Shown here: positions 1 to 64,000 of the stretch, one piece after another | Position numbering within the stretch: position 1 is the first letter of the stretch | How the letters are laid out: every line of letters begins with the position of its first letter | Assembly: GCA_963829055.1 (NCBI GenBank) | Contig: CAWHHI010000016.1 | Coordinates: forward strand, 160,001-224,000 | Length of the DNA stretch: 64,000 bases | Direction: 5' to 3' | Source of the DNA: an uncultured Gemmatimonadaceae bacterium | Lineage (GTDB): Bacteria > Gemmatimonadota > Gemmatimonadetes > Gemmatimonadales > Gemmatimonadaceae | Program-made: the position numbers and the translations under genes | Notes under the pieces: model-generated | Told to the model about the DNA's origin: nothing | What the model saw: the letters and a program-made list of their open reading frames with translations, nothing else | Database searches by the model: none

Positions 1-178
1 TGGCGGCCAGCGCATCGCGCACGAGTGCCGCGATCACATTGGCCGACCGCTCCGCCTCGCCGGGACGCACCGCACTGCCGGCGCCCTCCACGGACACGAT
101 CTCGCGGCCTTGGTCATCCGCGACGAGCACACGCGTGCGCGTCCCGCCTCCGTCTACGCCGACGACGATGGCGCTCAT
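1..178 (-). CDS. BadF/BadG/BcrA/BcrD-family ATPase, probable N-acetylglucosamine kinase (partial; runs off the window start)
   Basis: Manual translation from ATG 178: MSAIVVGVDGGGTRTRVLVADDQGREIVSVEGAGS..., containing the GVDGGGT phosphate-1 motif. The start overlaps the stop of the symporter (ATGA). Confidence 0.8.
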   Translation of the reverse strand, partial: MSAIVVGVDGGGTRTRVLVADDQGREIVSVEGAGSAVRPGEAERSANVIAALVRDALAA

Positions 179-1725
179 GTACGCGCCTCGCTGGGCTGAA
201 CGACAGTGGCGGGAGCCGCGTGCGTGAACGACGAGAGAATTCCAGTAGCCATTGTGAGTGTGGTTCCGATCAGAACGTACCAGGGCCAGGCAATGGACGC
301 GAATGGTGCGAGCGGTTCGGCGAGTGCGGGAACCCACGTGCCGATCTGCCGAGCAAATACCACGAAGCTCATCGCGGCAATGCCGACGCTCATCCCGGTG
401 ATCGCGTCGCGCTGGTTGGCGCGCGCCCAGAATACGCCGAGAAAAAACCCGCCGAGCAGTCCGCCGTACGTGAACGACGCGATGCCGAGCGCGACCACGA
501 CGACCGGTGTGCCGTTCTCGCGGAACAGTAGCGCGCCTAACGTCAGAACGGTACCCCAGACGAGCGCGAAGAGCTTGCTCATGCGCAACGTCTCTGGTGA
601 GTCGGCGGAACGCTTCGTCAGCGGCAGGTAGATGTCGTGCGTGGTTGCCGCGGCCAGCGAGTTGATTGCACCGGAGTGCGTGCTCATCGTCGCGGCAACG
701 ACAGCGGCGATGATCAGCCCGACGAGTCCGGGCGGCATGCGCGCAATGATGAACGACGGAAAGATCTCGTCGGTGGTCGTGAAGGGGCGTCCCTGATAGA
801 ACGCCCAGAGTCCCAGACCGATGACCAGGAAGAGCGTGAACTGCACGAATACGACGAGCCCACTGCCAATGATTGCCTTCTGCGCATCTTTGAGATTCCG
901 CGCGGACAGCAACCGCTGCACGATGAGCTGATCGGTCCCGTGCGACGCCATCGCCAGGAACGCGCCGCCGATGAGACCCGCCCAGATGGTGTGGGCGCGA
1001 TCGAATCCCCAGTAGGTGTCGATCACGCGCAGTTTGCCCGCGGTGCTCGCCTGATCGACGATCGACGACCAGCCGCCAGTCACGGCGTGGCCGAGCAGCA
1101 CGATCGCGGACAATGCGCCAAGCAGGTAGATGCTCGCCTGCAGCAGCTCGGTCCACACGACCGCCTTCATGCCACCGCGGTACGTGTACAACACGGTGAG
1201 CGCGCCGAGGATGAGAATCGCGACGGGCATCACGAGCCCCTTGTTGCTAACGGTCGGGCTGATGATGAGCGCGATCGGAATGGCGGTCGCGAACACGCGC
1301 ACCGAATCGGCGAGTGCGCGCGTCACCATGAACACGATCGACGTGAAACGCCGCGCGCCAATACCGAACCGCTGCTCGAGCAAGGCGTAGGCGGTGACCA
1401 TCTTGCCCTTGAAGTACCGCGGCAGGAGGACAGTCGCGACGACGATGCGGCCAAGGATGTAGCCAGCGACGATCTGAAGGAATCCAAGATTCCCGGCGCC
1501 CGGCGCCGACCCGTAGGACAGTCCCGGTGTGCTGATGAATGTGAGCGCGCTCGTTTCCGTCGCCACGATCGACAGCATCAGTGCCCACCATGGGATGCTG
1601 TGGCTGGCGACGAAATAGTCCGTTGCGTTTTTCTGTTTGCGCCCGAGATACATCCCGAGCGCGGTGACGCCGGCGAGGTAGATGATGAGGACGAACGCGT
1701 CGAGCCAGGTGAAGGTGCTCGTCAC
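175..1725 (-). CDS. Sodium:solute symporter (SSS) family transporter
   Basis: 516 aa with many TM segments; motifs DYFVAS..IPWWA..SIVATETSALTFISTPG, GGMKAVVWTE and DQLIVQRLL. Confidence 0.92.
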   Translation of the reverse strand: MTSTFTWLDAFVLIIYLAGVTALGMYLGRKQKNATDYFVASHSIPWWALMLSIVATETSALTFISTPGLSYGSAPGAGNLGFLQIVAGYILGRIVVATVLLPRYFKGKMVTAYALLEQRFGIGARRFTSIVFMVTRALADSVRVFATAIPIALIISPTVSNKGLVMPVAILILGALTVLYTYRGGMKAVVWTELLQASIYLLGALSAIVLLGHAVTGGWSSIVDQASTAGKLRVIDTYWGFDRAHTIWAGLIGGAFLAMASHGTDQLIVQRLLSARNLKDAQKAIIGSGLVVFVQFTLFLVIGLGLWAFYQGRPFTTTDEIFPSFIIARMPPGLVGLIIAAVVAATMSTHSGAINSLAAATTHDIYLPLTKRSADSPETLRMSKLFALVWGTVLTLGALLFRENGTPVVVVALGIASFTYGGLLGGFFLGVFWARANQRDAITGMSVGIAAMSFVVFARQIGTWVPALAEPLAPFASIAWPWYVLIGTTLTMATGILSSFTHAAPATVVQPSEART

Positions 1726-1764
1726 GCGCCGACCTCGTGGTCGGCGAAGGCGCTCGAGTGGGCG

Positions 1765-3771
1765 TCAGGCAACGACATACGCCTCCATCGCGAAGTACTC
1801 CGCGAGACCGAGCCGGTCGAGCGTGGCCGCCGTGTCCTTGTTGCGCTGTTCGACGCGCTGCCAGAATTCGCGCTCATCCTGCCCGGGGAAGGGTGCCGAG
1901 TCTTTCTGGGACTGATGCTTGAAGATCGCCTGGATCTTGAGTCGCAACTCCTCCTGCGACATGGGAACGAGGTACGTCGCGTCCGTGACCGGCCATTCCT
2001 GCCACGCGCCGCGATAGAGCCAGACCTCGGGGCCTGGGCCGCGCGGACCTGGATCGGTAGCTCGCCGCTGCTGGGTTGTCGCCGCGTCGGCTGCGGGTTC
2101 CCGGTTTCCCGTTCCCGCTCGACGAAGCTCGTCCAAGGCTCCGTCGATGGCCTCCTTGCACATTCGGTGAGTGCCGTGCGGATCGGAGAGGTCGCCGGCG
2201 ACGAAGATGATGTCCGGGTCGATCTCTTCGAGCAGCGCGCGCACGATCGCCACATCCGGCGGGCCGATCGGATCCTTCGCCACCTTTCCCGTCTGGTAGA
2301 ACGGCAGGTTGAGGAACCTCGCATGTTCCCGCGTTAGGCCCATGACCTCCAGTCCGCTCACCGCTTCCGCCTCGCGGATCACGCGCTTGATGTCCTGAAT
2401 CTCCGGAATGTCGACGTCGCCGGCGCGCTTGTCGCGCAGGAAGTCGTGCACCTTCTTCGCCAACGCACCGACTGCGTCCGCATCGACCTTGCCTTCGGCG
2501 GCAAGTCGCTCGAGGAAGTCCACGTAGCGCCGCACGTCGTGATCGAACACGGCGATGTTGCCGCTCGTCATGTAGGCGACGGTAATGTGATTCTCGTTCT
2601 CGACGAGCTTCCGAAGGATGCCGCCCATCGAGATGACGTCGTCGTCCGGATGCGGCGAGAAGCAGATGATGCGCTTCTCGCGCGGCAGTTTGCTCTTGCC
2701 GCGGATCTTCGCTCCGAGTGTGTTGAAGACCTCGCCGTTCACGGCGCCCGGCGTGCCGTAGCGCGCGACGAGCGACGACATCTTGTGTTCCGCGTAATCG
2801 CGCTGCGTGAGCTTGAGGATGCCGCGGCCCACTGTCGTGGACAGCCAGACGACTCCGCGTACCGTCAGAGCGGGCGTCCAGTCCACCTGGTCGAGGAGCC
2901 AGGGAGTCGCGATGCGCGTGAGGTCGGCGCCGGCCGCACGGTCGACGTAGAACGTCGTGTTGCCGTGGCCCTGCAGGAACGTGGCGGCAACCTCGACGTC
3001 GGTCTCTCCCTCCACCGCGCGCCTAACGACTGGTGCCTTGTGCTCGCCGGTCGCGAGAATGGCGATCTCACGGGCTTCGAGAATCGTCGCGATGCCCATG
3101 GTCAGCGCTTCGCGTGGCACGAAGTCCTCGCCGAAGAAATCGGCGGCGGCATCGCGACGAGTGATGGCGTCGAGCATCACGAGCCGCGTTCGGCTCTCGA
3201 CGCCCGACCCGGGCTCGTTGAAGCCGATGTGGCCCGTCTTGCCGATGCCGAGAATCTGGAAGTCGATCCCACCCGCCCGAGCGATCGAGTCCTCATAGCG
3301 ACGACACTCATCATCGACGTCCTCGCGCGCGACGTCGCCGCGTGGCACGTAGACGTTGCGGGGGTCGATATCGATGTGCGAGAACAGATTCTCCCACATG
3401 AAGCGCCTGTAGGAGTGGATGCTGTCCGGGCGCATGGGGTAGTACTCGTCGAGGTTGAACGAGACCACTCCTTCGAAGCTCAGCCCCTCTTCGCGATGCA
3501 TGCGAATCAGCTCGCGGTACACACCGATGGGGGTCGAGCCGGTCGCGAGGCCGAGCACGGTGCGCTCACCCGCCGCCTGCTTCTCCGTGATCAGCGTCGC
3601 GATGCGATTGGCGACGAGCCGAGCGATGTGCTGGTGGTCGTCGACGACGATCGTGCGGATCTTCTCGAGGGACGACGCTGCCGGGTGCGCTAAACGAGAA
3701 GGCCCGCGACTCGTGGAAGGATCGCGGGCCTCGCTCGAAACGCCGGCGTCCAGATGGGCAACCGGACTCAC
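1765..3771 (-). CDS. nagB: Glucosamine-6-phosphate deaminase with C-terminal PIG-L/LmbE-like deacetylase domain
   Basis: VLGLATGSTP, FNLDEYYP and GIGKTGHIGFNEPGS, followed by FSPHPDDDVISMGG and DLSDPHGTH. Start codon uncertain. Confidence 0.92.
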   Translation of the reverse strand: MSPVAHLDAGVSSEARDPSTSRGPSRLAHPAASSLEKIRTIVVDDHQHIARLVANRIATLITEKQAAGERTVLGLATGSTPIGVYRELIRMHREEGLSFEGVVSFNLDEYYPMRPDSIHSYRRFMWENLFSHIDIDPRNVYVPRGDVAREDVDDECRRYEDSIARAGGIDFQILGIGKTGHIGFNEPGSGVESRTRLVMLDAITRRDAAADFFGEDFVPREALTMGIATILEAREIAILATGEHKAPVVRRAVEGETDVEVAATFLQGHGNTTFYVDRAAGADLTRIATPWLLDQVDWTPALTVRGVVWLSTTVGRGILKLTQRDYAEHKMSSLVARYGTPGAVNGEVFNTLGAKIRGKSKLPREKRIICFSPHPDDDVISMGGILRKLVENENHITVAYMTSGNIAVFDHDVRRYVDFLERLAAEGKVDADAVGALAKKVHDFLRDKRAGDVDIPEIQDIKRVIREAEAVSGLEVMGLTREHARFLNLPFYQTGKVAKDPIGPPDVAIVRALLEEIDPDIIFVAGDLSDPHGTHRMCKEAIDGALDELRRAGTGNREPAADAATTQQRRATDPGPRGPGPEVWLYRGAWQEWPVTDATYLVPMSQEELRLKIQAIFKHQSQKDSAPFPGQDEREFWQRVEQRNKDTAATLDRLGLAEYFAMEAYVVA

Positions 3772-3786
3772 GCTGGATTTACCTCG

Positions 3787-4143
3787 TCACGCGTTGAACG
3801 AGCTGCCGCACCCGCAGCCGCCCGTGGCGTTCGGATTCTTGAAGGTGAAACCCGAGCCCTGCATCGACGAGACGTAATCGATCGTGACGCCGCTCAGATA
3901 CTGGGCAGAGAACGGATCGACGAACACGCGGAAACCGCTCATGTCGACGACGAAATCATCGTCCGCGGCCTGATCCTCGATCAGCAGGCCGTACTTGAAT
4001 CCGCTACAGCCGCCCGGCTGAACGCTGACGCGCAGGCCGCCCTTCTCGGCAGGCACGCCCTCGGCGTCCATGAACCGCAGGACCTCGGTGGCAGCCACCG
4101 GTGTCACCACGATTGCCAGGGTTGGCTCCTGAATCGTGCTCAT
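3787..4143 (-). CDS. HesB/IscA/ErpA-family iron-sulfur cluster assembly accessory protein
   Basis: GGCSGFKY and NPNATGGCGCGSSF motifs; GGAGG RBS upstream of ATG 4143. Confidence 0.93.
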   Translation of the reverse strand: MSTIQEPTLAIVVTPVAATEVLRFMDAEGVPAEKGGLRVSVQPGGCSGFKYGLLIEDQAADDDFVVDMSGFRVFVDPFSAQYLSGVTIDYVSSMQGSGFTFKNPNATGGCGCGSSFNA

Positions 4144-4289
4144 TGACAACCTCCTCACTGTTAGCGCGGCCGCGCGGCCAAGTGCTCACGCTGCCGGTAC
4201 GCCGCAAATATAGCCAGCACAAAACGGTCCAACAAGCAGCTTAACGCTGGAGCGACAACCCGTTAGACGCTGCCAACGCCATCCTCCGA

Positions 4290-6101
4290 TCAATCGGCCG
4301 GAACCGCTGTCGCCGACTCCGGGACTGCCTCATCTGCCATGCGGTCACTGCGAAACGACCGCGCGATCCAGGCGAAAGCCGCAGCCGCTATCGCAAGCAG
4401 TCCGATTCCGGCCCCCAACTGTCCGAACACGAGCTTGCCGAGGCCGAATAACGTGGCGTACACCGCGATGACGCCGGCGATCCAGTTCGTCCATGCGAGC
4501 GCACCGCCGGGTATCGACTCGCGGCCATAGCCTAGCCGTTCCGAGACCGCGCGCCACCCGGGACCACCCGGCCGCACCCGCCGATAAAAAGAATCGAGTG
4601 TCGCTGCCGGTTCGGGGCTGGTGAGGAACGTCGTGGCCACCCAGGCAACGGTCGTCACCGCAACGGTGCTGATCATGACCCAGGCCGTCGCGTTAGGGTC
4701 GCCGGCCGGGAAACGCGGCGGGATGAGGCGCATGAACACGAGCGACCCGAGGAACGACACGACCATCGCGCTGATCTCGCTCCAGGCGTTGATGCGCCAC
4801 CAGTACCACCGGAGAATCAGCACCAGACCCGTGCCTGCACCCATGGCGAGCAGGAACTCCCATGCTTTCTCCACCGACGTGAGCTGCGACGTCACACCGA
4901 TGGACGCCAGGAATAGCGCGACCGTCGCTGTGCGACCGACGTTCACGTAGTGCTTCTGCGTCGCGTCCTTCCGGATGAAGCGCTTGTAGAAGTCGTTGAC
5001 GAGGTACGACGCTCCCCAGTTGAGATGCGTACCGATCGTCGACATGTACGCCGCGGCGAATCCGGCGAGCATGAAGCCCCGCCACGGCGTGGGCAGCAGA
5101 TCCACGAACGCGTGCACGTAGCCGGCTTCCTTGTCCTGCAGCGTGGGGTAGAGAATCACCGTCGCGAGACCGGTGATGATCCACGGCCACGGGCGCAGGG
5201 CATAGTGTGCAACCTGGAAGAAGAGCGTCGCGAGGACGCCGTCGCGCTCCGTCTTCGCCGAGAAGATGCGCTGGGCGACGTAGCCGCCACCGCCTGGCTC
5301 CGCGCCGGGGTAATAGGCGGCCCACCACTGCATGGACAGGAACACCGAGAGCGCCAGCAGCGGCATCCAGGCATACGCCTCGAGCCCGTTAGGCGTCACA
5401 CGCACGGGCAACACGGAAATCGCGGCGGTCTCGCTGCCGAAGTGCTTCGTGACCCCGGCGATCAGCGCGTCCATGCCGCCCACCGCCTTCACGGAGTAGA
5501 TCGCCAGCACGATCACCGCCGACATCTTGATCACGAACTGAATGAGGTCAGTCCAGAGCACGGCCCACAGTCCGGCCGCTGACGAATAGGCGACCGTGAT
5601 GACGAAGCAGATCCCGACCGCCACGAATGGCGAGATACCTAACGAGATCGTCAGGATCTTGATCATCGCTCTCGTCACCCAACCCATGATGATGAGGTTG
5701 ATGGCGATGCCGAGGTAGAGTGCGCGGAACCCGCGCAGAAACGCCGCCGGCCGGCCGCTGTATCGGATCTCGGCGAACTCGACATCCGTCATGACGCGCG
5801 CTCGGCGCCACAGCCGCGCGAAGAAGAACACGGTGAGCATCCCGCTCATTACCATGTTCCACCACAGCCAGTTGCCGGCGACGCCCTTGGTGGCGACGAG
5901 CCCCGTGACGACCAGCGGAGTGTCCGCGGCGAACGTCGTCGCGACCATGGCCGCGCCCGCGAGCCACCAGGGCACCTGCCGCCCGGAAAGAAAATATTCC
6001 TCGAGGCTCTCACCCCCTCGCTTCGTGAAGATGAAGCCGATGACGGTCGAGAGCGCGAAGTAGCCGACGACAATGGCCCAATCGATCGCAGTGATGTTCA
6101 T
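4290..6101 (-). CDS. Sodium:solute symporter (SSS) family transporter
   Basis: 603-aa polytopic membrane protein; EYFLSGRQVPWW, MVATTFAADTPL and GGGYVAQRIFSAK. Confidence 0.9.
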   Translation of the reverse strand: MNITAIDWAIVVGYFALSTVIGFIFTKRGGESLEEYFLSGRQVPWWLAGAAMVATTFAADTPLVVTGLVATKGVAGNWLWWNMVMSGMLTVFFFARLWRRARVMTDVEFAEIRYSGRPAAFLRGFRALYLGIAINLIIMGWVTRAMIKILTISLGISPFVAVGICFVITVAYSSAAGLWAVLWTDLIQFVIKMSAVIVLAIYSVKAVGGMDALIAGVTKHFGSETAAISVLPVRVTPNGLEAYAWMPLLALSVFLSMQWWAAYYPGAEPGGGGYVAQRIFSAKTERDGVLATLFFQVAHYALRPWPWIITGLATVILYPTLQDKEAGYVHAFVDLLPTPWRGFMLAGFAAAYMSTIGTHLNWGASYLVNDFYKRFIRKDATQKHYVNVGRTATVALFLASIGVTSQLTSVEKAWEFLLAMGAGTGLVLILRWYWWRINAWSEISAMVVSFLGSLVFMRLIPPRFPAGDPNATAWVMISTVAVTTVAWVATTFLTSPEPAATLDSFYRRVRPGGPGWRAVSERLGYGRESIPGGALAWTNWIAGVIAVYATLFGLGKLVFGQLGAGIGLLAIAAAAFAWIARSFRSDRMADEAVPESATAVPAD

Positions 6102-7327
6102 CGAGGGGAAGGTGATGACGGTGAAGAGGGCGCGCTTTGATCCAGAACGCGAACGACGAGGTCAGCGAGCGCGACGCGCACGCCGCCGATGCGAAGGTTC
6201 TGGCGCGTGGGATTCACGCGGTTCGTCAGGAGGATAACGAACAGATCACGCGACGGGTCTACCCAGATGGACGTTCCAGTGAATCCGGTGTGCCCGAAGG
6301 CCGGGCGCTTGAGCAGGTGTCCGGCCGAGTTCGTGCCGTTAGGCGTCTCCCACCCGAGCGCGCGGTTCGACAGTGCCGAATCCTGCACGGTGGTGAAGCG
6401 CCGAATGGATTCGGCCGACACGATGCGGACGCCGTCGAGCGTTCCGCCGTTCAGGTACATGCGGGTCAGCCGCGCGACGTCATGGCCCGTGCTGAAGAGT
6501 CCAGCGTGCCCCGACACGCCGCCAAGGGCGAACGCATTCTCGTCGTGGACCTCGCCGCGGATCTGCCGCTGGCGCCAGGGGTCGAATTCCGTTGGCGCAA
6601 TGCGCGGCAGCAGGTCCTTGCCGGGCCGATACCGCGTGGACGTCATTCCGAGCGGGCCGAATACGTGGCGGGTCAGATACTCGTCGAGCTGTTCGCCCGA
6701 CACGCGCTCGACGACCTGCCCTAGAATGATCGCGCCGAGATCGCTGTAGACCATGCGCACGCCAGGCAGCGTGTCGAGGGCGGTCGCGACCGCGAGTGCG
6801 CGCGCCTCCGTGGGCGTCGTCGTTTCCTTGTACAGCGGACGCCATCCGGGCAGCCCGGACGAATGTGTCAGCAGATGCCTAACAGTGACGCGCTCCTTGC
6901 CGGGTCCTCGAAACTCCGGGAGATACCGCTGGACGGGGGCGTCCAGCTCGACCTTTCCTGCTTCCGTCAGTTGCATCATGGCGGACGTCATCCCGACCAC
7001 CTTGGTCAGGGACGCCATGTCCCAGAGCGTGTTCTCGTCAGGACGAGGCGACGCGGCCCAGTCCAGCGATCCGGCGCCGTACTCGACCAGCACGCCTTCG
7101 TGGTTCCCGATAACAGCGAAGGCGCCGGGGAACGCACTATCGGCTCTCGCACGATCGAGCAGCGCCTGCACCGAGTCGCGAAGCGACGCGATCGTGGCCA
7201 CGCTTGGCTTGGGGTGGCGCGCCGCCGGGCCTGGATCGGGGGCTTGGGCGTTCGTGAGGGTCGCTGCGTTCGCCGTGCAGCCGGCTGCAGCCATGACGGC
7301 TACCAGTGCCCAGTTACGCGAAGTCAT
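6098..7327 (-). CDS. Serine hydrolase, beta-lactamase class C-like family, probable lipoprotein
   Basis: SxxK (ASLTK), HLLTHSSGL, YSD and FGHTGFTGT motifs; lipobox-like AAGC after ATG 7327. Confidence 0.88.
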   Translation of the reverse strand: MTSRNWALVAVMAAAGCTANAATLTNAQAPDPGPAARHPKPSVATIASLRDSVQALLDRARADSAFPGAFAVIGNHEGVLVEYGAGSLDWAASPRPDENTLWDMASLTKVVGMTSAMMQLTEAGKVELDAPVQRYLPEFRGPGKERVTVRHLLTHSSGLPGWRPLYKETTTPTEARALAVATALDTLPGVRMVYSDLGAIILGQVVERVSGEQLDEYLTRHVFGPLGMTSTRYRPGKDLLPRIAPTEFDPWRQRQIRGEVHDENAFALGGVSGHAGLFSTGHDVARLTRMYLNGGTLDGVRIVSAESIRRFTTVQDSALSNRALGWETPNGTNSAGHLLKRPAFGHTGFTGTSIWVDPSRDLFVILLTNRVNPTRQNLRIGGVRVALADLVVRVLDQSAPSSPSSPSPR

Positions 7328-7458
7328 CACCGAGGGCTGAAGTTGGCAGGACGATCTGGCAGTCGGGACTGGATCGCCGTAAAGTGCCCAGCGCGCACAC
7401 GTCTTGCAAATTCGTAGCGGCTGAGGCCGACTCTTCGCACCAACGTTTGGAGGCAATC

Positions 7459-7794
7459 ATGAAAGGTTTGCTGGCGGGATTGTTGTTTGCGGTGGCCGCT
7501 GCGTGCGGTGGCCGCCAGGTAAAAGTCGAGACAGCCCCGAAGCCCGCCGGGCCCGCGGCCGTGGTCGTGCATTTCACCAACAGTGACAACAGCGCCGTCA
7601 ACGTGTACGTCGTCAATGGCGGTAGTGACCTGTTTCTCAAGCAGGTGGCCGCAAACAGCACAGAGGACCTGTCCGTCGCCGGCATCGCCTCCGGAACGCA
7701 GGCTCGGCTCAAAGCCACGCGGACAGACGGGAGCAAGACGTACACGAGTGACCCGATGGCGCTCAGCGCCACGACGACATGGCGGGTGCCCTGA
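7459..7794 (+). CDS. Hypothetical lipoprotein
   Basis: GGAGG RBS; MKGLLAGLLFAVAAAC signal peptide with lipobox; beta-rich mature part. Confidence 0.7.
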   Translation: MKGLLAGLLFAVAAACGGRQVKVETAPKPAGPAAVVVHFTNSDNSAVNVYVVNGGSDLFLKQVAANSTEDLSVAGIASGTQARLKATRTDGSKTYTSDPMALSATTTWRVP

Positions 7795-7978
7795 ATCGCC
7801 GCTGGCCTGAGCACTAGGTAAGGGTTGTGACAACGACCTGAATCTCTTTAACTTTGCGGGGCTTGGACCACGCCAGGCCCCGGGTCGCCTGGGAGCCGCA
7901 ATCATGGGTCGCAGGCGCGTGCGCCGGGGCGGCCGTAGCCCGGTTCTGCATACACGGCCCACCCTCTACCCGCGCGGC

Positions 7979-8734
7979 ATGAAGATCCTCTGGGAATGGA
8001 TTCAACGGGGATATCTGCGGGTCATTGAGCCCGTCGCCGACTTCTTCGTTCGCAAGCGGGTCAATCCAAACACCATCACGACCGTCGGCACGCTGTGCTC
8101 CATTGCCGCCGGCGTCATCTACGCGACCGGCCACATCAAGACGGCCGGGTGGGTCCTGGGACTCACGGCGCTCTTCGATGTCCTCGACGGGACGGTTGCC
8201 CGACGGACCGGCCGTTCCACCGTGTTCGGCGCCTTCTACGATTCGACGCTCGACCGCGTTGCCGACGGTGCCGTGCTCGGCGGCCTCGCGATCTTCTTCG
8301 CCCGGAACCACATCCATCACCTCATTCCCTCGTGGGCCGGCACTCCAATGGTCGGGGTCATCCTGCTTGGCATCATCGGTACGTTTCTCACGTCGTACAC
8401 TCGAGCTCGCGCCGAGTCGCTGGGCATTGATGCCAAGGTCGGCATCATGCAGCGCCCAGAGCGCGTAACGTTGCTCTCGGCGCCGCAGGCCTTCTTCGGG
8501 CTCGTGTTCAACGGCTGGGTTCTCATCGCCATCGTGCTGCTGCTGTCGGTCACCGCTTGGATCACGGCGATCCAGCGCATCGTCTTCGTGTACCACGCCA
8601 CCAAATCCCTCCCGCTGGAGCAGCTCGAGTCAATGCGCGAGGTGCCGCGTTTCACGCCGGATCAATCGCAGCCGCCGATTGCCGGTGAACAGAACCGCCC
8701 GCGCCCCACACTCGGCGAAGCCGCCCCGCGTTGA
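7979..8734 (+). CDS. CDP-alcohol phosphatidyltransferase (PI/PIP synthase-like)
   Basis: NPNTIT, signature DVLDGTVARRTGRSTVFGAFYDSTLDRVAD, SYTRARAESLG and RPER. Confidence 0.92.
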   Translation: MKILWEWIQRGYLRVIEPVADFFVRKRVNPNTITTVGTLCSIAAGVIYATGHIKTAGWVLGLTALFDVLDGTVARRTGRSTVFGAFYDSTLDRVADGAVLGGLAIFFARNHIHHLIPSWAGTPMVGVILLGIIGTFLTSYTRARAESLGIDAKVGIMQRPERVTLLSAPQAFFGLVFNGWVLIAIVLLLSVTAWITAIQRIVFVYHATKSLPLEQLESMREVPRFTPDQSQPPIAGEQNRPRPTLGEAAPR

Positions 8735-8756
8735 GCTCGACCAGGAGACATTCTTC

Positions 8757-10094
8757 GTGCCGGGAAACAGTTCGGGGAGTTCGCGCAGCAACAACGTCGG
8801 TCCCGCGACGGGCCGCCTCGGGGTTCTGACTCCAGGGCTCGGAGCCGTCGCCACTACCTTCATTGCTGGCGTCGAGAGCGTACGTCGCGGGTTGACGAAG
8901 CCGATCGGCTCGCTGACGCAGATGGCGACGATCAGACTCGGAAAACGTACCGACAAGCGGTCGCCACTGATTCGCGATTTCGTTCCGCTCGCGAGCCTGG
9001 ACGATATCGTCTTCGGCGCCTGGGATCCCATTCCGGACGACGCGTACACCGCGGCGAAGAAAGCGGGCGTCCTGGAGGACAAGCATCTCGAGCCGATCGC
9101 GGATTTCCTTCGCGCGATCAAGCCGATGCCGGCCGTGTTCGAGAACCGCTACGTCACGCGCATCAACGGAACGAACGTCAAGCAGGGGAAGACGAAGCGC
9201 GACCTGGCCGAGCAGCTCCGCCACGATATCCGTGAGTTCAAGGCGAAGCACGGTCTCGATCGCGTCGTGTGCGTCTGGTGCGCGTCCACGGAGACGTACA
9301 TCAAGGCGGGACCGCCGCACGCGACGATCGAGCAGTTCGAAAAGGCCATGGAGCGCAACGACGATGCGATCGCGCCGTCGATGCTGTATGCCTGGGCGTG
9401 CATCATGGAAGGCGTGCCGTTCTGCAATGGGGCACCGAACCTGGCGGTGGATACGCCGGCGCTCATCCAGCTGGCGTTGGATCGAGGCGTGCCGATTTCG
9501 GGGAAGGACTTCAAGACCGGACAGACGTGGATGAAGACCGTCATCGCGCCCGGTCTGAAGGCGCGCATGCTCGGGCTCGCGGGCTGGTACTCGACGAACA
9601 TTCTCGGCAACCGCGACGGCGAGGTGCTCGACGACCCGGCCTCGTTCAAGACCAAGGAAGAGTCGAAGCTGTCGGTGCTGCACACGATCCTGCAGCCCGA
9701 GGTGTATCCCGAGCTCTACGACAAATTCTCGCACGTCGTCCGCATCAACTACTATCCGCCGCGCGGCGACAACAAGGAAGGCTGGGATAACATCGACATC
9801 GTCGGCTGGATGGGCTATCCGATGCAGATCAAGATCAACTTCCTGTGTCGGGATTCGATCCTCGCGGCGCCCATCGTCCTCGATCTTGCGTTGTTCTCGG
9901 ACTTCGCGCAGCGGGCGGGCATGAAGGGGATCCAGGAATGGCTATCGTTCTATTACAAGAGCCCAATGGCCGCAGCCGGGCTACAGCCGGAGCACGATCT
10001 GTTCATTCAGCAGACGAAGCTCAAGAACACCTTGCGGCACCTCATGGGCGAGGAGCAGATCACGCACCTCGGTCTCGAGTACTACGCGTCGTGA
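8757..10094 (+). CDS. ino1: Myo-inositol-1(3)-phosphate synthase
   Basis: GLGAVATT, GKDFKTGQT, WYSTNILGNRDG, DNKEGWDNIDI and RDSILAAP. GTG start chosen after an AGGAG RBS. Confidence 0.93.
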   Translation: MPGNSSGSSRSNNVGPATGRLGVLTPGLGAVATTFIAGVESVRRGLTKPIGSLTQMATIRLGKRTDKRSPLIRDFVPLASLDDIVFGAWDPIPDDAYTAAKKAGVLEDKHLEPIADFLRAIKPMPAVFENRYVTRINGTNVKQGKTKRDLAEQLRHDIREFKAKHGLDRVVCVWCASTETYIKAGPPHATIEQFEKAMERNDDAIAPSMLYAWACIMEGVPFCNGAPNLAVDTPALIQLALDRGVPISGKDFKTGQTWMKTVIAPGLKARMLGLAGWYSTNILGNRDGEVLDDPASFKTKEESKLSVLHTILQPEVYPELYDKFSHVVRINYYPPRGDNKEGWDNIDIVGWMGYPMQIKINFLCRDSILAAPIVLDLALFSDFAQRAGMKGIQEWLSFYYKSPMAAAGLQPEHDLFIQQTKLKNTLRHLMGEEQITHLGLEYYAS

Positions 10095-10564
10095 GTCGGC
10101 GGATGAGGGCTCGTCGATGGCTTGCGGGCGCCGCGTTAGGTATGGCGGGACTCGCGGGGTGCACGGCGGGCCCGCCGACCGATTCGCAGACCACGCGACT
10201 GTGGACGGACGACTACTACATCCGTGTGACGTCCGACCCGTCTCCGCCGCGCGCGCTGGAGCAGGTGCAGTACACGGTCGTGGTCCAGGACAAGAAGACC
10301 CGCGCGCCGATCGACATCGGGGAAGGCCGCATCTTCGCGACCAACGAAGATCGGAAGAACACCGACAACGGCTTCGAGAAAGCGCCTGAGCCCGGTACTT
10401 ACCGGACAAAGCTCTTTTTCGCCGTTGCGGGCAACTGGGCAATGGGGATTCAGTTTCGCAAAGATTCGACGCAGCGCCTCCAGCGGACGAACGATTGGTA
10501 TCAGGAAGTATTGGCAGCGACCGAACCCGGCCAGGACGCCGCGAAAGCACGTTCAGGCAAGTAA
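10091..10564 (+). CDS. Hypothetical lipoprotein (possible YtkA/FixH-like Ig fold)
   Basis: RRWLAGAALGMAGLAGC lipobox; EPGTY...F..AGNW pattern. Alternative start at 10103. Confidence 0.6.
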   Translation: MSRRMRARRWLAGAALGMAGLAGCTAGPPTDSQTTRLWTDDYYIRVTSDPSPPRALEQVQYTVVVQDKKTRAPIDIGEGRIFATNEDRKNTDNGFEKAPEPGTYRTKLFFAVAGNWAMGIQFRKDSTQRLQRTNDWYQEVLAATEPGQDAAKARSGK

Positions 10565-10573
10565 CCCGACTCA

Positions 10574-10867
10574 ATGCGCCACTATTTTCGCACACATCTC
10601 ACGCCGGCGGCCGTGATCGAGGCCGCCGACGTGTTCTTTCCATCGCTCGAGATGAAGCCCTCGGCCAGCGCCGCGCGTTCGCGCGGGTTCACCGGCCCGT
10701 TAGGCACGATGAGCATTTCGGCGAAGCCCGAGGGCGGCCACTACACATTTGTGGAAGCGTCGACCGACCAGATGGGCGAGAGCCGGCTCGACCGGAACAT
10801 CAAGCGATTTTTCGTGACGCTGCATCGCCAGGCCGATCCGGCGCATCGACTCGAGGCGTCGTATTGA
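10574..10867 (+). CDS. Hypothetical protein
   Basis: 97-aa ORF filling the operon; its stop overlaps the next start (TGATG). Confidence 0.65.
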   Translation: MRHYFRTHLTPAAVIEAADVFFPSLEMKPSASAARSRGFTGPLGTMSISAKPEGGHYTFVEASTDQMGESRLDRNIKRFFVTLHRQADPAHRLEASY

Positions 10868-12084
10868 TGGCGGGTAAGAAGCCGAGGGGAATCGGGAATC
10901 GGGAATCGGGAATCGGAACTGCGCGAACCAGTAACGGCCGTGCGTCCAGGTCGACTGCCCGGGGAACACGCGATTCCCGATTCCCGATTCCCGATTCCCG
11001 ACCGTCAGCTTTGCTGACGCGCGCTCAGAAGCTCGACCTCTACTACTGGATGCGCATGACCCGCTCCCTCGAGGAGCGGCTGGTGGCGCTGTACCGACAG
11101 ACGAAAGTCGTCGGTGGGCTGTTCCGCTCGTTAGGCCAGGAGGCCGATGCGGTCGGCAGCGCGTACGCGCTCGAGCGGCGGGACATCCTGTCGCCGCTGA
11201 TCCGGAACCTCGGCTCCATGCTCGTCAAGGGCGCCACGCCGCTCGAGATCCTGCGCCAGTACATGGCGAAGGGTGATTCGCCGACGCGTGGACGCGAGCT
11301 GAACATTCACTTCGGCGATACCGAACGCGGGTTCATCGGACAGATCTCGCCGTTAGGCGACATGGTCCCGGTGATGGCCGGCGTGACGCTCACGTTCCGC
11401 ATGCGCGGGCAGGATCGCGTTGGACTCGTGTACGTCGGTGACGGTGCGACGTCCACCGGCGCGTTTCACGAGGGTATCAACTTCGCGGCCGTGCAACGGC
11501 TTCCTCTGGTGGTGATCGTCGAGAACAACGGCTATGCCTACTCGACGCCGATCGAGAAGCAGACCGCCGCGCGTCAGTTCGTCGACAAGGCCATCGGCTA
11601 CGGGATTCCCGGGCTGCAGGCGGATGGCAATGACGTCCTCGCCGTCTATGACGTGACGAAGCAAGCGGTCGACTACGCACGCGCCGGTGGTGGTGTCACG
11701 CTGGTCGAGCTCATGACGTACCGCAGAAAGGGACACGCGGAACACGACAACCAATCGTACGTGCCGGCCGGAGAGATCGATCGTTGGGCGGCCGAGAACG
11801 ATCCGCTCGATCGCTATCTCGTCGTGATGCGTGAGGAGCTGGGAGCAACCGACGCCGAGATCGCGGCGATCGACGCGCGAGTTACGGCGGAGATCAATGC
11901 GGCAACCGACGAGGCTGAGCAATCCCCGCCGCCGCTTCCGCTCGACGCGCTGGTCGGCATCTACGCCGATCCGCCGTCCGAGCGTCCGTTGTGGTTCCGC
12001 GACGGCGCCGATCGCGCCGTCGACGTAAACGAGCGGCCCGAAGGCTGGGGCACGTGGCAGGCCCCGCGCACGGGGAGCGGCTGA
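10867..12084 (+). CDS. TPP-dependent 2-oxoacid dehydrogenase E1 alpha subunit
   Basis: GDGATSTGAFHEGINFAAV..ENNGYAYST TPP motif and YRRKGHAEHD. The N-terminal extension carries heptamer repeats. Confidence 0.92.
   Translation: MAGKKPRGIGNRESGIGTARTSNGRASRSTARGTRDSRFPIPDSRPSALLTRAQKLDLYYWMRMTRSLEERLVALYRQTKVVGGLFRSLGQEADAVGSAYALERRDILSPLIRNLGSMLVKGATPLEILRQYMAKGDSPTRGRELNIHFGDTERGFIGQISPLGDMVPVMAGVTLTFRMRGQDRVGLVYVGDGATSTGAFHEGINFAAVQRLPLVVIVENNGYAYSTPIEKQTAARQFVDKAIGYGIPGLQADGNDVLAVYDVTKQAVDYARAGGGVTLVELMTYRRKGHAEHDNQSYVPAGEIDRWAAENDPLDRYLVVMREELGATDAEIAAIDARVTAEINAATDEAEQSPPPLPLDALVGIYADPPSERPLWFRDGADRAVDVNERPEGWGTWQAPRTGSG
10887..10999. repeat. (GGGAATC)x4 ... (GATTCCC)x4: perfect 28-bp inverted heptamer array with 57-nt spacer
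   Basis: Read directly at 10887-10914 and 10972-10999. Confidence 0.95.
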
Positions 12085-13061
12085 TGCCGGAGATCACGTA
12101 CCTCGAGGCCCTCCGCGAAGGCATCACCGAGGAGATGGCGCGGGACGACAGCGTCTTCTGCATGGGCGAGGACATCGGGGCCTACGGTGGCGCGTTCAAA
12201 GTCACCGACGGACTACTCGAGCGATTCGGCGAGTCGCGGGTCATCGACACGCCGATCTCGGAGATCGCGATCGTCGGAGCCGCGGCGGGCGCCGGGCACA
12301 TGGGAATGCGGCCGGTGGTCGAGATGCAGTTCATCGACTTCATCGCGAACGCGTACGACATGCTGACGAACTACGTCGCTACGGCGCGCTACCGCGCGTT
12401 TCTGCCGTGTCCGATGGTCGTGCGCGGCCCGAGTGGCGGCTACGTGCGCGGCGGGCCGTTCCATTCGCAGAACCCTGAGGCGGGCTTCATCCACACCCCA
12501 GGTCTCAAGGTGGTGTACCCGGCCACGGCGGAAGATGCGAAAGGCCTGATGAAGTCTGCGATCCGTGACGACGACTGCGTGCTCTTCTTCGAGCACAAAT
12601 ACCTCTACCGGCGCATCAAGGCCGAGATGCCGTCGGGCGACCACGTCGTGCCGATCGGTAAGGCTCGAGTCGCCCGCGAAGGGAAGGACGTCTCGATCAT
12701 TACCTACGCGGCGACGGTCTGGAAAGCGCTCGAGGCGGCTGAGCTGTTGGAGAAAGAAGACGGGATCTCGGTCGAGGTAATCGACCTCCGAACGCTCGCG
12801 CCGCTCGACGACGAGGCAATCTTCGCGACGGTTCGGAAGACGAATCGCGTTCTCGTGCTGCACGAGGACACGCGCACGGGTGGGATCGCAGGCGAGATCA
12901 CGGCGCGGATCAACGAGTCGTGCTTCGAATGGCTCGACGCGCCGGTGCTGCGTGTGACAGCGCACGACATTCCGCTGCCGTATGCACCACAGCTCGAGGA
13001 TTTCGTGCTCCCGCAGACGAGCGATATCGCGCGCGCGGTGCGGCGTCTCGCGGCGTACTGA
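12084..13061 (+). CDS. 2-oxoacid dehydrogenase E1 beta subunit
   Basis: MGEDIGAYGGAFKVT, RVIDTPISE, GPFHSQNPE and EVIDLRTLAPLD. Confidence 0.94.
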   Translation: MPEITYLEALREGITEEMARDDSVFCMGEDIGAYGGAFKVTDGLLERFGESRVIDTPISEIAIVGAAAGAGHMGMRPVVEMQFIDFIANAYDMLTNYVATARYRAFLPCPMVVRGPSGGYVRGGPFHSQNPEAGFIHTPGLKVVYPATAEDAKGLMKSAIRDDDCVLFFEHKYLYRRIKAEMPSGDHVVPIGKARVAREGKDVSIITYAATVWKALEAAELLEKEDGISVEVIDLRTLAPLDDEAIFATVRKTNRVLVLHEDTRTGGIAGEITARINESCFEWLDAPVLRVTAHDIPLPYAPQLEDFVLPQTSDIARAVRRLAAY

Positions 13062-13079
13062 CGTGCGGGCGGAGGTACG

Positions 13080-13394
13080 ATGAGTGTTCCGCCAGTGGGA
13101 GAGGAGTCACCGCGAGCGCAGCAGGTGGAGGTCGAGGACAGGACGGCGCGCAACATTGGCGTCGGCTGCTTCACGACCTTCATCGGGTTCTGGAGTGGCG
13201 GGATGATCGCGGTGATGATCGGGAAGGTGGTGGAAGGCGTTCGGCGCGCGCCGTCGTGCGAAGGCTTACCGCTATGTAACTGGAACGTGTACGCGGCCGT
13301 GGGCGCGGTGATTGGCGCGATCTCGCTGCCGGTGCTGGTCTTGATGCGACTGCGTCGTCGTGACGTTAGGCAAGGAACTCGATCGCGAGGTTGA
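13080..13394 (+). CDS. Hypothetical membrane protein (2 TM)
   Basis: GGAGG RBS; two hydrophobic segments; lies between E1 beta and E2. Confidence 0.6.
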   Translation: MSVPPVGEESPRAQQVEVEDRTARNIGVGCFTTFIGFWSGGMIAVMIGKVVEGVRRAPSCEGLPLCNWNVYAAVGAVIGAISLPVLVLMRLRRRDVRQGTRSRG

Positions 13395-13398
13395 TCCG

Positions 13399-14790
13399 TT
13401 GGCACGTATCGATGTAGTGATGCCCCAGATGGGGGAGTCGATCGCCGAAGGGACAATGTCCCGTTGGCTGAAGAAGGTTGGCGACTCGGTGAAGCGCGAC
13501 GAGCCGATCTTCGAGATCTCGACAGACAAGGTAGACGCGGAGATTCCGTCGCCGACCTCCGGCGTGCTGGCCGAGGTGCTGGTGACGGAAGGACAGACGG
13601 TTCCGGTCCAGACGATCGTTGCCCGCATCGAGACGGAGGCAGGGGCGGTAGCCGCGGCGCCTGCGGCCGCCGCTCCAGCGCCAGCGGCGTCGTCGGCAGC
13701 AGCGCCTGTGTCGGCTGCTGGAGCGAGCGGGGGGCCCCCCCCGAAAAGCGAATCTACGGCGAAACCGGCCGCCGTCTCGCATCCCGCCAGCGCGACCACA
13801 GCCATACCGCCGCAGACACCTGGCAGGTCCTCAGCCGGCAACGGCGAGTCAATGGAAGATCGACTCCGCACCAAGTCGTCTCCGCTCGTACGAAAGATCG
13901 CCGCCGAGCACGGCATCGAGATTGCCGGCCTCCAAGGCAGCGGCATCGCCGGCCGCGTGACCAAGCGCGACATCATGCAGGTGATCGAATCCGGCGCCGC
14001 AGTCGAAGCCGCGCCGCGAGCCGCGCCGTCGATGCACGCACCCGCGGGCGTCGAGCAGCACGGCCCGATGCCCGAGCCGTGGGCCGGTGACATCGTCGAG
14101 CCAATGTCGCGCATCCGCGCGCTCACGGCCGAGCACATGAGGCTCTCGCGTCGCACGAACGCGCACGTGACGTCGTTCTTCGAAATCGACCTCACACGTG
14201 TCGCGCGCATCCGCGCGAAACTCCGGGCCGACTTCGAGAAGCAGTCCGGCGAGAAGCTCACCTACCTGCCGTTCATTCTCACCGCCGTTACGGCCGCGCT
14301 CAAGCAGTTCCCGATTCTCAATGCGGCAGTTGCCGGCAACTCGGTCATCTACCGCAAGCAGTACAACCTCGGAATCGCCGTCGCGCTCGACTGGGGACTC
14401 ATCGTTCCCGTCATCAAGCGCGCCGACGAGCTGTCGCTTGTCGGCCTAACGCGGCAGTTGAACGACCTCGCGACGCGCGCTCGCGCGAAAAAGCTCCGTC
14501 CCGAGGAAGTACAGGACGCCACCTTCACTATCACGAATCCCGGCGTCTTCGGCTCCCTCATGGGCACTCCGATCATCCCCGTGCCGACGACCGCGATCCT
14601 CGGGCTCGGCGCGATCGAGAAGCGACCGAAGGTCATCACTGGGCCCGATGGGGAGGACACCATCGCCATCAGGACCTGTGCGTTCTTCTCGCTCTCGTTC
14701 GATCACCGCGTGATCGACGGATCGGTCGCCGATCAGTTCCTCGCGACTGTGAAGCGCACGTTGGAGACGTACGCCGAAACAGGCGCATAA
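13399..14790 (+). CDS. Dihydrolipoamide acyltransferase (E2)
   Basis: Lipoyl domain EISTDKVDAEIPSP, E3-binding SPLVRKIAAEHGI, catalytic SFDHRVIDG; TTG start. Confidence 0.93.
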   Translation: MARIDVVMPQMGESIAEGTMSRWLKKVGDSVKRDEPIFEISTDKVDAEIPSPTSGVLAEVLVTEGQTVPVQTIVARIETEAGAVAAAPAAAAPAPAASSAAAPVSAAGASGGPPPKSESTAKPAAVSHPASATTAIPPQTPGRSSAGNGESMEDRLRTKSSPLVRKIAAEHGIEIAGLQGSGIAGRVTKRDIMQVIESGAAVEAAPRAAPSMHAPAGVEQHGPMPEPWAGDIVEPMSRIRALTAEHMRLSRRTNAHVTSFFEIDLTRVARIRAKLRADFEKQSGEKLTYLPFILTAVTAALKQFPILNAAVAGNSVIYRKQYNLGIAVALDWGLIVPVIKRADELSLVGLTRQLNDLATRARAKKLRPEEVQDATFTITNPGVFGSLMGTPIIPVPTTAILGLGAIEKRPKVITGPDGEDTIAIRTCAFFSLSFDHRVIDGSVADQFLATVKRTLETYAETGA

Positions 14791-14792
14791 CC

Positions 14793-15051
14793 ATGGCGAG
14801 GGCGCTCACGATCGAACGGTCGAAAGTGTCGCCGCACGAGCGCGACGCCTATTTCGCCGGGATGCGTGAGCGCCGCGACCGATTGCGCGCGGCCGAGTGT
14901 AACTTCTGGGTATATGAAGATCCGGGCGAGCCCGGCCTCTTCGTCGAATTCATCGAGGCGCGCGATTGCGGACACGCTCGTTGCCGGTCGAGCGATCGTG
15001 TGCGAATCACGAGACGGCGTGCCGATCCTGACCGAAGTGGAGCTTTCCTGA
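14793..15051 (+). CDS. Hypothetical protein, apparently frameshifted near 14965
   Basis: MARALTIERSKV...LFVEFIEARD continues plausibly in another frame as ...ADTLVAGRA...ILTEVELS*, which stops just before the next ATG. Confidence 0.45.
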
Positions 15052-15053
15052 AC

Positions 15054-15320
15054 ATGCCAACCCGTACTCTCAACGCCGACGGAAAAGAGTGGCGCGTGTT
15101 TCCGTCGGGGTACATCACACAGTACGAGCACGACGAATTCGGCATCATGTTCATTGCCGGAACTGGCGATACCCGCGAGGTGCGCGTTACGCGGTACTCG
15201 CCGCAGGGCGCACGTTCGCGTGAACAGTCGCTCGCCGAAATGTCCGACGGCGAGTTGACGCGCCTGTTCGGTCAGTCGCAGCCGAGCTTCACGTCGCCCG
15301 AAGCCGGCTACACGAAGTGA
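15054..15320 (+). CDS. Hypothetical protein
   Basis: MPTRTLNADGKEWRVFPSGYITQYEHDEFG...; GGAG upstream; normal codon usage. Confidence 0.65.
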   Translation: MPTRTLNADGKEWRVFPSGYITQYEHDEFGIMFIAGTGDTREVRVTRYSPQGARSREQSLAEMSDGELTRLFGQSQPSFTSPEAGYTK

Positions 15321-16192
15321 TGGCGGTGCAGGCCCGGCCCGACGGGCCCGCTGGACCGTACGTCGATCTGCACTCGCATTCGACGGCATCCGACGGCTCA
15401 CAGTCCCCGACAGCGCTTGTCGCTGCGGCCAAGGCGGCCGGGCTCTCGGCGATCGCGCTCACGGATCACGATACCATGGCCGGTGTCGCCGAAGCCGCGG
15501 CAGCGGGCGAACAACTTGGCGTCCGCGTCGTGCCGGGCGTGGAGCTGAGCGCGACCGATGCGGACCGCGAAGTCCACTTACTTGGTCTCCACATCGAGCG
15601 CCCCACCGCACTCGAAGATCCGCTCCGCACGTTCCGCGAGAGCCGCTACGTTCGCGCGCAGCAGATCGTCGCGAAGTTGAACGAGCTCGGCATCCCGATC
15701 GCGTTCGATGACGTCCTCGCGCTGTCGGGCGATGCGGCCATCGGTCGCCCACACCTGGCGCGCGTCCTCATCGAAGGCGGATGGGCGCGTGACTCCCGTG
15801 ATGCGTTCGACCGGTACCTCGGGGCAGGTCGGCCCGCGTACGTGCCGAAGCATCGTCTGTCGGTCGCGGAAGCGATCGATCTCGTACATGCGGGCGGCGG
15901 CTTGGCGGTGTTGGCACATCCGGGACCCACGGGGCGCCGGGAGATCGTCGAGCGCTTTGTTGGCTTTGGCCTCGACGGACTCGAAGTGCGTCACCCGGGG
16001 CACAGCAACGAAGACGCCATGCGCATCGGCACGTTGGTCGAATTCTTCGGGCTGATCCCGAGCGGTGGCTCCGACTGGCACGGTGCGTCGGAAGGACCTC
16101 GAGTGCTCGGCGCGATGCGCGTGCCCATGTCGTGGCTCGAGCAGCAGGACGCGCGCGTCGCGATTCGACGTGCGGGCGCTGCCGTCGCTTGA
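15317..16192 (+). CDS. PHP domain metal-dependent phosphoesterase (TrpH/YciV-like)
   Basis: DLHSHSTASDG, ALTDHDT, GVELS, GRPH, LAHP and GGSDWHG. Confidence 0.92.
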   Translation: MMAVQARPDGPAGPYVDLHSHSTASDGSQSPTALVAAAKAAGLSAIALTDHDTMAGVAEAAAAGEQLGVRVVPGVELSATDADREVHLLGLHIERPTALEDPLRTFRESRYVRAQQIVAKLNELGIPIAFDDVLALSGDAAIGRPHLARVLIEGGWARDSRDAFDRYLGAGRPAYVPKHRLSVAEAIDLVHAGGGLAVLAHPGPTGRREIVERFVGFGLDGLEVRHPGHSNEDAMRIGTLVEFFGLIPSGGSDWHGASEGPRVLGAMRVPMSWLEQQDARVAIRRAGAAVA

Positions 16193-16223
16193 CGTTCTTC
16201 GGTCCACAGGTCGCGCCCGCACC

Positions 16224-16955
16224 ATGGAGCTGAACGGTCGAATCGCGCTCGTTACGGGTGCCGGCCGCCGCGTCGGCCGCGCGATCGCGACCGCCCTCGG
16301 CCGGCGTGGGATGCACGTTGCCGTTCACTACAACGGCTCGGCTGACGGCGCGAAGGAGACCGCCGCTGATATCGAGAGCGGCGGCGGACGCGCGACCCTG
16401 TTCCAGGCCGATCTGAGTCAGCCGACTGCGCCCGAATCGCTTGTCGACGATGTCGTCGCGAAGTTGGGTACGCTCGACGTGCTGGTGAACTCGGCCGCGA
16501 TCATGCAGCGGACGCCGCTCGATTCGGTGACGCCCGCGGACTGGGACGCGACGTTCGCGATCAACGCTCGGGCGCCGTTCTTCGCCGCCATTGCCGCCCA
16601 TCGCCACATGGCCGCCCGGGGCGGCGCGATCGTGAACATCGCCGACCTCGCTGGACTGGAAACGTGGCCGGCATATGTGCCGCACGGCCTGTCCAAGACT
16701 GTCGTTGTACAGATGACTCGTGCGCTGGCGAGAACACTCGCGCCCTCCGTCCGGGTGAATGCCGTCGCGCCGGGCGTGATCATGTTGCCCGAGGGATGGG
16801 AAGCCGAGACGGGCGAGCGGCTGCGGCGAACGACGCCGCTCAAGCGGCTTGGATCCGTGAACGATGTTGTGGGTGCGGTGATTTATCTGTTGGAAGCCGA
16901 CTACGTGACGGGCGAGACGATCGTCGTCGACGGTGGTCGGCACGTTCGCCGGTAG
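16224..16955 (+). CDS. SDR oxidoreductase, pteridine reductase/FolM-like
   Basis: ALVTGAGRRVGRAIA, HYNGS, LVNSAA, IVNIAD and RVNAVAPG. The catalytic YxxxK appears as HGLSK. Confidence 0.85.
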   Translation: MELNGRIALVTGAGRRVGRAIATALGRRGMHVAVHYNGSADGAKETAADIESGGGRATLFQADLSQPTAPESLVDDVVAKLGTLDVLVNSAAIMQRTPLDSVTPADWDATFAINARAPFFAAIAAHRHMAARGGAIVNIADLAGLETWPAYVPHGLSKTVVVQMTRALARTLAPSVRVNAVAPGVIMLPEGWEAETGERLRRTTPLKRLGSVNDVVGAVIYLLEADYVTGETIVVDGGRHVRR

Positions 16956-17014
16956 TGCCCGCTGGGGCTGGCGCTCGATGATAAAATTCAGCGGCAACCC
17001 GAACCCCGACTTTC

Positions 17015-18040
17015 GTGGCTACGCGTAATCCTGAAACGCTCGTGATCATTGGCTCCGGCCCGTCGGCGTGGACGGCCGCGATCTATGCCGCCCGCGCGAA
17101 CCTGCGTCCACTGGTGTACGAGGGCGAACCGTCGCGCGAGATGATTCCCGGCGGCCAACTCATGTACACGACCGAGGTCGAGAACTACCCCGGCTTCGTC
17201 GACGGCGTCACCGGAACCGCCTTGATGCACACGCTCCGCGAGCAGGCGCTCCGGTTCGGAACACGGATCGAGCAGGAGTTCATCGCATCGGTCGATTTCG
17301 GCCGTCACCCGTTCCGCCTCAAGCCGAACTACAGCGACGAGATCGAGGCGCTGGCCGTGATCGTGGCGACGGGCGCGCGGGCGAACTGGATTGGCGTGCC
17401 TAACGAAGAGCGCCTCGCGCAGCTGGGCGGCGGCGTTTCGGCGTGCGCCGTTTGTGATGGCGCGTTGCCCGCGTACCGCAATAAGGTGCTCGCCGTCGTC
17501 GGCGGCGGTGACTCGGCGATGGAGGAGGCGCTGTATCTCACGAAGTTCGCGAATGAAGTGCGGCTCATCCATCGCCGCGACGAATTGCGCGCGTCCAAGA
17601 TCATGGCCGACCGCGTTCTGAATCACCCGAAGATCCGCATCGTCTGGAACACACGCGTAACCGAGGTGCTCGGCTACGACGTGATCGAGGGCCTTCGGGT
17701 CGAGAACACGGTCACGCACCACGTGTCCGACATGACGGACATTGGTGGGCTGTTCGTCGCCATCGGCCACACGCCTAACACCGCCTTCCTCGGCGGTCAG
17801 GTCGATCTCACGCCGCACGGCTACATTCGCACGCCGAGGGCGTGGCGCACGGCGACGACGGTGGACGGTGTGTTCGCCGCCGGTGACGTGATGGACGACT
17901 ACTATCGTCAGGCGATCACGGCGGCCGGCACAGGCTGCATGGCGGCGCTCGAAGCCGAGCGGTGGCTCGCCCACCACGGGCTGGGCGAGTCGCCAGTCCT
18001 GGAAACGGCCGAAGCGCCGGTGAGAGCCGGTGGTGAGTGA
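17015..18040 (+). CDS. trxB: Thioredoxin-disulfide reductase
   Basis: IIGSGPSAWTAAIYAARA, GVSACAVCDG, GGGDSAMEEA and YRQAITAAGTGCMAA. Confidence 0.95.
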   Translation: MATRNPETLVIIGSGPSAWTAAIYAARANLRPLVYEGEPSREMIPGGQLMYTTEVENYPGFVDGVTGTALMHTLREQALRFGTRIEQEFIASVDFGRHPFRLKPNYSDEIEALAVIVATGARANWIGVPNEERLAQLGGGVSACAVCDGALPAYRNKVLAVVGGGDSAMEEALYLTKFANEVRLIHRRDELRASKIMADRVLNHPKIRIVWNTRVTEVLGYDVIEGLRVENTVTHHVSDMTDIGGLFVAIGHTPNTAFLGGQVDLTPHGYIRTPRAWRTATTVDGVFAAGDVMDDYYRQAITAAGTGCMAALEAERWLAHHGLGESPVLETAEAPVRAGGE

Positions 18041-18704
18041 GCCTTCGGTGGCGACGGCACGCCCGGCGGTCGCCGTCCACACCGTCGGTGCGTTCCAGGA
18101 GAACTGTTATCTCCTGACCGATGCGACGACCGCGACATCGGTGCTGGTTGATCCCGGCGCCGAGCCGGATCGACTCATCGTGGCGGTCGAGCGGTCGGGA
18201 ACGGCGCTCGAGGCGATCTGGCTGACCCATGCACACCTCGACCACATCGGGGCGATCGCCGGACTCAAGAGACGGTGGAATGTTCCGGTCCACCTCCACC
18301 CGTTCGATGAGCCGCTCTATGCAATGGCGACGCGCCAGGCGCAGCTCTATGGGCTCGAGTTCGAGCAGCCGCCCCCGCCGGATCACCCGTTAGGCAACGG
18401 CGACGTCATGCAACTCGGTGGGCTGCGCTTTGGCGTCATGCACGCGCCCGGCCATGCGCCCGGGCACGTCGTCTTCCACGGACACGGGATCGCGTTCGTT
18501 GGTGACTGTCTCTTTGCCGGCTCCATCGGGCGCACCGACCTCCCGTTGTCGAACCCAAAGGATCTCGCGGCGTCCCTCGATCGCATCGCCACGTTGGCAC
18601 ACGACACTGTCGTGTATCCCGGTCATGGGCCCGCGACGACGATCGGCGCCGAGGCACGCACGAACCCGTTTCTCACCGGCGCGGCGCGGATTGTCGGCGC
18701 GTGA
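18033..18704 (+). CDS. MBL-fold metallo-hydrolase (YcbL/glyoxalase II-like)
   Basis: THAHLDHIGA, HAPGHAPGH, GDCLFAGSIGRTDLP and PGHGP. Confidence 0.92.
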   Translation: MSEPSVATARPAVAVHTVGAFQENCYLLTDATTATSVLVDPGAEPDRLIVAVERSGTALEAIWLTHAHLDHIGAIAGLKRRWNVPVHLHPFDEPLYAMATRQAQLYGLEFEQPPPPDHPLGNGDVMQLGGLRFGVMHAPGHAPGHVVFHGHGIAFVGDCLFAGSIGRTDLPLSNPKDLAASLDRIATLAHDTVVYPGHGPATTIGAEARTNPFLTGAARIVGA

Positions 18705-19204
18705 AGCCAGCGTCTCCGGTTGTGCTGCTTCTCGCGGCCTGGTTAGGCGCTGGCATGTTGCTCGCAGCGGTCGTGGCGCCGGCGGCGTTCGCGGTGTTGC
18801 CGTCACGGACGTTGGCCGGCGCGCTCGTGGGACGCGTATTGCCGACCGTGTTCATCGCCGGGATCGTGGTGGCGCTGGTGTCGGCCTTGCTCGATCGGCC
18901 GCAGGCCGGGCGGTCCCACCGCGTTAGGCGCGCCGCGTTTGTCGTCACCGCGATCTCCTGTGCGGTTGCCCAGTTCGTTGTTGCCCCTCGAATCGAGCGC
19001 GTTCGCGGCGAAATAGCCGGCCCGGTCGAACAGCTAGCGCAGAGCGATCCTCGCCGGGTCGCGTTCGGCCGTCTTCACGCGATCAGCGTTGGGTGGCTCG
19101 GGCTCGCAATGATCTCGGCCGCCGCGGCCGTGGTGCTCGTATCGATGTCGCCAAGACAGCCGGATTCCGACGCGCGCGATCCGTCGTTGGTCGCGTCCCG
19201 TTAG
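18701..19204 (+). CDS. DUF4149/TMEM205-like membrane protein
   Basis: WLGAG..AAVVAPAAF..LPSR..AG and FGRLHAIS pattern; about 4 TM segments. Confidence 0.75.
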   Translation: MKPASPVVLLLAAWLGAGMLLAAVVAPAAFAVLPSRTLAGALVGRVLPTVFIAGIVVALVSALLDRPQAGRSHRVRRAAFVVTAISCAVAQFVVAPRIERVRGEIAGPVEQLAQSDPRRVAFGRLHAISVGWLGLAMISAAAAVVLVSMSPRQPDSDARDPSLVASR

Positions 19205-19286
19205 TGGCACTTTCGATCCGGCGGGCGCAAACGCATTCGCCGAATCCCCACCGCAGTCAATTCAGCATCGCCTCGAGGACATGCAC

Positions 19287-20714
19287 ATGACGACCGACAC
19301 GCGAATGGAAAAGGATCCACTCGGCCCGCTCGCCGTTCCGAGCGACGCGCTGTATGGAGTGCAGACCGTTCGCGCGCTGCAGAACTTTCCGATCAGCGGC
19401 CTGAAGCCGCTGTGGCCGTTCGTGCGGTCGCAGGTGTGGATCAAGAAGGCCGCGGCAATGACGCACCGCGAGACGGGACGACTCGACGCGAAGAGCGCAG
19501 ACGCGATCGTGCAGGCGGCGGACGAGGTGCTGGCGCGCAAGCACGATGCCCACTTCGTCGTCGATCCGTATCAGGCCGGCGCGGGAACGTCGCACAACAT
19601 GAACGTGAACGAGGTGCTCGCGAATCGGGCGAACGAGATCCTCGGCGGAAAGCGCGGCGAATACAAGCCGGTGCATCCGAACGACCATGTGAACATGGCG
19701 CAGTCCACGAACGACACGATCCCGACGAACATCCGGCTCTCGATACTCGCCGAACTGCCGGATTTGATCAAATCGTTCGAGACGCTGCGTGATTCGTTCG
19801 CTGAGAAGGGTCGTGAATTCGACCACATCGTGAAGGCCGGTCGCACACACCTGCAGGACGCGATGCCGATTCGCCTCGGCCAGGAATTCACCGCCTATGC
19901 GGGCTCGCTGGACCGCGCGCTGCGTCGCGTTCGAGAAGCGTCCGACTATCTCCGCGACCTCGGGATCGGCGGCAGCGCGGTTGGCACTGGCGTCACCGTC
20001 GAGAAGGAATATCCGGCGCTGATGAACAAGTACTTGCGAGAGATCACGGGGCTCGAGCTTCGCGTTGGGGCCGATCGCATTCAGCTCATGCAGAGCATGG
20101 GTGACGCTGCCGCCTTCAGCGCGACGCTCCGTGGGCTGGCCATCGATCTTAGCAAGATCGCGAGCGATCTCCGACTAATGGTCATGGGCCCGCGCACTGG
20201 CATCGACGAGATCACGCTACCCGCCGTGCAGCCCGGTTCTTCGATCATGCCTGGCAAAATCAATCCATCGATTCCCGAGATGGTGAACCAGGTGTGCTTC
20301 CAGGTCATCGGCTGCGATACGACAGTCGCCATCGCCGCCGAGCACGGGCAGCTCGAGCTCAACGTCATGATGCCCGTCATCGCGCATAACGTCTTGGTGT
20401 CGATGAGGATTCTGACCAACGCCGCGCGTATCCTCGCGGAGAAGACGGTGCAGGGCATCAAGGCGAACGAAGACATGTGCTCGTACTGGGTAGAACGGTC
20501 GGCGGCCCTGGCGACCGCGCTCATGCCGCACATCGGCTACGCGCGCGCCGCTGAGATCAGCAAGCAGTCGGTGAAGGAGGGCGTGTTGATTCGTGATCTC
20601 GTGAAGCGCGCGCATGTGCTTCCGGACGAACGGGTCGACGACTTACTCGATCTTCGCAAGATGACCGAGATCGGAGTTCCAGGCGGTGCACACAACGTCA
20701 GCGCCGGCGGCTGA
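19287..20714 (+). CDS. Aspartate ammonia-lyase / class II fumarate hydratase family
   Basis: YGVQTVRALQNFPISG, AGTSHNMNVNEVLAN, GRTHLQDA and GSSIMPGKINP signature. Confidence 0.92.
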   Translation: MTTDTRMEKDPLGPLAVPSDALYGVQTVRALQNFPISGLKPLWPFVRSQVWIKKAAAMTHRETGRLDAKSADAIVQAADEVLARKHDAHFVVDPYQAGAGTSHNMNVNEVLANRANEILGGKRGEYKPVHPNDHVNMAQSTNDTIPTNIRLSILAELPDLIKSFETLRDSFAEKGREFDHIVKAGRTHLQDAMPIRLGQEFTAYAGSLDRALRRVREASDYLRDLGIGGSAVGTGVTVEKEYPALMNKYLREITGLELRVGADRIQLMQSMGDAAAFSATLRGLAIDLSKIASDLRLMVMGPRTGIDEITLPAVQPGSSIMPGKINPSIPEMVNQVCFQVIGCDTTVAIAAEHGQLELNVMMPVIAHNVLVSMRILTNAARILAEKTVQGIKANEDMCSYWVERSAALATALMPHIGYARAAEISKQSVKEGVLIRDLVKRAHVLPDERVDDLLDLRKMTEIGVPGGAHNVSAGG

Positions 20715-20773
20715 GGTTCGTTGCTCCAGGTTTAGGGCTGACAGTCCGCTGGCGGCCGGTATAGCTTTCGGGC

Positions 20774-21229
20774 GTGCGAATCACCACGTGGGCGGAATAC
20801 GGGCTGATCTGCGCGCTTCACCTGGCGAAGCGCGCAGGCGAGGGGCCGATCACGGGACGCGAGATTGCCTCCGGTGAACGGTTGCCCGCGGACTATGTCG
20901 AGCAGATTCTCCTGCGCCTCCGCCGCGCCGACCTGGTGAAGAGCACTCGTGGCGCGCGAGGCGGATACATGCTCGCGCGGGCGGCGGCCGACATTTCGGT
21001 ACGCGAAATCATCGCCGCATCGGAGCTCGGAACGTTCGACCTCCACTGCGTCACCCATCCCGTCGGTGAAGAGCGCTGCGCCGAATCGCAGAGCTGCAGC
21101 ATCCGCCCTGTGTGGATGATGCTGCAGCAGAAGATCGACGACGTGCTCCAGAGCGTGCACCTGGCTGATCTGCTGGTCGATGAGCGCGCCGTTCGGCAGC
21201 GTGTCGGGCTTCCTGTCCTCACAGTCTGA
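20774..21229 (+). CDS. Rrf2-family transcriptional regulator (IscR-like, three Cys)
   Basis: YVEQILLRLRRADLVKSTRGARGGYML; HC..ERC..SCSI. Confidence 0.9.
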   Translation: MRITTWAEYGLICALHLAKRAGEGPITGREIASGERLPADYVEQILLRLRRADLVKSTRGARGGYMLARAAADISVREIIAASELGTFDLHCVTHPVGEERCAESQSCSIRPVWMMLQQKIDDVLQSVHLADLLVDERAVRQRVGLPVLTV

Positions 21230-21245
21230 TCGGCACCGGCCGCCC

Positions 21246-21833
21246 GTGGTGGCACCTTCGTTCTTCGCCGTCTGGCGTCAGCAGCGTCAGCTGCGACGGA
21301 GCGCCGCGTCCTATGTGCTCAGTCTTCTCACCGAGCCCGGCCCTGAAGACGTTAGCTGGCTGAGCGACGTCGCGACGCGCGGTGACGCGGACCGCGCACG
21401 CTGGGAGCTTCGCTACGCTCGCCGAGCCGCTGGGCTTCTCTCGGCGGCGCGTGACGCACTCGACGACCGCACGGCGTCGGCCGTCGCGCACGAGATCGGG
21501 GAGAGTTGGGCGAAGGACCGGAACATCGCGGCCGAGATGCGCCACGCGGCAGAGCAGCAGTTCAACGCTCGGCTCCGGTCGCTTGGTCAGGCCATGGCGG
21601 CGCGCTCGTCGCCCGAGCCGACCTCGACCCGACTCGGACGTGCATTGCTCACCGCGGCCGGCGCCCGGAACCCCTCGGCGGCCGACACCGATCGAGCAGG
21701 CGGCATCGTCTCGGAGTATCTCGAACAAGCCAACGAGGCGCTCCGCCGGGTTTTCGGAACGGCGGCGCTTCCGGAGAACCTGCCACCGTCGGCAGTCCAG
21801 GCTGGGGGACCGACCACTACGCCGCGTCGCTGA
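21246..21833 (+). CDS. Hypothetical helical protein
   Basis: Co-oriented ORF with normal codon usage; no motif recognised; start uncertain. Confidence 0.55.
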   Translation: MVAPSFFAVWRQQRQLRRSAASYVLSLLTEPGPEDVSWLSDVATRGDADRARWELRYARRAAGLLSAARDALDDRTASAVAHEIGESWAKDRNIAAEMRHAAEQQFNARLRSLGQAMAARSSPEPTSTRLGRALLTAAGARNPSAADTDRAGGIVSEYLEQANEALRRVFGTAALPENLPPSAVQAGGPTTTPRR

Positions 21834-21910
21834 GCCCAAGATCGCTGGGGGCGGATGCACGAGCGGCGCAGACGCTCGTCACGTCTACGCCGCTCGCGTA
21901 CTTCTCAGGG

Positions 21911-21995
<85 letters not shown>

Positions 21996-22154
21996 AGGGA
22001 GCAGAAACGTATCGGAGCCCATAGTGAAAGGCAACGCTACGCGCGTCCACGTGCGCGTCCACTTTGCCAGGGCTACGAGCCATCCTATTCTTTCGTGACG
22101 TTGCGGCGTTCGGCCGCCGCTCGCGCGCTGCCGCCTGCCGTATCGACCTGACCG

Positions 22155-22624
22155 ATGGCTCAAGAGAAAAAGAGGACGACCGCCAGATAGTCGCGCGGAA
22201 CAAGCGCGCGCGCCACGACTACCACATTCTGGATAGTTGGGAGGCGGGCCTCGTGCTGACCGGAACCGAGGTGAAGTCGTTGCGCGACGGCAAGGCGACG
22301 ATGGCGGACGCGTATGCCTTGGTGAAGGACGGCGAAGTGTTTCTGCTCAACCTGCACATCTCGCCGTACGAAAAAGGCAACCAGTTCAACCACGAACCGA
22401 CGCGAACGCGGAAACTGTTGCTACACCGGAAGGAGATCCGTCGGTTGATTGGATCGGTCGAGCGGCAGGGCCTCACGCTGATTCCGCTCGAGTTGTACTT
22501 CCGCGGAGGAGTGGCGAAGGTGAATATCGCGTTAGGCAAGGGCAAGAAGTTGCACGACAAGCGCGCGGACGACCGCAAGAAGACAGACGAGCGCGACATG
22601 GCGCGCGTGGCGCGCGTGCGATGA
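22155..22624 (+). CDS. smpB: SsrA-binding protein (apparent 1-nt loss in the A-run near 22167 puts ATG 22155 out of frame)
   Basis: RNKRARHDY, EAGLVLTGTEVKSLR, RKLLLHRKEI and GKGKKLHDKR. Confidence 0.93.
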
Positions 22625-23781
22625 TTCTGACGCTGGCGCTCCTGTTCCAGCAGGCGGCAGCCCAGCCGTTCTCCAGCGTCACGATCCGGAACGGCGAACG
22701 ATCGGCTACGGTGCCCGTCGTCCTCGTCGACCGGGGCCCGGCTGTCGCCGCGGACGCGCTGGCCGAAGCGCTCGGCGGACAGGTCGACGCGCGCGGCAAG
22801 GACGAGTTCACCGTTTCACTCGCCGGCCTGCGCGTTCTGGTGACGCCAAACGTTCCGTTCGTGCGCATCGGTGACCAGACACTCCCGCTTACGGCGGAAC
22901 CGACGCTTCGCGGGGGGAAGTTGCTGCTGCCGTATACGTTCGTGAGCGACTTCCTGCCACGCATCGCGAGCGGCGTCACGTTCGATGCTCGGCGCGCTGT
23001 ACTGCAGCGCCAACTGGCGAGCGGTCCTCCTGCCTCATCCCGCAAGACCAAGTCGAACTTCTTCACTGTGGTCGTGGACGCCGGACATGGTGGCCCCGAC
23101 AGAGGCATGCACGGGCCGATCGGCGCGAGCTGGCAGATGAACGAGAAGGACATCACGCTCGACGTCGCGCTCGCGCTTCGCGATGTGCTGTCCGAGCGCG
23201 GAGCAGCCGTGATCATGACGCGGTCCACCGATACACTGATCGCGCTCAATGACCGCGGGCGCATCGCGAATGCGAAGAAAGGCGATGTGTTTGTCTCGAT
23301 CCACGTCAACGCGGCGAACCCGCGTTGGAAGCAGCCGGGTGCCGCGCGTGGCTTCGAGACGTATTTTCTTTCCGAGGCCCGCACCGAAGACGCGCGCCGA
23401 GTGGAGGCGATGGAGAACGAGGTAGTGAAGTACGAGATCGCAAACAACGTCGCCGCCAATGACCCGTTGAGCTTCATCGTGCACGACATGGAGCAGAACC
23501 AGCACCTTCGTGAATCGAGCGAGCTCGCTGCCACCGTGCAGCGTTCGCTCGCGAAGATGCATCCGGGTCCGGACCGTGGCGTGAAGCAAGCCGGCTTCCG
23601 TGTGCTGGTGACCGCGTTCATGCCCGCCGTGCTCGTCGAGATCGGTTTCGGGACCAACGAGACGGAAGCACGATACCTCCGCGATCCTCGCCGGCAGCGG
23701 GAGATCGCGACATCCATCGCGGACGCCACGATGCAATACCTGGCTGCGTATCAACGGCGTACGAGCGCCACGGGGCAGTGA
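22621..23781 (+). CDS. N-acetylmuramoyl-L-alanine amidase (Amidase_3)
   Basis: Signal peptide; VVDAGHGGPD, EKDITL, FVSIHVNA, GFETYFL and PAVLVEIGF. Confidence 0.92.
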   Translation: MILTLALLFQQAAAQPFSSVTIRNGERSATVPVVLVDRGPAVAADALAEALGGQVDARGKDEFTVSLAGLRVLVTPNVPFVRIGDQTLPLTAEPTLRGGKLLLPYTFVSDFLPRIASGVTFDARRAVLQRQLASGPPASSRKTKSNFFTVVVDAGHGGPDRGMHGPIGASWQMNEKDITLDVALALRDVLSERGAAVIMTRSTDTLIALNDRGRIANAKKGDVFVSIHVNAANPRWKQPGAARGFETYFLSEARTEDARRVEAMENEVVKYEIANNVAANDPLSFIVHDMEQNQHLRESSELAATVQRSLAKMHPGPDRGVKQAGFRVLVTAFMPAVLVEIGFGTNETEARYLRDPRRQREIATSIADATMQYLAAYQRRTSATGQ

Positions 23782-24731
23782 GCCGACCGAACGTCGCCAC
23801 TGCTCGTGACGGTCGACTCGGCGTCGACTTCTGCGGCGTTCGATTTCAGAATCCGATTCTTCTCGCGGCGGGAACTGCGGCGTACGGCGAAGAGCTCGAC
23901 GACGTCGTGCAACTCGACCGGCTCGGTGGGATCATCACGAAAGCCGTGAGCCTGGAGCCGAGGCACGGCGCGCCGTCGCCGCGAGTGGCGGAGTTCGATG
24001 GCGGGATGATGAATGCGGTGGGGCTCGCAAACCCGGGTGTCGTACAGGTCCGCGAGCGACACCTGCCGTGGCTCGGGAAACGGTTGCCTAACGCGCGCAC
24101 GATCGTGAACGTCATCGGCTTTCAACCCGACGAGTTCCCGCGCGTGATCGAGGAGCTCGGCGACGACGCGCCCGTTCACGGCTTCGAGCTCAACGTGAGT
24201 TGTCCGAACACGAAGGCCGGGGGCGTCGAGTTCGGTGCGGACCCGGCGGCGTTGCGTGAAGTCGTTGCAGGCGCGCGAGCGGTGACGCAACGGCCGTTGA
24301 TCGTCAAACTCGCGCCGACGCTCGCCGATATTGGCGGCGCGGCACGTATCGCGGTCGATGCTGGCGCTGACGCGATCAGCGTGGTGAACACGATTCCCGG
24401 GCTCGCCATCAATGTCGAACGTCGTCGGCCTGCACTCGGCTATGGGACTGGCGGTATCAGCGGGCCGGGGCTTCTTCCGGTTGGCGTGCTGGCGACGTGG
24501 AAGGTCCGCAAAGCAACCAAAGCACCGATCATTGGGATCGGAGGCATCAGCAGCGTGGACGGCGTGCTTCAGTATCTCATTGCCGGTGCATCGCTCGTCG
24601 CGGTGGGCACTGGCGCGCTCAGGGATCCGCGATTGCCCGAGCGGCTCGTGCGTGAGCTCGACGCGTGGTGCGCCGCGCACGGTATACGGTCTCTCACAGA
24701 AATCACCGGCACTCTCGAGTGGCCCACATGA
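23778..24731 (+). CDS. pyrD: Dihydroorotate dehydrogenase (family 1) catalytic subunit
   Basis: NAVGLANPG, ELNVSCPN, VKLAP, NTIPG and GGISGP. Confidence 0.93.
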   Translation: MSRPNVATARDGRLGVDFCGVRFQNPILLAAGTAAYGEELDDVVQLDRLGGIITKAVSLEPRHGAPSPRVAEFDGGMMNAVGLANPGVVQVRERHLPWLGKRLPNARTIVNVIGFQPDEFPRVIEELGDDAPVHGFELNVSCPNTKAGGVEFGADPAALREVVAGARAVTQRPLIVKLAPTLADIGGAARIAVDAGADAISVVNTIPGLAINVERRRPALGYGTGGISGPGLLPVGVLATWKVRKATKAPIIGIGGISSVDGVLQYLIAGASLVAVGTGALRDPRLPERLVRELDAWCAAHGIRSLTEITGTLEWPT

Positions 24732-25453
24732 GCACGACTCCGATCGTCGCGTTGGACGTTCCCTCGGCCGACGACGCGCTCGCTGTCGTTCGGACGCTAG
24801 GAGAGCGGTGTCGATTCTACAAAATCGGCAACGAGCTCTTTACCGCGGCGGGTCCGAGCGTTGTCGAACGTGTGCGAGATACCGGCGCGCGAGTGTTTCT
24901 CGACCTCAAGCTGCACGACATCCCCAACACCGTGCGCGGCGCAGCGCGGTCGGCGGCGTCACTCGGCGCGAGTCTGCTCACGGTGCATGGCGTCGGGGGA
25001 ACCGAGATGGTCTCCGCTGCAGTTGAAGGAGCAGGGAATCAGTTGGGAATCCTGGTTGTTACCGTGCTGACATCGTTCGATGATCGCACATTAGGCGAGG
25101 CGACGGGCCGGCCGGAGATCTCAGCGTCGGCGGAGGTGGCGCGACTAGCTGACGTCGCGGCGCACGCGGGGGCGCATGGGATCGTGTGCTCGGGCGCCGA
25201 GGCGAGTGCAATGCGCGAGCGGTTCGGCGAGCGTCTCGCGCTGCTCATCCCCGGGATTCGCATGCGCGGCGGCGCCGTTCACGATCAGCGCCGAGTTGTT
25301 ACACCGGCTGAAGCGGCCGTTGCCGGCGCGCGTTACATCGTGGTCGGGCGGGCGGTGACTGGAGCGGCGGACCCGGCCAGCGCGATGGACGCGGTGATGG
25401 CGGAGCTCGAGTCGGACGGACACTGCACAACGAATACCGTGTCCCTTGCATAG
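24728..25453 (+). CDS. pyrF: Orotidine-5'-phosphate decarboxylase
   Basis: IVALD, FLDLKLHDIPNTV, VTVLTS, PGIR and VVGRAV. Confidence 0.95.
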   Translation: MSTTPIVALDVPSADDALAVVRTLGERCRFYKIGNELFTAAGPSVVERVRDTGARVFLDLKLHDIPNTVRGAARSAASLGASLLTVHGVGGTEMVSAAVEGAGNQLGILVVTVLTSFDDRTLGEATGRPEISASAEVARLADVAAHAGAHGIVCSGAEASAMRERFGERLALLIPGIRMRGGAVHDQRRVVTPAEAAVAGARYIVVGRAVTGAADPASAMDAVMAELESDGHCTTNTVSLA

Positions 25454-25518
25454 CGGCTGTAAGCCCGTTAATCTGAGTGTCTTGGCCGAAATTATCTTTG
25501 TTTTTACTGGAGCGCCCT

Positions 25519-25635
25519 GTGAAAGTTCGCAGCAGCGTTAAGCCGATCTGTGAGCACTGTCGAGTCGTGAAGCGCAGCGGCGTCACGCGCATCATCTGCA
25601 AGCGCAACCCCAAGCACAAGCAGCGTCAAGGTTAG
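25519..25635 (+). CDS. rpmJ: 50S ribosomal protein L36 (Zn-ribbon type); missing from the ORF track
   Basis: GTG start; [38 protein letters not shown]. Confidence 0.96.
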
Positions 25636-25637
25636 AT

Positions 25638-26015
25638 ATGGCTCGAATTGCTGGCGTTGACCTCCCGCGTGACAAGAAGGTCGAGATCGGTCTCACGTAC
25701 ATCTATGGGATCGGCCGTTCCATTGCACGCAGAATTCTGCAGACCACGGGCGTGAGCTCGGATCTGCGCGTCCGTGATCTCAATGACGCCGACGTGAATC
25801 GGCTGCGGCAGGCGATCGAACGCGATTATCGCGTCGAGGGCGCTCTGCGCACCGAGGTGGCGATGAACATCAAGCGATTGATGGACATCGGCTCCTATCG
25901 GGGCATCCGCCACCGTCGTGGTCTGCCGGTGCGCGGTCAGCGGACGCATACGAATGCCCGTACGAAGAAGGGTCCACGCCGCGCAATCGCCGGCAAGAAG
26001 AAGGTGACCAAGTAG
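25638..26015 (+). CDS. rpsM: 30S ribosomal protein S13
   Basis: [10 protein letters not shown]...[23 protein letters not shown]. Confidence 0.98.
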
Positions 26016-26019
26016 TCAT

Positions 26020-26397
26020 ATGGCAACTGCGAAGAAGACCAAGCGCGTGATCGAGGCGGAGGGAGTCGCCCACATCAGCGCGACGTTCAACAATACGACG
26101 ATCACGATCTCCGACACGCACGGGAACACCGTGTCCTGGGGGTCGTCAGGCAAGGCCGGCTTCAAGGGATCCAAGAAGTCGACGCCATTCGCCGCGACGG
26201 TCGCCGCGGAGCAGGCAGCGCGAGAAGCGATGTCGCTCGGCGTTCGGCGCGTGCACGTGCGCGTTCAGGGTCCCGGGTCGGGACGCGAGTCGGCCATTCA
26301 GGCGCTCGCGTCCGCTGGCTTGCAGGTGAAGTCGATCAAGGACGTGACGCCGATCCCGCACAACGGCTGCCGTCCTCCCAAGCGACGGAGAGTCTAA
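26020..26397 (+). CDS. rpsK: 30S ribosomal protein S11
   Basis: [23 protein letters not shown] and [18 protein letters not shown]. Confidence 0.98.
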
Positions 26398-26400
26398 CCA

Positions 26401-27036
26401 ATGTCACGTTACACCGGTCCCAGCTGCCGTCAGTGCCGCCGCGAAGGGACGAAGCTGTTCTTGAAGGGAACGAAGTGCTTCACCGAGAAGTGCCCGGTCG
26501 AGCGTCGTCCGTATGCGCCGGGTCAGCACGGCCAGAACACGGCGCGTCGCCGCAAGTCGTCCGAGTATTCCAAGCAGCTTCGCGAGAAGCAGAAGATCAA
26601 GCGCATCTACGGCGTGAGCGAGCGGCAGTTCCGTAACACGTTCGAGCGTGTGGCGTCGCTCCCCGGCATCACTGGCCACAACCTTCTCGCAGCACTCGAG
26701 AGCCGGTTGGACAACGTGGTGTATCGCATGGGTTTCGCCGCGAGCCGTAAATCAGCGCGTCAGCTCATTCGTCACCGCCACGTCGAGATCAACCAGCACA
26801 CCGTCGACGTGCCGAGCTATCTCGTCGATCCCGGCGAGGAAGTGCGCGTTCGCATGAAGTCGCGTGAGATGGTCGCGATCATGGCCGCGATGGATCAGGC
26901 GACCCGTGGCGCTCCGCTCTCGTGGATCGCGGTGGATCGCGACACGTTCAGTGGCCGGATGCTCGAGCGTCCGCAGAGGACCAGCATTCCGATCGCCGCA
27001 CAGGAGCAACTCGTAGTCGAGTTGTACTCTAAGTAA
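26401..27036 (+). CDS. rpsD: 30S ribosomal protein S4 (Zn-binding type)
   Basis: MSRYTGPSCRQCRREG..KC, LESRLDNVVYRMGF and VVELYSK. Confidence 0.98.
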   Translation: MSRYTGPSCRQCRREGTKLFLKGTKCFTEKCPVERRPYAPGQHGQNTARRRKSSEYSKQLREKQKIKRIYGVSERQFRNTFERVASLPGITGHNLLAALESRLDNVVYRMGFAASRKSARQLIRHRHVEINQHTVDVPSYLVDPGEEVRVRMKSREMVAIMAAMDQATRGAPLSWIAVDRDTFSGRMLERPQRTSIPIAAQEQLVVELYSK

Positions 27037-27039
27037 GCC

Positions 27040-27114
27040 GGGAACCGGGAACGAGGAACTGGGAAACTGACGCACTGCGCCGTTCCCGGTTCCCAGGTCC
27101 CAGTTCCCGTTTTT
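27040..27114. repeat. Degenerate (GGGAACN)x4 / (NGTTCCC)x4 inverted heptamer array followed by a T-run; possible terminator
   Basis: gggaacc gggaacg aggaact gggaaac ... cgttccc ggttccc aggtccc agttccc gttttt. Confidence 0.75.
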
Positions 27115-27215
27115 GGTCGGGGCCCTAGTCCCCATACGAGCTCACCGCGCGCTAGGGGCGGGGTGAGGCGTTGCCGAGGCGATGTCTCGGTATGACCGTT
27201 CAAAACAGCGAATAC

Positions 27216-28286
27216 ATGGCACAAGTCATCGATCTTACCGGGTTGGTTCGTCCGCAGCTGGTCGAAGCTACCAAGCGCGACGACAACACGAACATCGCGG
27301 AGTTCCGCCTCCAGCCGCTGGAGCGTGGCTTCGGCCACACGCTCGGCAACGCGATGCGGCGCATGCTGCTCTCGTCGCTGCGCGGCTCCGCCGTTTGGGG
27401 CTTCCGCATTGACGGCGTCGTTCACGAGCACCAGACCATCCCTGGGGTGGTCGAGGACGTGCACCAGATCATCGCGAACCTGAAGACGCTCACGATGTCG
27501 CTCGCCGATGACCTCGACGAGGCGATTCTCCGCATCTCCAAGTCCGAAGCCGGCCCGATTACGGCAGCCGACATTCAGGACCAGAGCGGCGTGAAGGTCA
27601 TCGACCAGCGTCACCACCTGTTCACGCTCCAGGACGATCGCGACATCAACGTCGAACTGTACGTGAACAAGGGCCGCGGGTACATCGAAGCCGACCAGCA
27701 CGTGATCGACCGTGGACTTCCGATCGATCTCGTTCGCATCGATTCGATCTACAATCCGGTTCGTCGTGCGAACTTCACGGTGGCCGAGACGCGCGTTGGT
27801 CAGCGCACCGACTACGACCGCCTGATGCTGACGGTCGAGACGAACGGCACCATCACGCCGGAAGAGGCAGTGAGCTACGCCGCCGCGCTCGCGCAGACGC
27901 ACTTCCAGTACTTCGCGGGCTTCGGCTCGCACGCGTCGGCACCGGTGGGTGGTGGCGGCGAGCAGTCCACCGGCGATGCGCACCGGTTGGCGGAGCTCTT
28001 CCGCACGCCTATCGACGACCTCGAGTTGTCGGTGCGGTCGGTCAACTCGCTCAAGAACTCGAATATCCGCTCGCTGGGTGACCTGGTTCGCCAGACCGAA
28101 AGTCAGATCCTGCAGGTCAAGAATTTCGGGAAGAAGTCGCTGCAGGAGATCGCCGATCTCCTCGAGCGCGAAGGCTTGAATTTCGGGATGCGCTGGGACG
28201 AGAACGGCGAGGGCGTGCGGATCACCGATTGGGGAACGCCGCCGAGCCGCGCCGCCGCCAACGCGCCTGACGACGAAGAGGAGTAA
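27216..28286 (+). CDS. rpoA: DNA-directed RNA polymerase subunit alpha
   Basis: QPLERGFGHTLGNAMRRMLLSS, RVGQRTDYDRL, LELSVRSVNSL and NFGKKSL. Confidence 0.98.
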   Translation: MAQVIDLTGLVRPQLVEATKRDDNTNIAEFRLQPLERGFGHTLGNAMRRMLLSSLRGSAVWGFRIDGVVHEHQTIPGVVEDVHQIIANLKTLTMSLADDLDEAILRISKSEAGPITAADIQDQSGVKVIDQRHHLFTLQDDRDINVELYVNKGRGYIEADQHVIDRGLPIDLVRIDSIYNPVRRANFTVAETRVGQRTDYDRLMLTVETNGTITPEEAVSYAAALAQTHFQYFAGFGSHASAPVGGGGEQSTGDAHRLAELFRTPIDDLELSVRSVNSLKNSNIRSLGDLVRQTESQILQVKNFGKKSLQEIADLLEREGLNFGMRWDENGEGVRITDWGTPPSRAAANAPDDEEE

Positions 28287-28291
28287 GACCA

Positions 28292-28648
28292 ATGCGTCAT
28301 CGCAAGGCAGGACGGCAGCTACGTCGCACGAGCGAGCAGAAGCTCGCGTTGATGCGCAATCTCGCCACGTCACTCATCGAGTATGGCGCGATCGAGACCA
28401 CCGAGGCGAAGGCGAAGGAGCTGCGTCCGTTCGTGGAGAAGCTCATCACGAAGGCGCGCACCGGTACGCTGCATTCGCGTCGTCTCGCTGGACGTCACGT
28501 CCAGAAGCGTGAAGCCGCAGACAAGTTGTTCCAGGAACTTGGGCCACGCTTCGCCAAGCGTCCTGGTGGCTACACGCGCATTCTCAAGACTGGTCACCGC
28601 AAGGGTGACGGCGCCGAGATGGCGCGCATCGAGCTGATCGAGAGCTGA
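28292..28648 (+). CDS. rplQ: 50S ribosomal protein L17
   Basis: [25 protein letters not shown] and [10 protein letters not shown]. Confidence 0.98.
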
Positions 28649-28653
28649 GACCC

Positions 28654-28872
28654 ATGCCTATCAACCGCAACCGATGCTACTCCTGCGATCGCGGAGTCGC
28701 CTTCGGCAATAATGTTTCGCACGCGAACAACAAGACGCGTCGCACGTGGAAACCGAACCTGCAGGTCGTCCGCGTGGTCGTCGGTGAGCGCGTTCAACGC
28801 GTGAAGGTCTGCGCGCGATGCCTGCACGCCGGCAAAGTGCAGCGAGCCCCGCGCGGAGCGAGGGTCGCCTGA
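28654..28872 (+). CDS. rpmB: 50S ribosomal protein L28 (Zn-ribbon type)
   Basis: CYSC...[20 protein letters not shown]...VCARCL. Confidence 0.95.
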
Positions 28873-28895
28873 ACCCGAACGTGTCCGAAGAAAAC

Positions 28896-28923
28896 GGGAG
28901 CTCCTTCGGGGGCTCCCTTTTTT
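28896..28923 (+). terminator. Intrinsic terminator after rpmB
   Basis: GGGAGCTCC-TTCG-GGGGCTCCC stem-loop followed by TTTTTT. Confidence 0.9.
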
Positions 28924-28933
28924 CTGCCAATAG

Positions 28934-29938
<1,005 letters not shown>

Positions 29939-29940
29939 GA

Positions 29941-33240
<3,300 letters not shown>

Positions 33241-33257
33241 GCGCGACGGCCGGGACG

Positions 33258-33881
33258 ATGAGCGCGTTCATCCACGAATCCAGCTACGTCGATGATGGTG
33301 CCGTCATTGGTGACGGTACCAAGGTCTGGCACTTCTGTCACGTCATGGGCGGAGCTGTGATCGGCGAGCGCTGCAGTCTCGGCCAGAACGTGGTCGTGAT
33401 GCCCGGCACGCGCATCGGCAACAACGTCAAGATCCAGAACAACGTCTCGATCTACGAAGGCGTGGAACTCGAGGACGACGTGTTCTGCGGTCCGTCGATG
33501 GTGTTCACGAACGTCATCAATCCGCGCAGTCACGTGTCACGAAAACACGAGTACCAGCGCACGCTCGTTCGACGAGGGGCCACGATCGGCGCGAACGCGA
33601 CGATCGTCTGCGGTGCGACGCTCGGCGAGTACGCGTTCGTCGGAGCGGGTGCGGTCGTGACGAAGGACGTGAAATCGTACGCGTTGGTGACCGGAGTGCC
33701 TGCTCGGCAGGTTGGATGGATGTGTCGATGTGGGGAGAAGATTCCGGACTGCGGACAGCGGGAACAGGGCACGGAGCAACGCGGAACCGAGCGCCGCAAC
33801 GCGAATCGTCTGCGGTGCGTGCGGACACCGCCTACACGCTCGATGACGACAACTCGCGGCTCGCCGAAGCACCATGACTGA
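33258..33881 (+). CDS. WbpD/WlbB-like hexapeptide-repeat N-acetyltransferase (C-terminus probably frameshifted)
   Basis: [45 protein letters not shown] and GWMCRCG. Confidence 0.9.
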
Positions 33882-33892
33882 GCATGACTGAG
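33873..33892 (+). repeat. 10-bp tandem duplication CATGACTGAG x2 at the gene junction
   Basis: Read directly; it duplicates the ATG/TGA junction. Confidence 0.9.
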
Positions 33893-34927
33893 ACGCCTCC
33901 CATTCGCATCGCTCTCGCAGGGTGTGGGCGCATCAGCCGCAATCACTTCGATGCCATCGCGAAGATCGATGGCCTCGAGCTCGCGGCTGTCTGCGACATC
34001 ATTCCGGAGCGCGCGCGCGAGGCAGCTGACCGCTATGGCGTGCCATGGTTCGAGTCAGTCGACGAGATGCTCGCCTCGGTTCGATGCGATGCCGTCGCAC
34101 TCTGCACGCCATCCGGGCTGCATCCGAAGAACGGCATCGTTGCGGCGAGGGCCGGGAAGCACGTCATCTGCGAGAAGCCAATGGCGATCTCGCTCGAGGG
34201 TGCGGATGCGCTGGTCCAGGAGTGCGACGCGGCGGGCGTCCAGCTGTTCGTCGTGAAGCAGAATCGATTGAATCCGTCGATTCAGCTGCTCAAGCGCGCG
34301 ATTGATCGCGGTCGATTCGGTCGGATCTATCTGGCCAACACGACCGTCCGGTGGACGCGCCCCCAGGAGTACTACGACCAGGCGCCGTGGCGCGGCACGT
34401 GGGAGTTCGATGGCGGCGCCATCATGAATCAGGCGTCGCACTACGTCGACCTGATTCAGTGGCTCGTTGGACCCGTCGAGAGTGTGACGGCGAAGACTGC
34501 CACGCTCGCGCGTCGGATCGAGGCTGAAGATACGGGCATCGCCGTACTGAAATTTCGGTCGGGCGCCCTCGGCGTCATCGAAGTCACAATGCTCACCTAC
34601 CCGCGAAACCTCGAAGGATCGATCACCATTCTCGGGGAGAAGGGCAGCGTGAAAGTCGGTGGCACTGCCGTGAATCGCGTCGAGCACTGGACGTTCGCGG
34701 ACTACGATGACGACGACAAGCTCGTGGACGCGGCGTCGACCAATCCTCCGACGGTGTACGGCTTCGGCCACGAGGGCTACTACCGGAACGTGCTTGCGGT
34801 GCTGCGCGGTCAGGCCAAGGCGGAAACCGATGGACGCGCGGGGCGCAAATCACTCGAGCTGATTCTCGGGATCTACGAATCCGCGAAGACGGGCCGCGAC
34901 GTTCCCATTCCTCTCGCGCGCCGCTGA
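33884..34927 (+). CDS. WbpB/WlbA-like Gfo/Idh/MocA oxidoreductase (UDP-GlcNAcA 3-dehydrogenase-like)
   Basis: GCGRIS, TPSGLH, CEKPMA, VKQNR and WRGTWEFDGGAIMNQASHYVD. Confidence 0.9.
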   Translation: MTETPPIRIALAGCGRISRNHFDAIAKIDGLELAAVCDIIPERAREAADRYGVPWFESVDEMLASVRCDAVALCTPSGLHPKNGIVAARAGKHVICEKPMAISLEGADALVQECDAAGVQLFVVKQNRLNPSIQLLKRAIDRGRFGRIYLANTTVRWTRPQEYYDQAPWRGTWEFDGGAIMNQASHYVDLIQWLVGPVESVTAKTATLARRIEAEDTGIAVLKFRSGALGVIEVTMLTYPRNLEGSITILGEKGSVKVGGTAVNRVEHWTFADYDDDDKLVDAASTNPPTVYGFGHEGYYRNVLAVLRGQAKAETDGRAGRKSLELILGIYESAKTGRDVPIPLARR

Positions 34928-34983
34928 TCGAGCCGTCAAACAGCGACGCGGCGCGCGCTCATTCTCTCTCGACTCCTCCAGTC

Positions 34984-36096
34984 ATGCCCGTTCCGTTACT
35001 CGATCTTCGTGCGCAGCACGCGACCATCAAGGACGACGTCGTGCGCGCCATGATGCGTGTTGTCGACGACCAGCTCTTCATCCTCGGCGAGCCGGTCGAA
35101 CGGCTCGAGAAAGCAGTCGCCGAGCTGTCGCGGACGAAATACGCGATCGGGTGCGCCAACGGCACTGACGCGATTCTGCTGGCGCTCCGCGCGCTGGATG
35201 TCGGCCGCGGCGACGAGGTCGTAACGACCCCGTTCACGTTCTTCGCGACAGCGGGCACGGTGCATAACGTGGGCGCCACGCCGGTGTTCGTGGACATCGA
35301 ACCGGACACGTTCAACATCTCGGCGGATGCCGTTGGCGCCGCGGTCGGTCCGAAGACGAAAGCGGTCATCCCGGTGGACCTGTTCGGCGCGATGGCGGCA
35401 ATCGAGCGTGTCGAAGCCGCGGCGCCCGGTATTCCGATCATTGAGGATGCCGCACAGTCCATCGGCGCCAAGCGTCGAATCGGCGACAGCTGGGTCATGG
35501 CTGGAGAGCGCGCCACGATCGGCACGCTCAGCTTTTTCCCGTCCAAGAACCTCGGCGCCTATGGCGACGCAGGGATGATGCTCACGCAGGACGAGGGCCT
35601 CGCCACGCGCCTCAAGCGGCTCCGGGTTCACGGCGGGGCGAAGACCTACTACCACGACGAAGTCGGCTACAATAGCCGCCTCGACGCGCTACAGGCCGCT
35701 GTGCTCCACGCGAAGCTGGCTCACCTCGAAGGGTGGAGCGCAAAGCGCCGGGCGAATGCCGCGTACTACGATAGCGCCTTCGCGGACCTGCCCGACGTCA
35801 AAACGCCATACGTCGAGCCCTGCAACGTCTCGATCTTCAACCAGTACACGATTCGCGTTGCGCGCCGAGATGCTCTTCAGTCCTTCCTGAAGGAACGGGG
35901 TATCGGGAACTCGATCTACTACCCCCTCCCGCTCCACCTGCAGCCATGTTTCGCGTACCTGGGCTACAAGGAAGGGAGCTGTCCGGAGTCTGAGCGCGCG
36001 GCGGGAGAGGTACTATCCTTGCCGATCTTCCCAGAGCTCGAACAATCCCAACTCGACGAAGTCATCGCTGCCGTACGCTCCTTCTACGGCCGTTGA
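34984..36096 (+). CDS. WbpE/WlbC-like DegT/DnrJ/EryC1/StrS aminotransferase
   Basis: CANGTDA, IEDAAQSIG, SFFPSKNLG, GYNSRLDALQA and LSLPIFPEL. Confidence 0.92.
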   Translation: MPVPLLDLRAQHATIKDDVVRAMMRVVDDQLFILGEPVERLEKAVAELSRTKYAIGCANGTDAILLALRALDVGRGDEVVTTPFTFFATAGTVHNVGATPVFVDIEPDTFNISADAVGAAVGPKTKAVIPVDLFGAMAAIERVEAAAPGIPIIEDAAQSIGAKRRIGDSWVMAGERATIGTLSFFPSKNLGAYGDAGMMLTQDEGLATRLKRLRVHGGAKTYYHDEVGYNSRLDALQAAVLHAKLAHLEGWSAKRRANAAYYDSAFADLPDVKTPYVEPCNVSIFNQYTIRVARRDALQSFLKERGIGNSIYYPLPLHLQPCFAYLGYKEGSCPESERAAGEVLSLPIFPELEQSQLDEVIAAVRSFYGR

Positions 36097-36133
36097 CGCG
36101 TCGCGTCATCCGATCGTTCAATTATTGACTGTG

Positions 36134-37532
36134 ATGAAAGCAGAACTCCTTTCCCGAATTCAGGACCGCAGCGCCACCGTCGGCGTCGTGGGGCTCGGCT
36201 ACGTCGGCTTGCCGCTCGCAATGGAATTCGCGAAGGCGGGTTTCCACGTCATCGGCTACGACGTCAGCGACCGTGTGTGCAAGCTGCTCATGAGTGGCCA
36301 GTCGCACATCCAGGACGTTCCCGCGGCCGAAGTCGCCTCAATGCTCAAGAACGGGCTCTTCGAGGCGACGACCGACGAAAGCGCGCTAGGCCGTTGCGAC
36401 GCGATCTCGATTGCGGTCCCGACGCCGCTCAGCAAGACGCGCGACCCGGACATGAAGTACGTTCAGGCCGCTACCGAGGCGATCGCTCGCAATGCGCACC
36501 CTGGGATGCTCGCCGTGCTCGAGAGCACGACGTACCCCGGTACGACGCGCGAAGTCATGCAGCCCAAGCTCGAAGAGCGCGGGCTCACGGTGGGGAAGGA
36601 CGTCTTCCTCGCGTTCAGCCCCGAGCGCGTCGATCCGGGCAATCCGAAGTACCACACGAAGAACACGCCCAAGGTCGTCGGCGGCATCACGGCCGCGTGC
36701 ACTGAGGTGGCGGTGGCGCTCTACTCGTCGTGCATCGACACGGTGGTGCCAGTGTCGACGACCGAGGCGGCGGAGCTCGTGAAGCTGCTCGAGAACACGT
36801 TCCGGTCGGTGAACATCGGCCTCGTGAACGAGATGGCGATCATCTGCGAGAAGCTGCACGTCAACGTCTGGGAAGTCATCGAGGCGGCCGCGACGAAGCC
36901 ATTCGGCTTCATGAAGTTCACGCCGGGCCCCGGCATCGGCGGCCACTGCATTCCGCTCGATCCGCACTACCTCGCGTGGAAGATGCGCACCCTGAACTAC
37001 AAGACGCGCTTCATCGACCTGGCGAGCGAGATCAACAGCGAGATGCCGGCGCTCGTCGTCGACAAGGTCTCGGTTGCGCTCAACGATGACAGAAAGGCGG
37101 TCAACGGCAGCCGCATCATCGTCGTCGGCGTCGCGTACAAAAAGGACATCGACGACATCCGCGAGAGCCCTGCGCTCGACGTGATCCGCCTGCTCGAGGA
37201 GCGCGGTGCTGAAGTCGTCCATCACGACCCGTTCATCCCGCGGTTTCGTGACGGAGGTCACGATGGTGGAGGGGAGCACAAAGAGCGCATCGGCGTGCGA
37301 TCTGAGCGCCGCGGAGTTAGGCAGGGCGGACGCGGTCGTTATCGTCACGGACCACTCGCAGATCGACTACCAGCAGATCGTCGATGACGCGAACCTCGTG
37401 ATCGATACGCGCAACGCGACTGCGCACGCGAGTCGCGGGCGGGCGCGAGTCGTTTCGCTCGCCGCTGACCCCAAGCCCGCGGCGACGGCGTCGCTCGGCA
37501 CGCAGTCTCGGAAGAAGACCGCGATGACCTGA
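36134..37532 (+). CDS. WbpA-like UDP-GlcNAc 6-dehydrogenase (frameshift near 37250)
   Basis: GLGYVGLPLA, ESTTYPGTT, SPERVDPGN and PGPGIGGHCIPLDP. The C-terminus ADAVVIVTDH..VIDTRN lies in ORF 37206-37532. Confidence 0.88.
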
Positions 37533-37564
37533 TCGACCGGTCCTTTCGCCGGCAACGGACTAGC

Positions 37565-37601
37565 AGCGCCCGGCCGCCAATCTGGCGACCGGGCGCTTTT
37601 T
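37565..37601 (+). terminator. Intrinsic terminator after the wbp-like genes
   Basis: AGCGCCCGGCCGCCA-ATC-TGGCGACCGGGCGCT followed by TTTT. Confidence 0.8.
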
Positions 37602-37741
37602 CGTGTCCGTCGGTCTCGACCGTGGCCCAACGCTTGCTTTCTGACGGTTGGCCAATGGCGTGGCAGAGGCGTCGTCTCGCCGTGGGCTCGCCGTGATGAC
37701 TCGCGGGGGTTGAGGGGCGACCGCTCCGATCTCCGCGAATC

Positions 37742-39517
37742 ATGGTGCGCGCCACCTCTCACCGTGCGCCTTCCCTGCGAACACGTCCGATTCAGATCCT
37801 TCGTTCCGCGGCGACCAGCTGTGCGTTCCCGCTCGCCTGCTGGCAGACGATTGAGCGCCTTGCGATCGCGTTCATAGCGACGCTCTTATCGTTGGCGGCG
37901 GGCGGCAACGCCGCTGCGCAGGGGCAGCCGCACTCGCTGACGACGCTGCCGATCGGCGACGCCGCGTACGCGCAGTTGGCCGCGCTCGAACGCAGCGGGT
38001 GCAGGCCGGCACGCGTCTCGCCGCATCGCCCGTTCATGGTCCGCGACGTCCAGCGAGCGGTCGCGCGGTTTGCGTCCAACCCGCAATGCGGTGGTCCGGT
38101 CGCGGTGTCACTCGCGACTCGGTTTCTGGCGGCACGCAAGCCGACGCCGCCAGGCGAGGTCGCTTCGGATCTGGCGGCGGCCGTCCGCGAATCGGAGCCC
38201 GACTCGTTGGACACGTTTCGCTTCGGCGGGCGAGCGACGATTCGTGGCACGGCGCTCGCCCGCGGCGAGTTCGAGCCGCTGTGGGCCGGCGTTAGGCCGA
38301 GCGACGAGGGGACACCGCCGGTAGTCGCTGAGGGCCGCGCGCGACTTGGCTGGTCGTCGTCGCCGCACCTCGTTGTCGTCGGTGAGTTGTATGGGCAGAC
38401 CTCGCGCCGGAATGATCCCACCGTTCGACAGCGTGCGTTCCGCAACACGTCGGGCGTCGTCGATTTCGGCGAGACCTACGCGAACGCGTCGTTAGGCAGG
38501 CTGGACGTCTCGTTCGGCCGGAGCTGGGCGTCGTGGATGGGCGAGGACACCGAGTCGATCGCGCTGTCGGCGAATGGTCCGCTCGTGGACCGGCTCGAGC
38601 TCGGCCTTCGATGGCGCGTCGCTGAAGTGCGGGCGATTGTCGCGTCAGTCAACGACGTGACAATGACGCCGGAGCTCGACAGCCTTGCCGCGGACACGCC
38701 CGAGACCCGTTTTCATCGCTGGCTCTACGGCCACGTCCTCACCATCAAACCGAACGATCGTCTTGAGTTCACGATCGGCGAAACGATATTGTCGTCACGT
38801 ACGACGGGCGGGCTCGACCTCGCGTACGCGAATCCCGTCATGGCGTATGTCATCACCCAGAACGACACAGGCCGCGTCGGTTCCGATACACGCGACAACC
38901 TCGTCGTCTTCGGCGGCGCTCGCGTTGCGCTCGGCCGCGGTCACATCGGCGCCGAGCTGACGGTGGATGACATCCAGATCGATGCCGAGGACCGGGAGAC
39001 TACAGCGGATCAGCTCGCATGGCGAGTCTATGGCGCCCTGCCGATCCCTGTTGGTACGAACTCGGGTGCGAAGGTCGAATACCGCCGCGTCGACAGCTAC
39101 GCTTACCTTCGGGACTTCTACACCGACGTGTACCAGCAGTACGATAAACCGCTGGGCTCAGTGCTCGGTCCTGGCGCGGACCTCATCCGCGCCGTGGGTG
39201 AGACGTGGATCGGTGGCGATGTGCGAGTCGCTGCCGGCATTGGGCACTGGCGTCAGGGAGGACTGCGGATCGACCAACGGCCAGCCCAAGGACCGAATGG
39301 CAACGCAAACAAGCCTTTCCCGGCCGTCACGAGCACCCGTCCAGAAGTTCAGTCCGCTCTCCTGGCGGACCTGCAAGCGCAACGGCTCAATCTTCGCGTC
39401 CCGATCTCAGTGCAACTCCAGCTCGCGCGCATCGAGAACGCGGCGAACGTGTCTGCCGCCGCGGCCCTATATGTGCGAGCAGTCATCAGCGGTTCCTATG
39501 CGTTCCGATATCCCTGA
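37742..39517 (+). CDS. Capsule assembly Wzi-family outer-membrane beta-barrel protein
   Basis: SFGRSWASW..ESIALS, HRWLYGH..LEFTIGETI, YANP, DNL..ELTVDD and PLGSVLGPGAD; terminal YAFRYP; lies upstream of wza-wzc. Start uncertain. Confidence 0.7.
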   Translation: MVRATSHRAPSLRTRPIQILRSAATSCAFPLACWQTIERLAIAFIATLLSLAAGGNAAAQGQPHSLTTLPIGDAAYAQLAALERSGCRPARVSPHRPFMVRDVQRAVARFASNPQCGGPVAVSLATRFLAARKPTPPGEVASDLAAAVRESEPDSLDTFRFGGRATIRGTALARGEFEPLWAGVRPSDEGTPPVVAEGRARLGWSSSPHLVVVGELYGQTSRRNDPTVRQRAFRNTSGVVDFGETYANASLGRLDVSFGRSWASWMGEDTESIALSANGPLVDRLELGLRWRVAEVRAIVASVNDVTMTPELDSLAADTPETRFHRWLYGHVLTIKPNDRLEFTIGETILSSRTTGGLDLAYANPVMAYVITQNDTGRVGSDTRDNLVVFGGARVALGRGHIGAELTVDDIQIDAEDRETTADQLAWRVYGALPIPVGTNSGAKVEYRRVDSYAYLRDFYTDVYQQYDKPLGSVLGPGADLIRAVGETWIGGDVRVAAGIGHWRQGGLRIDQRPAQGPNGNANKPFPAVTSTRPEVQSALLADLQAQRLNLRVPISVQLQLARIENAANVSAAAALYVRAVISGSYAFRYP

Positions 39518-40252
39518 CGCTTCGCGTGGTCGGCCACACACGTACGCCCGAGGGCGTGCTCGCCAATCGAGAGCACGCATCGCGTGCATCACGTCGTGTG
39601 TCTTCGCGGTACTGGCGATGGCGGCGGCGCCGACACGCGCGCAGACGGTCCTGCCGCTGCCGGCCCCGCAGGACACAGGGACGGCTCCCCGAAACGTGGG
39701 TGCGCTCCGTCCCGGTGACGTCCTCAAGATCGCGGTCTTCCGCGACAAGGAGCTCACGGGCGATTATCCGATCGATGCGCGCGGCTATGTGCAGATTCCG
39801 GGACTCGGCGTGATCAAGGCGGCGGGTCTCGATCCGACCGAAGTCACCGATCGATTGCGGCTCGCGCTCATCGAGCGCGGATTCGCTCGCCCGGAGATCT
39901 CGGTGCAGCCGCTGATCCGCGTCTCGGTGTTAGGCGAGGTGCGTTCGCCGAACGTCTACCCGGTCGATCCGGGAACCAGCCTGCTGCAACTCCTCACCGT
40001 GGCAGGCGGACCCACGGACCGCGCGAAGCTCCAGGACACGCGCGTCATTCGCGACGGTCGCGCATTCAAGATCGACATGGACGGCGGTCTTCACGGGAGT
40101 CCCGCCGGGCGCGTGGTGCTCTATTCCAACGACGTTGTCGTCGTCGGGCGAAAGAGAGGGTTGACGAGCGAGAACCTCGGGCTTAGCGCTGACGGGTGCA
40201 TCCTTCATTCTCGTCGTGCTCAACATTGGCTTTCCTGGTGCGTCACAATTGA
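39498..40252 (+). CDS. wza: Polysaccharide export protein (Wza/SLBB family); C-terminus probably disrupted by indels
   Basis: LRPGDVLKIAVFRDKELTGDYPIDARGYVQIPGLG and VSVLGEVRSPNVY..LLTVAGG. The hydrophobic tail LALTGASFILVVLNIG is in a shifted frame. Confidence 0.8.
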
Positions 40253-42681
40253 GAGCTCCCTATCTTGCCCCGGTCGCGAACGGTGACGATGCGCCGGTGG
40301 GCGGCGATGCCTTCTCGGTGCGCGACGTGCTGCTCGCCGTGCGCCGTCGCTGGTGGGCGGTCCCCATCGTGTTCGTGCTGTTCGTGTCGTTCGGTATCTG
40401 GCGAACGATGCGCGAACCGCACATTTACCGCGCGGCGACTACCGTCCGCATCGAGAACGCGACGTCGCCTATTGCGGGCGTACAGACGAGCGCGCCGACC
40501 TACGACTATCGGATCGATCCGATGGTGTCGGAGCAACAGGTCATCAAGAGCCGGATGGTTGCCGAGCGTGTCGTCAACGCGCTCGGCCTGCGTCTCCGCG
40601 TGGTCGAACCGTCGGGCCTCGAGCGCGCCGATCTGTTCGGTGGGGTGCCGCCACTCGTGGATTCCACCGCACCTCCGGGCGACCTCAGGCTCACGTTAGG
40701 CGCGACGACGTACTCGCTGAGCACCGGCGGCATCAAGTACGCCACCGCGACGTACGGTCGAGCGGTCGCCGGCGGCGGCGTGAGATTCGTCGTGCCGGAG
40801 CGGCCGCCGGTCCGCGAGCAGAGCGTCCTGCTCGAGATACTTCCGCTCGCGGCGGCCGCGGCCGAGCTGCGCGGTTCGATCGCGACGAAGGTCCTGCCGC
40901 AGACGAACATCGTCGAGATCTCGTATGTCGGCACCGAGCCCGCACTCGTCCGCGACGTGACGAACGCCGTCGCCCGCGAGTATGCCGCCGTTTCCAGCGA
41001 AATGCAGCGCGCGAATGCGCGTGCAAGGAGTCAGTTCATCGCGTCGTCGCTGCGTGATCAACGTCTGCGGCTGGACTCGGCCCAGGACGCACTCAAGAAC
41101 TTCAAGGAGCGCGAGCAGATCGGCGATGTGAACTCCGAGCAGGCGGCGCTCGCCCAAAGCATCCATCGGATGGAAGAGGCGAAGCAGTCGGGCCTCGTCG
41201 AGCAGCAGATCTATTACACGCTCGTGGGCAAGCTCACGGCGGCGGACACGGCTGACGAAGAGCTTCGCCGTCTCGTGGGCACCGAGGCCGTCGAGAAGAA
41301 TCGCTACATCGCGAACCTTTACGACCGCTGGTTCAGCCTCGTGAAGGAGCGCGAAACGCTCTATGCGCGCGGTCGGACGGAGAAGAACGAGGACGTGAAG
41401 GCAGTGCAGCGTTTGATCAGCCGGACGAAGGAAGACGTCCAGAGCGCGAGCCAACTCTATCTGCTGGCGCTGCAGTCGCGCCTCGGCTCGCTCGACAAGT
41501 CGATCGCGAACCTTCGCGTGCAGACGGAGAAATATCCGAAGCTCGAAGCCGAGCAGACGCGGCTCTCGGCGACGATGGGGACGATGCAGCGAACGTTCGA
41601 CAACCTCCAGTCCGAGTTCCAGCTCGCGCGGATCTCCGAGTCGGTGGACGCCGGTCGCGTGCAGTCCATCGACGAAGCCACGCTCCCCACGTTTGCCGTC
41701 TCGCCCAACCGTAAGCGCGCGATCACGTACTCCGCGCTCGTGGGCCTGCTTCTCGGGTTCGCGCTGGCGTTCGCGCTCGACCGGCTCGACGACTCCGTCA
41801 AATCGCCGGACGAGTTGCGAGAGCAGATGGATCTTCCGATGCTCGGCTTGATTCCGGCGATCCGTGCGGAGCGAGGCAGTCGCCGGACGGCCGACTCGAC
41901 GGCCGGCCGACTGATCACACATGCCGACCCGCGATCGCCGGTAGCCGAGGCGTACCGTTCCATGCGAACGAACCTGGCGTTCGCGCGCGCGCAGCAGTCG
42001 CCGCAGGCAATCGTGGTGGCGAGTCCTGGACCGTCCGATGGCAAGTCGACCACCGTCGCAAACCTCGCCATCACGTTCGCTCAGCAGGGCCAGCGTACGC
42101 TGTTGATCGACGCGGACCTGAGGCGCGCGGTGCTCGACAAGGCGTTCTCGATTCCGCGTTCGCCGGGGCTCACCGAAGTCATCATCGGGGAAGCGTCGCT
42201 CGAGGACGCGGTGCACGAGACGGCGGTGCCGAACCTGTCGCTCGTTGCCAGCGGTCGTTTCCCGCCGAACCCGGCCGAGCTGCTCGGCTCGGTGCGCATG
42301 CAGGAAATACTGCACGAAGCCAAAGCACAGTTTGACGTCGTGCTGCTGGACTCGCCGCCGCTCCTGGCGGTGACCGATGCCGCGGTGCTCGCTACGATGG
42401 TCGATGGCGTCGTGCTCGTAGTTCGCACGGAGCGTACGAAGCGTGATGCGGTGCGGCGGGCGCTCGGACACATCCACTCGGTCCGCGGGCGCTTGTTAGG
42501 CGCCGTGCTGAACGACGTGGATCTTCGAAGCGGCGCGTACTATGGCAGCTATGGGCACTACTATTACTCGTATTACGGTACCGATCGCCGTGCCAGCAAC
42601 GGAGGTGGTGCGGTGCGGCGACTGCGCCAGCTCGTCGGGCGCGGCGCGTCCAACAACGGCGAGAGCGACGAAGGCGCGTGA
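40249..42681 (+). CDS. wzc: Polysaccharide co-polymerase / BY-kinase
   Basis: Two TM segments with a coiled-coil periplasmic domain; EAYRSMRTNL, Walker A SPGPSDGKST, LLIDADLRR, DSPP and Tyr cluster YYGSYGHYYYSYY. Start uncertain. Confidence 0.92.
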   Translation: MRAPYLAPVANGDDAPVGGDAFSVRDVLLAVRRRWWAVPIVFVLFVSFGIWRTMREPHIYRAATTVRIENATSPIAGVQTSAPTYDYRIDPMVSEQQVIKSRMVAERVVNALGLRLRVVEPSGLERADLFGGVPPLVDSTAPPGDLRLTLGATTYSLSTGGIKYATATYGRAVAGGGVRFVVPERPPVREQSVLLEILPLAAAAAELRGSIATKVLPQTNIVEISYVGTEPALVRDVTNAVAREYAAVSSEMQRANARARSQFIASSLRDQRLRLDSAQDALKNFKEREQIGDVNSEQAALAQSIHRMEEAKQSGLVEQQIYYTLVGKLTAADTADEELRRLVGTEAVEKNRYIANLYDRWFSLVKERETLYARGRTEKNEDVKAVQRLISRTKEDVQSASQLYLLALQSRLGSLDKSIANLRVQTEKYPKLEAEQTRLSATMGTMQRTFDNLQSEFQLARISESVDAGRVQSIDEATLPTFAVSPNRKRAITYSALVGLLLGFALAFALDRLDDSVKSPDELREQMDLPMLGLIPAIRAERGSRRTADSTAGRLITHADPRSPVAEAYRSMRTNLAFARAQQSPQAIVVASPGPSDGKSTTVANLAITFAQQGQRTLLIDADLRRAVLDKAFSIPRSPGLTEVIIGEASLEDAVHETAVPNLSLVASGRFPPNPAELLGSVRMQEILHEAKAQFDVVLLDSPPLLAVTDAAVLATMVDGVVLVVRTERTKRDAVRRALGHIHSVRGRLLGAVLNDVDLRSGAYYGSYGHYYYSYYGTDRRASNGGGAVRRLRQLVGRGASNNGESDEGA

Positions 42682-44249
42682 GCAGCGCTGTGGAGGACGG
42701 ACACGTGGCGGCGATCTCGTTCGACGTGCGCGATGCGGTTTCGCTCGCGATCAGGCTCGCGCTTGGGAAGCCTCGGCTCGAGGACTGCTACGCCAACTGG
42801 GCCCTGGTGTTCGACGCGGCGTCGCGCGAGTTGCTCGCGCCGCTCGCGTGGATTCGGTCGGGTCAGTTCATTCGTCGGTTCGCCGGTCCGGTTGTGACGG
42901 ATCGGTGGCGTCGTGCGGCGGTGGCGACGCACGTCCGGGGACAGCAGCAGCTCGACCTGCTACGGGTTGCCATGGATGCGCTCAGAGCCGCGGGGGTCGA
43001 AGGCATCGCGCTCAAGGGGTTACCGTTAGGCCAACGGCTCTACGGTGATCCGTTCGTCCGCTGCTCGGCGGACATCGACCTGTATGTCCCCGCGGTACAG
43101 CGGGCACGCGCGAGCGCTGCGCTCGAGTCCATCGGCTGGCGGAGCGACGACGGGCAGGCGCCCTGGCACGAGGCGTGGTCGATCTGGCGCGCGGACGTCG
43201 CGTATCATCTCGAGCTGCACTCGTCGCTCGTATCCGATCATCTGTTCCACTTGGAGCCGCCGGCGCCGGGGTCCACCACCGTGTATGTCGCCGGTGTGCC
43301 GGTGCGCGCGCACGCCGGTGATTTTGTTGCGCCGTACCTGGCGGTCCATCTCGCGACGCACCAGATGCCTCCACTGCTGTGGTTCGTGGATTTCGCGAGC
43401 CTCTGGAGCTCGCTCTCCGCGGTGGAGCGCGTTCGCGCCGAAGGCGCTGCGCTCGAGGCGGGCGTGTCTCGCTACCTCGCCTGGGCCCGCGACCGAGCGG
43501 TCCTGGTCGACCGTCTCGCCGCTGGCGACCGGGAGACGTTAGGCGCGCTCGGCGTCACGAGCGACCGGCGCCGCGACATCCACTCCATCTGGCGGCACCT
43601 CGCGCTCGCGGCTACCGTGGCCGACCGCGTTCACGTGATGGCCGCGTTTCTGATTCCTCGTCGTGTTCGCGGCGATATCGGAGCGTTTGCGCGATACACG
43701 CTGGCGCGACTTCGCACTCGACTTCGGTCGCTCGCCGGAATGTCTCGCGACTACGCGTCGTCGGACGACAGCGCCCAGCCCGTCGAGTCGCAACTGGAGG
43801 TTTCACCAGGGTCCGCGCGCGCACTTCGGATGGAGCGGAGCGACATGGTGGCGCTCGCGACCGACGTTACGCGCGCGGGTGGCGCGCTGCGAGTTCGCGC
43901 GCGGGGCGGAAGTATGCTGCCGACGATTCCGCGAGGGGCGCTCGTCCGGATCGGCGGCGTACCGCCCGCCGGGGTGCTGCGTGGCGATGTGGTGTTGGCC
44001 CTGACGACCGACGGTGAGCCGGTTCTCCATCGCGCCGTGGAGGTTCGGCCCGACGCGATCGTGACCCGCGGTGACGCGGCCATCTACGTCGACGCCGCCA
44101 TTCCGCTCACGCGAGTAATCGGGGTGGCCACGCATGTCACTGAGGCCGGCGTCGAGCGCCAGCTGGGCCGTCGACCGCAGCGGTCGCTTGCGGTTTCCGC
44201 GCTCAAGCTTCGCCGGCGCCTTGCACGGGTGGTGCGTCGTGATCGCTGA
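42678..44249 (+). CDS. Nucleotidyltransferase (NTP_transf_5-like) fused to a C-terminal S24/S26-family peptidase
   Basis: N-domain LKGLPLGQRLYGDPFVRCSADIDLYV...LELH; C-domain RARGGSMLPTI...GDVVL...VLHRAV...TRGDA. Confidence 0.8.
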   Translation: MSSAVEDGHVAAISFDVRDAVSLAIRLALGKPRLEDCYANWALVFDAASRELLAPLAWIRSGQFIRRFAGPVVTDRWRRAAVATHVRGQQQLDLLRVAMDALRAAGVEGIALKGLPLGQRLYGDPFVRCSADIDLYVPAVQRARASAALESIGWRSDDGQAPWHEAWSIWRADVAYHLELHSSLVSDHLFHLEPPAPGSTTVYVAGVPVRAHAGDFVAPYLAVHLATHQMPPLLWFVDFASLWSSLSAVERVRAEGAALEAGVSRYLAWARDRAVLVDRLAAGDRETLGALGVTSDRRRDIHSIWRHLALAATVADRVHVMAAFLIPRRVRGDIGAFARYTLARLRTRLRSLAGMSRDYASSDDSAQPVESQLEVSPGSARALRMERSDMVALATDVTRAGGALRVRARGGSMLPTIPRGALVRIGGVPPAGVLRGDVVLALTTDGEPVLHRAVEVRPDAIVTRGDAAIYVDAAIPLTRVIGVATHVTEAGVERQLGRRPQRSLAVSALKLRRRLARVVRRDR

Positions 44250-45135
44250 ATCCCGCATGGTCGCCGTGGCGCCGGTGGCAGGCATTCCGATCGTCCACGA
44301 GTTGATGGACGGGATCGAGATCGAACATCGCGATGCCGTTCTGTGGGCAGGAACCGCGTCGACATGCGCCCCGATCGTCATTCGGCATGAGCTTGGCGAT
44401 GCGTCTCCGCGCGCGATGCGCGCGGTGCTCGACGTGCCGCCGTGGTGCACGTTCCACCTCGATGCACGCGGAGAACCAGCGTCGCACTTTCACGCGGTCT
44501 TCGGTGAAGTGGATCGCCTGCTGACGTGTGAGGAGCCGGGCGCGACCTACGTCGTCAAGTATGGCGCCACTCCCCGCGAGCCTGTCGTCGCCTTGCAGTC
44601 GGAGCTCGCGACCTACTCGTTCGCGCTGTCGGCGCGCGAAGTCGGGCTGATCGCGCATTCGTGCGCGTTCGTCACGCCGGATGGGGCAGGGGTGCTGTGC
44701 CCGGGCGTGTCCGGCACTGGCAAGACGACGCTCGCGCGTCTGCTGCACGCGAACGTGCCCGAGGTGGAGTTGCTCACCGACGATCGCGCGATCGTTAGGC
44801 TCGACGCCGATGCGCTCAGCGTGTGGGGCTCGCCGTGGCCTGGCGCCGCGGGCATCGCCGGACCCGGTGTGGCATCGCTCGATGCGGTCGTTTTCATTCG
44901 CCATGGCACTACGATGACGATGCGTCGCGTGGCGCCGAGCGATGCGTTCCGCCGGATCCTGAACACGCTGTCGATGCCGCTCTGGGAGCCGGCTCGATGT
45001 GGCCGTGCACTGGAGATCGTCGACGCCATCGTGTCCCGCGCGACGCTTGTGGAAGCGTCGTATCCGCCCACAGGCCGCGCCGCTCGCTGGCTCGTGGACG
45101 AGCTCCGTGGACTCGAATCGTTAGGCGCGCGATGA
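44239..45135 (+). CDS. HPr kinase-related P-loop kinase
   Basis: AHSCAF..GVLCPGVSGTGKTTLARL...LLTDDRAIV...WGSPW, matching the H, Walker A and DD signature of HprK-like proteins. Confidence 0.8.
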   Translation: MIAESRMVAVAPVAGIPIVHELMDGIEIEHRDAVLWAGTASTCAPIVIRHELGDASPRAMRAVLDVPPWCTFHLDARGEPASHFHAVFGEVDRLLTCEEPGATYVVKYGATPREPVVALQSELATYSFALSAREVGLIAHSCAFVTPDGAGVLCPGVSGTGKTTLARLLHANVPEVELLTDDRAIVRLDADALSVWGSPWPGAAGIAGPGVASLDAVVFIRHGTTMTMRRVAPSDAFRRILNTLSMPLWEPARCGRALEIVDAIVSRATLVEASYPPTGRAARWLVDELRGLESLGAR

Positions 45136-45464
45136 CGCAGGCCAACGATGCATCCACCGCGCGGTGGCAGCGCGCCGGCGGCGTCATCGCGCGACGGGTG
45201 GCGGGCGAGACGGTGCTCGTACCGCTCACCGCACGTGCGTCCGATCCCGAGTTCAAGAGCGCTCGCCTGTACGTCTTGAACGAGACAGGCGAGTTCCTCT
45301 GGTCGTTGCTCGATTCCCCTCGGTCCAGTGTCGAGCTGGCTCGGAACTTGACTCAAGAGTTCGTGACCGCGGCCGGACGTGCGCATTCGGATGTGGAAGT
45401 GTTCCTCGCCGCGCTGCGCGACATTGGTGCCATCCGCGAGCTGCCCGACGACGGAGCCGAATGA
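45132..45464 (+). CDS. PqqD-family peptide-binding protein (stand-alone RRE)
   Basis: VIARRVAGETVLVP...LYVLNETGEFLWSLLD...LTQEF...DVEVFLAALRDIGAI. Confidence 0.9.
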   Translation: MTQANDASTARWQRAGGVIARRVAGETVLVPLTARASDPEFKSARLYVLNETGEFLWSLLDSPRSSVELARNLTQEFVTAAGRAHSDVEVFLAALRDIGAIRELPDDGAE

Positions 45465-46576
45465 GCGCAATGCAGATGTCGATGGGCCGCTTCGAGGAGC
45501 GACTGGGCGCGCGAGCACGGCGCGAGCGCCAGCCGCTGTCGTGCCTATTCGAGATCACGCCTCGGTGTAACCTCCGCTGCAAGTTCTGCTACGTCGCCCT
45601 CGATCCATATCAGGGCCCGTACCTCGGCACCGACCAGGCGTGTCGTGTGCTCGACGTCATCGAGCAGGCGGGGGTGCTGTGGCTGACGCTGACGGGTGGG
45701 GAGGTGTTCTCACGACGCGACTTCCCGACCATCTACGAATACGCGCTGACCAAGGGGCTCCTCGTCACGATCTATACGAACGCGACGATGGTCACCGAGT
45801 CCGTGGCGCAGCTCCTCACCGACCGGCCGCCGTTCTCGGTGGAGGTCAGCATCTACGGGGCGGACGCCGAGCACTACGAGGCGACGACGCAGATTCCCGG
45901 CTCATTCGCGCGGTTCGAGCGCGGGATCGCGCGACTGCAGGCCGCGGGCGTGCCCCTGCTGATGAAATGCCCGATCAGCACATTGACCGCGGATCACGTC
46001 GCGGCGCTCGTGCAATGGTGTACCGACCGCGCTTTACCATTCAAGGCGGACCCGGTTATCGACGCGCGCCACGATGGCGGGCAGCAGCCGACTCTCTACC
46101 GCATCGCGCCTCGCGGCGTCGTCGAGCTTCGCGATGAGCTGTACGCGTTGAGTCACGGCGCGCCGCGGCCTGCTGGACCGCTTCCCGAATGTTCAGTCCG
46201 CGGCGACGCGGATGGCCCTGAAGAGCTGTACACCTGCGGTGCCGGGCGTATAGCGTTCTTTGTCGACGCACTCGGAAACGCCAGCCATTGCGTGATCGAT
46301 CGCGAGCCGTCATTTCCGATTCTCGAAACGCCGTGGAACGAGCTCTGGACGCGCATGGGAGCGTGGGTTACGCAGCCGTTGCCGACCGACGCGTCGTGCA
46401 GCGGATGCTCGCTGCGCGGCGGGTGCAGCAACTGCCCGGCGCGATCGAGGCTCGCGACCGGAAGTCCGTTCCTGAAGGATGAATACCAGTGTGACATCAC
46501 ACACGCCATTCATGGGCTTCCGCCGGCGCGCCACGAGCATCGCGCGCCTCGCCCACTCGCAGCGTGTACCGCCTAA
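45461..46576 (+). CDS. Radical SAM/SPASM peptide maturase
   Basis: EITPRCNLRCKFCY (CxxxCxxC), LTGGE and YTNA; SPASM motifs CGAG...HC and CSGCSLRGGCSNCPA...C. Confidence 0.92.
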   Translation: MSAMQMSMGRFEERLGARARRERQPLSCLFEITPRCNLRCKFCYVALDPYQGPYLGTDQACRVLDVIEQAGVLWLTLTGGEVFSRRDFPTIYEYALTKGLLVTIYTNATMVTESVAQLLTDRPPFSVEVSIYGADAEHYEATTQIPGSFARFERGIARLQAAGVPLLMKCPISTLTADHVAALVQWCTDRALPFKADPVIDARHDGGQQPTLYRIAPRGVVELRDELYALSHGAPRPAGPLPECSVRGDADGPEELYTCGAGRIAFFVDALGNASHCVIDREPSFPILETPWNELWTRMGAWVTQPLPTDASCSGCSLRGGCSNCPARSRLATGSPFLKDEYQCDITHAIHGLPPARHEHRAPRPLAACTA

Positions 46577-46599
46577 CGTGACGTGCCGAGGCTAGCACC

Positions 46600-46776
46600 A
46601 TGACTGAACAGAACCCCTTGTCCGACGTCGAACATTCCGACGCACGGCGCCCGTATGAGCCGCCGGCGGTGATCGAGGTGTTCGTCGACCCGGCGAAGGA
46701 CATGCTCGTTGCCTGCGCCCCCGGTAAGTTGCCCAGCTCGGGCGGACGGGCCTGTAACGCCGTGCAGTTTACCTGA
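46600..46776 (+). CDS. Putative RiPP precursor peptide (58 aa); missing from the ORF track
   Basis: MTEQNPLSDVEHSDARRPYEPPAVIEVFVDPAKDMLVACAPGKLPSSGGRACNAVQFT*. GAGG lies upstream and the ATG is 23 nt after the rSAM stop. It has a YxxP leader motif and a two-Cys core. Confidence 0.78.
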   Translation: MTEQNPLSDVEHSDARRPYEPPAVIEVFVDPAKDMLVACAPGKLPSSGGRACNAVQFT

Positions 46777-46800
46777 GGCGGGAAGCGGCCCCACGCCGCG

Positions 46801-46831
46801 GAACTGGCGACTGAAGCGCTCGCGCCAGTTC
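46801..46831 (+). promoter_or_regulatory. Stem-loop just downstream of the precursor ORF
   Basis: GAACTGGCG ... CGCCAGTTC 9-bp inverted repeat; no long U-tract. Confidence 0.45.
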
Positions 46832-47046
46832 ACATCGCCGGTCCGGGGCGGGACCGTCTGACGGCTCGATCGTCATCCACGACGCCCTCGGCCATCACGT
46901 TTCCCCGCGACACCACCACGAGATCGTTGCCCGATCGATCCAGAACGTCCGTCGATGAACACATCGACGGTCGCGCGACGGTTGCGGCTGCACACTGGCC
47001 TAGGTAAGCTATTGCGGCCACTCAACTTCAACGAACTGGAGCACGC

Positions 47047-48360
47047 GTGAAGATCGCTGTCATCGGGTCCGGCTACGTCGGCCTGGTCGTAGGCGCCTGC
47101 CTGGCGGAAACCGGAAATGACGTGACGTGCGCAGACGTCGATCAGAACAAGATCGATGGGCTGAAGCAGAACGTCTTGCCAATTTACGAGCCGGGCCTGG
47201 ACGGGCTCGTCGAACGGAACCAGCAGCAAGGCAGGCTTCACTTCACCACCGACGTGGGCAACGCGGTCGCGAAAGCGGAAGTCGTGTTCATCGCCGTGGG
47301 CACGCCACCGGACGAAGACGGCTCCGCGGACCTCCGCCACGTGCTCAGCGTGGCTGACATGATCGGCGAGCACATGACGCGCGAGCTCGTCGTCGTCACC
47401 AAATCGACTGTACCAGTCGGGACAGCGGCGAAGGTCGCGAGCGCCGTCGGCAAAAAGGCGCGGCACCCATTCCACATGTGCAGCAACCCCGAGTTCCTGA
47501 AAGAAGGTGCGGCGCTCGACGATTTCATGAAGCCCGACCGTGTCGTGCTCGGCGTCGACAGCGATCACGCGCGCAGCGTCATGGCGGAGCTGTACGCGCC
47601 GTTCGTCCGAACCGGCAAGCCGATCATCTTCATGGACATTCCTTCGGCGGAGATGACGAAGTACGCCGCCAATGCGATGCTGGCGACGCGCATCTCGTTC
47701 ATGAACGAGATCGCGAACCTGTGCGAGAAGGTCGGCGCGAATGTCGATCTCGTTCGAAAGGGCATTGGCAGCGACGCGCGCATTGGCCCGTCGTTTCTGT
47801 TCCCAGGACCCGGCTACGGAGGCTCCTGCTTTCCGAAGGACGTGAAGGCGCTCGTGCGCACTGCTGGAGAAGCAGGATCACCACTCAACGTTCTCCAGGC
47901 AGTGGAAGATGCCAACGATCGTCAGAAGCATCGCCTGTTCGAGAAGCTGCACTGCGCGCTTGGCGACGCGATCAAGGGCGCGCACATCGCGGTGTGGGGG
48001 CTCGCGTTCAAACCGCAGACCGACGACATGCGCGAGGCGCCGGCGCTCACATTGATCGACGACGTCATCGCCGCTGGCGCGACGATCACGGCGCATGATC
48101 CGGCGGCGATGCACGAGGCGAAACGCCGCGTCGGCGCCCGCATCAACTACGCGGCGTCGAACTATGAAGCGCTCGATGGCGCAGACGCGCTGGTCGTGGT
48201 GACCGACTGGAACGAGTACCGGCACCCCGATTTCTCACGCATGAAATCACTGCTTCGACGGCCCGTCGTCATCGATGGCCGCAATCTGTACGATCCCGCG
48301 AAGATGCAGACGCTCGGCTTCGACTACTTCTCGTTCGGACGCGGGAGAGAACGCGCATGA
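47047..48360 (+). CDS. ugd: UDP-glucose 6-dehydrogenase
   Basis: [31 protein letters not shown] and [10 protein letters not shown]. Confidence 0.95.
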
Positions 48361-49313
48361 GAGTGCTCATCACCGGCGCCGCCGGCTTTCTCGGGTCGCA
48401 CCTCTGCGACCGGTTCCTTGCCGATGGGCATTCGGTGGTGGGACTCGACAACTTTCTCACCGGGAACCCGGCGAACATCGCCCACCTCATGGGCGACACG
48501 CGGTTCGAGTTCGTCGAGCACAACATCTCGACGTACACGTACGTCGCGGGCCAACTGGATGGCGTGCTGCACTTCGCCTCGCCCGCCAGTCCGGTCGACT
48601 ACCTCGAGTTTCCGATCGCGACGCTCAAGGTCGGCGCACTCGGTACGCACAACGCGCTGGGCCTCGCGAAGGCGAAAGGGGCGAGATTCTTCATCGCGTC
48701 GACGTCCGAGGTTTATGGCGACCCGCTCGAGCATCCGCAGACGGAGAAATACTGGGGGAATGTGAACCCCATTGGTCCGCGCGGCGTCTACGACGAAGCG
48801 AAACGCTTCGCGGAAGCGATGACGATGGCATACCATCGCTTCCACGGGATGGACACGCGGATCGTGCGGATCTTCAACACGTACGGGCCGCGCATGCGTC
48901 CCAACGACGGCCGTGTCGTATCGAATTTCATCGTTCAGGCTCTCAGCAACGAGCCGCTCACGATTTACGGCGACGGTTCACAGACGCGGAGCTTCTGCTA
49001 CGTCTCGGACGAGGTCGAGGGTATCTACCGGCTGTTCATGCGGGGGGACAGCAACCCCACGAACATCGGTAACCCGAATGAGTTCACGGTGCGCCAACTG
49101 GCCGAGCTCGTGATCGAGTTGACGGGGACCAAAGCCACGATCGTCCAGCGCGAGCTTCCCGTAGATGATCCGAAAGTGCGACGTCCCGATATCACCCGGG
49201 CCCGCGAGATGCTGGGATGGGAGCCCACCGTCGCGCTTCGCGAGGGCGTGGGGCGCACCATCGAATACTTTCGGTCAGTTCTGACGAAGGAAGCGGTCTC
49301 GGCCCGCGCGTAG
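48357..49313 (+). CDS. UDP-glucuronate decarboxylase (UDP-xylose synthase) family SDR
   Basis: [41 protein letters not shown] and [10 protein letters not shown]. Confidence 0.92.
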
Positions 49314-49432
49314 CGCGGGTGCCCCTGGTTATGTTACGGGTTTGCCGCCCTAAAGCATCGGCCTGCGCGTAGCGTCGCGCGGTCGTCGCGCTGAGGCGAA
49401 CCGGATCCACCTTTCCGGGTAACCTACCCGTT

Positions 49433-50209
49433 ATGCAACTGTCTAGTTGGCCACGTACAGCTTGGGGTGTATGCGTTGCGCTGCTTGCGGCGAGTGCGTG
49501 CGCTCCGGCTTTCAAGCTCAGCAAATTCCGCACGAATGAGGCCTTGTACGCCGCGGCGACGCGCGAATACAAGGCGGGTCATTGGGACAACGCGATCCAG
49601 GCGTTCGAACGCTTGACGCTCGATCTTCCTGCGCGTGACCCGCTCTTGCCGGTGTCGTACTGGTACCTGGCAACAGCGCACAGCCACAAGAAGGAGCACC
49701 TGCTGAGCGCGCAGGGCTATTCTCGGCTGAATCAGACGTTCCCCGATGATTCGCTCGCGGACGACGCCTTGCTGGCGGAGGCCCGCGAATACGCCAAGAT
49801 GTGGCGCAAGCCGCCGCTCGATGCGCAGTATGGCCAGACGGCGCTCGCGACCTACCGGTCGCTTGTCGAGTTGTATCCCGACTCCCCGCTCGCCCCTCAG
49901 GCGCAACAAGGCGCCCAGCAAATGCTCGAATGGCTGGCGACCAAGGACTACCTCGTCGGGGTGCACTACGTGCGCCGCAAGGCGCCAGACTCCGCCATCC
50001 TGTACTTCAAGGACGTCGTGAAGAACTATCCGGAGACGGCGCGCGCACGGGACGCCTACCTGCGGCTTGTCGAGGTGTATCGGTCGATCCACTATAAGGA
50101 CGATGCGCGGGACGCCTGCACGACGCTCCAGCAGAAATACCCGAGCGATCGCGAGGTGCGAAACGTCTGCGGACCGCCGCCCCCAACTGCCGTCGCCCAG
50201 CCCAACTGA
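49433..50209 (+). CDS. bamD: Outer membrane protein assembly factor BamD (TPR lipoprotein)
   Basis: Lipobox ASAC; TPR-like repeats; FPDDSLADDA, YPDSP and LATKDYLVGVHY. Confidence 0.85.
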   Translation: MQLSSWPRTAWGVCVALLAASACAPAFKLSKFRTNEALYAAATREYKAGHWDNAIQAFERLTLDLPARDPLLPVSYWYLATAHSHKKEHLLSAQGYSRLNQTFPDDSLADDALLAEAREYAKMWRKPPLDAQYGQTALATYRSLVELYPDSPLAPQAQQGAQQMLEWLATKDYLVGVHYVRRKAPDSAILYFKDVVKNYPETARARDAYLRLVEVYRSIHYKDDARDACTTLQQKYPSDREVRNVCGPPPPTAVAQPN

Positions 50210-50215
50210 CCGGGC

Positions 50216-50851
50216 GTGCGGCTCGGGATCTTCGGCGGGACGTTCGATCCGCCTCACGTCGGTCACCTGCTCGCCGCTTCTGATGCGATCGAGCACCTGA
50301 CGCTGGATCGACTGGTGTTCGTTCCGGCTGCCGTGCAGCCGCTCAAGGCTGGCCGGGCAACGGCGTCGGCCGCGCACCGTCTGGCCATGGTTCGGCTGAC
50401 GGTGGGCAACGACCCCCGGCTCGAAACCGACTCGGTCGAAGTCGACCGCGACGGGTTATCTTACACGGTCGACACTCTGAGGGAGTTTGCCCGGCGCCTG
50501 CCCTCGGCGGAACGTTACTTCCTCGTTGGAGCGGACGTGTTAGCGAGCTTCGCGCAGTGGCGTGACCCGCAGACCGTTCTGGATCTTGCAACGCTCGCCG
50601 TGCTCACGCGTCGTGCCGATGCGGGTGAAGGCCGAGCCGCTGGGGCGGCGGGAGCGGATGAGCAGCGCCCTAACGCGGCGCGCAGTGACGTCGAGTCGTT
50701 GCTCCAGCAGCGCTCGACGTTCGTACCAACGCGTCGCATCGACGTATCGTCAACAGAAATCCGCGACCGGGTGCGATCGGGCCGGTCGATTCACGGATTC
50801 GTCACCGATACCGTAGGCGAGTACATCACCGCCCACGGGCTGTACCGATAG
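50216..50851 (+). CDS. nadD: Nicotinate-nucleotide adenylyltransferase
   Basis: GIFGGTFDPPHVGH, SYTVDTL, VGAD and SSTEIR. Confidence 0.95.
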   Translation: MRLGIFGGTFDPPHVGHLLAASDAIEHLTLDRLVFVPAAVQPLKAGRATASAAHRLAMVRLTVGNDPRLETDSVEVDRDGLSYTVDTLREFARRLPSAERYFLVGADVLASFAQWRDPQTVLDLATLAVLTRRADAGEGRAAGAAGADEQRPNAARSDVESLLQQRSTFVPTRRIDVSSTEIRDRVRSGRSIHGFVTDTVGEYITAHGLYR

Positions 50852-50858
50852 AGGAACC

Positions 50859-53800
50859 ATGCTGAAAGGCGTACTGGGCAAGGTCTTCGGGACCCGCCAC
50901 GAGCGCGAGCGGCGACGCATTCAGCCGATCGTCGACGAGATCAACGAGCATTACGCGCGTCTGCAGGGAGTGTCTGAACAGGAGCTCCGCGACCAGACGG
51001 CGAAATTCCGCGCGATCATCCACGAGCGGACGCACGAGCTCGAGGCAGAGGTCGCGCGCCTGAAGACGGCGAAGAAAACCACCAGCGATCCGACCGAGCG
51101 CGAGACCGTCGACAACGAGCTGAGTGGCGCGGACGGCCGCGGCGGCGTCGAGGCGAAGTTGCGCGAGACGATCGCCGAGGTGCTGGACGAGATCCTTCCG
51201 GAAGCGTTCGCCACCGTGCGCGAAGCCGCGCGCCGTCTGGTCGGCACCAAGGTCCTGGTGACGAACCAGGAGCTCGAGTGGAACATGGTGCACTACGACG
51301 TGCAGCTCATGGGAGGCATCGAGCTCCACCTCGGCAAGATCGCGGAGATGGCGACGGGCGAAGGCAAGACGCTCGTCGCGACGCTGCCACTGTACCTGAA
51401 CGCGCTCCCGGGGCGTGGCGCGCACCTCGTCACGGTCAACTCGTACCTCGCCCGCCGCGACTCGCAGTGGATGGGGCACCTGTACGGCTACCTGGGCCTC
51501 ACCGTCGGTTGCATCGACGACACCGAGCCGGGTACCGCCGCGCGACGCGCGGCGTACGAGTGCGACATCACCTACGGCACGAACAACGAATTCGGGTTCG
51601 ACTACCTGCGCGACAACATGGTGGTCTCGCTCGACCAGCGGGTGCAGCGTAGTCACATCTTCGCCATCGTCGACGAGGTGGATTCCGTCCTCATCGACGA
51701 GGCGCGGACGCCGCTCATTATCTCGGGCCCGGTCGGCAACGATACGGACGCCGAGTACGCGATGCACAACCCTGGTGTGTCGCGGCTCGTTAGGCGTCAG
51801 ACGGACCTCGCGAACCAGCTCGTGGGTGAAGGCGAGCGCGCGCTGGAGTCGGGTGATACCGATCGCGCCGCACTCCTGTTCTACAAGGCCCAGTTGGGCG
51901 CGCCGAAGAACAAGCGGCTCATGAAGGCCATGCAGGAGCAGGGCGTGAAGCAGCTCGTGCAGAAGATGGAGCTCGAGCATCTCGCGGATAGAAAGCTGCC
52001 AGCGGCGAAGCAGCAGTATCGCGATCTCGAGGAAGATCTGCTGTTCGTGCTCGACGAGAAGGGGCACACGGTGCACCTGTCGGAGCGCGGCGTGGATGAG
52101 ATGTCGCCTAACGATCATGACGCGTTCGTCCTCCCGGACATCTCGAGCGAGATCCATCGCATCGAGCGCGACCAGGAGATGGACCCGCAGGCGAAGATCG
52201 AGGCGCGTCAGGCGATCGAGCGCGAGTACGCGATGAAGAGCGAGCGGCTGCACATCGTGCATCAGCTGCTCCGCGCGCACGCGCTGTACGAAAAGGACGT
52301 GAACTACGTGATCCAGGAAGGCCAGGTCCTGATCGTGGACGAGTTCACGGGACGCACCATGCCGGGGCGTCGCTGGTCGGAAGGCCTGCACCAGGCGGTC
52401 GAGGCGAAGGAAGGCGTTCAGGTGAAGGGCGAGACGCAGACACTCGCGACGATCACCATCCAGAACTACTTCCGCATGTACGAGAAGCTCTCGGGCATGA
52501 CGGGAACGGCGGAGACGGAGGAGTCCGAGTTCCATCAGATCTACGGACTCGAGGTCTCCGTCGTGCCGACGAACAAGCCAATGGTTCGCGACGACCGGCA
52601 CGATCTCGTCTACAAGACGCGTCGCGAGAAGTACAACGCGATCCTCGAGGAGACCGAGCGTCTCCACAAGCTCGGCTACCCGGTGCTCGTTGGTACGGTC
52701 AGCGTCGACGTTTCGGAGACGCTGTCGCGCATGTTCAAGCGCCAGGGCATTCCGCATAACGTCCTGAACGCGAAGTACCACCAGCGCGAGGCCGAGATCG
52801 TTGCGGGTGCGGGTCAGCCCGGAGCCGTGACGATCGCGACGAACATGGCCGGCCGCGGAACCGACATCAAACTCGGACCTGGCGTCACCGAGCCGAAGCC
52901 GTCGCAGGTCAAGGATCCGGACAACAATCTCGTCGACGTGGTGGAGGACGGCGGACTCCACATCATCGGATCCGAGCGGCACGAGTCGCGACGCATCGAT
53001 CGACAGCTTCGAGGACGATCGGGCCGTCAGGGCGATCCTGGCGCGTCCCAGTTCTTCCTGTCGCTCGAAGATGATCTGATGCGGCTCTTCGGGTCGGACC
53101 GCATTGCGCGATTGATGGATCGGATGGGCGCGCAGGAGGGCGAGATGCTGACGCATCCGCTCATCACGCGCTCGATCGAGCAGGCACAGAAGCGGGTCGA
53201 GCTCCAGAACTTCCAGTCGCGAAAGCGGCTGCTGGACTTCGACGACGTGATGAACCAGCAGCGCGAAGTGATCTACTCGCTGCGGTCCTTCGCGCTCGAA
53301 GGCGGCGAGGAGCTCAAGGGCGAAGCGCTGAAGATGGTCGACAAGGCGCTGGTGAAACGCGTCGACGACCGGCTCGGCACCGTGGAGTCGGAAGAGCAGT
53401 GGGATCTCTCGCTGCTCAAGCAGGAAATGCTCATGCACTACCTGCTGACCGTGCCAGAGTTCGAAGGCGGCGATCCGCCAACGACCGTCGAAGCGGCTCG
53501 CGCCGCGGGCATCGAGTCCGGCCGGCGCGCATTCGCGGCGAAGCTCGAGGAGCTCGATCGGGTCAAGGACGATGACGGCAACGGCTTCTCGGGCCGCCTG
53601 CTGTCACTCGTTATGCTGAACGTGCTCGACGAGAAGTGGAAGGATCACCTCTACGATCTCGACCAGCTGCGCGGCGCGATTCACTATCGGTCGTGGGGTC
53701 AGAAGGATCCGCTCATCGAGTACAAGCAGGAAGCGTATTCGATGTTCGTGGATCTCATGAACGACATCTTCAACACGTTCACCGAGCGTTTCTTCCGCGC

Positions 53801-54242
53801 GCAGCTGGTGTTCCAGCAGCCTAACGATGGCAGTGCCCAGGCTGGGATCGGCGACGGGAGCGGTGGCGCGGTGCGCGGCCCCGAAGCCCCGCGCAAGCCG
53901 ACGAAGCGCTACAACGCGCTCGGTATCCTCGAAGACATTCCCGAGGAGGAGCCGGCGTCTTCCAACGGCAATGGTGCGGGCAACGGCGACGGCACCGGTC
54001 CAAAGTCGCCGGCGGCGGGAGAGGAGGAAGTGATGGACGTGGGTCCCGACGAGCCGCCGAAGAAAAAGGTCGTCGCGCGACAAGACCCGGTGGTCGTCGG
54101 CGCGGGGCGCGCGCGGTCGCTCAATCCTGCCGCGAATGTTCCAGCCGCGGGTACCGGTGACTGGTCCAACGTGGGTCGCAACGACCCGTGTCCGTGCGGA
54201 TCCGGCAAGAAATTCAAGAAGTGCCACGGGGCGACGCTGTAG
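50859..54242 (+). CDS. secA: Preprotein translocase subunit SecA
   Basis: EMATGEGKT, VDEVDSVLIDEARTPLIISG, ATNMAGRGTDI and RHESRRIDRQLRGRSGRQGDPG; C-terminal SEC-C motif. Confidence 0.98.
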   Translation: MLKGVLGKVFGTRHERERRRIQPIVDEINEHYARLQGVSEQELRDQTAKFRAIIHERTHELEAEVARLKTAKKTTSDPTERETVDNELSGADGRGGVEAKLRETIAEVLDEILPEAFATVREAARRLVGTKVLVTNQELEWNMVHYDVQLMGGIELHLGKIAEMATGEGKTLVATLPLYLNALPGRGAHLVTVNSYLARRDSQWMGHLYGYLGLTVGCIDDTEPGTAARRAAYECDITYGTNNEFGFDYLRDNMVVSLDQRVQRSHIFAIVDEVDSVLIDEARTPLIISGPVGNDTDAEYAMHNPGVSRLVRRQTDLANQLVGEGERALESGDTDRAALLFYKAQLGAPKNKRLMKAMQEQGVKQLVQKMELEHLADRKLPAAKQQYRDLEEDLLFVLDEKGHTVHLSERGVDEMSPNDHDAFVLPDISSEIHRIERDQEMDPQAKIEARQAIEREYAMKSERLHIVHQLLRAHALYEKDVNYVIQEGQVLIVDEFTGRTMPGRRWSEGLHQAVEAKEGVQVKGETQTLATITIQNYFRMYEKLSGMTGTAETEESEFHQIYGLEVSVVPTNKPMVRDDRHDLVYKTRREKYNAILEETERLHKLGYPVLVGTVSVDVSETLSRMFKRQGIPHNVLNAKYHQREAEIVAGAGQPGAVTIATNMAGRGTDIKLGPGVTEPKPSQVKDPDNNLVDVVEDGGLHIIGSERHESRRIDRQLRGRSGRQGDPGASQFFLSLEDDLMRLFGSDRIARLMDRMGAQEGEMLTHPLITRSIEQAQKRVELQNFQSRKRLLDFDDVMNQQREVIYSLRSFALEGGEELKGEALKMVDKALVKRVDDRLGTVESEEQWDLSLLKQEMLMHYLLTVPEFEGGDPPTTVEAARAAGIESGRRAFAAKLEELDRVKDDDGNGFSGRLLSLVMLNVLDEKWKDHLYDLDQLRGAIHYRSWGQKDPLIEYKQEAYSMFVDLMNDIFNTFTERFFRAQLVFQQPNDGSAQAGIGDGSGGAVRGPEAPRKPTKRYNALGILEDIPEEEPASSNGNGAGNGDGTGPKSPAAGEEEVMDVGPDEPPKKKVVARQDPVVVGAGRARSLNPAANVPAAGTGDWSNVGRNDPCPCGSGKKFKKCHGATL

Positions 54243-54280
54243 CAGCCACCAGCCATCGGCCGCCAGGCATCAGCCCAATC

Positions 54281-54335
54281 GAGAACCCTCGGGTACTTCT
54301 CTCGCTAGAGAACGTCCCGGGGGTTTTCGCTTTTT
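54281..54335 (+). terminator. Probable intrinsic terminator after secA
   Basis: GAGAACCCTCGGG..TTCTCT-CGCT-AGAGAA..CCCGGGGGTTTTC stem followed by GCTTTTT. Confidence 0.65.
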
Positions 54336-54451
54336 CGACTGATGGCTGCGGCCCGGCTACTGTTTATGCCGTGTTTATGCTCGCCGACTTGGTTTCTGAT
54401 CGTTCTCGGGGCGTGCTCGAGACGTCACACTGAACTTCGGAGAGGTAATTC

Positions 54452-54817
54452 ATGAAGCTCACACGGATCGTCGCGCTCGCCGGCATGGTAGCGCTCGCCG
54501 CACCGGCTGCTGCATTTGCGCAGGGTGGTGGCGGTGGTCAGGGCGGGCGCGGCCGGCAGATGGAGATGCTGATGCAGGGCATCACGCTCACCGACGCGCA
54601 GAAGGCCTCGGTCGACTCGATCGGGCAGGTCTACCGCGCCCAGATGCCGCCCATGCAGCAGGGCACGCCGCCGGACTCGGCCACGCGGGCCAAGATGATG
54701 GCCGTGCGCCAGCAGCAGTACGCGGCCGTCCGCGCCGTCCTCACCCCCGAGCAGCAGAAGACCTTCGACAAGAACCTCGAGGAGATGCGCGCCAACGCCG
54801 CCAAGCCCAAGCCGTAG
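54452..54817 (+). CDS. Spy/CpxP-like periplasmic protein (LTxxQ motifs)
   Basis: Signal peptide; ITLTDAQK and VLTPEQQKTFD; GAGG RBS. Confidence 0.8.
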   Translation: MKLTRIVALAGMVALAAPAAAFAQGGGGGQGGRGRQMEMLMQGITLTDAQKASVDSIGQVYRAQMPPMQQGTPPDSATRAKMMAVRQQQYAAVRAVLTPEQQKTFDKNLEEMRANAAKPKP

Positions 54818-54863
54818 GCCCCTAACCTGCCGCGAAACGCCAGGACGGGTTCCCGTCCGGCTC

Positions 54864-54905
54864 CGGCCCTCCCACGGTTCATCGATACCGTGGGGGGGCC
54901 GTTTT
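54864..54905 (+). terminator. Intrinsic terminator
   Basis: CGGCCCTCCCACGGT-TCATCGAT-ACCGTGGGGGGGCCG followed by TTTT. Confidence 0.8.
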
Positions 54906-54974
54906 GCCTTCGCGAGTGGGACGGGACTGCCACGCAGTAAAGCGATGCCGATCGCGCCGGCGATGGCAGTAGGT

Positions 54975-55743
54975 ATGACGGACCTTCAACCGCAGGGTCC
55001 GATCGTGTCTACAGACCTACCACCGAACGTGATGTCCGGTGCTCGACAGAGTGCATTCAAAGGACTTAGTATTCGAGAGCTGCCGCGTGGGGAGCGACCG
55101 AGGGAACGTCTGAAGGCGCACGGAGCGCACGCCCTGAGCTCCGCCGAGCTGCTCGCGATCGTGCTCGGGACCGGTGCCGCAGGGCGGTCGTGCGCTGGCG
55201 CTGGCGCACGAGGTGCTCGCCTGGGCCGGCGGCTCGCTGCGACGAATAGCCGGTCAACCGGTGGCGGCGCTCACGAAGCTGGGCGGCATAGGATCGGCCC
55301 GCGCAATCGCGGTGCATGCGGCGCTGGAACTCGGTCGCCGGGCGGCGGGCGAGGAACGGGAGGACGGCGCACCCATGCGGTCGCCGAGGGACGTTTTCGC
55401 GGTCTTCGCGCCGCGCCTGGAGGATCTGCCGGTGGAGGAATTTCACGTCGCGGTGCTCGATTCGCAGCACCGGCTGGAACGCGACGTGACGATAACGCGT
55501 GGGATCCTGAATTCTTCGTTGGTGCACCCGCGGGAGGTATTCCGTGAAGCGATCGCCGAGCGCGCGGCGGCGGTGATCCTGGTGCACAATCATCCAAGCG
55601 GTGACCCGACGCCGTCGGCCGACGACCGAGTCGTGACGGAGCAGCTCGCGGCGGCGGGACGGTTGCTGGACATTCCGGTTCACGACCACGTCATCATCGG
55701 ACGGGGGCGGTACACGAGCTTCGCGGAGGCAGGGTTGTTGTGA
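54975..55743 (+). CDS. radC: RadC (JAB/MPN domain) protein, frameshift near 55190
   Basis: ERPRERLKAHGAHALSSAELLAIVLGTG in ORF 54945; VHPREVFREAI..HNHPSGDPTPSADD..DHVIIG in ORF 55174. Confidence 0.9.
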
Positions 55744-55798
55744 AGGACGGCGTGACGAGTAGCCCATCGTGCCTAACGATCGTGACCGTGGGGCGTCC

Positions 55799-57985
55799 AT
55801 GACGTCGACGGCGCCCACCCCGATCACCATTCCGGGCTGGACCAGCCCCGCCACACCCCTGCGCGAGGGGCTCGACCAGGAGCTGCTCCTCCGCGCGTAC
55901 AAGTACAGCGAACGCGCGCATGCCGGCCAGACGCGGTCGTCCGGCGAGCCCTACGTGTCGCACTGCGTCGAGGTCGCGCACATCCTGGCCGACCTGCACC
56001 TCGACTCCGTCACGGTCGCGAGCGGCCTCATTCACGACGTCGTCGAGGACACCGCGATCACGGTCGCCGACGTCGAGCAGGAGTTCGGGAAGGAGATCGC
56101 GCAGATCGTCGACGGGCTGACGAAGATCGGAAACCTGCCGCTCAACTCGACGCAGGAACGACAGGTCGAGAACTACCGGAAGCTGCTGCTGTCCATCGCG
56201 AAGGATGTGCGGGTCATCCTGATCAAGCTCGCCGACCGACTGCACAACATGCGCACGCTCGACTGGCTGCCGCCGGAGAAGCGCCGCCGCATCGCGCAGG
56301 AAACGCGCGACCTGTACGCGCCGCTCGCGCACCGCTTCGGTATGGCGAAGATGCGGTGGGAGCTCGAGGACCTGGCGTTCAAGCATCTCGAGCCGGATGA
56401 CTACCGCTCGCTCGCGAAGCTCGTGGCGCAGAAGCGCGGCGAGCGCGAGGACCTCATCGCGCGCATGCGCGATCCGCTCGAGCGTTCGCTCAAGAGCGCG
56501 GGCATCAAGGACGTGGACGTCACGGGACGGCCGAAGCATCTCTGGTCGATCTTCAAGAAGATGCAGAAGCGCGACAAGCCGTACGACGAGATCTACGACC
56601 TGCTCGCCATCCGGGTGCTCGTGAACAGCGTTCCCGACTGCTATCACACGTTAGGCGTGATTCACGACGGGTGGACGCCGCTGCAGGAGCGCATCAAGGA
56701 TTACATCGCGCAGCCGAAGTCGAACGGCTACCAGTCGCTGCACACGACGGTGTTCGGGCCGTCGCGGCAGCTGTTCGAGATTCAGATCCGTACGCGGGAG
56801 ATGCATCGCACCGCGGAGTTCGGCATCGCGGCGCACTGGCTGTACAAGGGCGGCAACGAGAAGTCCGATGAGCTGGATCGCCACCTGGCGTGGTTCCGTC
56901 AGGTGCTCGAGGTGCAACTGGACGCCAAGACGCCTGACGAGTTCCTGGAATTCCTCAAGCTCGATCTCTTCCAGGACGAGATCTTCGTCTTCACGCCCAC
57001 GGGCGATGTCATTCAGCTTCCGAAGGGCGCGACGCCGATCGACTTCGCGTTCGCGGTGCATACGGAAATCGGGTTGCACTGTGCTGGGGCGAAGGTGAAC
57101 GGCCGCATTGCGCCGCTCTCGCGCCAACTCAAGAACTCGGAGACGGTCGAGATCATCCGGTCCGCGAACGCACGACCGAGCCGGGACTGGCTCGCTCACG
57201 TGCGCACCGGTCGCGCACGGCACAAGATCCGGCAGTGGCTCCGGCACGAAGAGCACGCCACGTCCGCCAAGCTCGGACGCGAGATTCTCGAGCGCGAGCT
57301 CAAGCGTCGTCGACTGGCGAAGCCGGAGGATGCAGAGCTCGAGGCGGCTGCGAAGGCCTTCAACCTGAACGACGCCAATCACCTCATCGCGTCGATCGGC
57401 CAGGGCGATCTCAACATCGGGCAGGTGTTGAATGCCATGCGACCGGACCTGGAGACGTCGGCCGAGCATCAGTCGAAGCCGACGGCCATCGAGCGTCTGG
57501 TCGAACGGATGCGTGGGACACCGAAGGGCGTTCGCATTCAGGGCGCGGATGGGTTGATGGTCCGCTACGCGCAGTGCTGTCAACCGGTTCCCGGCGATAC
57601 TGTCGTCGGCTACGTGACGCGCGGGCGCGGCGTGAGCATCCATCGTGGCGACTGTCCGAATCTCCTGATGCTCGCGCACGAGCCGGAACGACGTCTCGAG
57701 ATCGACTGGCAGCAGCAGGAGGGCGAGCGCTTCATCGTTAGGCTCGTGCTCGAGGGCTCGGATCGGCGCGGCCTGTACGCGGACATCGCCGGCGCCGTGT
57801 CCGGTGCAGGGACCGACATCCGCAGCATGGAGCTCAAGACCGTCGACGGTCGTGTGAGCGGCTCCGCCCTCGTCGAGGTCGAGAACCTCGCGCACCTGCA
57901 GAAGATCATCAAAGCCGCTCGGCGTGTGAAAGGCATTACGGAAGTCGCTCGTCGTGAGCGCATCTCCACTGACGACGACGCGTAA
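55799..57985 (+). CDS. rel: Bifunctional (p)ppGpp synthetase/hydrolase (long RSH)
   Basis: HD motif IHDVVEDT, KLADRLHNMRT, YQSLHTT, TGS domain ATPIDFAF, and CC plus ACT domains. Confidence 0.95.
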   Translation: MTSTAPTPITIPGWTSPATPLREGLDQELLLRAYKYSERAHAGQTRSSGEPYVSHCVEVAHILADLHLDSVTVASGLIHDVVEDTAITVADVEQEFGKEIAQIVDGLTKIGNLPLNSTQERQVENYRKLLLSIAKDVRVILIKLADRLHNMRTLDWLPPEKRRRIAQETRDLYAPLAHRFGMAKMRWELEDLAFKHLEPDDYRSLAKLVAQKRGEREDLIARMRDPLERSLKSAGIKDVDVTGRPKHLWSIFKKMQKRDKPYDEIYDLLAIRVLVNSVPDCYHTLGVIHDGWTPLQERIKDYIAQPKSNGYQSLHTTVFGPSRQLFEIQIRTREMHRTAEFGIAAHWLYKGGNEKSDELDRHLAWFRQVLEVQLDAKTPDEFLEFLKLDLFQDEIFVFTPTGDVIQLPKGATPIDFAFAVHTEIGLHCAGAKVNGRIAPLSRQLKNSETVEIIRSANARPSRDWLAHVRTGRARHKIRQWLRHEEHATSAKLGREILERELKRRRLAKPEDAELEAAAKAFNLNDANHLIASIGQGDLNIGQVLNAMRPDLETSAEHQSKPTAIERLVERMRGTPKGVRIQGADGLMVRYAQCCQPVPGDTVVGYVTRGRGVSIHRGDCPNLLMLAHEPERRLEIDWQQQEGERFIVRLVLEGSDRRGLYADIAGAVSGAGTDIRSMELKTVDGRVSGSALVEVENLAHLQKIIKAARRVKGITEVARRERISTDDDA

Positions 57986-58155
57986 TCCCGGGTCGAGATC
58001 GTGGGCCTCGGGGAGCCATTTTCGTCCCGTCGGCACGCATGAGGCGCTTGGCACGCGGATGTGGCGCTCTGACCGCTTGGCTGCGGAAGCCGTAGCGCCG
58101 TCCGGCGCTTGAAGCGGACCGAACAAACTCCGACGCGGGGCATTATATTGCGCCC

Positions 58156-60216
58156 ATGCCTCGCGCCGAATTCGTCCTCCAAGCCCCTTTCGAGCCCGCG
58201 GGCGATCAGCCAAAGGCCATCGCCGAGCTGACAGCGGGGCTCGAGCGCGGCGACCGATTCCAGACGCTGCTCGGAGTCACCGGCTCCGGCAAGACGATGA
58301 CGATGGCGAACGTCATCAAGCAGTACGGACGGCCGACGCTCGTGCTGTCGCACAACAAGACGCTCGCGGCGCAGCTGTACGGCGAGTTGAAGGGCTTCTT
58401 CCCGAACAACGCCGTCGAGTACTTCATCTCGTACTACGACTACTATCAGCCCGAGGCGTACGTCCCCTCGAGCGATACGTACATCGAGAAGGATGCGTCG
58501 ATCAACGAGGACATCGATCGACTCCGGCTGCGGGCGACATCGAGTCTCATGGAGCGCGATGACGTCGTCATCGTCTCCACCGTCTCCGCCATCTACGGCT
58601 TGGGCGACCCGATCGAATACCGCGAGCGCATGGTCAGTCTGCAGAAGGGGCAGACGATTCCGCGCAACGAGATCCTGCGCGCCCTCGTCGGTATTCAATA
58701 CAACCGAAACGACGTCGCGTTCGAGCGCGGCACGTTCCGCGTTAGGGGTGACACCGTCGAGATTCTCCCCGCCTACGAAGAGCAGGGGGTTCGCGTCGAG
58801 CTGTGGGGCGACGAGATCGAGCGGATCTCGAAGATCAATCCGATCACGGGCGAGACGATCGCGGTGCTCGAGCGCGCGGCGATCTACCCAGCGAAGCACT
58901 TCATCACGTCTCGCCCGACGCTCGAACGAGCGGTCGGCGCAATTCGCCAGGAGCTCGGCGAACGGCTCGAAGTGCTGCGCCGCGATGGGAAGCTGCTCGA
59001 GGCGCAACGGCTGGAGTCTCGCACGAACTTCGACATCGAGATGATGATGGAGATCGGCACGTGCGCGGGCATCGAGAACTACTCGCGGCACCTGTCGGGT
59101 CGTGTGGCGGGAGAACGGCCGGCGTGTCTGTTCGACTATTTCCCCGAGGACTTCCTCGTCGTCGTCGACGAGTCGCACGTGACGCTGCCGCAGATCCGCG
59201 GTATGTACAACGGTGACCGTGCGCGAAAGCTCACGCTCGTGGACTATGGGTTCCGCCTGCCGAGCGCGCTGGATAACCGCCCGCTCGTGTTCGACGAGTT
59301 TCTCGCGCTGACGCCGCGTGCCGTGATGGTGAGCGCGACGCCGGCGGAGCTGGAGCTCCAGCTGTCCGAGGGCGTCGTCGTCGAGCAGATCATCCGTCCG
59401 ACGGGGCTGCTGGATCCGGAGATCGAGATCCGCCCGGTGCGCGGACAGGTCGACGACCTTCTGAACGAGATCCGCATCCGCGAGCGGCGCGGCGAGCGCG
59501 TGCTGGTTACGACCCTCACCAAGCGCATGTCGGAGGATCTGACCGACTACCTGCAGCAGATGGGTGTCCGCGTTAGGTACATGCACTCCGACATCGACGC
59601 CATCGAGCGCATGGAGATCGTGCGCGGTTTGCGACTGGGCGAGTTCGACGTCCTGGTTGGCATCAACCTGCTCCGCGAAGGCCTCGACATGCCCGAGGTG
59701 TCGCTGGTGGCGATCCTCGATGCCGATCAGGAGGGCTTCCTGCGCAGTGATCGCTCGCTGATCCAGACCGTCGGCCGCGCGGCGCGACACGTCTCGGGGC
59801 GGGCGATCTTCTACGCCGATCGTATGACGGGCTCGATGGAGCGCTGCATCCAGGAGACGAACCGCCGTCGCGAGACGCAGCGGCTGCATAACGAGGCAAC
59901 CGGTGTCGTCCCGCGTGGCGTGGAGAAGAGCATCGAGCAGGTGCGGTTCATCACGCGCGTCGCGGACGCGAGAGAAGGCCGAGAGGAACGCGAGCGCAAC
60001 GCGAAGAAGGTGGCCGAGTCGGCCGCGTCGTACGGTGAAGAGGATCGGGCGACGACGATCGAGCGCCTCGAGCGCGAGATGCGGGAGGCCGCGGCGAACC
60101 TCGACTTCGAGACAGCCGCTCGGCTCCGTGACCAGCTGTTCGAGCTCAAGGCCAAGGCGGCCGGCAACGTTGCGCGCTCGCGCGGCGCGTTTGCGGACAT
60201 CCGGGCGCACAGCTGA
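58156..60216 (+). CDS. uvrB: Excinuclease ABC subunit B
   Basis: [31 protein letters not shown] and [11 protein letters not shown]-terminal UVR domain. Confidence 0.98.
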
Positions 60217-60224
60217 CGACCCGG

Positions 60225-60680
60225 ATGCAACCGTTCCACCACCTCGTGCCGGCGCTCGCGCCGCGCGGCCGCGTCACGATGACGCGTGCCGAGCTCGTGG
60301 CGTGGGGTGAGTCGTTCGGACGCGCCGCAACGCCACCGCTCGTCATCGCCCTCGCGGGGGATCTCGGAGCAGGGAAGACGACGCTCACGCAGGCCATCTG
60401 TGCCGGCTATGGCGTGACCGAGCCGGTGACGAGTCCGACGTTCGCCATCGTGCATCGCTACGAGGCGCCGAGGTCGCCGGTCTATCACCTCGATCTGTAC
60501 CGGCTCGACAAGCCGTCGGAGCTCGTGAACATCGGGTGGGACGAGATCGCCGCTTCCCATGCGCTCGTGATCGTGGAATGGCCCGAGCGTGCGGGTGAGC
60601 TGATTCCGCCGCAGCACGTGCCCATCGACCTCGAGTACGCGCCGTCGGATCCGGAGCGTCGCGTTCTCCTGGCAGGGTGA
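60225..60680 (+). CDS. tsaE: tRNA threonylcarbamoyladenosine biosynthesis ATPase
   Basis: GDLGAGKTT, VTSPTF, YHLDLYRL and VEWP. Confidence 0.95.
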   Translation: MQPFHHLVPALAPRGRVTMTRAELVAWGESFGRAATPPLVIALAGDLGAGKTTLTQAICAGYGVTEPVTSPTFAIVHRYEAPRSPVYHLDLYRLDKPSELVNIGWDEIAASHALVIVEWPERAGELIPPQHVPIDLEYAPSDPERRVLLAG

Positions 60681-60681
60681 C

Positions 60682-61341
60682 GTGATCGCGCTCGCCCTCG
60701 AGGCATCGACCTACACGGGCAGCGTCGCCGTCATTCGCGACGGCGTCGTCATCGCCGAAGAGACGACCGCTATGCGGGGCGAGCGCGAAGAGCGACTCAT
60801 GCCGGCTGTCGCGGCGTCACTCGAGCGGGCCGGTGTCGCGCCTAACGCGATCGAGCGGGTCGTCTGTGGTGCTGGGCCGGGAAGCTTCACGAGTCTGCGC
60901 ATTGCCGGGTCGATCGCCAAGGGACTCGCCCTCGCGTCGCGGGCGACGCTTCATCCCGTGTCGTCGCTGCTGCTGATCGTTGCCGGCGCGCGCGTGTCAC
61001 TCGTACCAGGACACTACGTGGCGGTGCTCGACGCGATGCGTGGCGACGTGTTCGCCGCGGCATTTTCGGTGACCGATTCGTCCATCGTACCCATCTCGGA
61101 GACGACTATCGTAGCGCGGGCAGAGCTCGCGGCGTTCGCGCGCGAGCACGCAGGACGATTGATCGGACCGGCCGAGGAGTTGGCGGTGGCGCCGCATGCA
61201 CGCGGAGCGGCGGTCCTCGGGGAATTGGTGCCGTGGCCGGAAGCCGCATCGGTGGCGGCGTGGGAGCCGACATACGGGCGACTGGCGGAAGCCCAGGTGA
61301 AGTGGGAAGCTGCGCACGGACGTGCGTTGACCCCGGGATGA
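60682..61341 (+). CDS. tsaB: tRNA threonylcarbamoyladenosine biosynthesis protein
   Basis: LALEAST, GPGSFTSLRI, DAMRGDV and EPTYGR. Confidence 0.92.
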   Translation: MIALALEASTYTGSVAVIRDGVVIAEETTAMRGEREERLMPAVAASLERAGVAPNAIERVVCGAGPGSFTSLRIAGSIAKGLALASRATLHPVSSLLLIVAGARVSLVPGHYVAVLDAMRGDVFAAAFSVTDSSIVPISETTIVARAELAAFAREHAGRLIGPAEELAVAPHARGAAVLGELVPWPEAASVAAWEPTYGRLAEAQVKWEAAHGRALTPG

Positions 61342-61827
61342 CCGACGCCGCGTCGGGAAGCGGCGCGAGCGGTTCCGCCGCGCCACCTCACCATCCGCAG
61401 TGCTCGCCGCGACGACGTCGACGACGTGGCGGCGATCGAACGGCGCGCGTTCAGCGATCCGTGGTCCGCGAACTCGTTCCGGGCGCTATTCGGGAATCCA
61501 CTCGTGCACTTCGCTGTCGCGGAGGACGCGCTCACGGGACAGGTCGTCGGGTACGTCGTGATGTGGTTCGTGGTGGACGAATCGGAGATCGCGAACCTCG
61601 CGGTCTCCGACACGCTCCGGCGCGCCGGTGTTGGGGCGCGGTTGCTCGATCACGCGCTCGAGGCCGCGCAGACGCGGCAGTGCGCGGTGGTGTTTCTGGA
61701 GGTCCGGGAGTCGAATGGGCCGGCGCGCGCCCTGTACGCCTCGCGCGGGTTCGAGATTGCGGGGCGGCGGTCCAAGTATTACCGAAAACCGGTTGAAGAC
61801 GCACTCGTTCTTCGGCGGGCTTTGTGA
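61338..61827 (+). CDS. rimI: Ribosomal-protein-alanine N-acetyltransferase (apparent frameshift near 61385 if ATG 61338 is the start)
   Basis: IERRAFSDPWS, EIANLAV, FLEVRESN, RSKYY and EDALVL; follows tsaB. Confidence 0.88.
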
Positions 61828-61953
61828 CATATCTTGCAGCGCCCGATCGCGTTCGCAACGAAACTGCTTGATGCGCGCCGCTTTGTTTGCGGCCGTGTCG
61901 GCTCCAACCCCTACTTTCCGCGGCGAGCACTACTTCACTCGCCAGGAGGAATC

Positions 61954-62445
61954 GTGAGCCGAAGCTTGAACAAGGTGACCTTGATCGGAAATCTCGGGGC
62001 CGATCCCGAGATTCGATCGACTACAGGCGGCAATCGTGTTGCGACCTTTTCACTCGCCACGAGTCGTTCATGGAGCAGCCCATCGGGTGAGAAGCAGGAA
62101 AAAACCGAATGGCACCGCTGCGTCGTCTGGAATACGAAGGGATCGCAGCTCGCCGACATTGTAGAGAAGTACGTCAAGAAGGGCGACAAGATCTACGTCG
62201 AGGGACGCATCGAGTACCGGCAGTGGACGGACAAGGAAGGCCAGACCCGGTACAGCACCGAGATCAACGTGCGTGAGCTGCTTATGCTGGGCGGCGGCCG
62301 CGGCGGCGGCGACTCCGAGGGAAGCCCCGGAATCACTCGCAGCCGCGCTCCAGAACGCGCCAAGAGCGCGGCTGGTGCGGCCGGCGATGACTTCGAGGAC
62401 TTTCCTGGAGCGCTGAATGACGAGGATGACGATCTTCCGTTCTAA
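61954..62445 (+). CDS. ssb: Single-stranded DNA-binding protein
   Basis: AGGAGG RBS; SLNKVTLIGNLGADPE, TEWHRCV and the DDDLPF tail. Confidence 0.97.
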   Translation: MSRSLNKVTLIGNLGADPEIRSTTGGNRVATFSLATSRSWSSPSGEKQEKTEWHRCVVWNTKGSQLADIVEKYVKKGDKIYVEGRIEYRQWTDKEGQTRYSTEINVRELLMLGGGRGGGDSEGSPGITRSRAPERAKSAAGAAGDDFEDFPGALNDEDDDLPF

Positions 62446-62449
62446 CCGA

Positions 62450-63611
62450 ATGGCGATCGCGATGGTGGGGGCCTTGATGGCCCCCACTTTCGCCTTCAGC
62501 CAGGATTCGACTGTGACATCGCGCACACACGTCGTGCGCAAGGGCGATACGCTGTGGGACATCGCTCGCGAGTACACCAACAACCCGTATCGCTGGAAGC
62601 AGGTCTATGACCTGAATACGGCGACGGTGCGCGATCCGCACTGGATCTATCCCGGCGAGCGACTCGTATTGCCGGGCGCCGCGGCGGTGGACAACACCGC
62701 GACCGCTGCGTCGCCGGCGCCGCTCGCGCTCGTTCAGCCGAAGAACGCGCGAAGCCGCAACCGAGCCTATGTCGCAGCCGACGGTGGATCTGTCGACCGC
62801 GCCGATGTACGCACCGCTGGATGGCCCGACGGTGTTCCGTCGCGCGTCGAACGATCGGCCGCGCTCAGTCGTTCCGCGATCGATGCAGGCCGTGCAGATG
62901 CAGTCTCGGGAAGCCGCGCCGACCATTCGGCCTGGTGAGTTCTACACCGCGCCCTACGTCGAGCGCGCCGGCGGGCCTCCGAATGCCGGTCGCATCGTCG
63001 GCACCGGCGATGTTCCGGGCATTCCGCTTACGGAAGCCGAGCGCCCGCTGCAGTCGAACGAACGGATCTTCATCACCGTGCCGCCAGGCATGTCGTCCGC
63101 GGCGGGCGCCCGTTACCTCGCCCTTGGTCGTGGACCGTTGCTGGAAGGCCTTGGTCAGGTCATGATCCCCACCGCGATTGTCGTCGTCGAGCGCGCACAG
63201 CCAGGTCAGGCGGTCGAAGCGCGCATCGTTGCACGCTATGCGGCGGTCGAGATCGGCAACGAGCTCGTCGTGATGGAACCAGCGCCAACGGGCGTCCAGC
63301 GCCCCGTCCCGCAGACGAACGGCCTTCGAACGTCAGTCGTGTGGACGCTCGGCGGACCAGTCCTGCCTTCGCTTCAATCGTACGTCGTCGTTGGCGGCGG
63401 ATCGGCGACGGGCATGCGCGTCGGCGACCAGATCACGTTCTATCGCGAGCAGCGCACGACCCTCGACGGCGTGGTGCTTCCGGAGAGCGAGATCGGGGTG
63501 GCGCAGATTGTCCGCGTGACCGCGCAGGCGTCCACCGCCCTCGTGATCGATCAGTCGTACGGCGCGATCAGCGAAGGGACCGCTGCGCGCGTCTCGGCAA
63601 AGATGCCGTAG
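62450..63611 (+). CDS. LysM peptidoglycan-binding domain protein (frameshift near 62750)
   Basis: Signal peptide plus HVVRKGDTLWDIA...DPHWIYPGERL; continues in ORF 62769-63611. Confidence 0.8.
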
Positions 63612-63897
63612 GCCCCAGGCCTGGTTACATTAGGGCGACCGTGACTCTGCGATCGCCCTCATGATTGGTACGGATGGCGCAGCGGCGCCGCGGCTTCGGC
63701 CGCGGCGCCGCTTGCACATTGATTCGCTTACTGGTTTGCCCATTGAGCGGTCGCGCGTCTGAATGTGATCGAAGGCACGTCGTGCGTGGGACACGTGACC
63801 AGGCGTGAGCCGTTGGTCTGCACGACGACACGAACCACCACCTCAAGACGGTTTCCCGCGATGCTGCGCCTTCCTGATTCCACCGAGGCACGCTGAC

Positions 63898-64000
63898 GTG
63901 CCACGAGCTCTCGTGACCGGCGGTGCCGGCTTCATCGGATCACACGTCGCTGATCTGTACCTCGAGAACGGGTACGAGGTGACGATTCTCGACAACTTTG
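63898..64000 (+). CDS. NAD-dependent epimerase/dehydratase (partial; runs off the window end)
   Basis: GTG start; [33 protein letters not shown]. Confidence 0.85.

Follow-up and report, generated by a model that had tools for sequence, protein, structure and literature searches.

An over-represented octamer in Gemmatimonadaceae genomes resembles DNA uptake sequences and matches the core of integron attC sites

Introduction

Sequence-specific DNA uptake is established in two bacterial families. The DUS of the Neisseriaceae (receptor ComP) and the USS of the Pasteurellaceae are short, non-palindromic words, present on both strands at roughly one copy per kb. They are highly conserved in otherwise variable places, scarce in recently acquired DNA, divided into lineage dialects and present in co-evolved temperate phages. 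Neisserial DUS are found about every 1,150 nt (PMC2397512, excerpt), and temperate Pasteurellaceae phages accumulate USS (PMC6776037, excerpt). HIP1 (GCGATCGC) of cyanobacteria is an octamer with roughly one copy per kb, spread over several frames, that is conserved beyond codon needs and has loose first and last bases. Chi and KOPS are over-represented asymmetric octamers with a strand bias.

Here we describe the octamer CGTTAGGC (core GTTAGG) of the Gemmatimonadaceae. It shares with DUS and USS the features listed above, with a density within the neisserial range. It differs from them in its length (8 bp), phylum and sequence, its spacing of ~250 bp, its occurrence in interleaved lineages and its identity with the attC core; uptake and receptor are putative here. 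About 68% of its copies lie inside genes, compared with 34–42% for DUS (PMC2397512, excerpt), and it forms no inverted terminator pairs. The likeness to HIP1 extends to the loose end bases and to an unproven function; unlike HIP1, the word is non-palindromic and falls outside the published methylome of a carrier strain, and it shows a short-range exclusion that HIP1 did not show on a Nostoc plasmid. It lacks the strand bias of Chi and KOPS. In the literature searched, which lay largely outside subscription journals, there was no prior report of the word or of any genome-wide or over-represented motif in Gemmatimonads; among the matches listed for the string CGTTAGGC in print, the titles were unrelated.

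Results

The Word Is Over-Represented in the Window and Genome-Wide

The window is a stretch of 64,000 nt in which a first-pass annotation had noticed a dispersed word, GTTAGG(C). Its counts, made by eye, proved exact: 30 GTTAGG on the + strand and 16 CCTAAC, with the full 7-mer in 37 of the 46 (Table 1). The consensus is one base longer on the 5' side, 31 of the window copies being CGTTAGGC, and 42 of the 46 sites are inside called genes. The 7–8 copies that had been expected by chance were an overestimate; dinucleotide shuffles gave 1.98 ± 1.30 (maximum 6, n = 100), and the excess is therefore bigger than was claimed. The codon readings of that annotation were borne out, namely TTA GGC in ORF 22064-22624 (smpB in that annotation's naming), GTT AGG in uvrB (58741, 59572), CCT AAC in trxB (17399, 17774) and CTA ACG in the E2 gene, as were the stop codons inside the word and its absence from the ribosomal protein operon. 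The control words named there for comparison are scarce on the + strand (GTTAGC, 3; ATTAGG, 2; CTTAGG, 0) and do not refute the excess.

Table 1. Positions of the word and of associated features in the window
Feature	Position	Strand
GTTAGG starts, word on + (n = 30), first half	2333, 4692, 5388, 6338, 10135, 10699, 11130, 11352, 13365, 18389, 18742, 18923, 22531, 30459, 33236	+
GTTAGG starts, word on +, second half	37316, 38291, 38491, 39929, 40695, 42495, 43025, 43538, 44794, 45120, 51789, 56650, 57737, 58741, 59572	+
CCTAAC starts, word on - (n = 16)	536, 3022, 5638, 6878, 14445, 17399, 17774, 24087, 30946, 46572, 50669, 52107, 53820, 54821, 55772, 60841	-
Dispersed word (C)GTTAGG(C), whole span	535..60847	both strands
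CGTTAGGC as ACG TTA GGC (Thr-Leu-Gly), sodium/solute symporter gene	535..542	-
Word as GGC CTA ACG (Gly-Leu-Thr), E2 acyltransferase gene	14444..14451	-
Word as CCT AAC (Pro-Asn), trxB	17398..17405	-
Word as GCG TTA GGC (Ala-Leu-Gly), ORF 22064-22624	22530..22537	+
Ribosomal protein/rpoA operon, 0 GTTAGG	25451..28900	+
Word containing TAG stop of carB	33235..33242	+
Word containing TAA stop of radical SAM gene	46571..46578	-
Word as GTT AGG (Val-Arg), relA/spoT; position shared with same-genus relative	57736..57743	+
Variant CGTTAGGG as GTT AGG (Val-Arg), uvrB	58740..58747	+

The over-representation is confirmed genome-wide. CGTTAGGC occurs 5,004 times in the 7.8-Mb genome (5,004 vs. 102, both strands), or once per 1.55 kb, and 3,402 copies are inside genes, where it stands 131-fold above a codon-aware null. 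Amino-acid-preserving shuffles yielded 106–127 (global) or 159–183 (per-gene) in-gene copies against 3,392 observed, and the excess survives motif-masked codon usage (3,191 vs. 24). It is read in four frames and also overlaps stop codons. An artefact or codon effect was rejected on these nulls and on the presence of GTTAGG at 75–122 per 100 kb in all 20 contigs; the word is also common to six of six same-genus genomes, which counts against an artefact. Positions 1 and 8 are loose, TGTTAGGC being the commonest first-base variant genome-wide, and one-off variants of the core are mostly not enriched.

The word is non-palindromic (CGTTAGGC vs. GCCTAACG), and its copies divide evenly between the strands (2,547/2,457). 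Skew was judged against GC skew, the assembly being in 20 contigs with ori and ter unplaced; none was seen (rho 0.07, p 0.19, 20-kb windows), nor any with gene direction. Copies tend not to lie closer than about 250 bp to one another, whatever their orientation; pair density is 0.2 of random below 90 bp and rises to 1 near 500 bp in each of the four orientation classes. Inverted pairs under 60 bp are depleted. Control words showed no short-range exclusion, and the effect was weaker in a sample of another genome, G196 (0.6–0.9 below 250 bp). No clear long-range period was found in three contigs. The word is absent from islands of 31–48 kb, two of them with atypical GC, whose foreign origin is judged from GC or gene content only.

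Conservation and Distribution in the Family

At ungapped orthologous sites, the word is exactly conserved in 37/71 and 37/65 cases at about 79% identity, that is, in 52–57% compared with 18–22% for three control sets (p 5e-8). An insertion footprint was rejected, with none in 45 gap-flanked alignments. Sixty of 201 family genomes are word-rich, the distribution check proposed by the first-pass annotation; rich and poor genomes are interleaved on the tree, giving at least five rich/poor sister contrasts, and the tolerated variants differ lineage by lineage, like uptake dialects. No other word reached a tag-like density in 21 motif-poor genomes (<60 per Mb; 15–95 kb each). The cultured strain Gemmatirosa kalamazoonensis carries the word, which is also present in resident plasmids and phages. 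Part of the stretch is present in 21 of 24 runs, with about 957 differences.

The codon nulls and cross-species conservation uphold the earlier view of a DNA-level signal kept against codon habit. Of the roles offered with it, the Chi-like one finds no support, given the lack of strand skew and the same spacing in all orientations, and the modification target is weakened by the methylome of the carrier strain (see below) and by the finding of no C5 methylase in four of five rich genomes. The leading C, the attC core identity, the short-range spacing and the phage copies had gone unremarked.

Phage Contigs

Phage contigs carry the word every 250–400 bp and conserve it, and the phages that share it likely infect these bacteria. 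Clear dispersed enrichment was found in L242/L243, L354/L337, L328, L184, L332 and L671, among at least 260 viral-contig loci longer than 3 kb; the matches listed by pattern scans were mostly chance pairs or cassette-like arrays. The phage L354/L413 has GTTAGG every 247–252 bp, a regularity above random (p 0.002–0.004). Between two variants at 90.5% identity, 26 of 27 sites are kept, whereas the flanks predict 14.5; 79 other relatives hold 6 CGTTAGG in 852 kb. The best family match of L354 has 31% identity, in 2 of 301 genomes. L242, with portal, terminase and scaffold, has 31 copies in 17 kb, against none in 28 kb of its prophage relative in motif-poor G047. Phage densities are 2.1 and 1.8 per kb, where no host exceeds 1.34 (p about 0.06 in each case), for contigs that came from a search for close word pairs; one 72%-GC element is twice as dense in the word as a host of the same GC content (p 0.002). 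Such values, which equal or exceed the highest host densities, are not predicted by uptake alone. The surroundings of a terminase in G118 have host-level density. A gene transfer agent packaging signal was rejected, as the L242 terminase occurs in 7 of 80 genomes without tracking the word and the L242 proteins have no match in genome G000.

Relation to Integron attC Sites

The attC consensus consists of R' (GTTRRRY) and R'' (RYYYAAC). The word is the core of attC sites of integrons in the order to which the Gemmatimonadaceae belong: CGTTAGGC has the letters of the commonest R' end in the order's cassette arrays, and the top first-base variant of the word is the complement of the commonest R'' end. 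Among 51 attC-like hairpins in arrays of four motif-poor relatives, 43 end in CGTTAGGC, a share inflated by the choice of arrays that bear the word, and 42 start with the complement of TGTTAGGC. Cassette arrays carry one word per 500–700 bp. CGTTAGAC is the attC end in six of the 51, yet is unenriched in genes (5 vs. 9).

The dispersed copies differ from attC sites in that they stand singly, without a partner box, and lie in frame within core genes. An attC site has R'' and R' boxes 50–150 bp apart that form a hairpin, in arrays, whereas at most 89 of the 5,004 copies fall within even loosely defined attC-like hairpins; a few true attC-like sites lie near IntI on C20. IntI shows no link to the word (36/48 motif-bearing vs. 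25/32 poor genomes, p 0.79), and its N-terminal domain no pattern.

Competence Genes and a Candidate Receptor

ComEC is encoded in 48/48 motif-bearing and 29/32 motif-poor genomes (p 0.06), a ComEA-type HhH protein in 77/80 and PilM in 76/80; several competence genes are fragmented in the G000 assembly. Being equally common in poor genomes, these genes leave the patchy pattern unexplained. The literature searched holds no demonstration of competence in Gemmatimonadaceae.

The pilus locus encodes PilX, predicted to be a ComZ-like tip pilin. The model (pLDDT 90) has the DNA-binding tip pilin ComZ as its top Foldseek match (E 1.9e-5; Z 9.9, rmsd 12.1, 254 aligned); a sequence search of the PDB gave no match. 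Like ComZ of Thermus thermophilus, PilX is predicted to combine a pilin domain with an ice-binding-protein-like β-solenoid (Z 15 to solenoids); it is 12–14% identical, shorter and not basic in its solenoid domain. ComZ is a pilus-tip DNA receptor, for which the passages available give no sequence preference (PMC6561018). PilX is a candidate reader of the word. Full-length PilX occurs in 18/19 genomes at ≥160 copies/Mb and 7/18 at <20/Mb, counts uncorrected for kinship. PilX tracks the species tree, however, and G079 (116 per Mb) has a short form. No alignment column separated rich from poor genomes beyond permutation in PilX, PilV, PilQ, PilO, PilN or PilM; the single marginal column, in PilW, lies where the alignment has many gaps.

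Two other candidates were rejected. The gene beside ComEC, which we take to be ComFB-like, occurs in 17/21 bearing and 6/19 poor genomes, but G055 and G085 lack it at this place, and G119 has it. The pilin inventory of five genomes contains no rich-specific pilin.

Methylation

Three motifs make up the published SMRT methylome of G. kalamazoonensis: RGATCY, ATGCAC and CCAGN7TCA (PMC3974934). On 200 kb of its plasmids, GTTAGGC is three times commoner than the detected ATGCAC (145 vs. 47), and its absence from the list weakens a methylase model. Neither RGATCY nor ATGCAC shows a strong bias in G000. A C5 methylase was found in one of five rich genomes, an N6/N4 methylase family in two, and DndC, Vsr and NucS in none. 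Of 80 family genomes, 79 encode one copy of an Eco57I/TaqI-like adenine methyltransferase whose motifs are intact; poor genomes conserve it as well as rich ones do, and no alignment column tells the two apart. The Gemmatirosa word has 13 pairs <250 bp where 25.5 are expected, whereas in 150 kb of Nostoc plasmid sequence HIP1 has 18 against 12.2, that is, no short-range exclusion.

Discussion

We tentatively regard an uptake-sequence-like self-tag, read during DNA uptake, as the best reading of CGTTAGGC. The type IV competence pilus would bear a receptor, for which PilX is a candidate, with a preference for double-stranded fragments that contain the word; recombination would then substitute tagged for untagged alleles and so spread the word. 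The preference probably arose from recognition of the attC core of integrons, a sequence present in every gene cassette. In Vibrio, natural transformation supplies cassettes to chromosomal integrons (PMC12614218, excerpt). The evidence comprises enrichment, conservation, orientation-free spacing near 250 bp, lineage variants, competence genes, and plasmid and phage copies; the word-free islands also count in its favor. If donor fragments are short, a second copy on the same fragment would bring no benefit, which may explain the spacing; in Haemophilus two USS within 100 bp give no uptake gain (PMC7811141, excerpt). Several observations argue against such a tag. Besides the phage densities, the weak spacing effect in G196, the unenriched core variants, the competence genes and competence literature, and the reservations about PilX, seven poor genomes retain full-length PilX, close inverted pairs (frequent in neisserial DUS) are absent, and the spacing scale is below the 1.1–1.7 kb conversion tracts of Neisseria (PMC2397512, excerpt).

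A cytoplasmic, sequence-specific binder of double-stranded DNA that acts over about 250 bp is a rather unlikely alternative. It might shield DNA from nucleases, license expression, load repair or compact DNA; host chromosomes would gain copies by selection, and phages would copy the word to pass as self. Orientation-free spacing fits a footprint or range of action, the near-regular, well-kept sites of L354/L413 and the contrast between L242 and the G047 prophage fit such mimicry, and a 250-bp range would cover cassette arrays, given their spacing. Host islands of 31–48 kb nevertheless persist without the word, the mean host spacing of 1.1–1.5 kb leaves most DNA uncovered and no candidate protein was found; prophage residence would give the same counts, as the G118 terminase surroundings indicate, and the host link of L354 is putative. 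A benefit-free mutational ratchet, as proposed for HIP1, is distinctly improbable. A mark or nick would bias mismatch repair, fixing new copies and restoring old ones until all DNA lay within one repair tract of a copy. The model predicts saturation, even spacing and loose first and last bases (PMC4390886, excerpt), the last as seen here; it would act on phages too, and the family-wide adenine methyltransferase is a putative marker. That enzyme is just as conserved in poor genomes, however, the word is outside the published methylome of G. kalamazoonensis, the five rich genomes surveyed have few of the marking and repair enzymes, and HIP1 on the Nostoc plasmid lacks the exclusion.

Very little probability attaches to the integrase as writer or user of the sites, whether these were left behind by cassettes inserted at secondary positions or serve as decoy boxes for IntI binding. 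The hairpin ends match, and IntI puts cassettes into many chromosomal GWT sites (bioRxiv 10.1101/2022.09.11.507474, excerpt); against this stand the inflated hairpin share, the few copies that hairpins hold, the unenriched CGTTAGAC, in-frame core-gene sites with no insertion signature, and IntI that is alike in bearing and poor genomes. A polar signal for replication or recombination, of the Chi or KOPS type, is largely refuted and barely credible, though the word is a non-palindromic, over-represented octamer scarce in foreign islands: skew is absent by strand, GC skew and gene direction, and opposite-orientation pairs avoid each other as much as same-orientation ones, which we would not expect of a polar signal.

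A broader scheme, a "cassette passport", is speculative and in our judgement improbable. A host reader evolved for the integron cassette core would have led to selective uptake or protection of environmental cassette DNA, and so driven the word across the chromosomes of several lineages, altering proteins and stop codons, with phages mimicking it at near-saturating spacing. In Vibrio, natural transformation supplies cassettes to chromosomal integrons (PMC12614218, excerpt).

If the uptake tag is real, it would be a third case of sequence-specific uptake, in an abundant soil family, and the sister contrasts would make the origin, spread and loss of tags directly testable. The identity of the word with the integron cassette core offers a concrete origin for uptake bias. 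The word is carried by a type strain that is in culture and has public SMRT data, so uptake, binding and methylation can be tested now. The word is a simple host marker for Gemmatimonadaceae phages, and if its reader acts inside the cell, the repetition of a host word every 250 bp in phage genomes would point to an undescribed kind of self recognition.

Abundance and Codon Context of the Word

The word, CGTTAGGC, is an octamer with the core GTTAGG (CCTAAC on the reverse strand). The first-pass annotation had counted 30 GTTAGG on the + strand, 16 CCTAAC and 37 full 7-mers, GTTAGG(C), in the window, and these tallies proved exact; dinucleotide shuffles predict 1.98 copies. Its codon placements, the two stop codons inside the word, and a ribosomal protein operon free of the word in the window were likewise borne out. 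The whole assembly (7.78 Mb, 20 contigs, all of which carry the word) contains 5,004 copies of CGTTAGGC and 7,103 of GTTAGG, where an order-2 model predicts 102 and 512, respectively. The window corresponds to C16:160001-224000 of this assembly, and the SecA encoded by the genome is best matched by records labelled Gemmatimonadaceae, at 70%–89% identity. Close strains are present in soil, rhizosphere, and sediment sequencing runs.

Gene calls were made for this analysis (8,292 genes, 79% coding; the assembly contains frameshifted genes). They place 3,392 copies inside genes, against 106–183 in amino-acid-preserving shuffles; under motif-masked codon usage, the in-gene comparison is 3,191 versus 24. 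Genic copies span four frames: Leu-Gly (1,342), Pro-Asn (960, some of which are stops), Leu-Thr (617), and Val-Arg (473). GGC follows 1,654 of the 2,942 TTA codons, and the word supplies 276 of 1,041 TAA and 226 of 2,151 TAG stops. Of the Pro-Asn sites in genes that are able to spell the word, 58% do so, and the dipeptide is itself over-represented (3,613 versus 2,610). Genes whose products are short and rich in lysine, taken as a rough stand-in for the ribosomal protein genes, carry 0.21 GTTAGG per kb versus 0.91.

Some altered forms are also enriched in genes: CGTTAGGT (100-fold), TGTTAGGC (58-fold), CGTTAGGG (27-fold), and, at 9- to 14-fold, AGTTAGGC, GGTTAGGC, CGTTATGC, and CGTTAGGA. Most variants with one change in the core are at or below expectation, and CGTCAGGC and CGCTAGGC reach about 2.5-fold. 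A polysaccharide locus in the window carries the word at approximately host density, suggesting long residence. A second repeat family, which we take to be REP-like, occurs elsewhere in the genome and has no copies in the window (TGTCATTCCGAGCG, 456; TGTCATCCCGAGCG, 261; GCTCGGAATGACA, 470).

Copies of the Word Avoid One Another

Relative to random placement, the pair density of copies is 0.2 below 90 bp, 0.5 at 150–200 bp, and 1 from approximately 500 bp. No comparable dip was seen with six control word sets, and there is no surplus of close inverted pairs. The avoidance is similar across all four orientation classes, which suggests that a reader would see double-stranded DNA and that a single copy would serve a few hundred bases. 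The variants CGTTAGGT, CGTTAGGG, TGTTAGGC, and CGTTATGC exclude, and are excluded by, the perfect word; CGTCAGGC and CGTTCGGC show no exclusion relative to it. The exclusion was seen again in the relatives G189 and G014 and, more weakly, in G196. HIP1, the cyanobacterial octamer, differs in showing no short-range exclusion on a Nostoc plasmid (at 150 kb, a small and patchy comparator).

The longest word-free stretches measure 48, 37, and 32 kb, and two have 70%–73% GC. These two lie at opposite ends of contig C6, a position and composition that point to recent acquisition or mis-binning.

Conservation and Distribution

Conservation was scored by aligning 190 kb with the matching regions of four genomes from the same genus (78.5% identity). 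Among sites without nearby gaps, 37 of 71 own sites and 37 of 65 sites of the relatives were kept identical, compared with 18%–22% in three control sets. Gap-flanked sites (28 and 17) were excluded from this count and inspected by eye; many are intact islands within poor alignments, and none looked like an insertion. Lost sites are mostly 2–4 bases off and equal the usual preferred codons, a pattern compatible with more than one route of gain.

Across 201 family genomes (including the unpublished G013, G050, and G097, none of them rich in the word), 60 have at least 100 copies per Mb, 12 have 25–100, and 129 have fewer than 25; the maximum is 1,340 per Mb. Rich genomes are larger (4.8 versus 3.9 Mb). 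A tree of 41 genomes, built from four adjacent proteins at the single ComEC locus, places rich beside poor genomes in several supported clades: (G055,(G085,G048)); (G064,G119); (G070,(G053,G038,G046)); and ((G063,G010),G008,G047). The genome of the window falls in a clade of ten, all word-bearing. This interleaving means repeated gain or repeated loss, and the one-locus tree fits either. The sister contrasts between rich and poor genomes are G085/G055 versus G048, G064 versus G119, G070 versus G053/G038/G046, G063 versus G008/G047, and G112 versus G041. Lineages also differ in stringency. The genome of the window, G196, G014, G082, and genus g53 tolerate last-base changes and CGTTATGC; G189 has no CGTTAGGT against 84 perfect copies, yet is loose at the first base, and genus g60 has no TGTTAGGC against 60 perfect copies. 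Among 12 genomes from outside the family, only G030, from another family of the order, is enriched (345 copies in 2.9 Mb).

A Cultured Carrier and the Question of Methylation

In cultured Gemmatirosa kalamazoonensis KBS708, four 50-kb stretches of the two megaplasmids hold 30, 30, 28, and 33 copies and no CGTTAGGT; in this lineage the first base of the word is loose and the last strict. They contain 13 word pairs under 250 bp where 25.5 are expected, the same exclusion. The SMRT methylome of this strain lists RGATCY, ATGCAC, and CCAGN7TCA only (PMC3974934; kinetic data deposited as GSE55390); the word is absent from that list, although it outnumbers ATGCAC threefold in these stretches. Among five rich genomes, C5 methylases occur in one and N6/N4-family enzymes in two; DndC, Vsr, and NucS were each found in none. 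Methylation of the word is not cleanly rejected, because 79 of 80 genomes each carry one copy of an Eco57I/TaqI-like adenine methyltransferase (∼1,070 residues, motifs intact). This enzyme is equally conserved in poor and rich genomes and follows the species tree, and no alignment column separates the two groups (31 of 33 loci had a usable frame). It is possibly a family-wide housekeeping methylase.

Competence Genes and a Candidate Reader

Family hits, together with our own reading of the genes, assign to this genome major and minor pilins, PilMNOPQ, PilBTC-like genes, a ComEA-type fragment, and ComEC. The pilin adjoining pilM (PilX) is predicted to combine a pilin with a β-solenoid (pLDDT 90). 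Foldseek ranks ComZ, a Thermus tip pilin that binds DNA, as the best match of the model (E = 1.9e-5, with a low TM-score; Z 9.9, rmsd 12.1), and the solenoid matches ice-binding proteins at Z 15, a likeness also drawn for ComZ itself (PMC6561018). Of 19 rich genomes, 18 encode a PilX of at least 355 residues, as do 7 of 18 poor ones (p = 0.0004, with no kinship correction). Carrying this protein is not sufficient, it lacks a basic character, and none of its residues is diagnostic, so this candidate reader is a lead only.

Two further features were noted at these loci. A minor pilin triplet is tandemly duplicated upstream of pilM in L512, L515, and L520 (from G112, G089, and G119; two rich, one poor), and in 23 of 40 relatives a small Cys-bearing gene, presumably ComFB-like, separates miaB from comEC.

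Features discussed in the text (C, contigs of the genome of the window; L, viral contigs or extracted loci)
Feature	Location	Strand	Description
Polysaccharide locus	window 33147-49313		nucleotide-sugar enzymes, Wzc-type kinase, radical SAM gene
Word-free island	C6:6854-55038
Word-free island	C6:591809-623330
Word-free island	C11:7377-44055
Adenine methyltransferase	C8:73551-76758; L703-L735		LDPACGSG and NPPW intact, conserved C-terminal region; C8 copy in pieces in assembly
Small Cys-bearing gene	C16:790575-790871	-	beside ComEC
IntI (integron integrase)	L092:14008-14985 = C20:208008-208985	-	265.7 bits, barely passing the cut-off (340-458 for most relatives)
Second IntI fragment	C4:2850-3239		N-terminal
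Phage sequence	L242	both (word)	portal, terminases, scaffold; 31 copies in 17 kb
Phage sequences	L354/L413		virion proteins, endolysin; GTTAGG every 250 bp, spacing more regular than random
Element	L671		72% GC, replication initiator and repressor; 23 copies in 19 kb
GCCGTTAGGCGATGGG array	L177 / L387 (IMGVR_UViG_3300023212_000464, 132-4005)		14 same-strand copies, 100-800 bp apart; 42% GC

Phages, Integrons, and a Possible Origin of the Word

In every computable respect save terminator pairs and spacing scale, the word resembles DUS/USS, the uptake sequences of Neisseriaceae and Pasteurellaceae; the comparisons with known systems draw on PMC5861425, PMC2397512, PMC4390886, PMC7811141, and an attG preprint. 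Of the readings considered, an uptake-sequence-like tag is tentatively the likeliest. Phages bear on this reading. The L242 terminase is 50% identical to that of a prophage in motif-poor G047, which has no copies in 28 kb. The variants L354 and L413 (90.5% identity) keep 26 of 27 sites where 14.5 are expected, and the 852 kb contributed by 79 other relatives contain 6 CGTTAGG. L671 has the Gemmatirosa-type variant pattern. All three were found via a search for close word pairs; L242 and L354 do not significantly exceed the densest putative host (p ∼ 0.06), and L671 does exceed a GC-matched one (p = 0.002). Temperate Pasteurellaceae phages are described as gathering USS up to host level (PMC6776037), so by analogy an uptake tag could accommodate the word-carrying phages. 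These phages also keep in play an intracellular reader whose word phages mimic, which we consider rather unlikely. A repair ratchet that would generate the word appears less likely still. A Chi/KOPS-type signal is extremely improbable: the strands are split 2,547/2,457, with no preference, and the word correlates with neither GC skew nor gene direction in this genome.

In motif-poor relatives, the scarce copies form same-strand runs, 500–700 bp apart, of hairpins resembling attC, the cassette recombination site. In loci picked because they held the word, 43 of 51 such hairpins end in CGTTAGGC and 42 of 51 begin with the complement of TGTTAGGC. Word and attC thus share a spelling at the sequence level, and we infer a common history. 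That the integrase itself accounts for the word is nevertheless very unlikely. IntI is found irrespective of the word (in 36 of 48 bearing versus 25 of 32 poor genomes), and at most 89 of the 5,004 copies here lie in even loosely defined hairpins. The IntI of this genome is above the family cut-off, and a few attC-like sites adjoin it, downstream on the same strand; compared by eye with IntI motifs, it appears to lack the catalytic lysine. A viral contig carries same-strand copies of a different sequence, the 16-bp GCCGTTAGGCGATGGG, an array of its own that is perhaps cassette-like.

Returning to the uptake tag, biased uptake followed by recombination would spread the word. The bias may first have been aimed at cassette DNA; Vibrio integrons recruit cassettes in transformation (PMC12614218).

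Follow-up and report, generated by a model that had tools for sequence, protein, structure and literature searches.

A 58-residue YxxP-leader precursor and its probable radical SAM, kinase and signal peptidase cassette in an uncultured Gemmatimonadaceae bacterium

The locus described here raises the question of whether a 58-codon open reading frame, at positions 46600..46776 on the forward strand of the 64,000-nucleotide stretch of Gemmatimonadaceae DNA that we analysed (the window), is a real gene and, if so, what the enzymes encoded directly before it make of its product. Our data show that the reading frame is a real gene under selection, and its peptide is almost certainly the substrate of a cassette that encodes an RRE, a radical SAM enzyme, a kinase, a peptidase and a nucleotidyltransferase. 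The best explanation overall, to which we give a little better than even credence, is that this cassette turns the precursor into a crosslinked phosphoglycopeptide of 20 residues that probably acts at the cell surface.

The translation agrees exactly with that of the preliminary description of this DNA, with Cys39, Cys52, the pair Ser46-Ser47 and Thr58 in place and no Asp or Glu after Ala38. The start codon lies 23 nt behind the stop of the radical SAM gene, and the GAGG ribosome-binding site seen earlier is present on the same strand at 46588..46591, 8 nt before the ATG; GAGG- or GGAG-like motifs precede the precursor in many homologues, a general impression rather than a count. GC3 is 0.81 in the precursor, 0.80 in the radical SAM gene and 0.81 in ugd. 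Purifying selection was seen when 30 non-identical close-clade DNA sequences were compared over the last 43 codons: pN/pS in the precursor frame is 0.13, variable columns are distributed over the codon positions as 16/13/41 of 43 codons, and there are zero stops. The remaining five frames give ratios of 0.27-3.8 and contain stops. Tyr19, Pro22, Cys39, Cys52 and Thr58 are each retained in 30/30 of these sequences and residues 1-15 are free to vary; because the clade was chosen by the last seven residues, conservation is inflated at those residues only. The YxxP motif and the two Cys, on which the preliminary description staked its claim, are thus all conserved in the close clade.

The gene also has syntenic homologues. 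Small reading frames carrying the motif [KR]x(1-2)[YW]xxPx[VLI] make up 45 of the 23,492 Met-started frames of 35-90 aa in the genome from which the window comes. An automatic filter found one directly 3' of the radical SAM gene in 62/65 loci with a homologue of that enzyme (our own locus counted), the 65 being those from related genomes and metagenomes with at least 260 nt downstream of the gene. The three loci missed by the filter (L071, L072 and L079) also show a YxxP peptide, and the search for short frames beside homologous radical SAM genes that had been proposed for this peptide therefore returned one in 65/65 testable loci. Elsewhere in the same genome we found no paralogue of the peptide or of the cassette, and the radical SAM gene and the cassette are single-copy. 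The peptide family has no name in the resources searched: the nearest ESM Atlas clusters are unnamed (scores 0.90-0.91) and assign no family, and 0/26 and 0/42 precursors exceeded any NCBIfam cut-off. Small shares of the region occur in 16 soil RNA runs, and in four soil RNA runs low-depth contigs are dispersed over the operon, one of them spanning 46592-46724 with 2 differences; since such contigs do not tell transcript from DNA, we excluded them from the evidence of expression.

Two non-coding elements follow the gene. The hairpin noted earlier (46801..46831, forward strand) does have a perfect 9-bp stem, 46801-46809 with 46823-46831, but it is not conserved, being already broken in a locus whose radical SAM enzyme is 99% identical (L017), and a U-tract is absent. 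With a folding z of -1.6 and no call by terminator prediction as well, a terminator is ruled out, and the hairpin probably lies outside the system. A separate motif with the core GATCGTCCT, often followed by CAGTC, occupies 46866-46877 in the window and follows the peptide stop by 3-105 nt in 32/42 close-clade loci, the remaining spacer to ugd being variable; it is possibly a regulatory site or the remnant of a lost gene block.

The cassette that ends with the precursor is translationally coupled: its enzyme genes overlap, and it runs on the forward strand in the order nucleotidyltransferase-S26 peptidase fusion, HprK-like kinase, RRE, radical SAM/SPASM enzyme and precursor. The fusion gene (42678..44249) overlaps wzc as GTGA and encodes an NTP_transf_5 domain (PF14907 over cut-off, DxD intact) joined to an S24/S26 peptidase domain that PF00717 and TIGR02228 (E 3.6e-7, below cut-off) match weakly. 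Profile comparison places the S26 domain nearest SEC11; it has Ser412, His451 and Asp466/Asp472, its Ser-His spacing of 39 equals that of LppS from the linear polyphosphorylated peptide (LPP) clusters of Bacillota (LppA/K/B/S/D/N; accessible part of Popov et al. 2026, PMC13381572), and GxSM, HR and GD are retained in 47, 48 and 50 of 53 sequences. Judged by these motifs it is an ER/archaeal-type signal peptidase. The P-loop kinase (44239..45135, starting at GTG 44239 or at ATG 44257) matches HprK_rel_A/B and ScmC weakly, below cut-off, and has the His-Lys-Asp-Asp set (HKDD), as do 46/61 homologues. The stand-alone PqqD/RRE gene (45132..45464; PF05402 over cut-off) is followed, through an ATGA overlap of stop and start, by the radical SAM/SPASM gene (45461..46576; PF04055), whose product has CxxxCxxC, no fused RRE and seven SPASM Cys retained in 100-102 of 102 homologues. 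From sequence, all catalytic motifs of the cassette look intact. Versions of the cassette with two or three radical SAM genes occur at L113, L127, L141, L143, L144, L151 and L159; several of these, in which the leader is of WxxP type and the Cys number four to five, match group 6 of Precord et al. (accessible part of PMC10288494).

For the pattern of the precursor family, a leader-only HMM was run on 173 loci (own-genome and duplicate loci excluded) in order to avoid circularity. It returned 109 rows scoring 10 bits or more, covering 37/79 genome-collection loci, of which 87 are distinct and 42 remain at <50% identity, and eight rows of 6-10 bits were dropped; the 42 representatives are kin, so counts among them overstate independence. 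The leader M1-A38 (46600-46713) contains the RRE-recognition motif Y19-x-x-P22-x-V24 (46654..46671), of which Tyr19 and Pro22 are invariant in 26/26 and 40/40 aligned precursors and Y+5 is V, L or I in 41/42. The first Cys falls at Y+20 in 26/42 representatives and between Y+17 and Y+23 in 41/42. Three Cys are present in 29, two in 9, more in 3 and one in 1, with a first Cys-Cys spacing of mostly 10-17 that is nowhere fixed. The peptide ends in Ser (30) or Thr (7) in 37/42; for comparison, Ser/Thr make up 19% of the other core residues, and 14/151 enzyme reading frames of the same loci end in one of the two. Apart from Cys and this terminal residue, no core position is conserved across the family. 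At L153 (Omnitrophota) there are two short precursors, 2635-2739 and 3874-3996, with near-identical leaders and differing cores.

The first step of maturation would be the grip of the RRE on the leader at Tyr19-x-x-Pro22, and judging from the protein sequences we consider this binding very probable. The RRE is closest to TbiB1, PbaB1 and LppB, with the LppB structure 9x8z matched at E 3e-9. In LppB, Asp70 and Phe74 bind the leader Tyr and Pro, Asp70 by a hydrogen bond to Tyr (accessible part of PMC13381572); Asp87 and Phe91 of our RRE align with these two residues, and Asp87 is invariant in 40/40. It is this closeness, together with the alignment of Asp87 and Asp70, that leads us to predict leader binding, and the earlier assignment of an RRE-type YxxP leader is borne out by the invariant Tyr19 and Pro22 and by the adjacent RRE of lasso/LPP type.

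The radical SAM enzyme would then link Cys39 and Cys52 as thioethers, a reading that we favour with moderate confidence. It rests on the observation that, the terminal Ser/Thr aside, only Cys is conserved in the core, on Cys counts that are odd in most of the family, which argues against disulfides alone, on SkfB as the best PDB sequence match of the enzyme (E 6e-28, leading by ten orders of magnitude), and on the catalytic-site residues. These are Y/T/Y/S/V/I, against Y/T/I/S/K/L in StsB, Y/T/F/S/Q/L in SkfB (as read from the alignment) and F/F/T/S/H/Q in CteB; they thus agree with StsB at 3/6 and with CteB at 1/6, and lean to StsB and SkfB over CteB, although the Val at position 5 differs from both StsB and SkfB. 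In a competing explanation, which is unlikely yet has to be weighed, the precursor and cassette are the same, Cys serve as disulfide or metal ligands, and the enzyme makes a C-C crosslink, an epimerisation or an MftC-like C-terminal oxidative decarboxylation. Scores of decarboxylases and C-C bond formers are indeed comparable: the enzyme is under every listed NCBIfam cut-off, its top scores there being the decarboxylases AhbD and MftC and then StsB, all far below, and Foldseek with an AlphaFold2 model (pLDDT 73) puts PqqE and SuiB level with SkfB at 15-23% identity, so that the model supports a SPASM-type fold but does not discriminate the chemistry. The window's lineage moreover has two variably spaced Cys and no visible conserved acceptor residue, the 42 representatives show neither a conserved acceptor nor a fixed Cys spacing, and the last Cys stands 5-6 residues from the C-terminus in 24/42. 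Against this explanation stand the three Cys of the 29/42, the catalytic-site and SkfB matches, the conservation of Cys family-wide and the scoring of kindred precursors as sactipeptide/ranthipeptide candidates in the accessible part of Precord et al. 2023.

In the reading with thioethers, the kinase would phosphorylate the C-terminal Thr58, and we hold this site to be rather more probable than any other. The conservation of the terminal Ser/Thr suggests it, as does the precedent of PadeK-type kinases, which modify a C-terminal Ser by means of His-Lys-Asp-Asp and whose characterised C-terminal sites are all Ser (accessible parts of PMC6993621 and PMC9266682). The preliminary description had taken Ser/Thr of the core as kinase targets, which remains probable for Thr58 but not for the Ser-Ser pair: Ser46 is retained in 25/30 and Ser47 in 12/30 of the close clade, and the pair is ruled out as a conserved kinase site. 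A further difficulty for Thr58 is that the characterised LPP kinase LppK left an S3T variant unphosphorylated (PMC13381572, accessible part). We regard it as rather improbable that the kinase acts in the manner of LppK on an internal loop Ser (Ser46 or Ser47), Thr58 being conserved for another reason. LppK does modify an internal Ser and reject Thr, Ser46 is present in most of the close clade (25/30), a Ser/Thr stands two residues past the first Cys in 20/42, and two loci not ending in Ser/Thr, L063 (Ala) and L093 (Val), retain an intact HKDD kinase, which also counts against Thr58, as does the total of 5/42 with such ends. However, Ser46 is replaced by Asp in 4/30, Ser47 survives in only 12/30, core position 3 is Pro41, and Ser/Thr occurs at positions -2 to -4 in 4-7/42 compared with 37/42 at the end. 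The other three exceptions do have an altered kinase; these Anaerolineaceae peptides (L098, L107 and L110), which end in Pro or Tyr and are adjoined by C25 peptidase genes, go with HKED and form one clade, and so count as one event.

Release of the core would follow from a cut by the S26 domain after Ala38, giving C39-T58 (46714..46773). Cleavage at A38|C39 is likely by analogy with LppS, an archaeal-type signal peptidase that cuts the leader only with the RRE and needs a hydrophobic residue at -3 and Thr at -1 (accessible part of PMC13381572). We place the cut by the LPP Fx[T/A] rule and from the fixed Tyr-Cys distance, the residues before the site (hydrophobic at -3, small at -1; Leu at Y+17 in 24/42), the SEC11-like peptidase and the match to LppS. 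The preliminary description had likened LVA|C to a signal-peptidase site, and the proposal has gained from the discovery of an ER/archaeal-type signal peptidase in the cassette and of a first Cys at a fixed distance from Tyr. The L-x-[AGS]-C-type pattern resembles the lipobox consensus as well, with Leu at -3 of the first Cys in 21/42 and mostly small residues at -2 and -1, but a small lipoprotein processed by Lgt/Lsp instead of the S26 domain is very unlikely: the leader has an RRE motif and no hydrophobic h-region, E26, D30, K33 and D34 precede the site, the pattern equally fits the -3/-1 rule of LppS, and the Cys lies away from Y+20 in 16/42.

Least credible is a lasso precursor processed in trans, for although the YxxPxV leader and the RRE are of lasso type and a B2-like gene and asparagine-synthetase-family genes occur elsewhere in the genome, the core lacks Asp and Glu (as had been pointed out before) and has no Thr at -2, Asp/Glu occupies core positions 7-9 in only 9/42 relatives, the cassette is without B2 or cyclase, and the B2-like gene has an RRE to itself and sits on a different contig; the core sequence excludes a lasso for any cut other than one upstream of Asp30/Asp34. 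PF13471 is found on contig C19 only, and the nearest strong PF00733 matches stand on C16 at distances of about 57 and 89 kb. The C19 locus (L181, G000:C19:37927-41127) consists of a second stand-alone RRE, a lasso B2-like transglutaminase gene and an ABC ATPase directly 3' of rpsL-rpsG, with no obvious precursor seen.

Returning to the crosslinked phosphopeptide, the nucleotidyltransferase domain might cap its phosphate with a sugar or a nucleotide in the manner of PsmN, which is required for the hexose on the phospho-Ser of pseudomycoidin (PMC6993621, PMC9266682; accessible parts). We advance such a cap tentatively, by analogy, and with somewhat less than even confidence; LppN was inactive in a heterologous test (PMC13381572, accessible part).

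A cell-surface role for the product is similarly a tentative proposal that falls short of even. Wzi-like, Wza-like and Wzc-like polysaccharide export genes, recognised by profile matches, lie directly upstream of the cassette (37742..42681), preceded by wbpD/B/E/A-like sugar-nucleotide genes (33261..37387) that encode an acetyltransferase, a Gfo/Idh/MocA oxidoreductase, a DegT aminotransferase and a nucleotide-sugar dehydrogenase and owe their Wbp names to gene order and families; a UDP-glucose dehydrogenase and an NAD-dependent epimerase/dehydratase follow (47047..49313), all on the forward strand. The WbpA-like dehydrogenase (36125-37532) looks frameshifted near its end, where the Pfam C-terminal domain stops at 44 of 103 and a different frame, that of ORF 37206-37532, offers a plausible C-terminal continuation, by assembly error or a real break. 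In four cassette-free relatives the wbpA-like gene or degT runs straight into ugd, with no Wzi/Wza/Wzc at the site, G023 has Wzi/Wza/Wzc before ugd and no cassette, and G010 has the cassette and no Wzi/Wza/Wzc. These genomes indicate that the cassette is an optional block at the sugar locus, untied to capsule export. The idea that it is dedicated to capsule export is weakened by G010 and G023, and most loci of other phyla lack sugar genes by the window's queries.

At other loci (L063:3540-7855, L071, L057, L101, L103, L109, L146 and L193-L195) a downstream trio, the closest companion of the cassette within the family, encodes a lipoprotein with BNR/Ycf48-like repeats, an Ig-rich protein and a PorV-family/OmpA fusion. 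The PorV-family model is over cut-off in 2/3 tested fusions, and the nearest Atlas clusters of the Ig-rich middle protein, Por_Secre_tail/FlgD at a score of 0.89, are a lead only. Among 30 genomes of the same family outside the genus, the radical SAM gene and this middle gene, which resembles cargo of type IX secretion (T9SS), coincide in 8/8 versus 0/22; the two are physically linked, which speaks for one mobile block and not for independent co-evolution. Of the eight genomes, G013 is unpublished; the count rests partly on it, as do loci L011 and L194 together with their rows in our alignments A1 and A2. Neither gene was found in 24 genomes of two other families, and in the window's own genus the radical SAM gene is present in 7/7 and the middle gene in 0/7. 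A C25 peptidase occurs in 10/79 genome-collection loci, three of which were tested and gave PorU-model matches below cut-off; none was found in the window's own genome (86% complete). Three genomes of the genus have clusters of three to four weak C25 matches off the cassette contig (G001:C206, G002:C403 and G006:C229). The own genome holds SprA-like fragments that miss the cut-off, together with two PorV-family genes (G000:C12:501376-504846; C16:604415-605254; C11:644044-644865), and its content suggests a type IX-like secretion apparatus.

In Porphyromonas, T9SS cargo is amide-linked to a seryl sugar of the Wbp pathway (accessible part of PMC7468200), and this linkage prompts a further hypothesis, that the product serves as a structural linker at the surface and not as an antibiotic: the peptide would be braced by thioethers, its C-terminal phospho-Ser/Thr joined by the nucleotidyltransferase to a cell-surface glycan, and its freed N-terminal Cys able to accept or bind secreted proteins. 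The siting at a Wbp-like locus in Gemmatimonadaceae, the 8/8 versus 0/22 of the cargo-like gene and the C25 genes at 10/79 loci speak for it, and the loss of the trio block from the window's genus (0/7), the C25-free own genome and the near-universal presence of the Wbp-like genes in the order (56/61) speak against it. We consider it improbable; if true, the peptide would be the ribosomal equivalent of the aminoacyl linking sugar by which type IX cargo is anchored.

The radical SAM enzyme is present in 15/61 related genomes, including 7/7 of the window's genus, in 76 metagenome loci and in 79 loci kept out of at least 448 from a genome collection that spans Gemmatimonadota, Myxococcota, Acidobacteriota, Chloroflexota, Verrucomicrobiota, Omnitrophota and others. 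At E 1e-80 it was found in at least 5/401 phylum-wide genomes, a sample that differs from the 61-genome set and in which the best five candidates per genome were considered. On a tree the window belongs to a fully supported clade of 24 rows on a long branch, whose precursors mostly carry two Cys and have relaxed ends; its sister is a Gemmatimonadota clade of 9 rows in which the precursors have at least three Cys and end in Ser. As a quick version with 64 rows, midpoint root and 31 near-identical close-clade rows omitted, the tree serves for grouping and not for the order of events. New here is a lineage with two Cys and a terminal Thr, which probably belongs to Gemmatimonadaceae, judging by the named neighbours on the radical SAM tree.

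In the literature that we searched, with subscription papers outside coverage, we found no paper that characterises the combined radical SAM/HprK/S26 cassette or its product, and the accessible parts of PMC13692751 (on CrpC) and PMC12710340 do not treat this cassette. The work pins a substrate, a leader motif and the likely cut and modification sites for a RiPP class of many phyla that has no characterised product in that literature and that combines the logic of LPP (an RRE-dependent signal peptidase, a kinase and an NTP transferase) with radical SAM chemistry. The function of NTP_transf_5 enzymes and the reason why phosphopeptide clusters sit in cell-surface loci become testable, and the window's cassette is compact enough, at four genes plus a 58-aa peptide with two enzymes fused, to suit plain co-expression. 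For C39-T58 the calculated monoisotopic masses are 1962.94 without modification, 1958.91 if it carried two thioethers, 2038.88 with a phosphate added and 2200.93 with a hexose as well. A Thr-accepting peptide kinase, if true, would be new relative to LppK. Already known are a studied analogue for each enzyme type and, from the accessible part of the 2023 catalogue, distant precursors listed as uncharacterised sactipeptide candidates.

How the cassette relates to known systems differs with the part considered. SynChlorMet (TIGR04248-04251) and HprK_rel_A/B likewise bring together PqqD-like, HprK-like and radical SAM/SPASM genes, but that cassette is known from model names alone, our literature search having found no paper that uses the term; it has a pair of radical SAM enzymes in place of one, and the scores against cut-offs for ScmC, ScmD, ScmE and ScmF (17.6/125, 23.6/100, 64/400 and 47.9/400) are all far below. 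With the phospho-lasso systems, paeninodin (PadeK/ThcoK) and pseudomycoidin (PsmK/PsmN), as far as their accessible descriptions go, the window shares an HKDD kinase, an NTP_transf-type enzyme, a lasso-type RRE and leader and a C-terminal hydroxyl that is strongly conserved. Unlike them it has a radical SAM enzyme and an S26 peptidase and lacks the B2 protease, the macrolactam cyclase and the ring Asp/Glu, and its lineage ends in Thr.

Sactipeptide systems (StsA/B/C, with a stand-alone RRE) and SkfB, again from the accessible descriptions, have in common with the window a radical SAM/SPASM enzyme, a Cys-bearing precursor and a YxxP or WxxP leader. Our locus has the intact SAM motif, the SPASM Cys, the RRE and conserved core Cys (at least two in 41/42) found in sactipeptides and ranthipeptides, but its precursor has no short-spaced Cys cluster like that of StsA, and no named maturase or precursor model of NCBIfam reached its cut-off. 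Distant relatives are contained in the 'Other Uncharacterized' group 6 and among the singletons of Precord et al. 2023, none of them characterised in the accessible part of that paper, and we infer that group 6 is one of its six predicted sactisynthase groups. Group 6 precursors share the layout of a leader followed by C...C...C...Ser, and one entry is identical to the L159 peptide. The accessible precursor list does not contain the window motif DMLVAC, and 'kinase' and 'peptidase' occur 0 times in the accessible main text.

The closest comparison is with LPP clusters. Both have a stand-alone RRE (here with equivalents of Asp70 and Phe74), an archaeal/ER-type signal peptidase (SEC11-like, Ser-His-Asp), an HprK-like kinase (HKDD), an NTP transferase (PF14907), a YxxP leader, no lasso cyclase and polysaccharide-gene surroundings. 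In the accessible text of PMC13381572 we counted 0 occurrences each of 'radical', 'rSAM', 'SPASM' and 'thioether', and Radical_SAM is one column head of 834 in a domain matrix, whereas a radical SAM/SPASM gene belongs to the window's cassette. An MsbA-like ABC exporter was not found by profile search among 38 window proteins and 8 cassette and flank proteins; the gene caller skipped some window genes, and the cassette itself is gap-free between wzc and ugd. From the LPP leader consensus YxxPxVLxHQxIxFETxxS only YxxPxV matches, the window leader being four residues longer and without HQ/FET. The window core has Cys, its conserved hydroxyl is C-terminal where that of LPP is at core Ser3, the nucleotidyltransferase is fused to the peptidase, and the host is not one of the Bacillota. 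By its sequence, then, the cassette is the LPP machinery minus the LPP transporter and core Ser3, plus a radical SAM enzyme.
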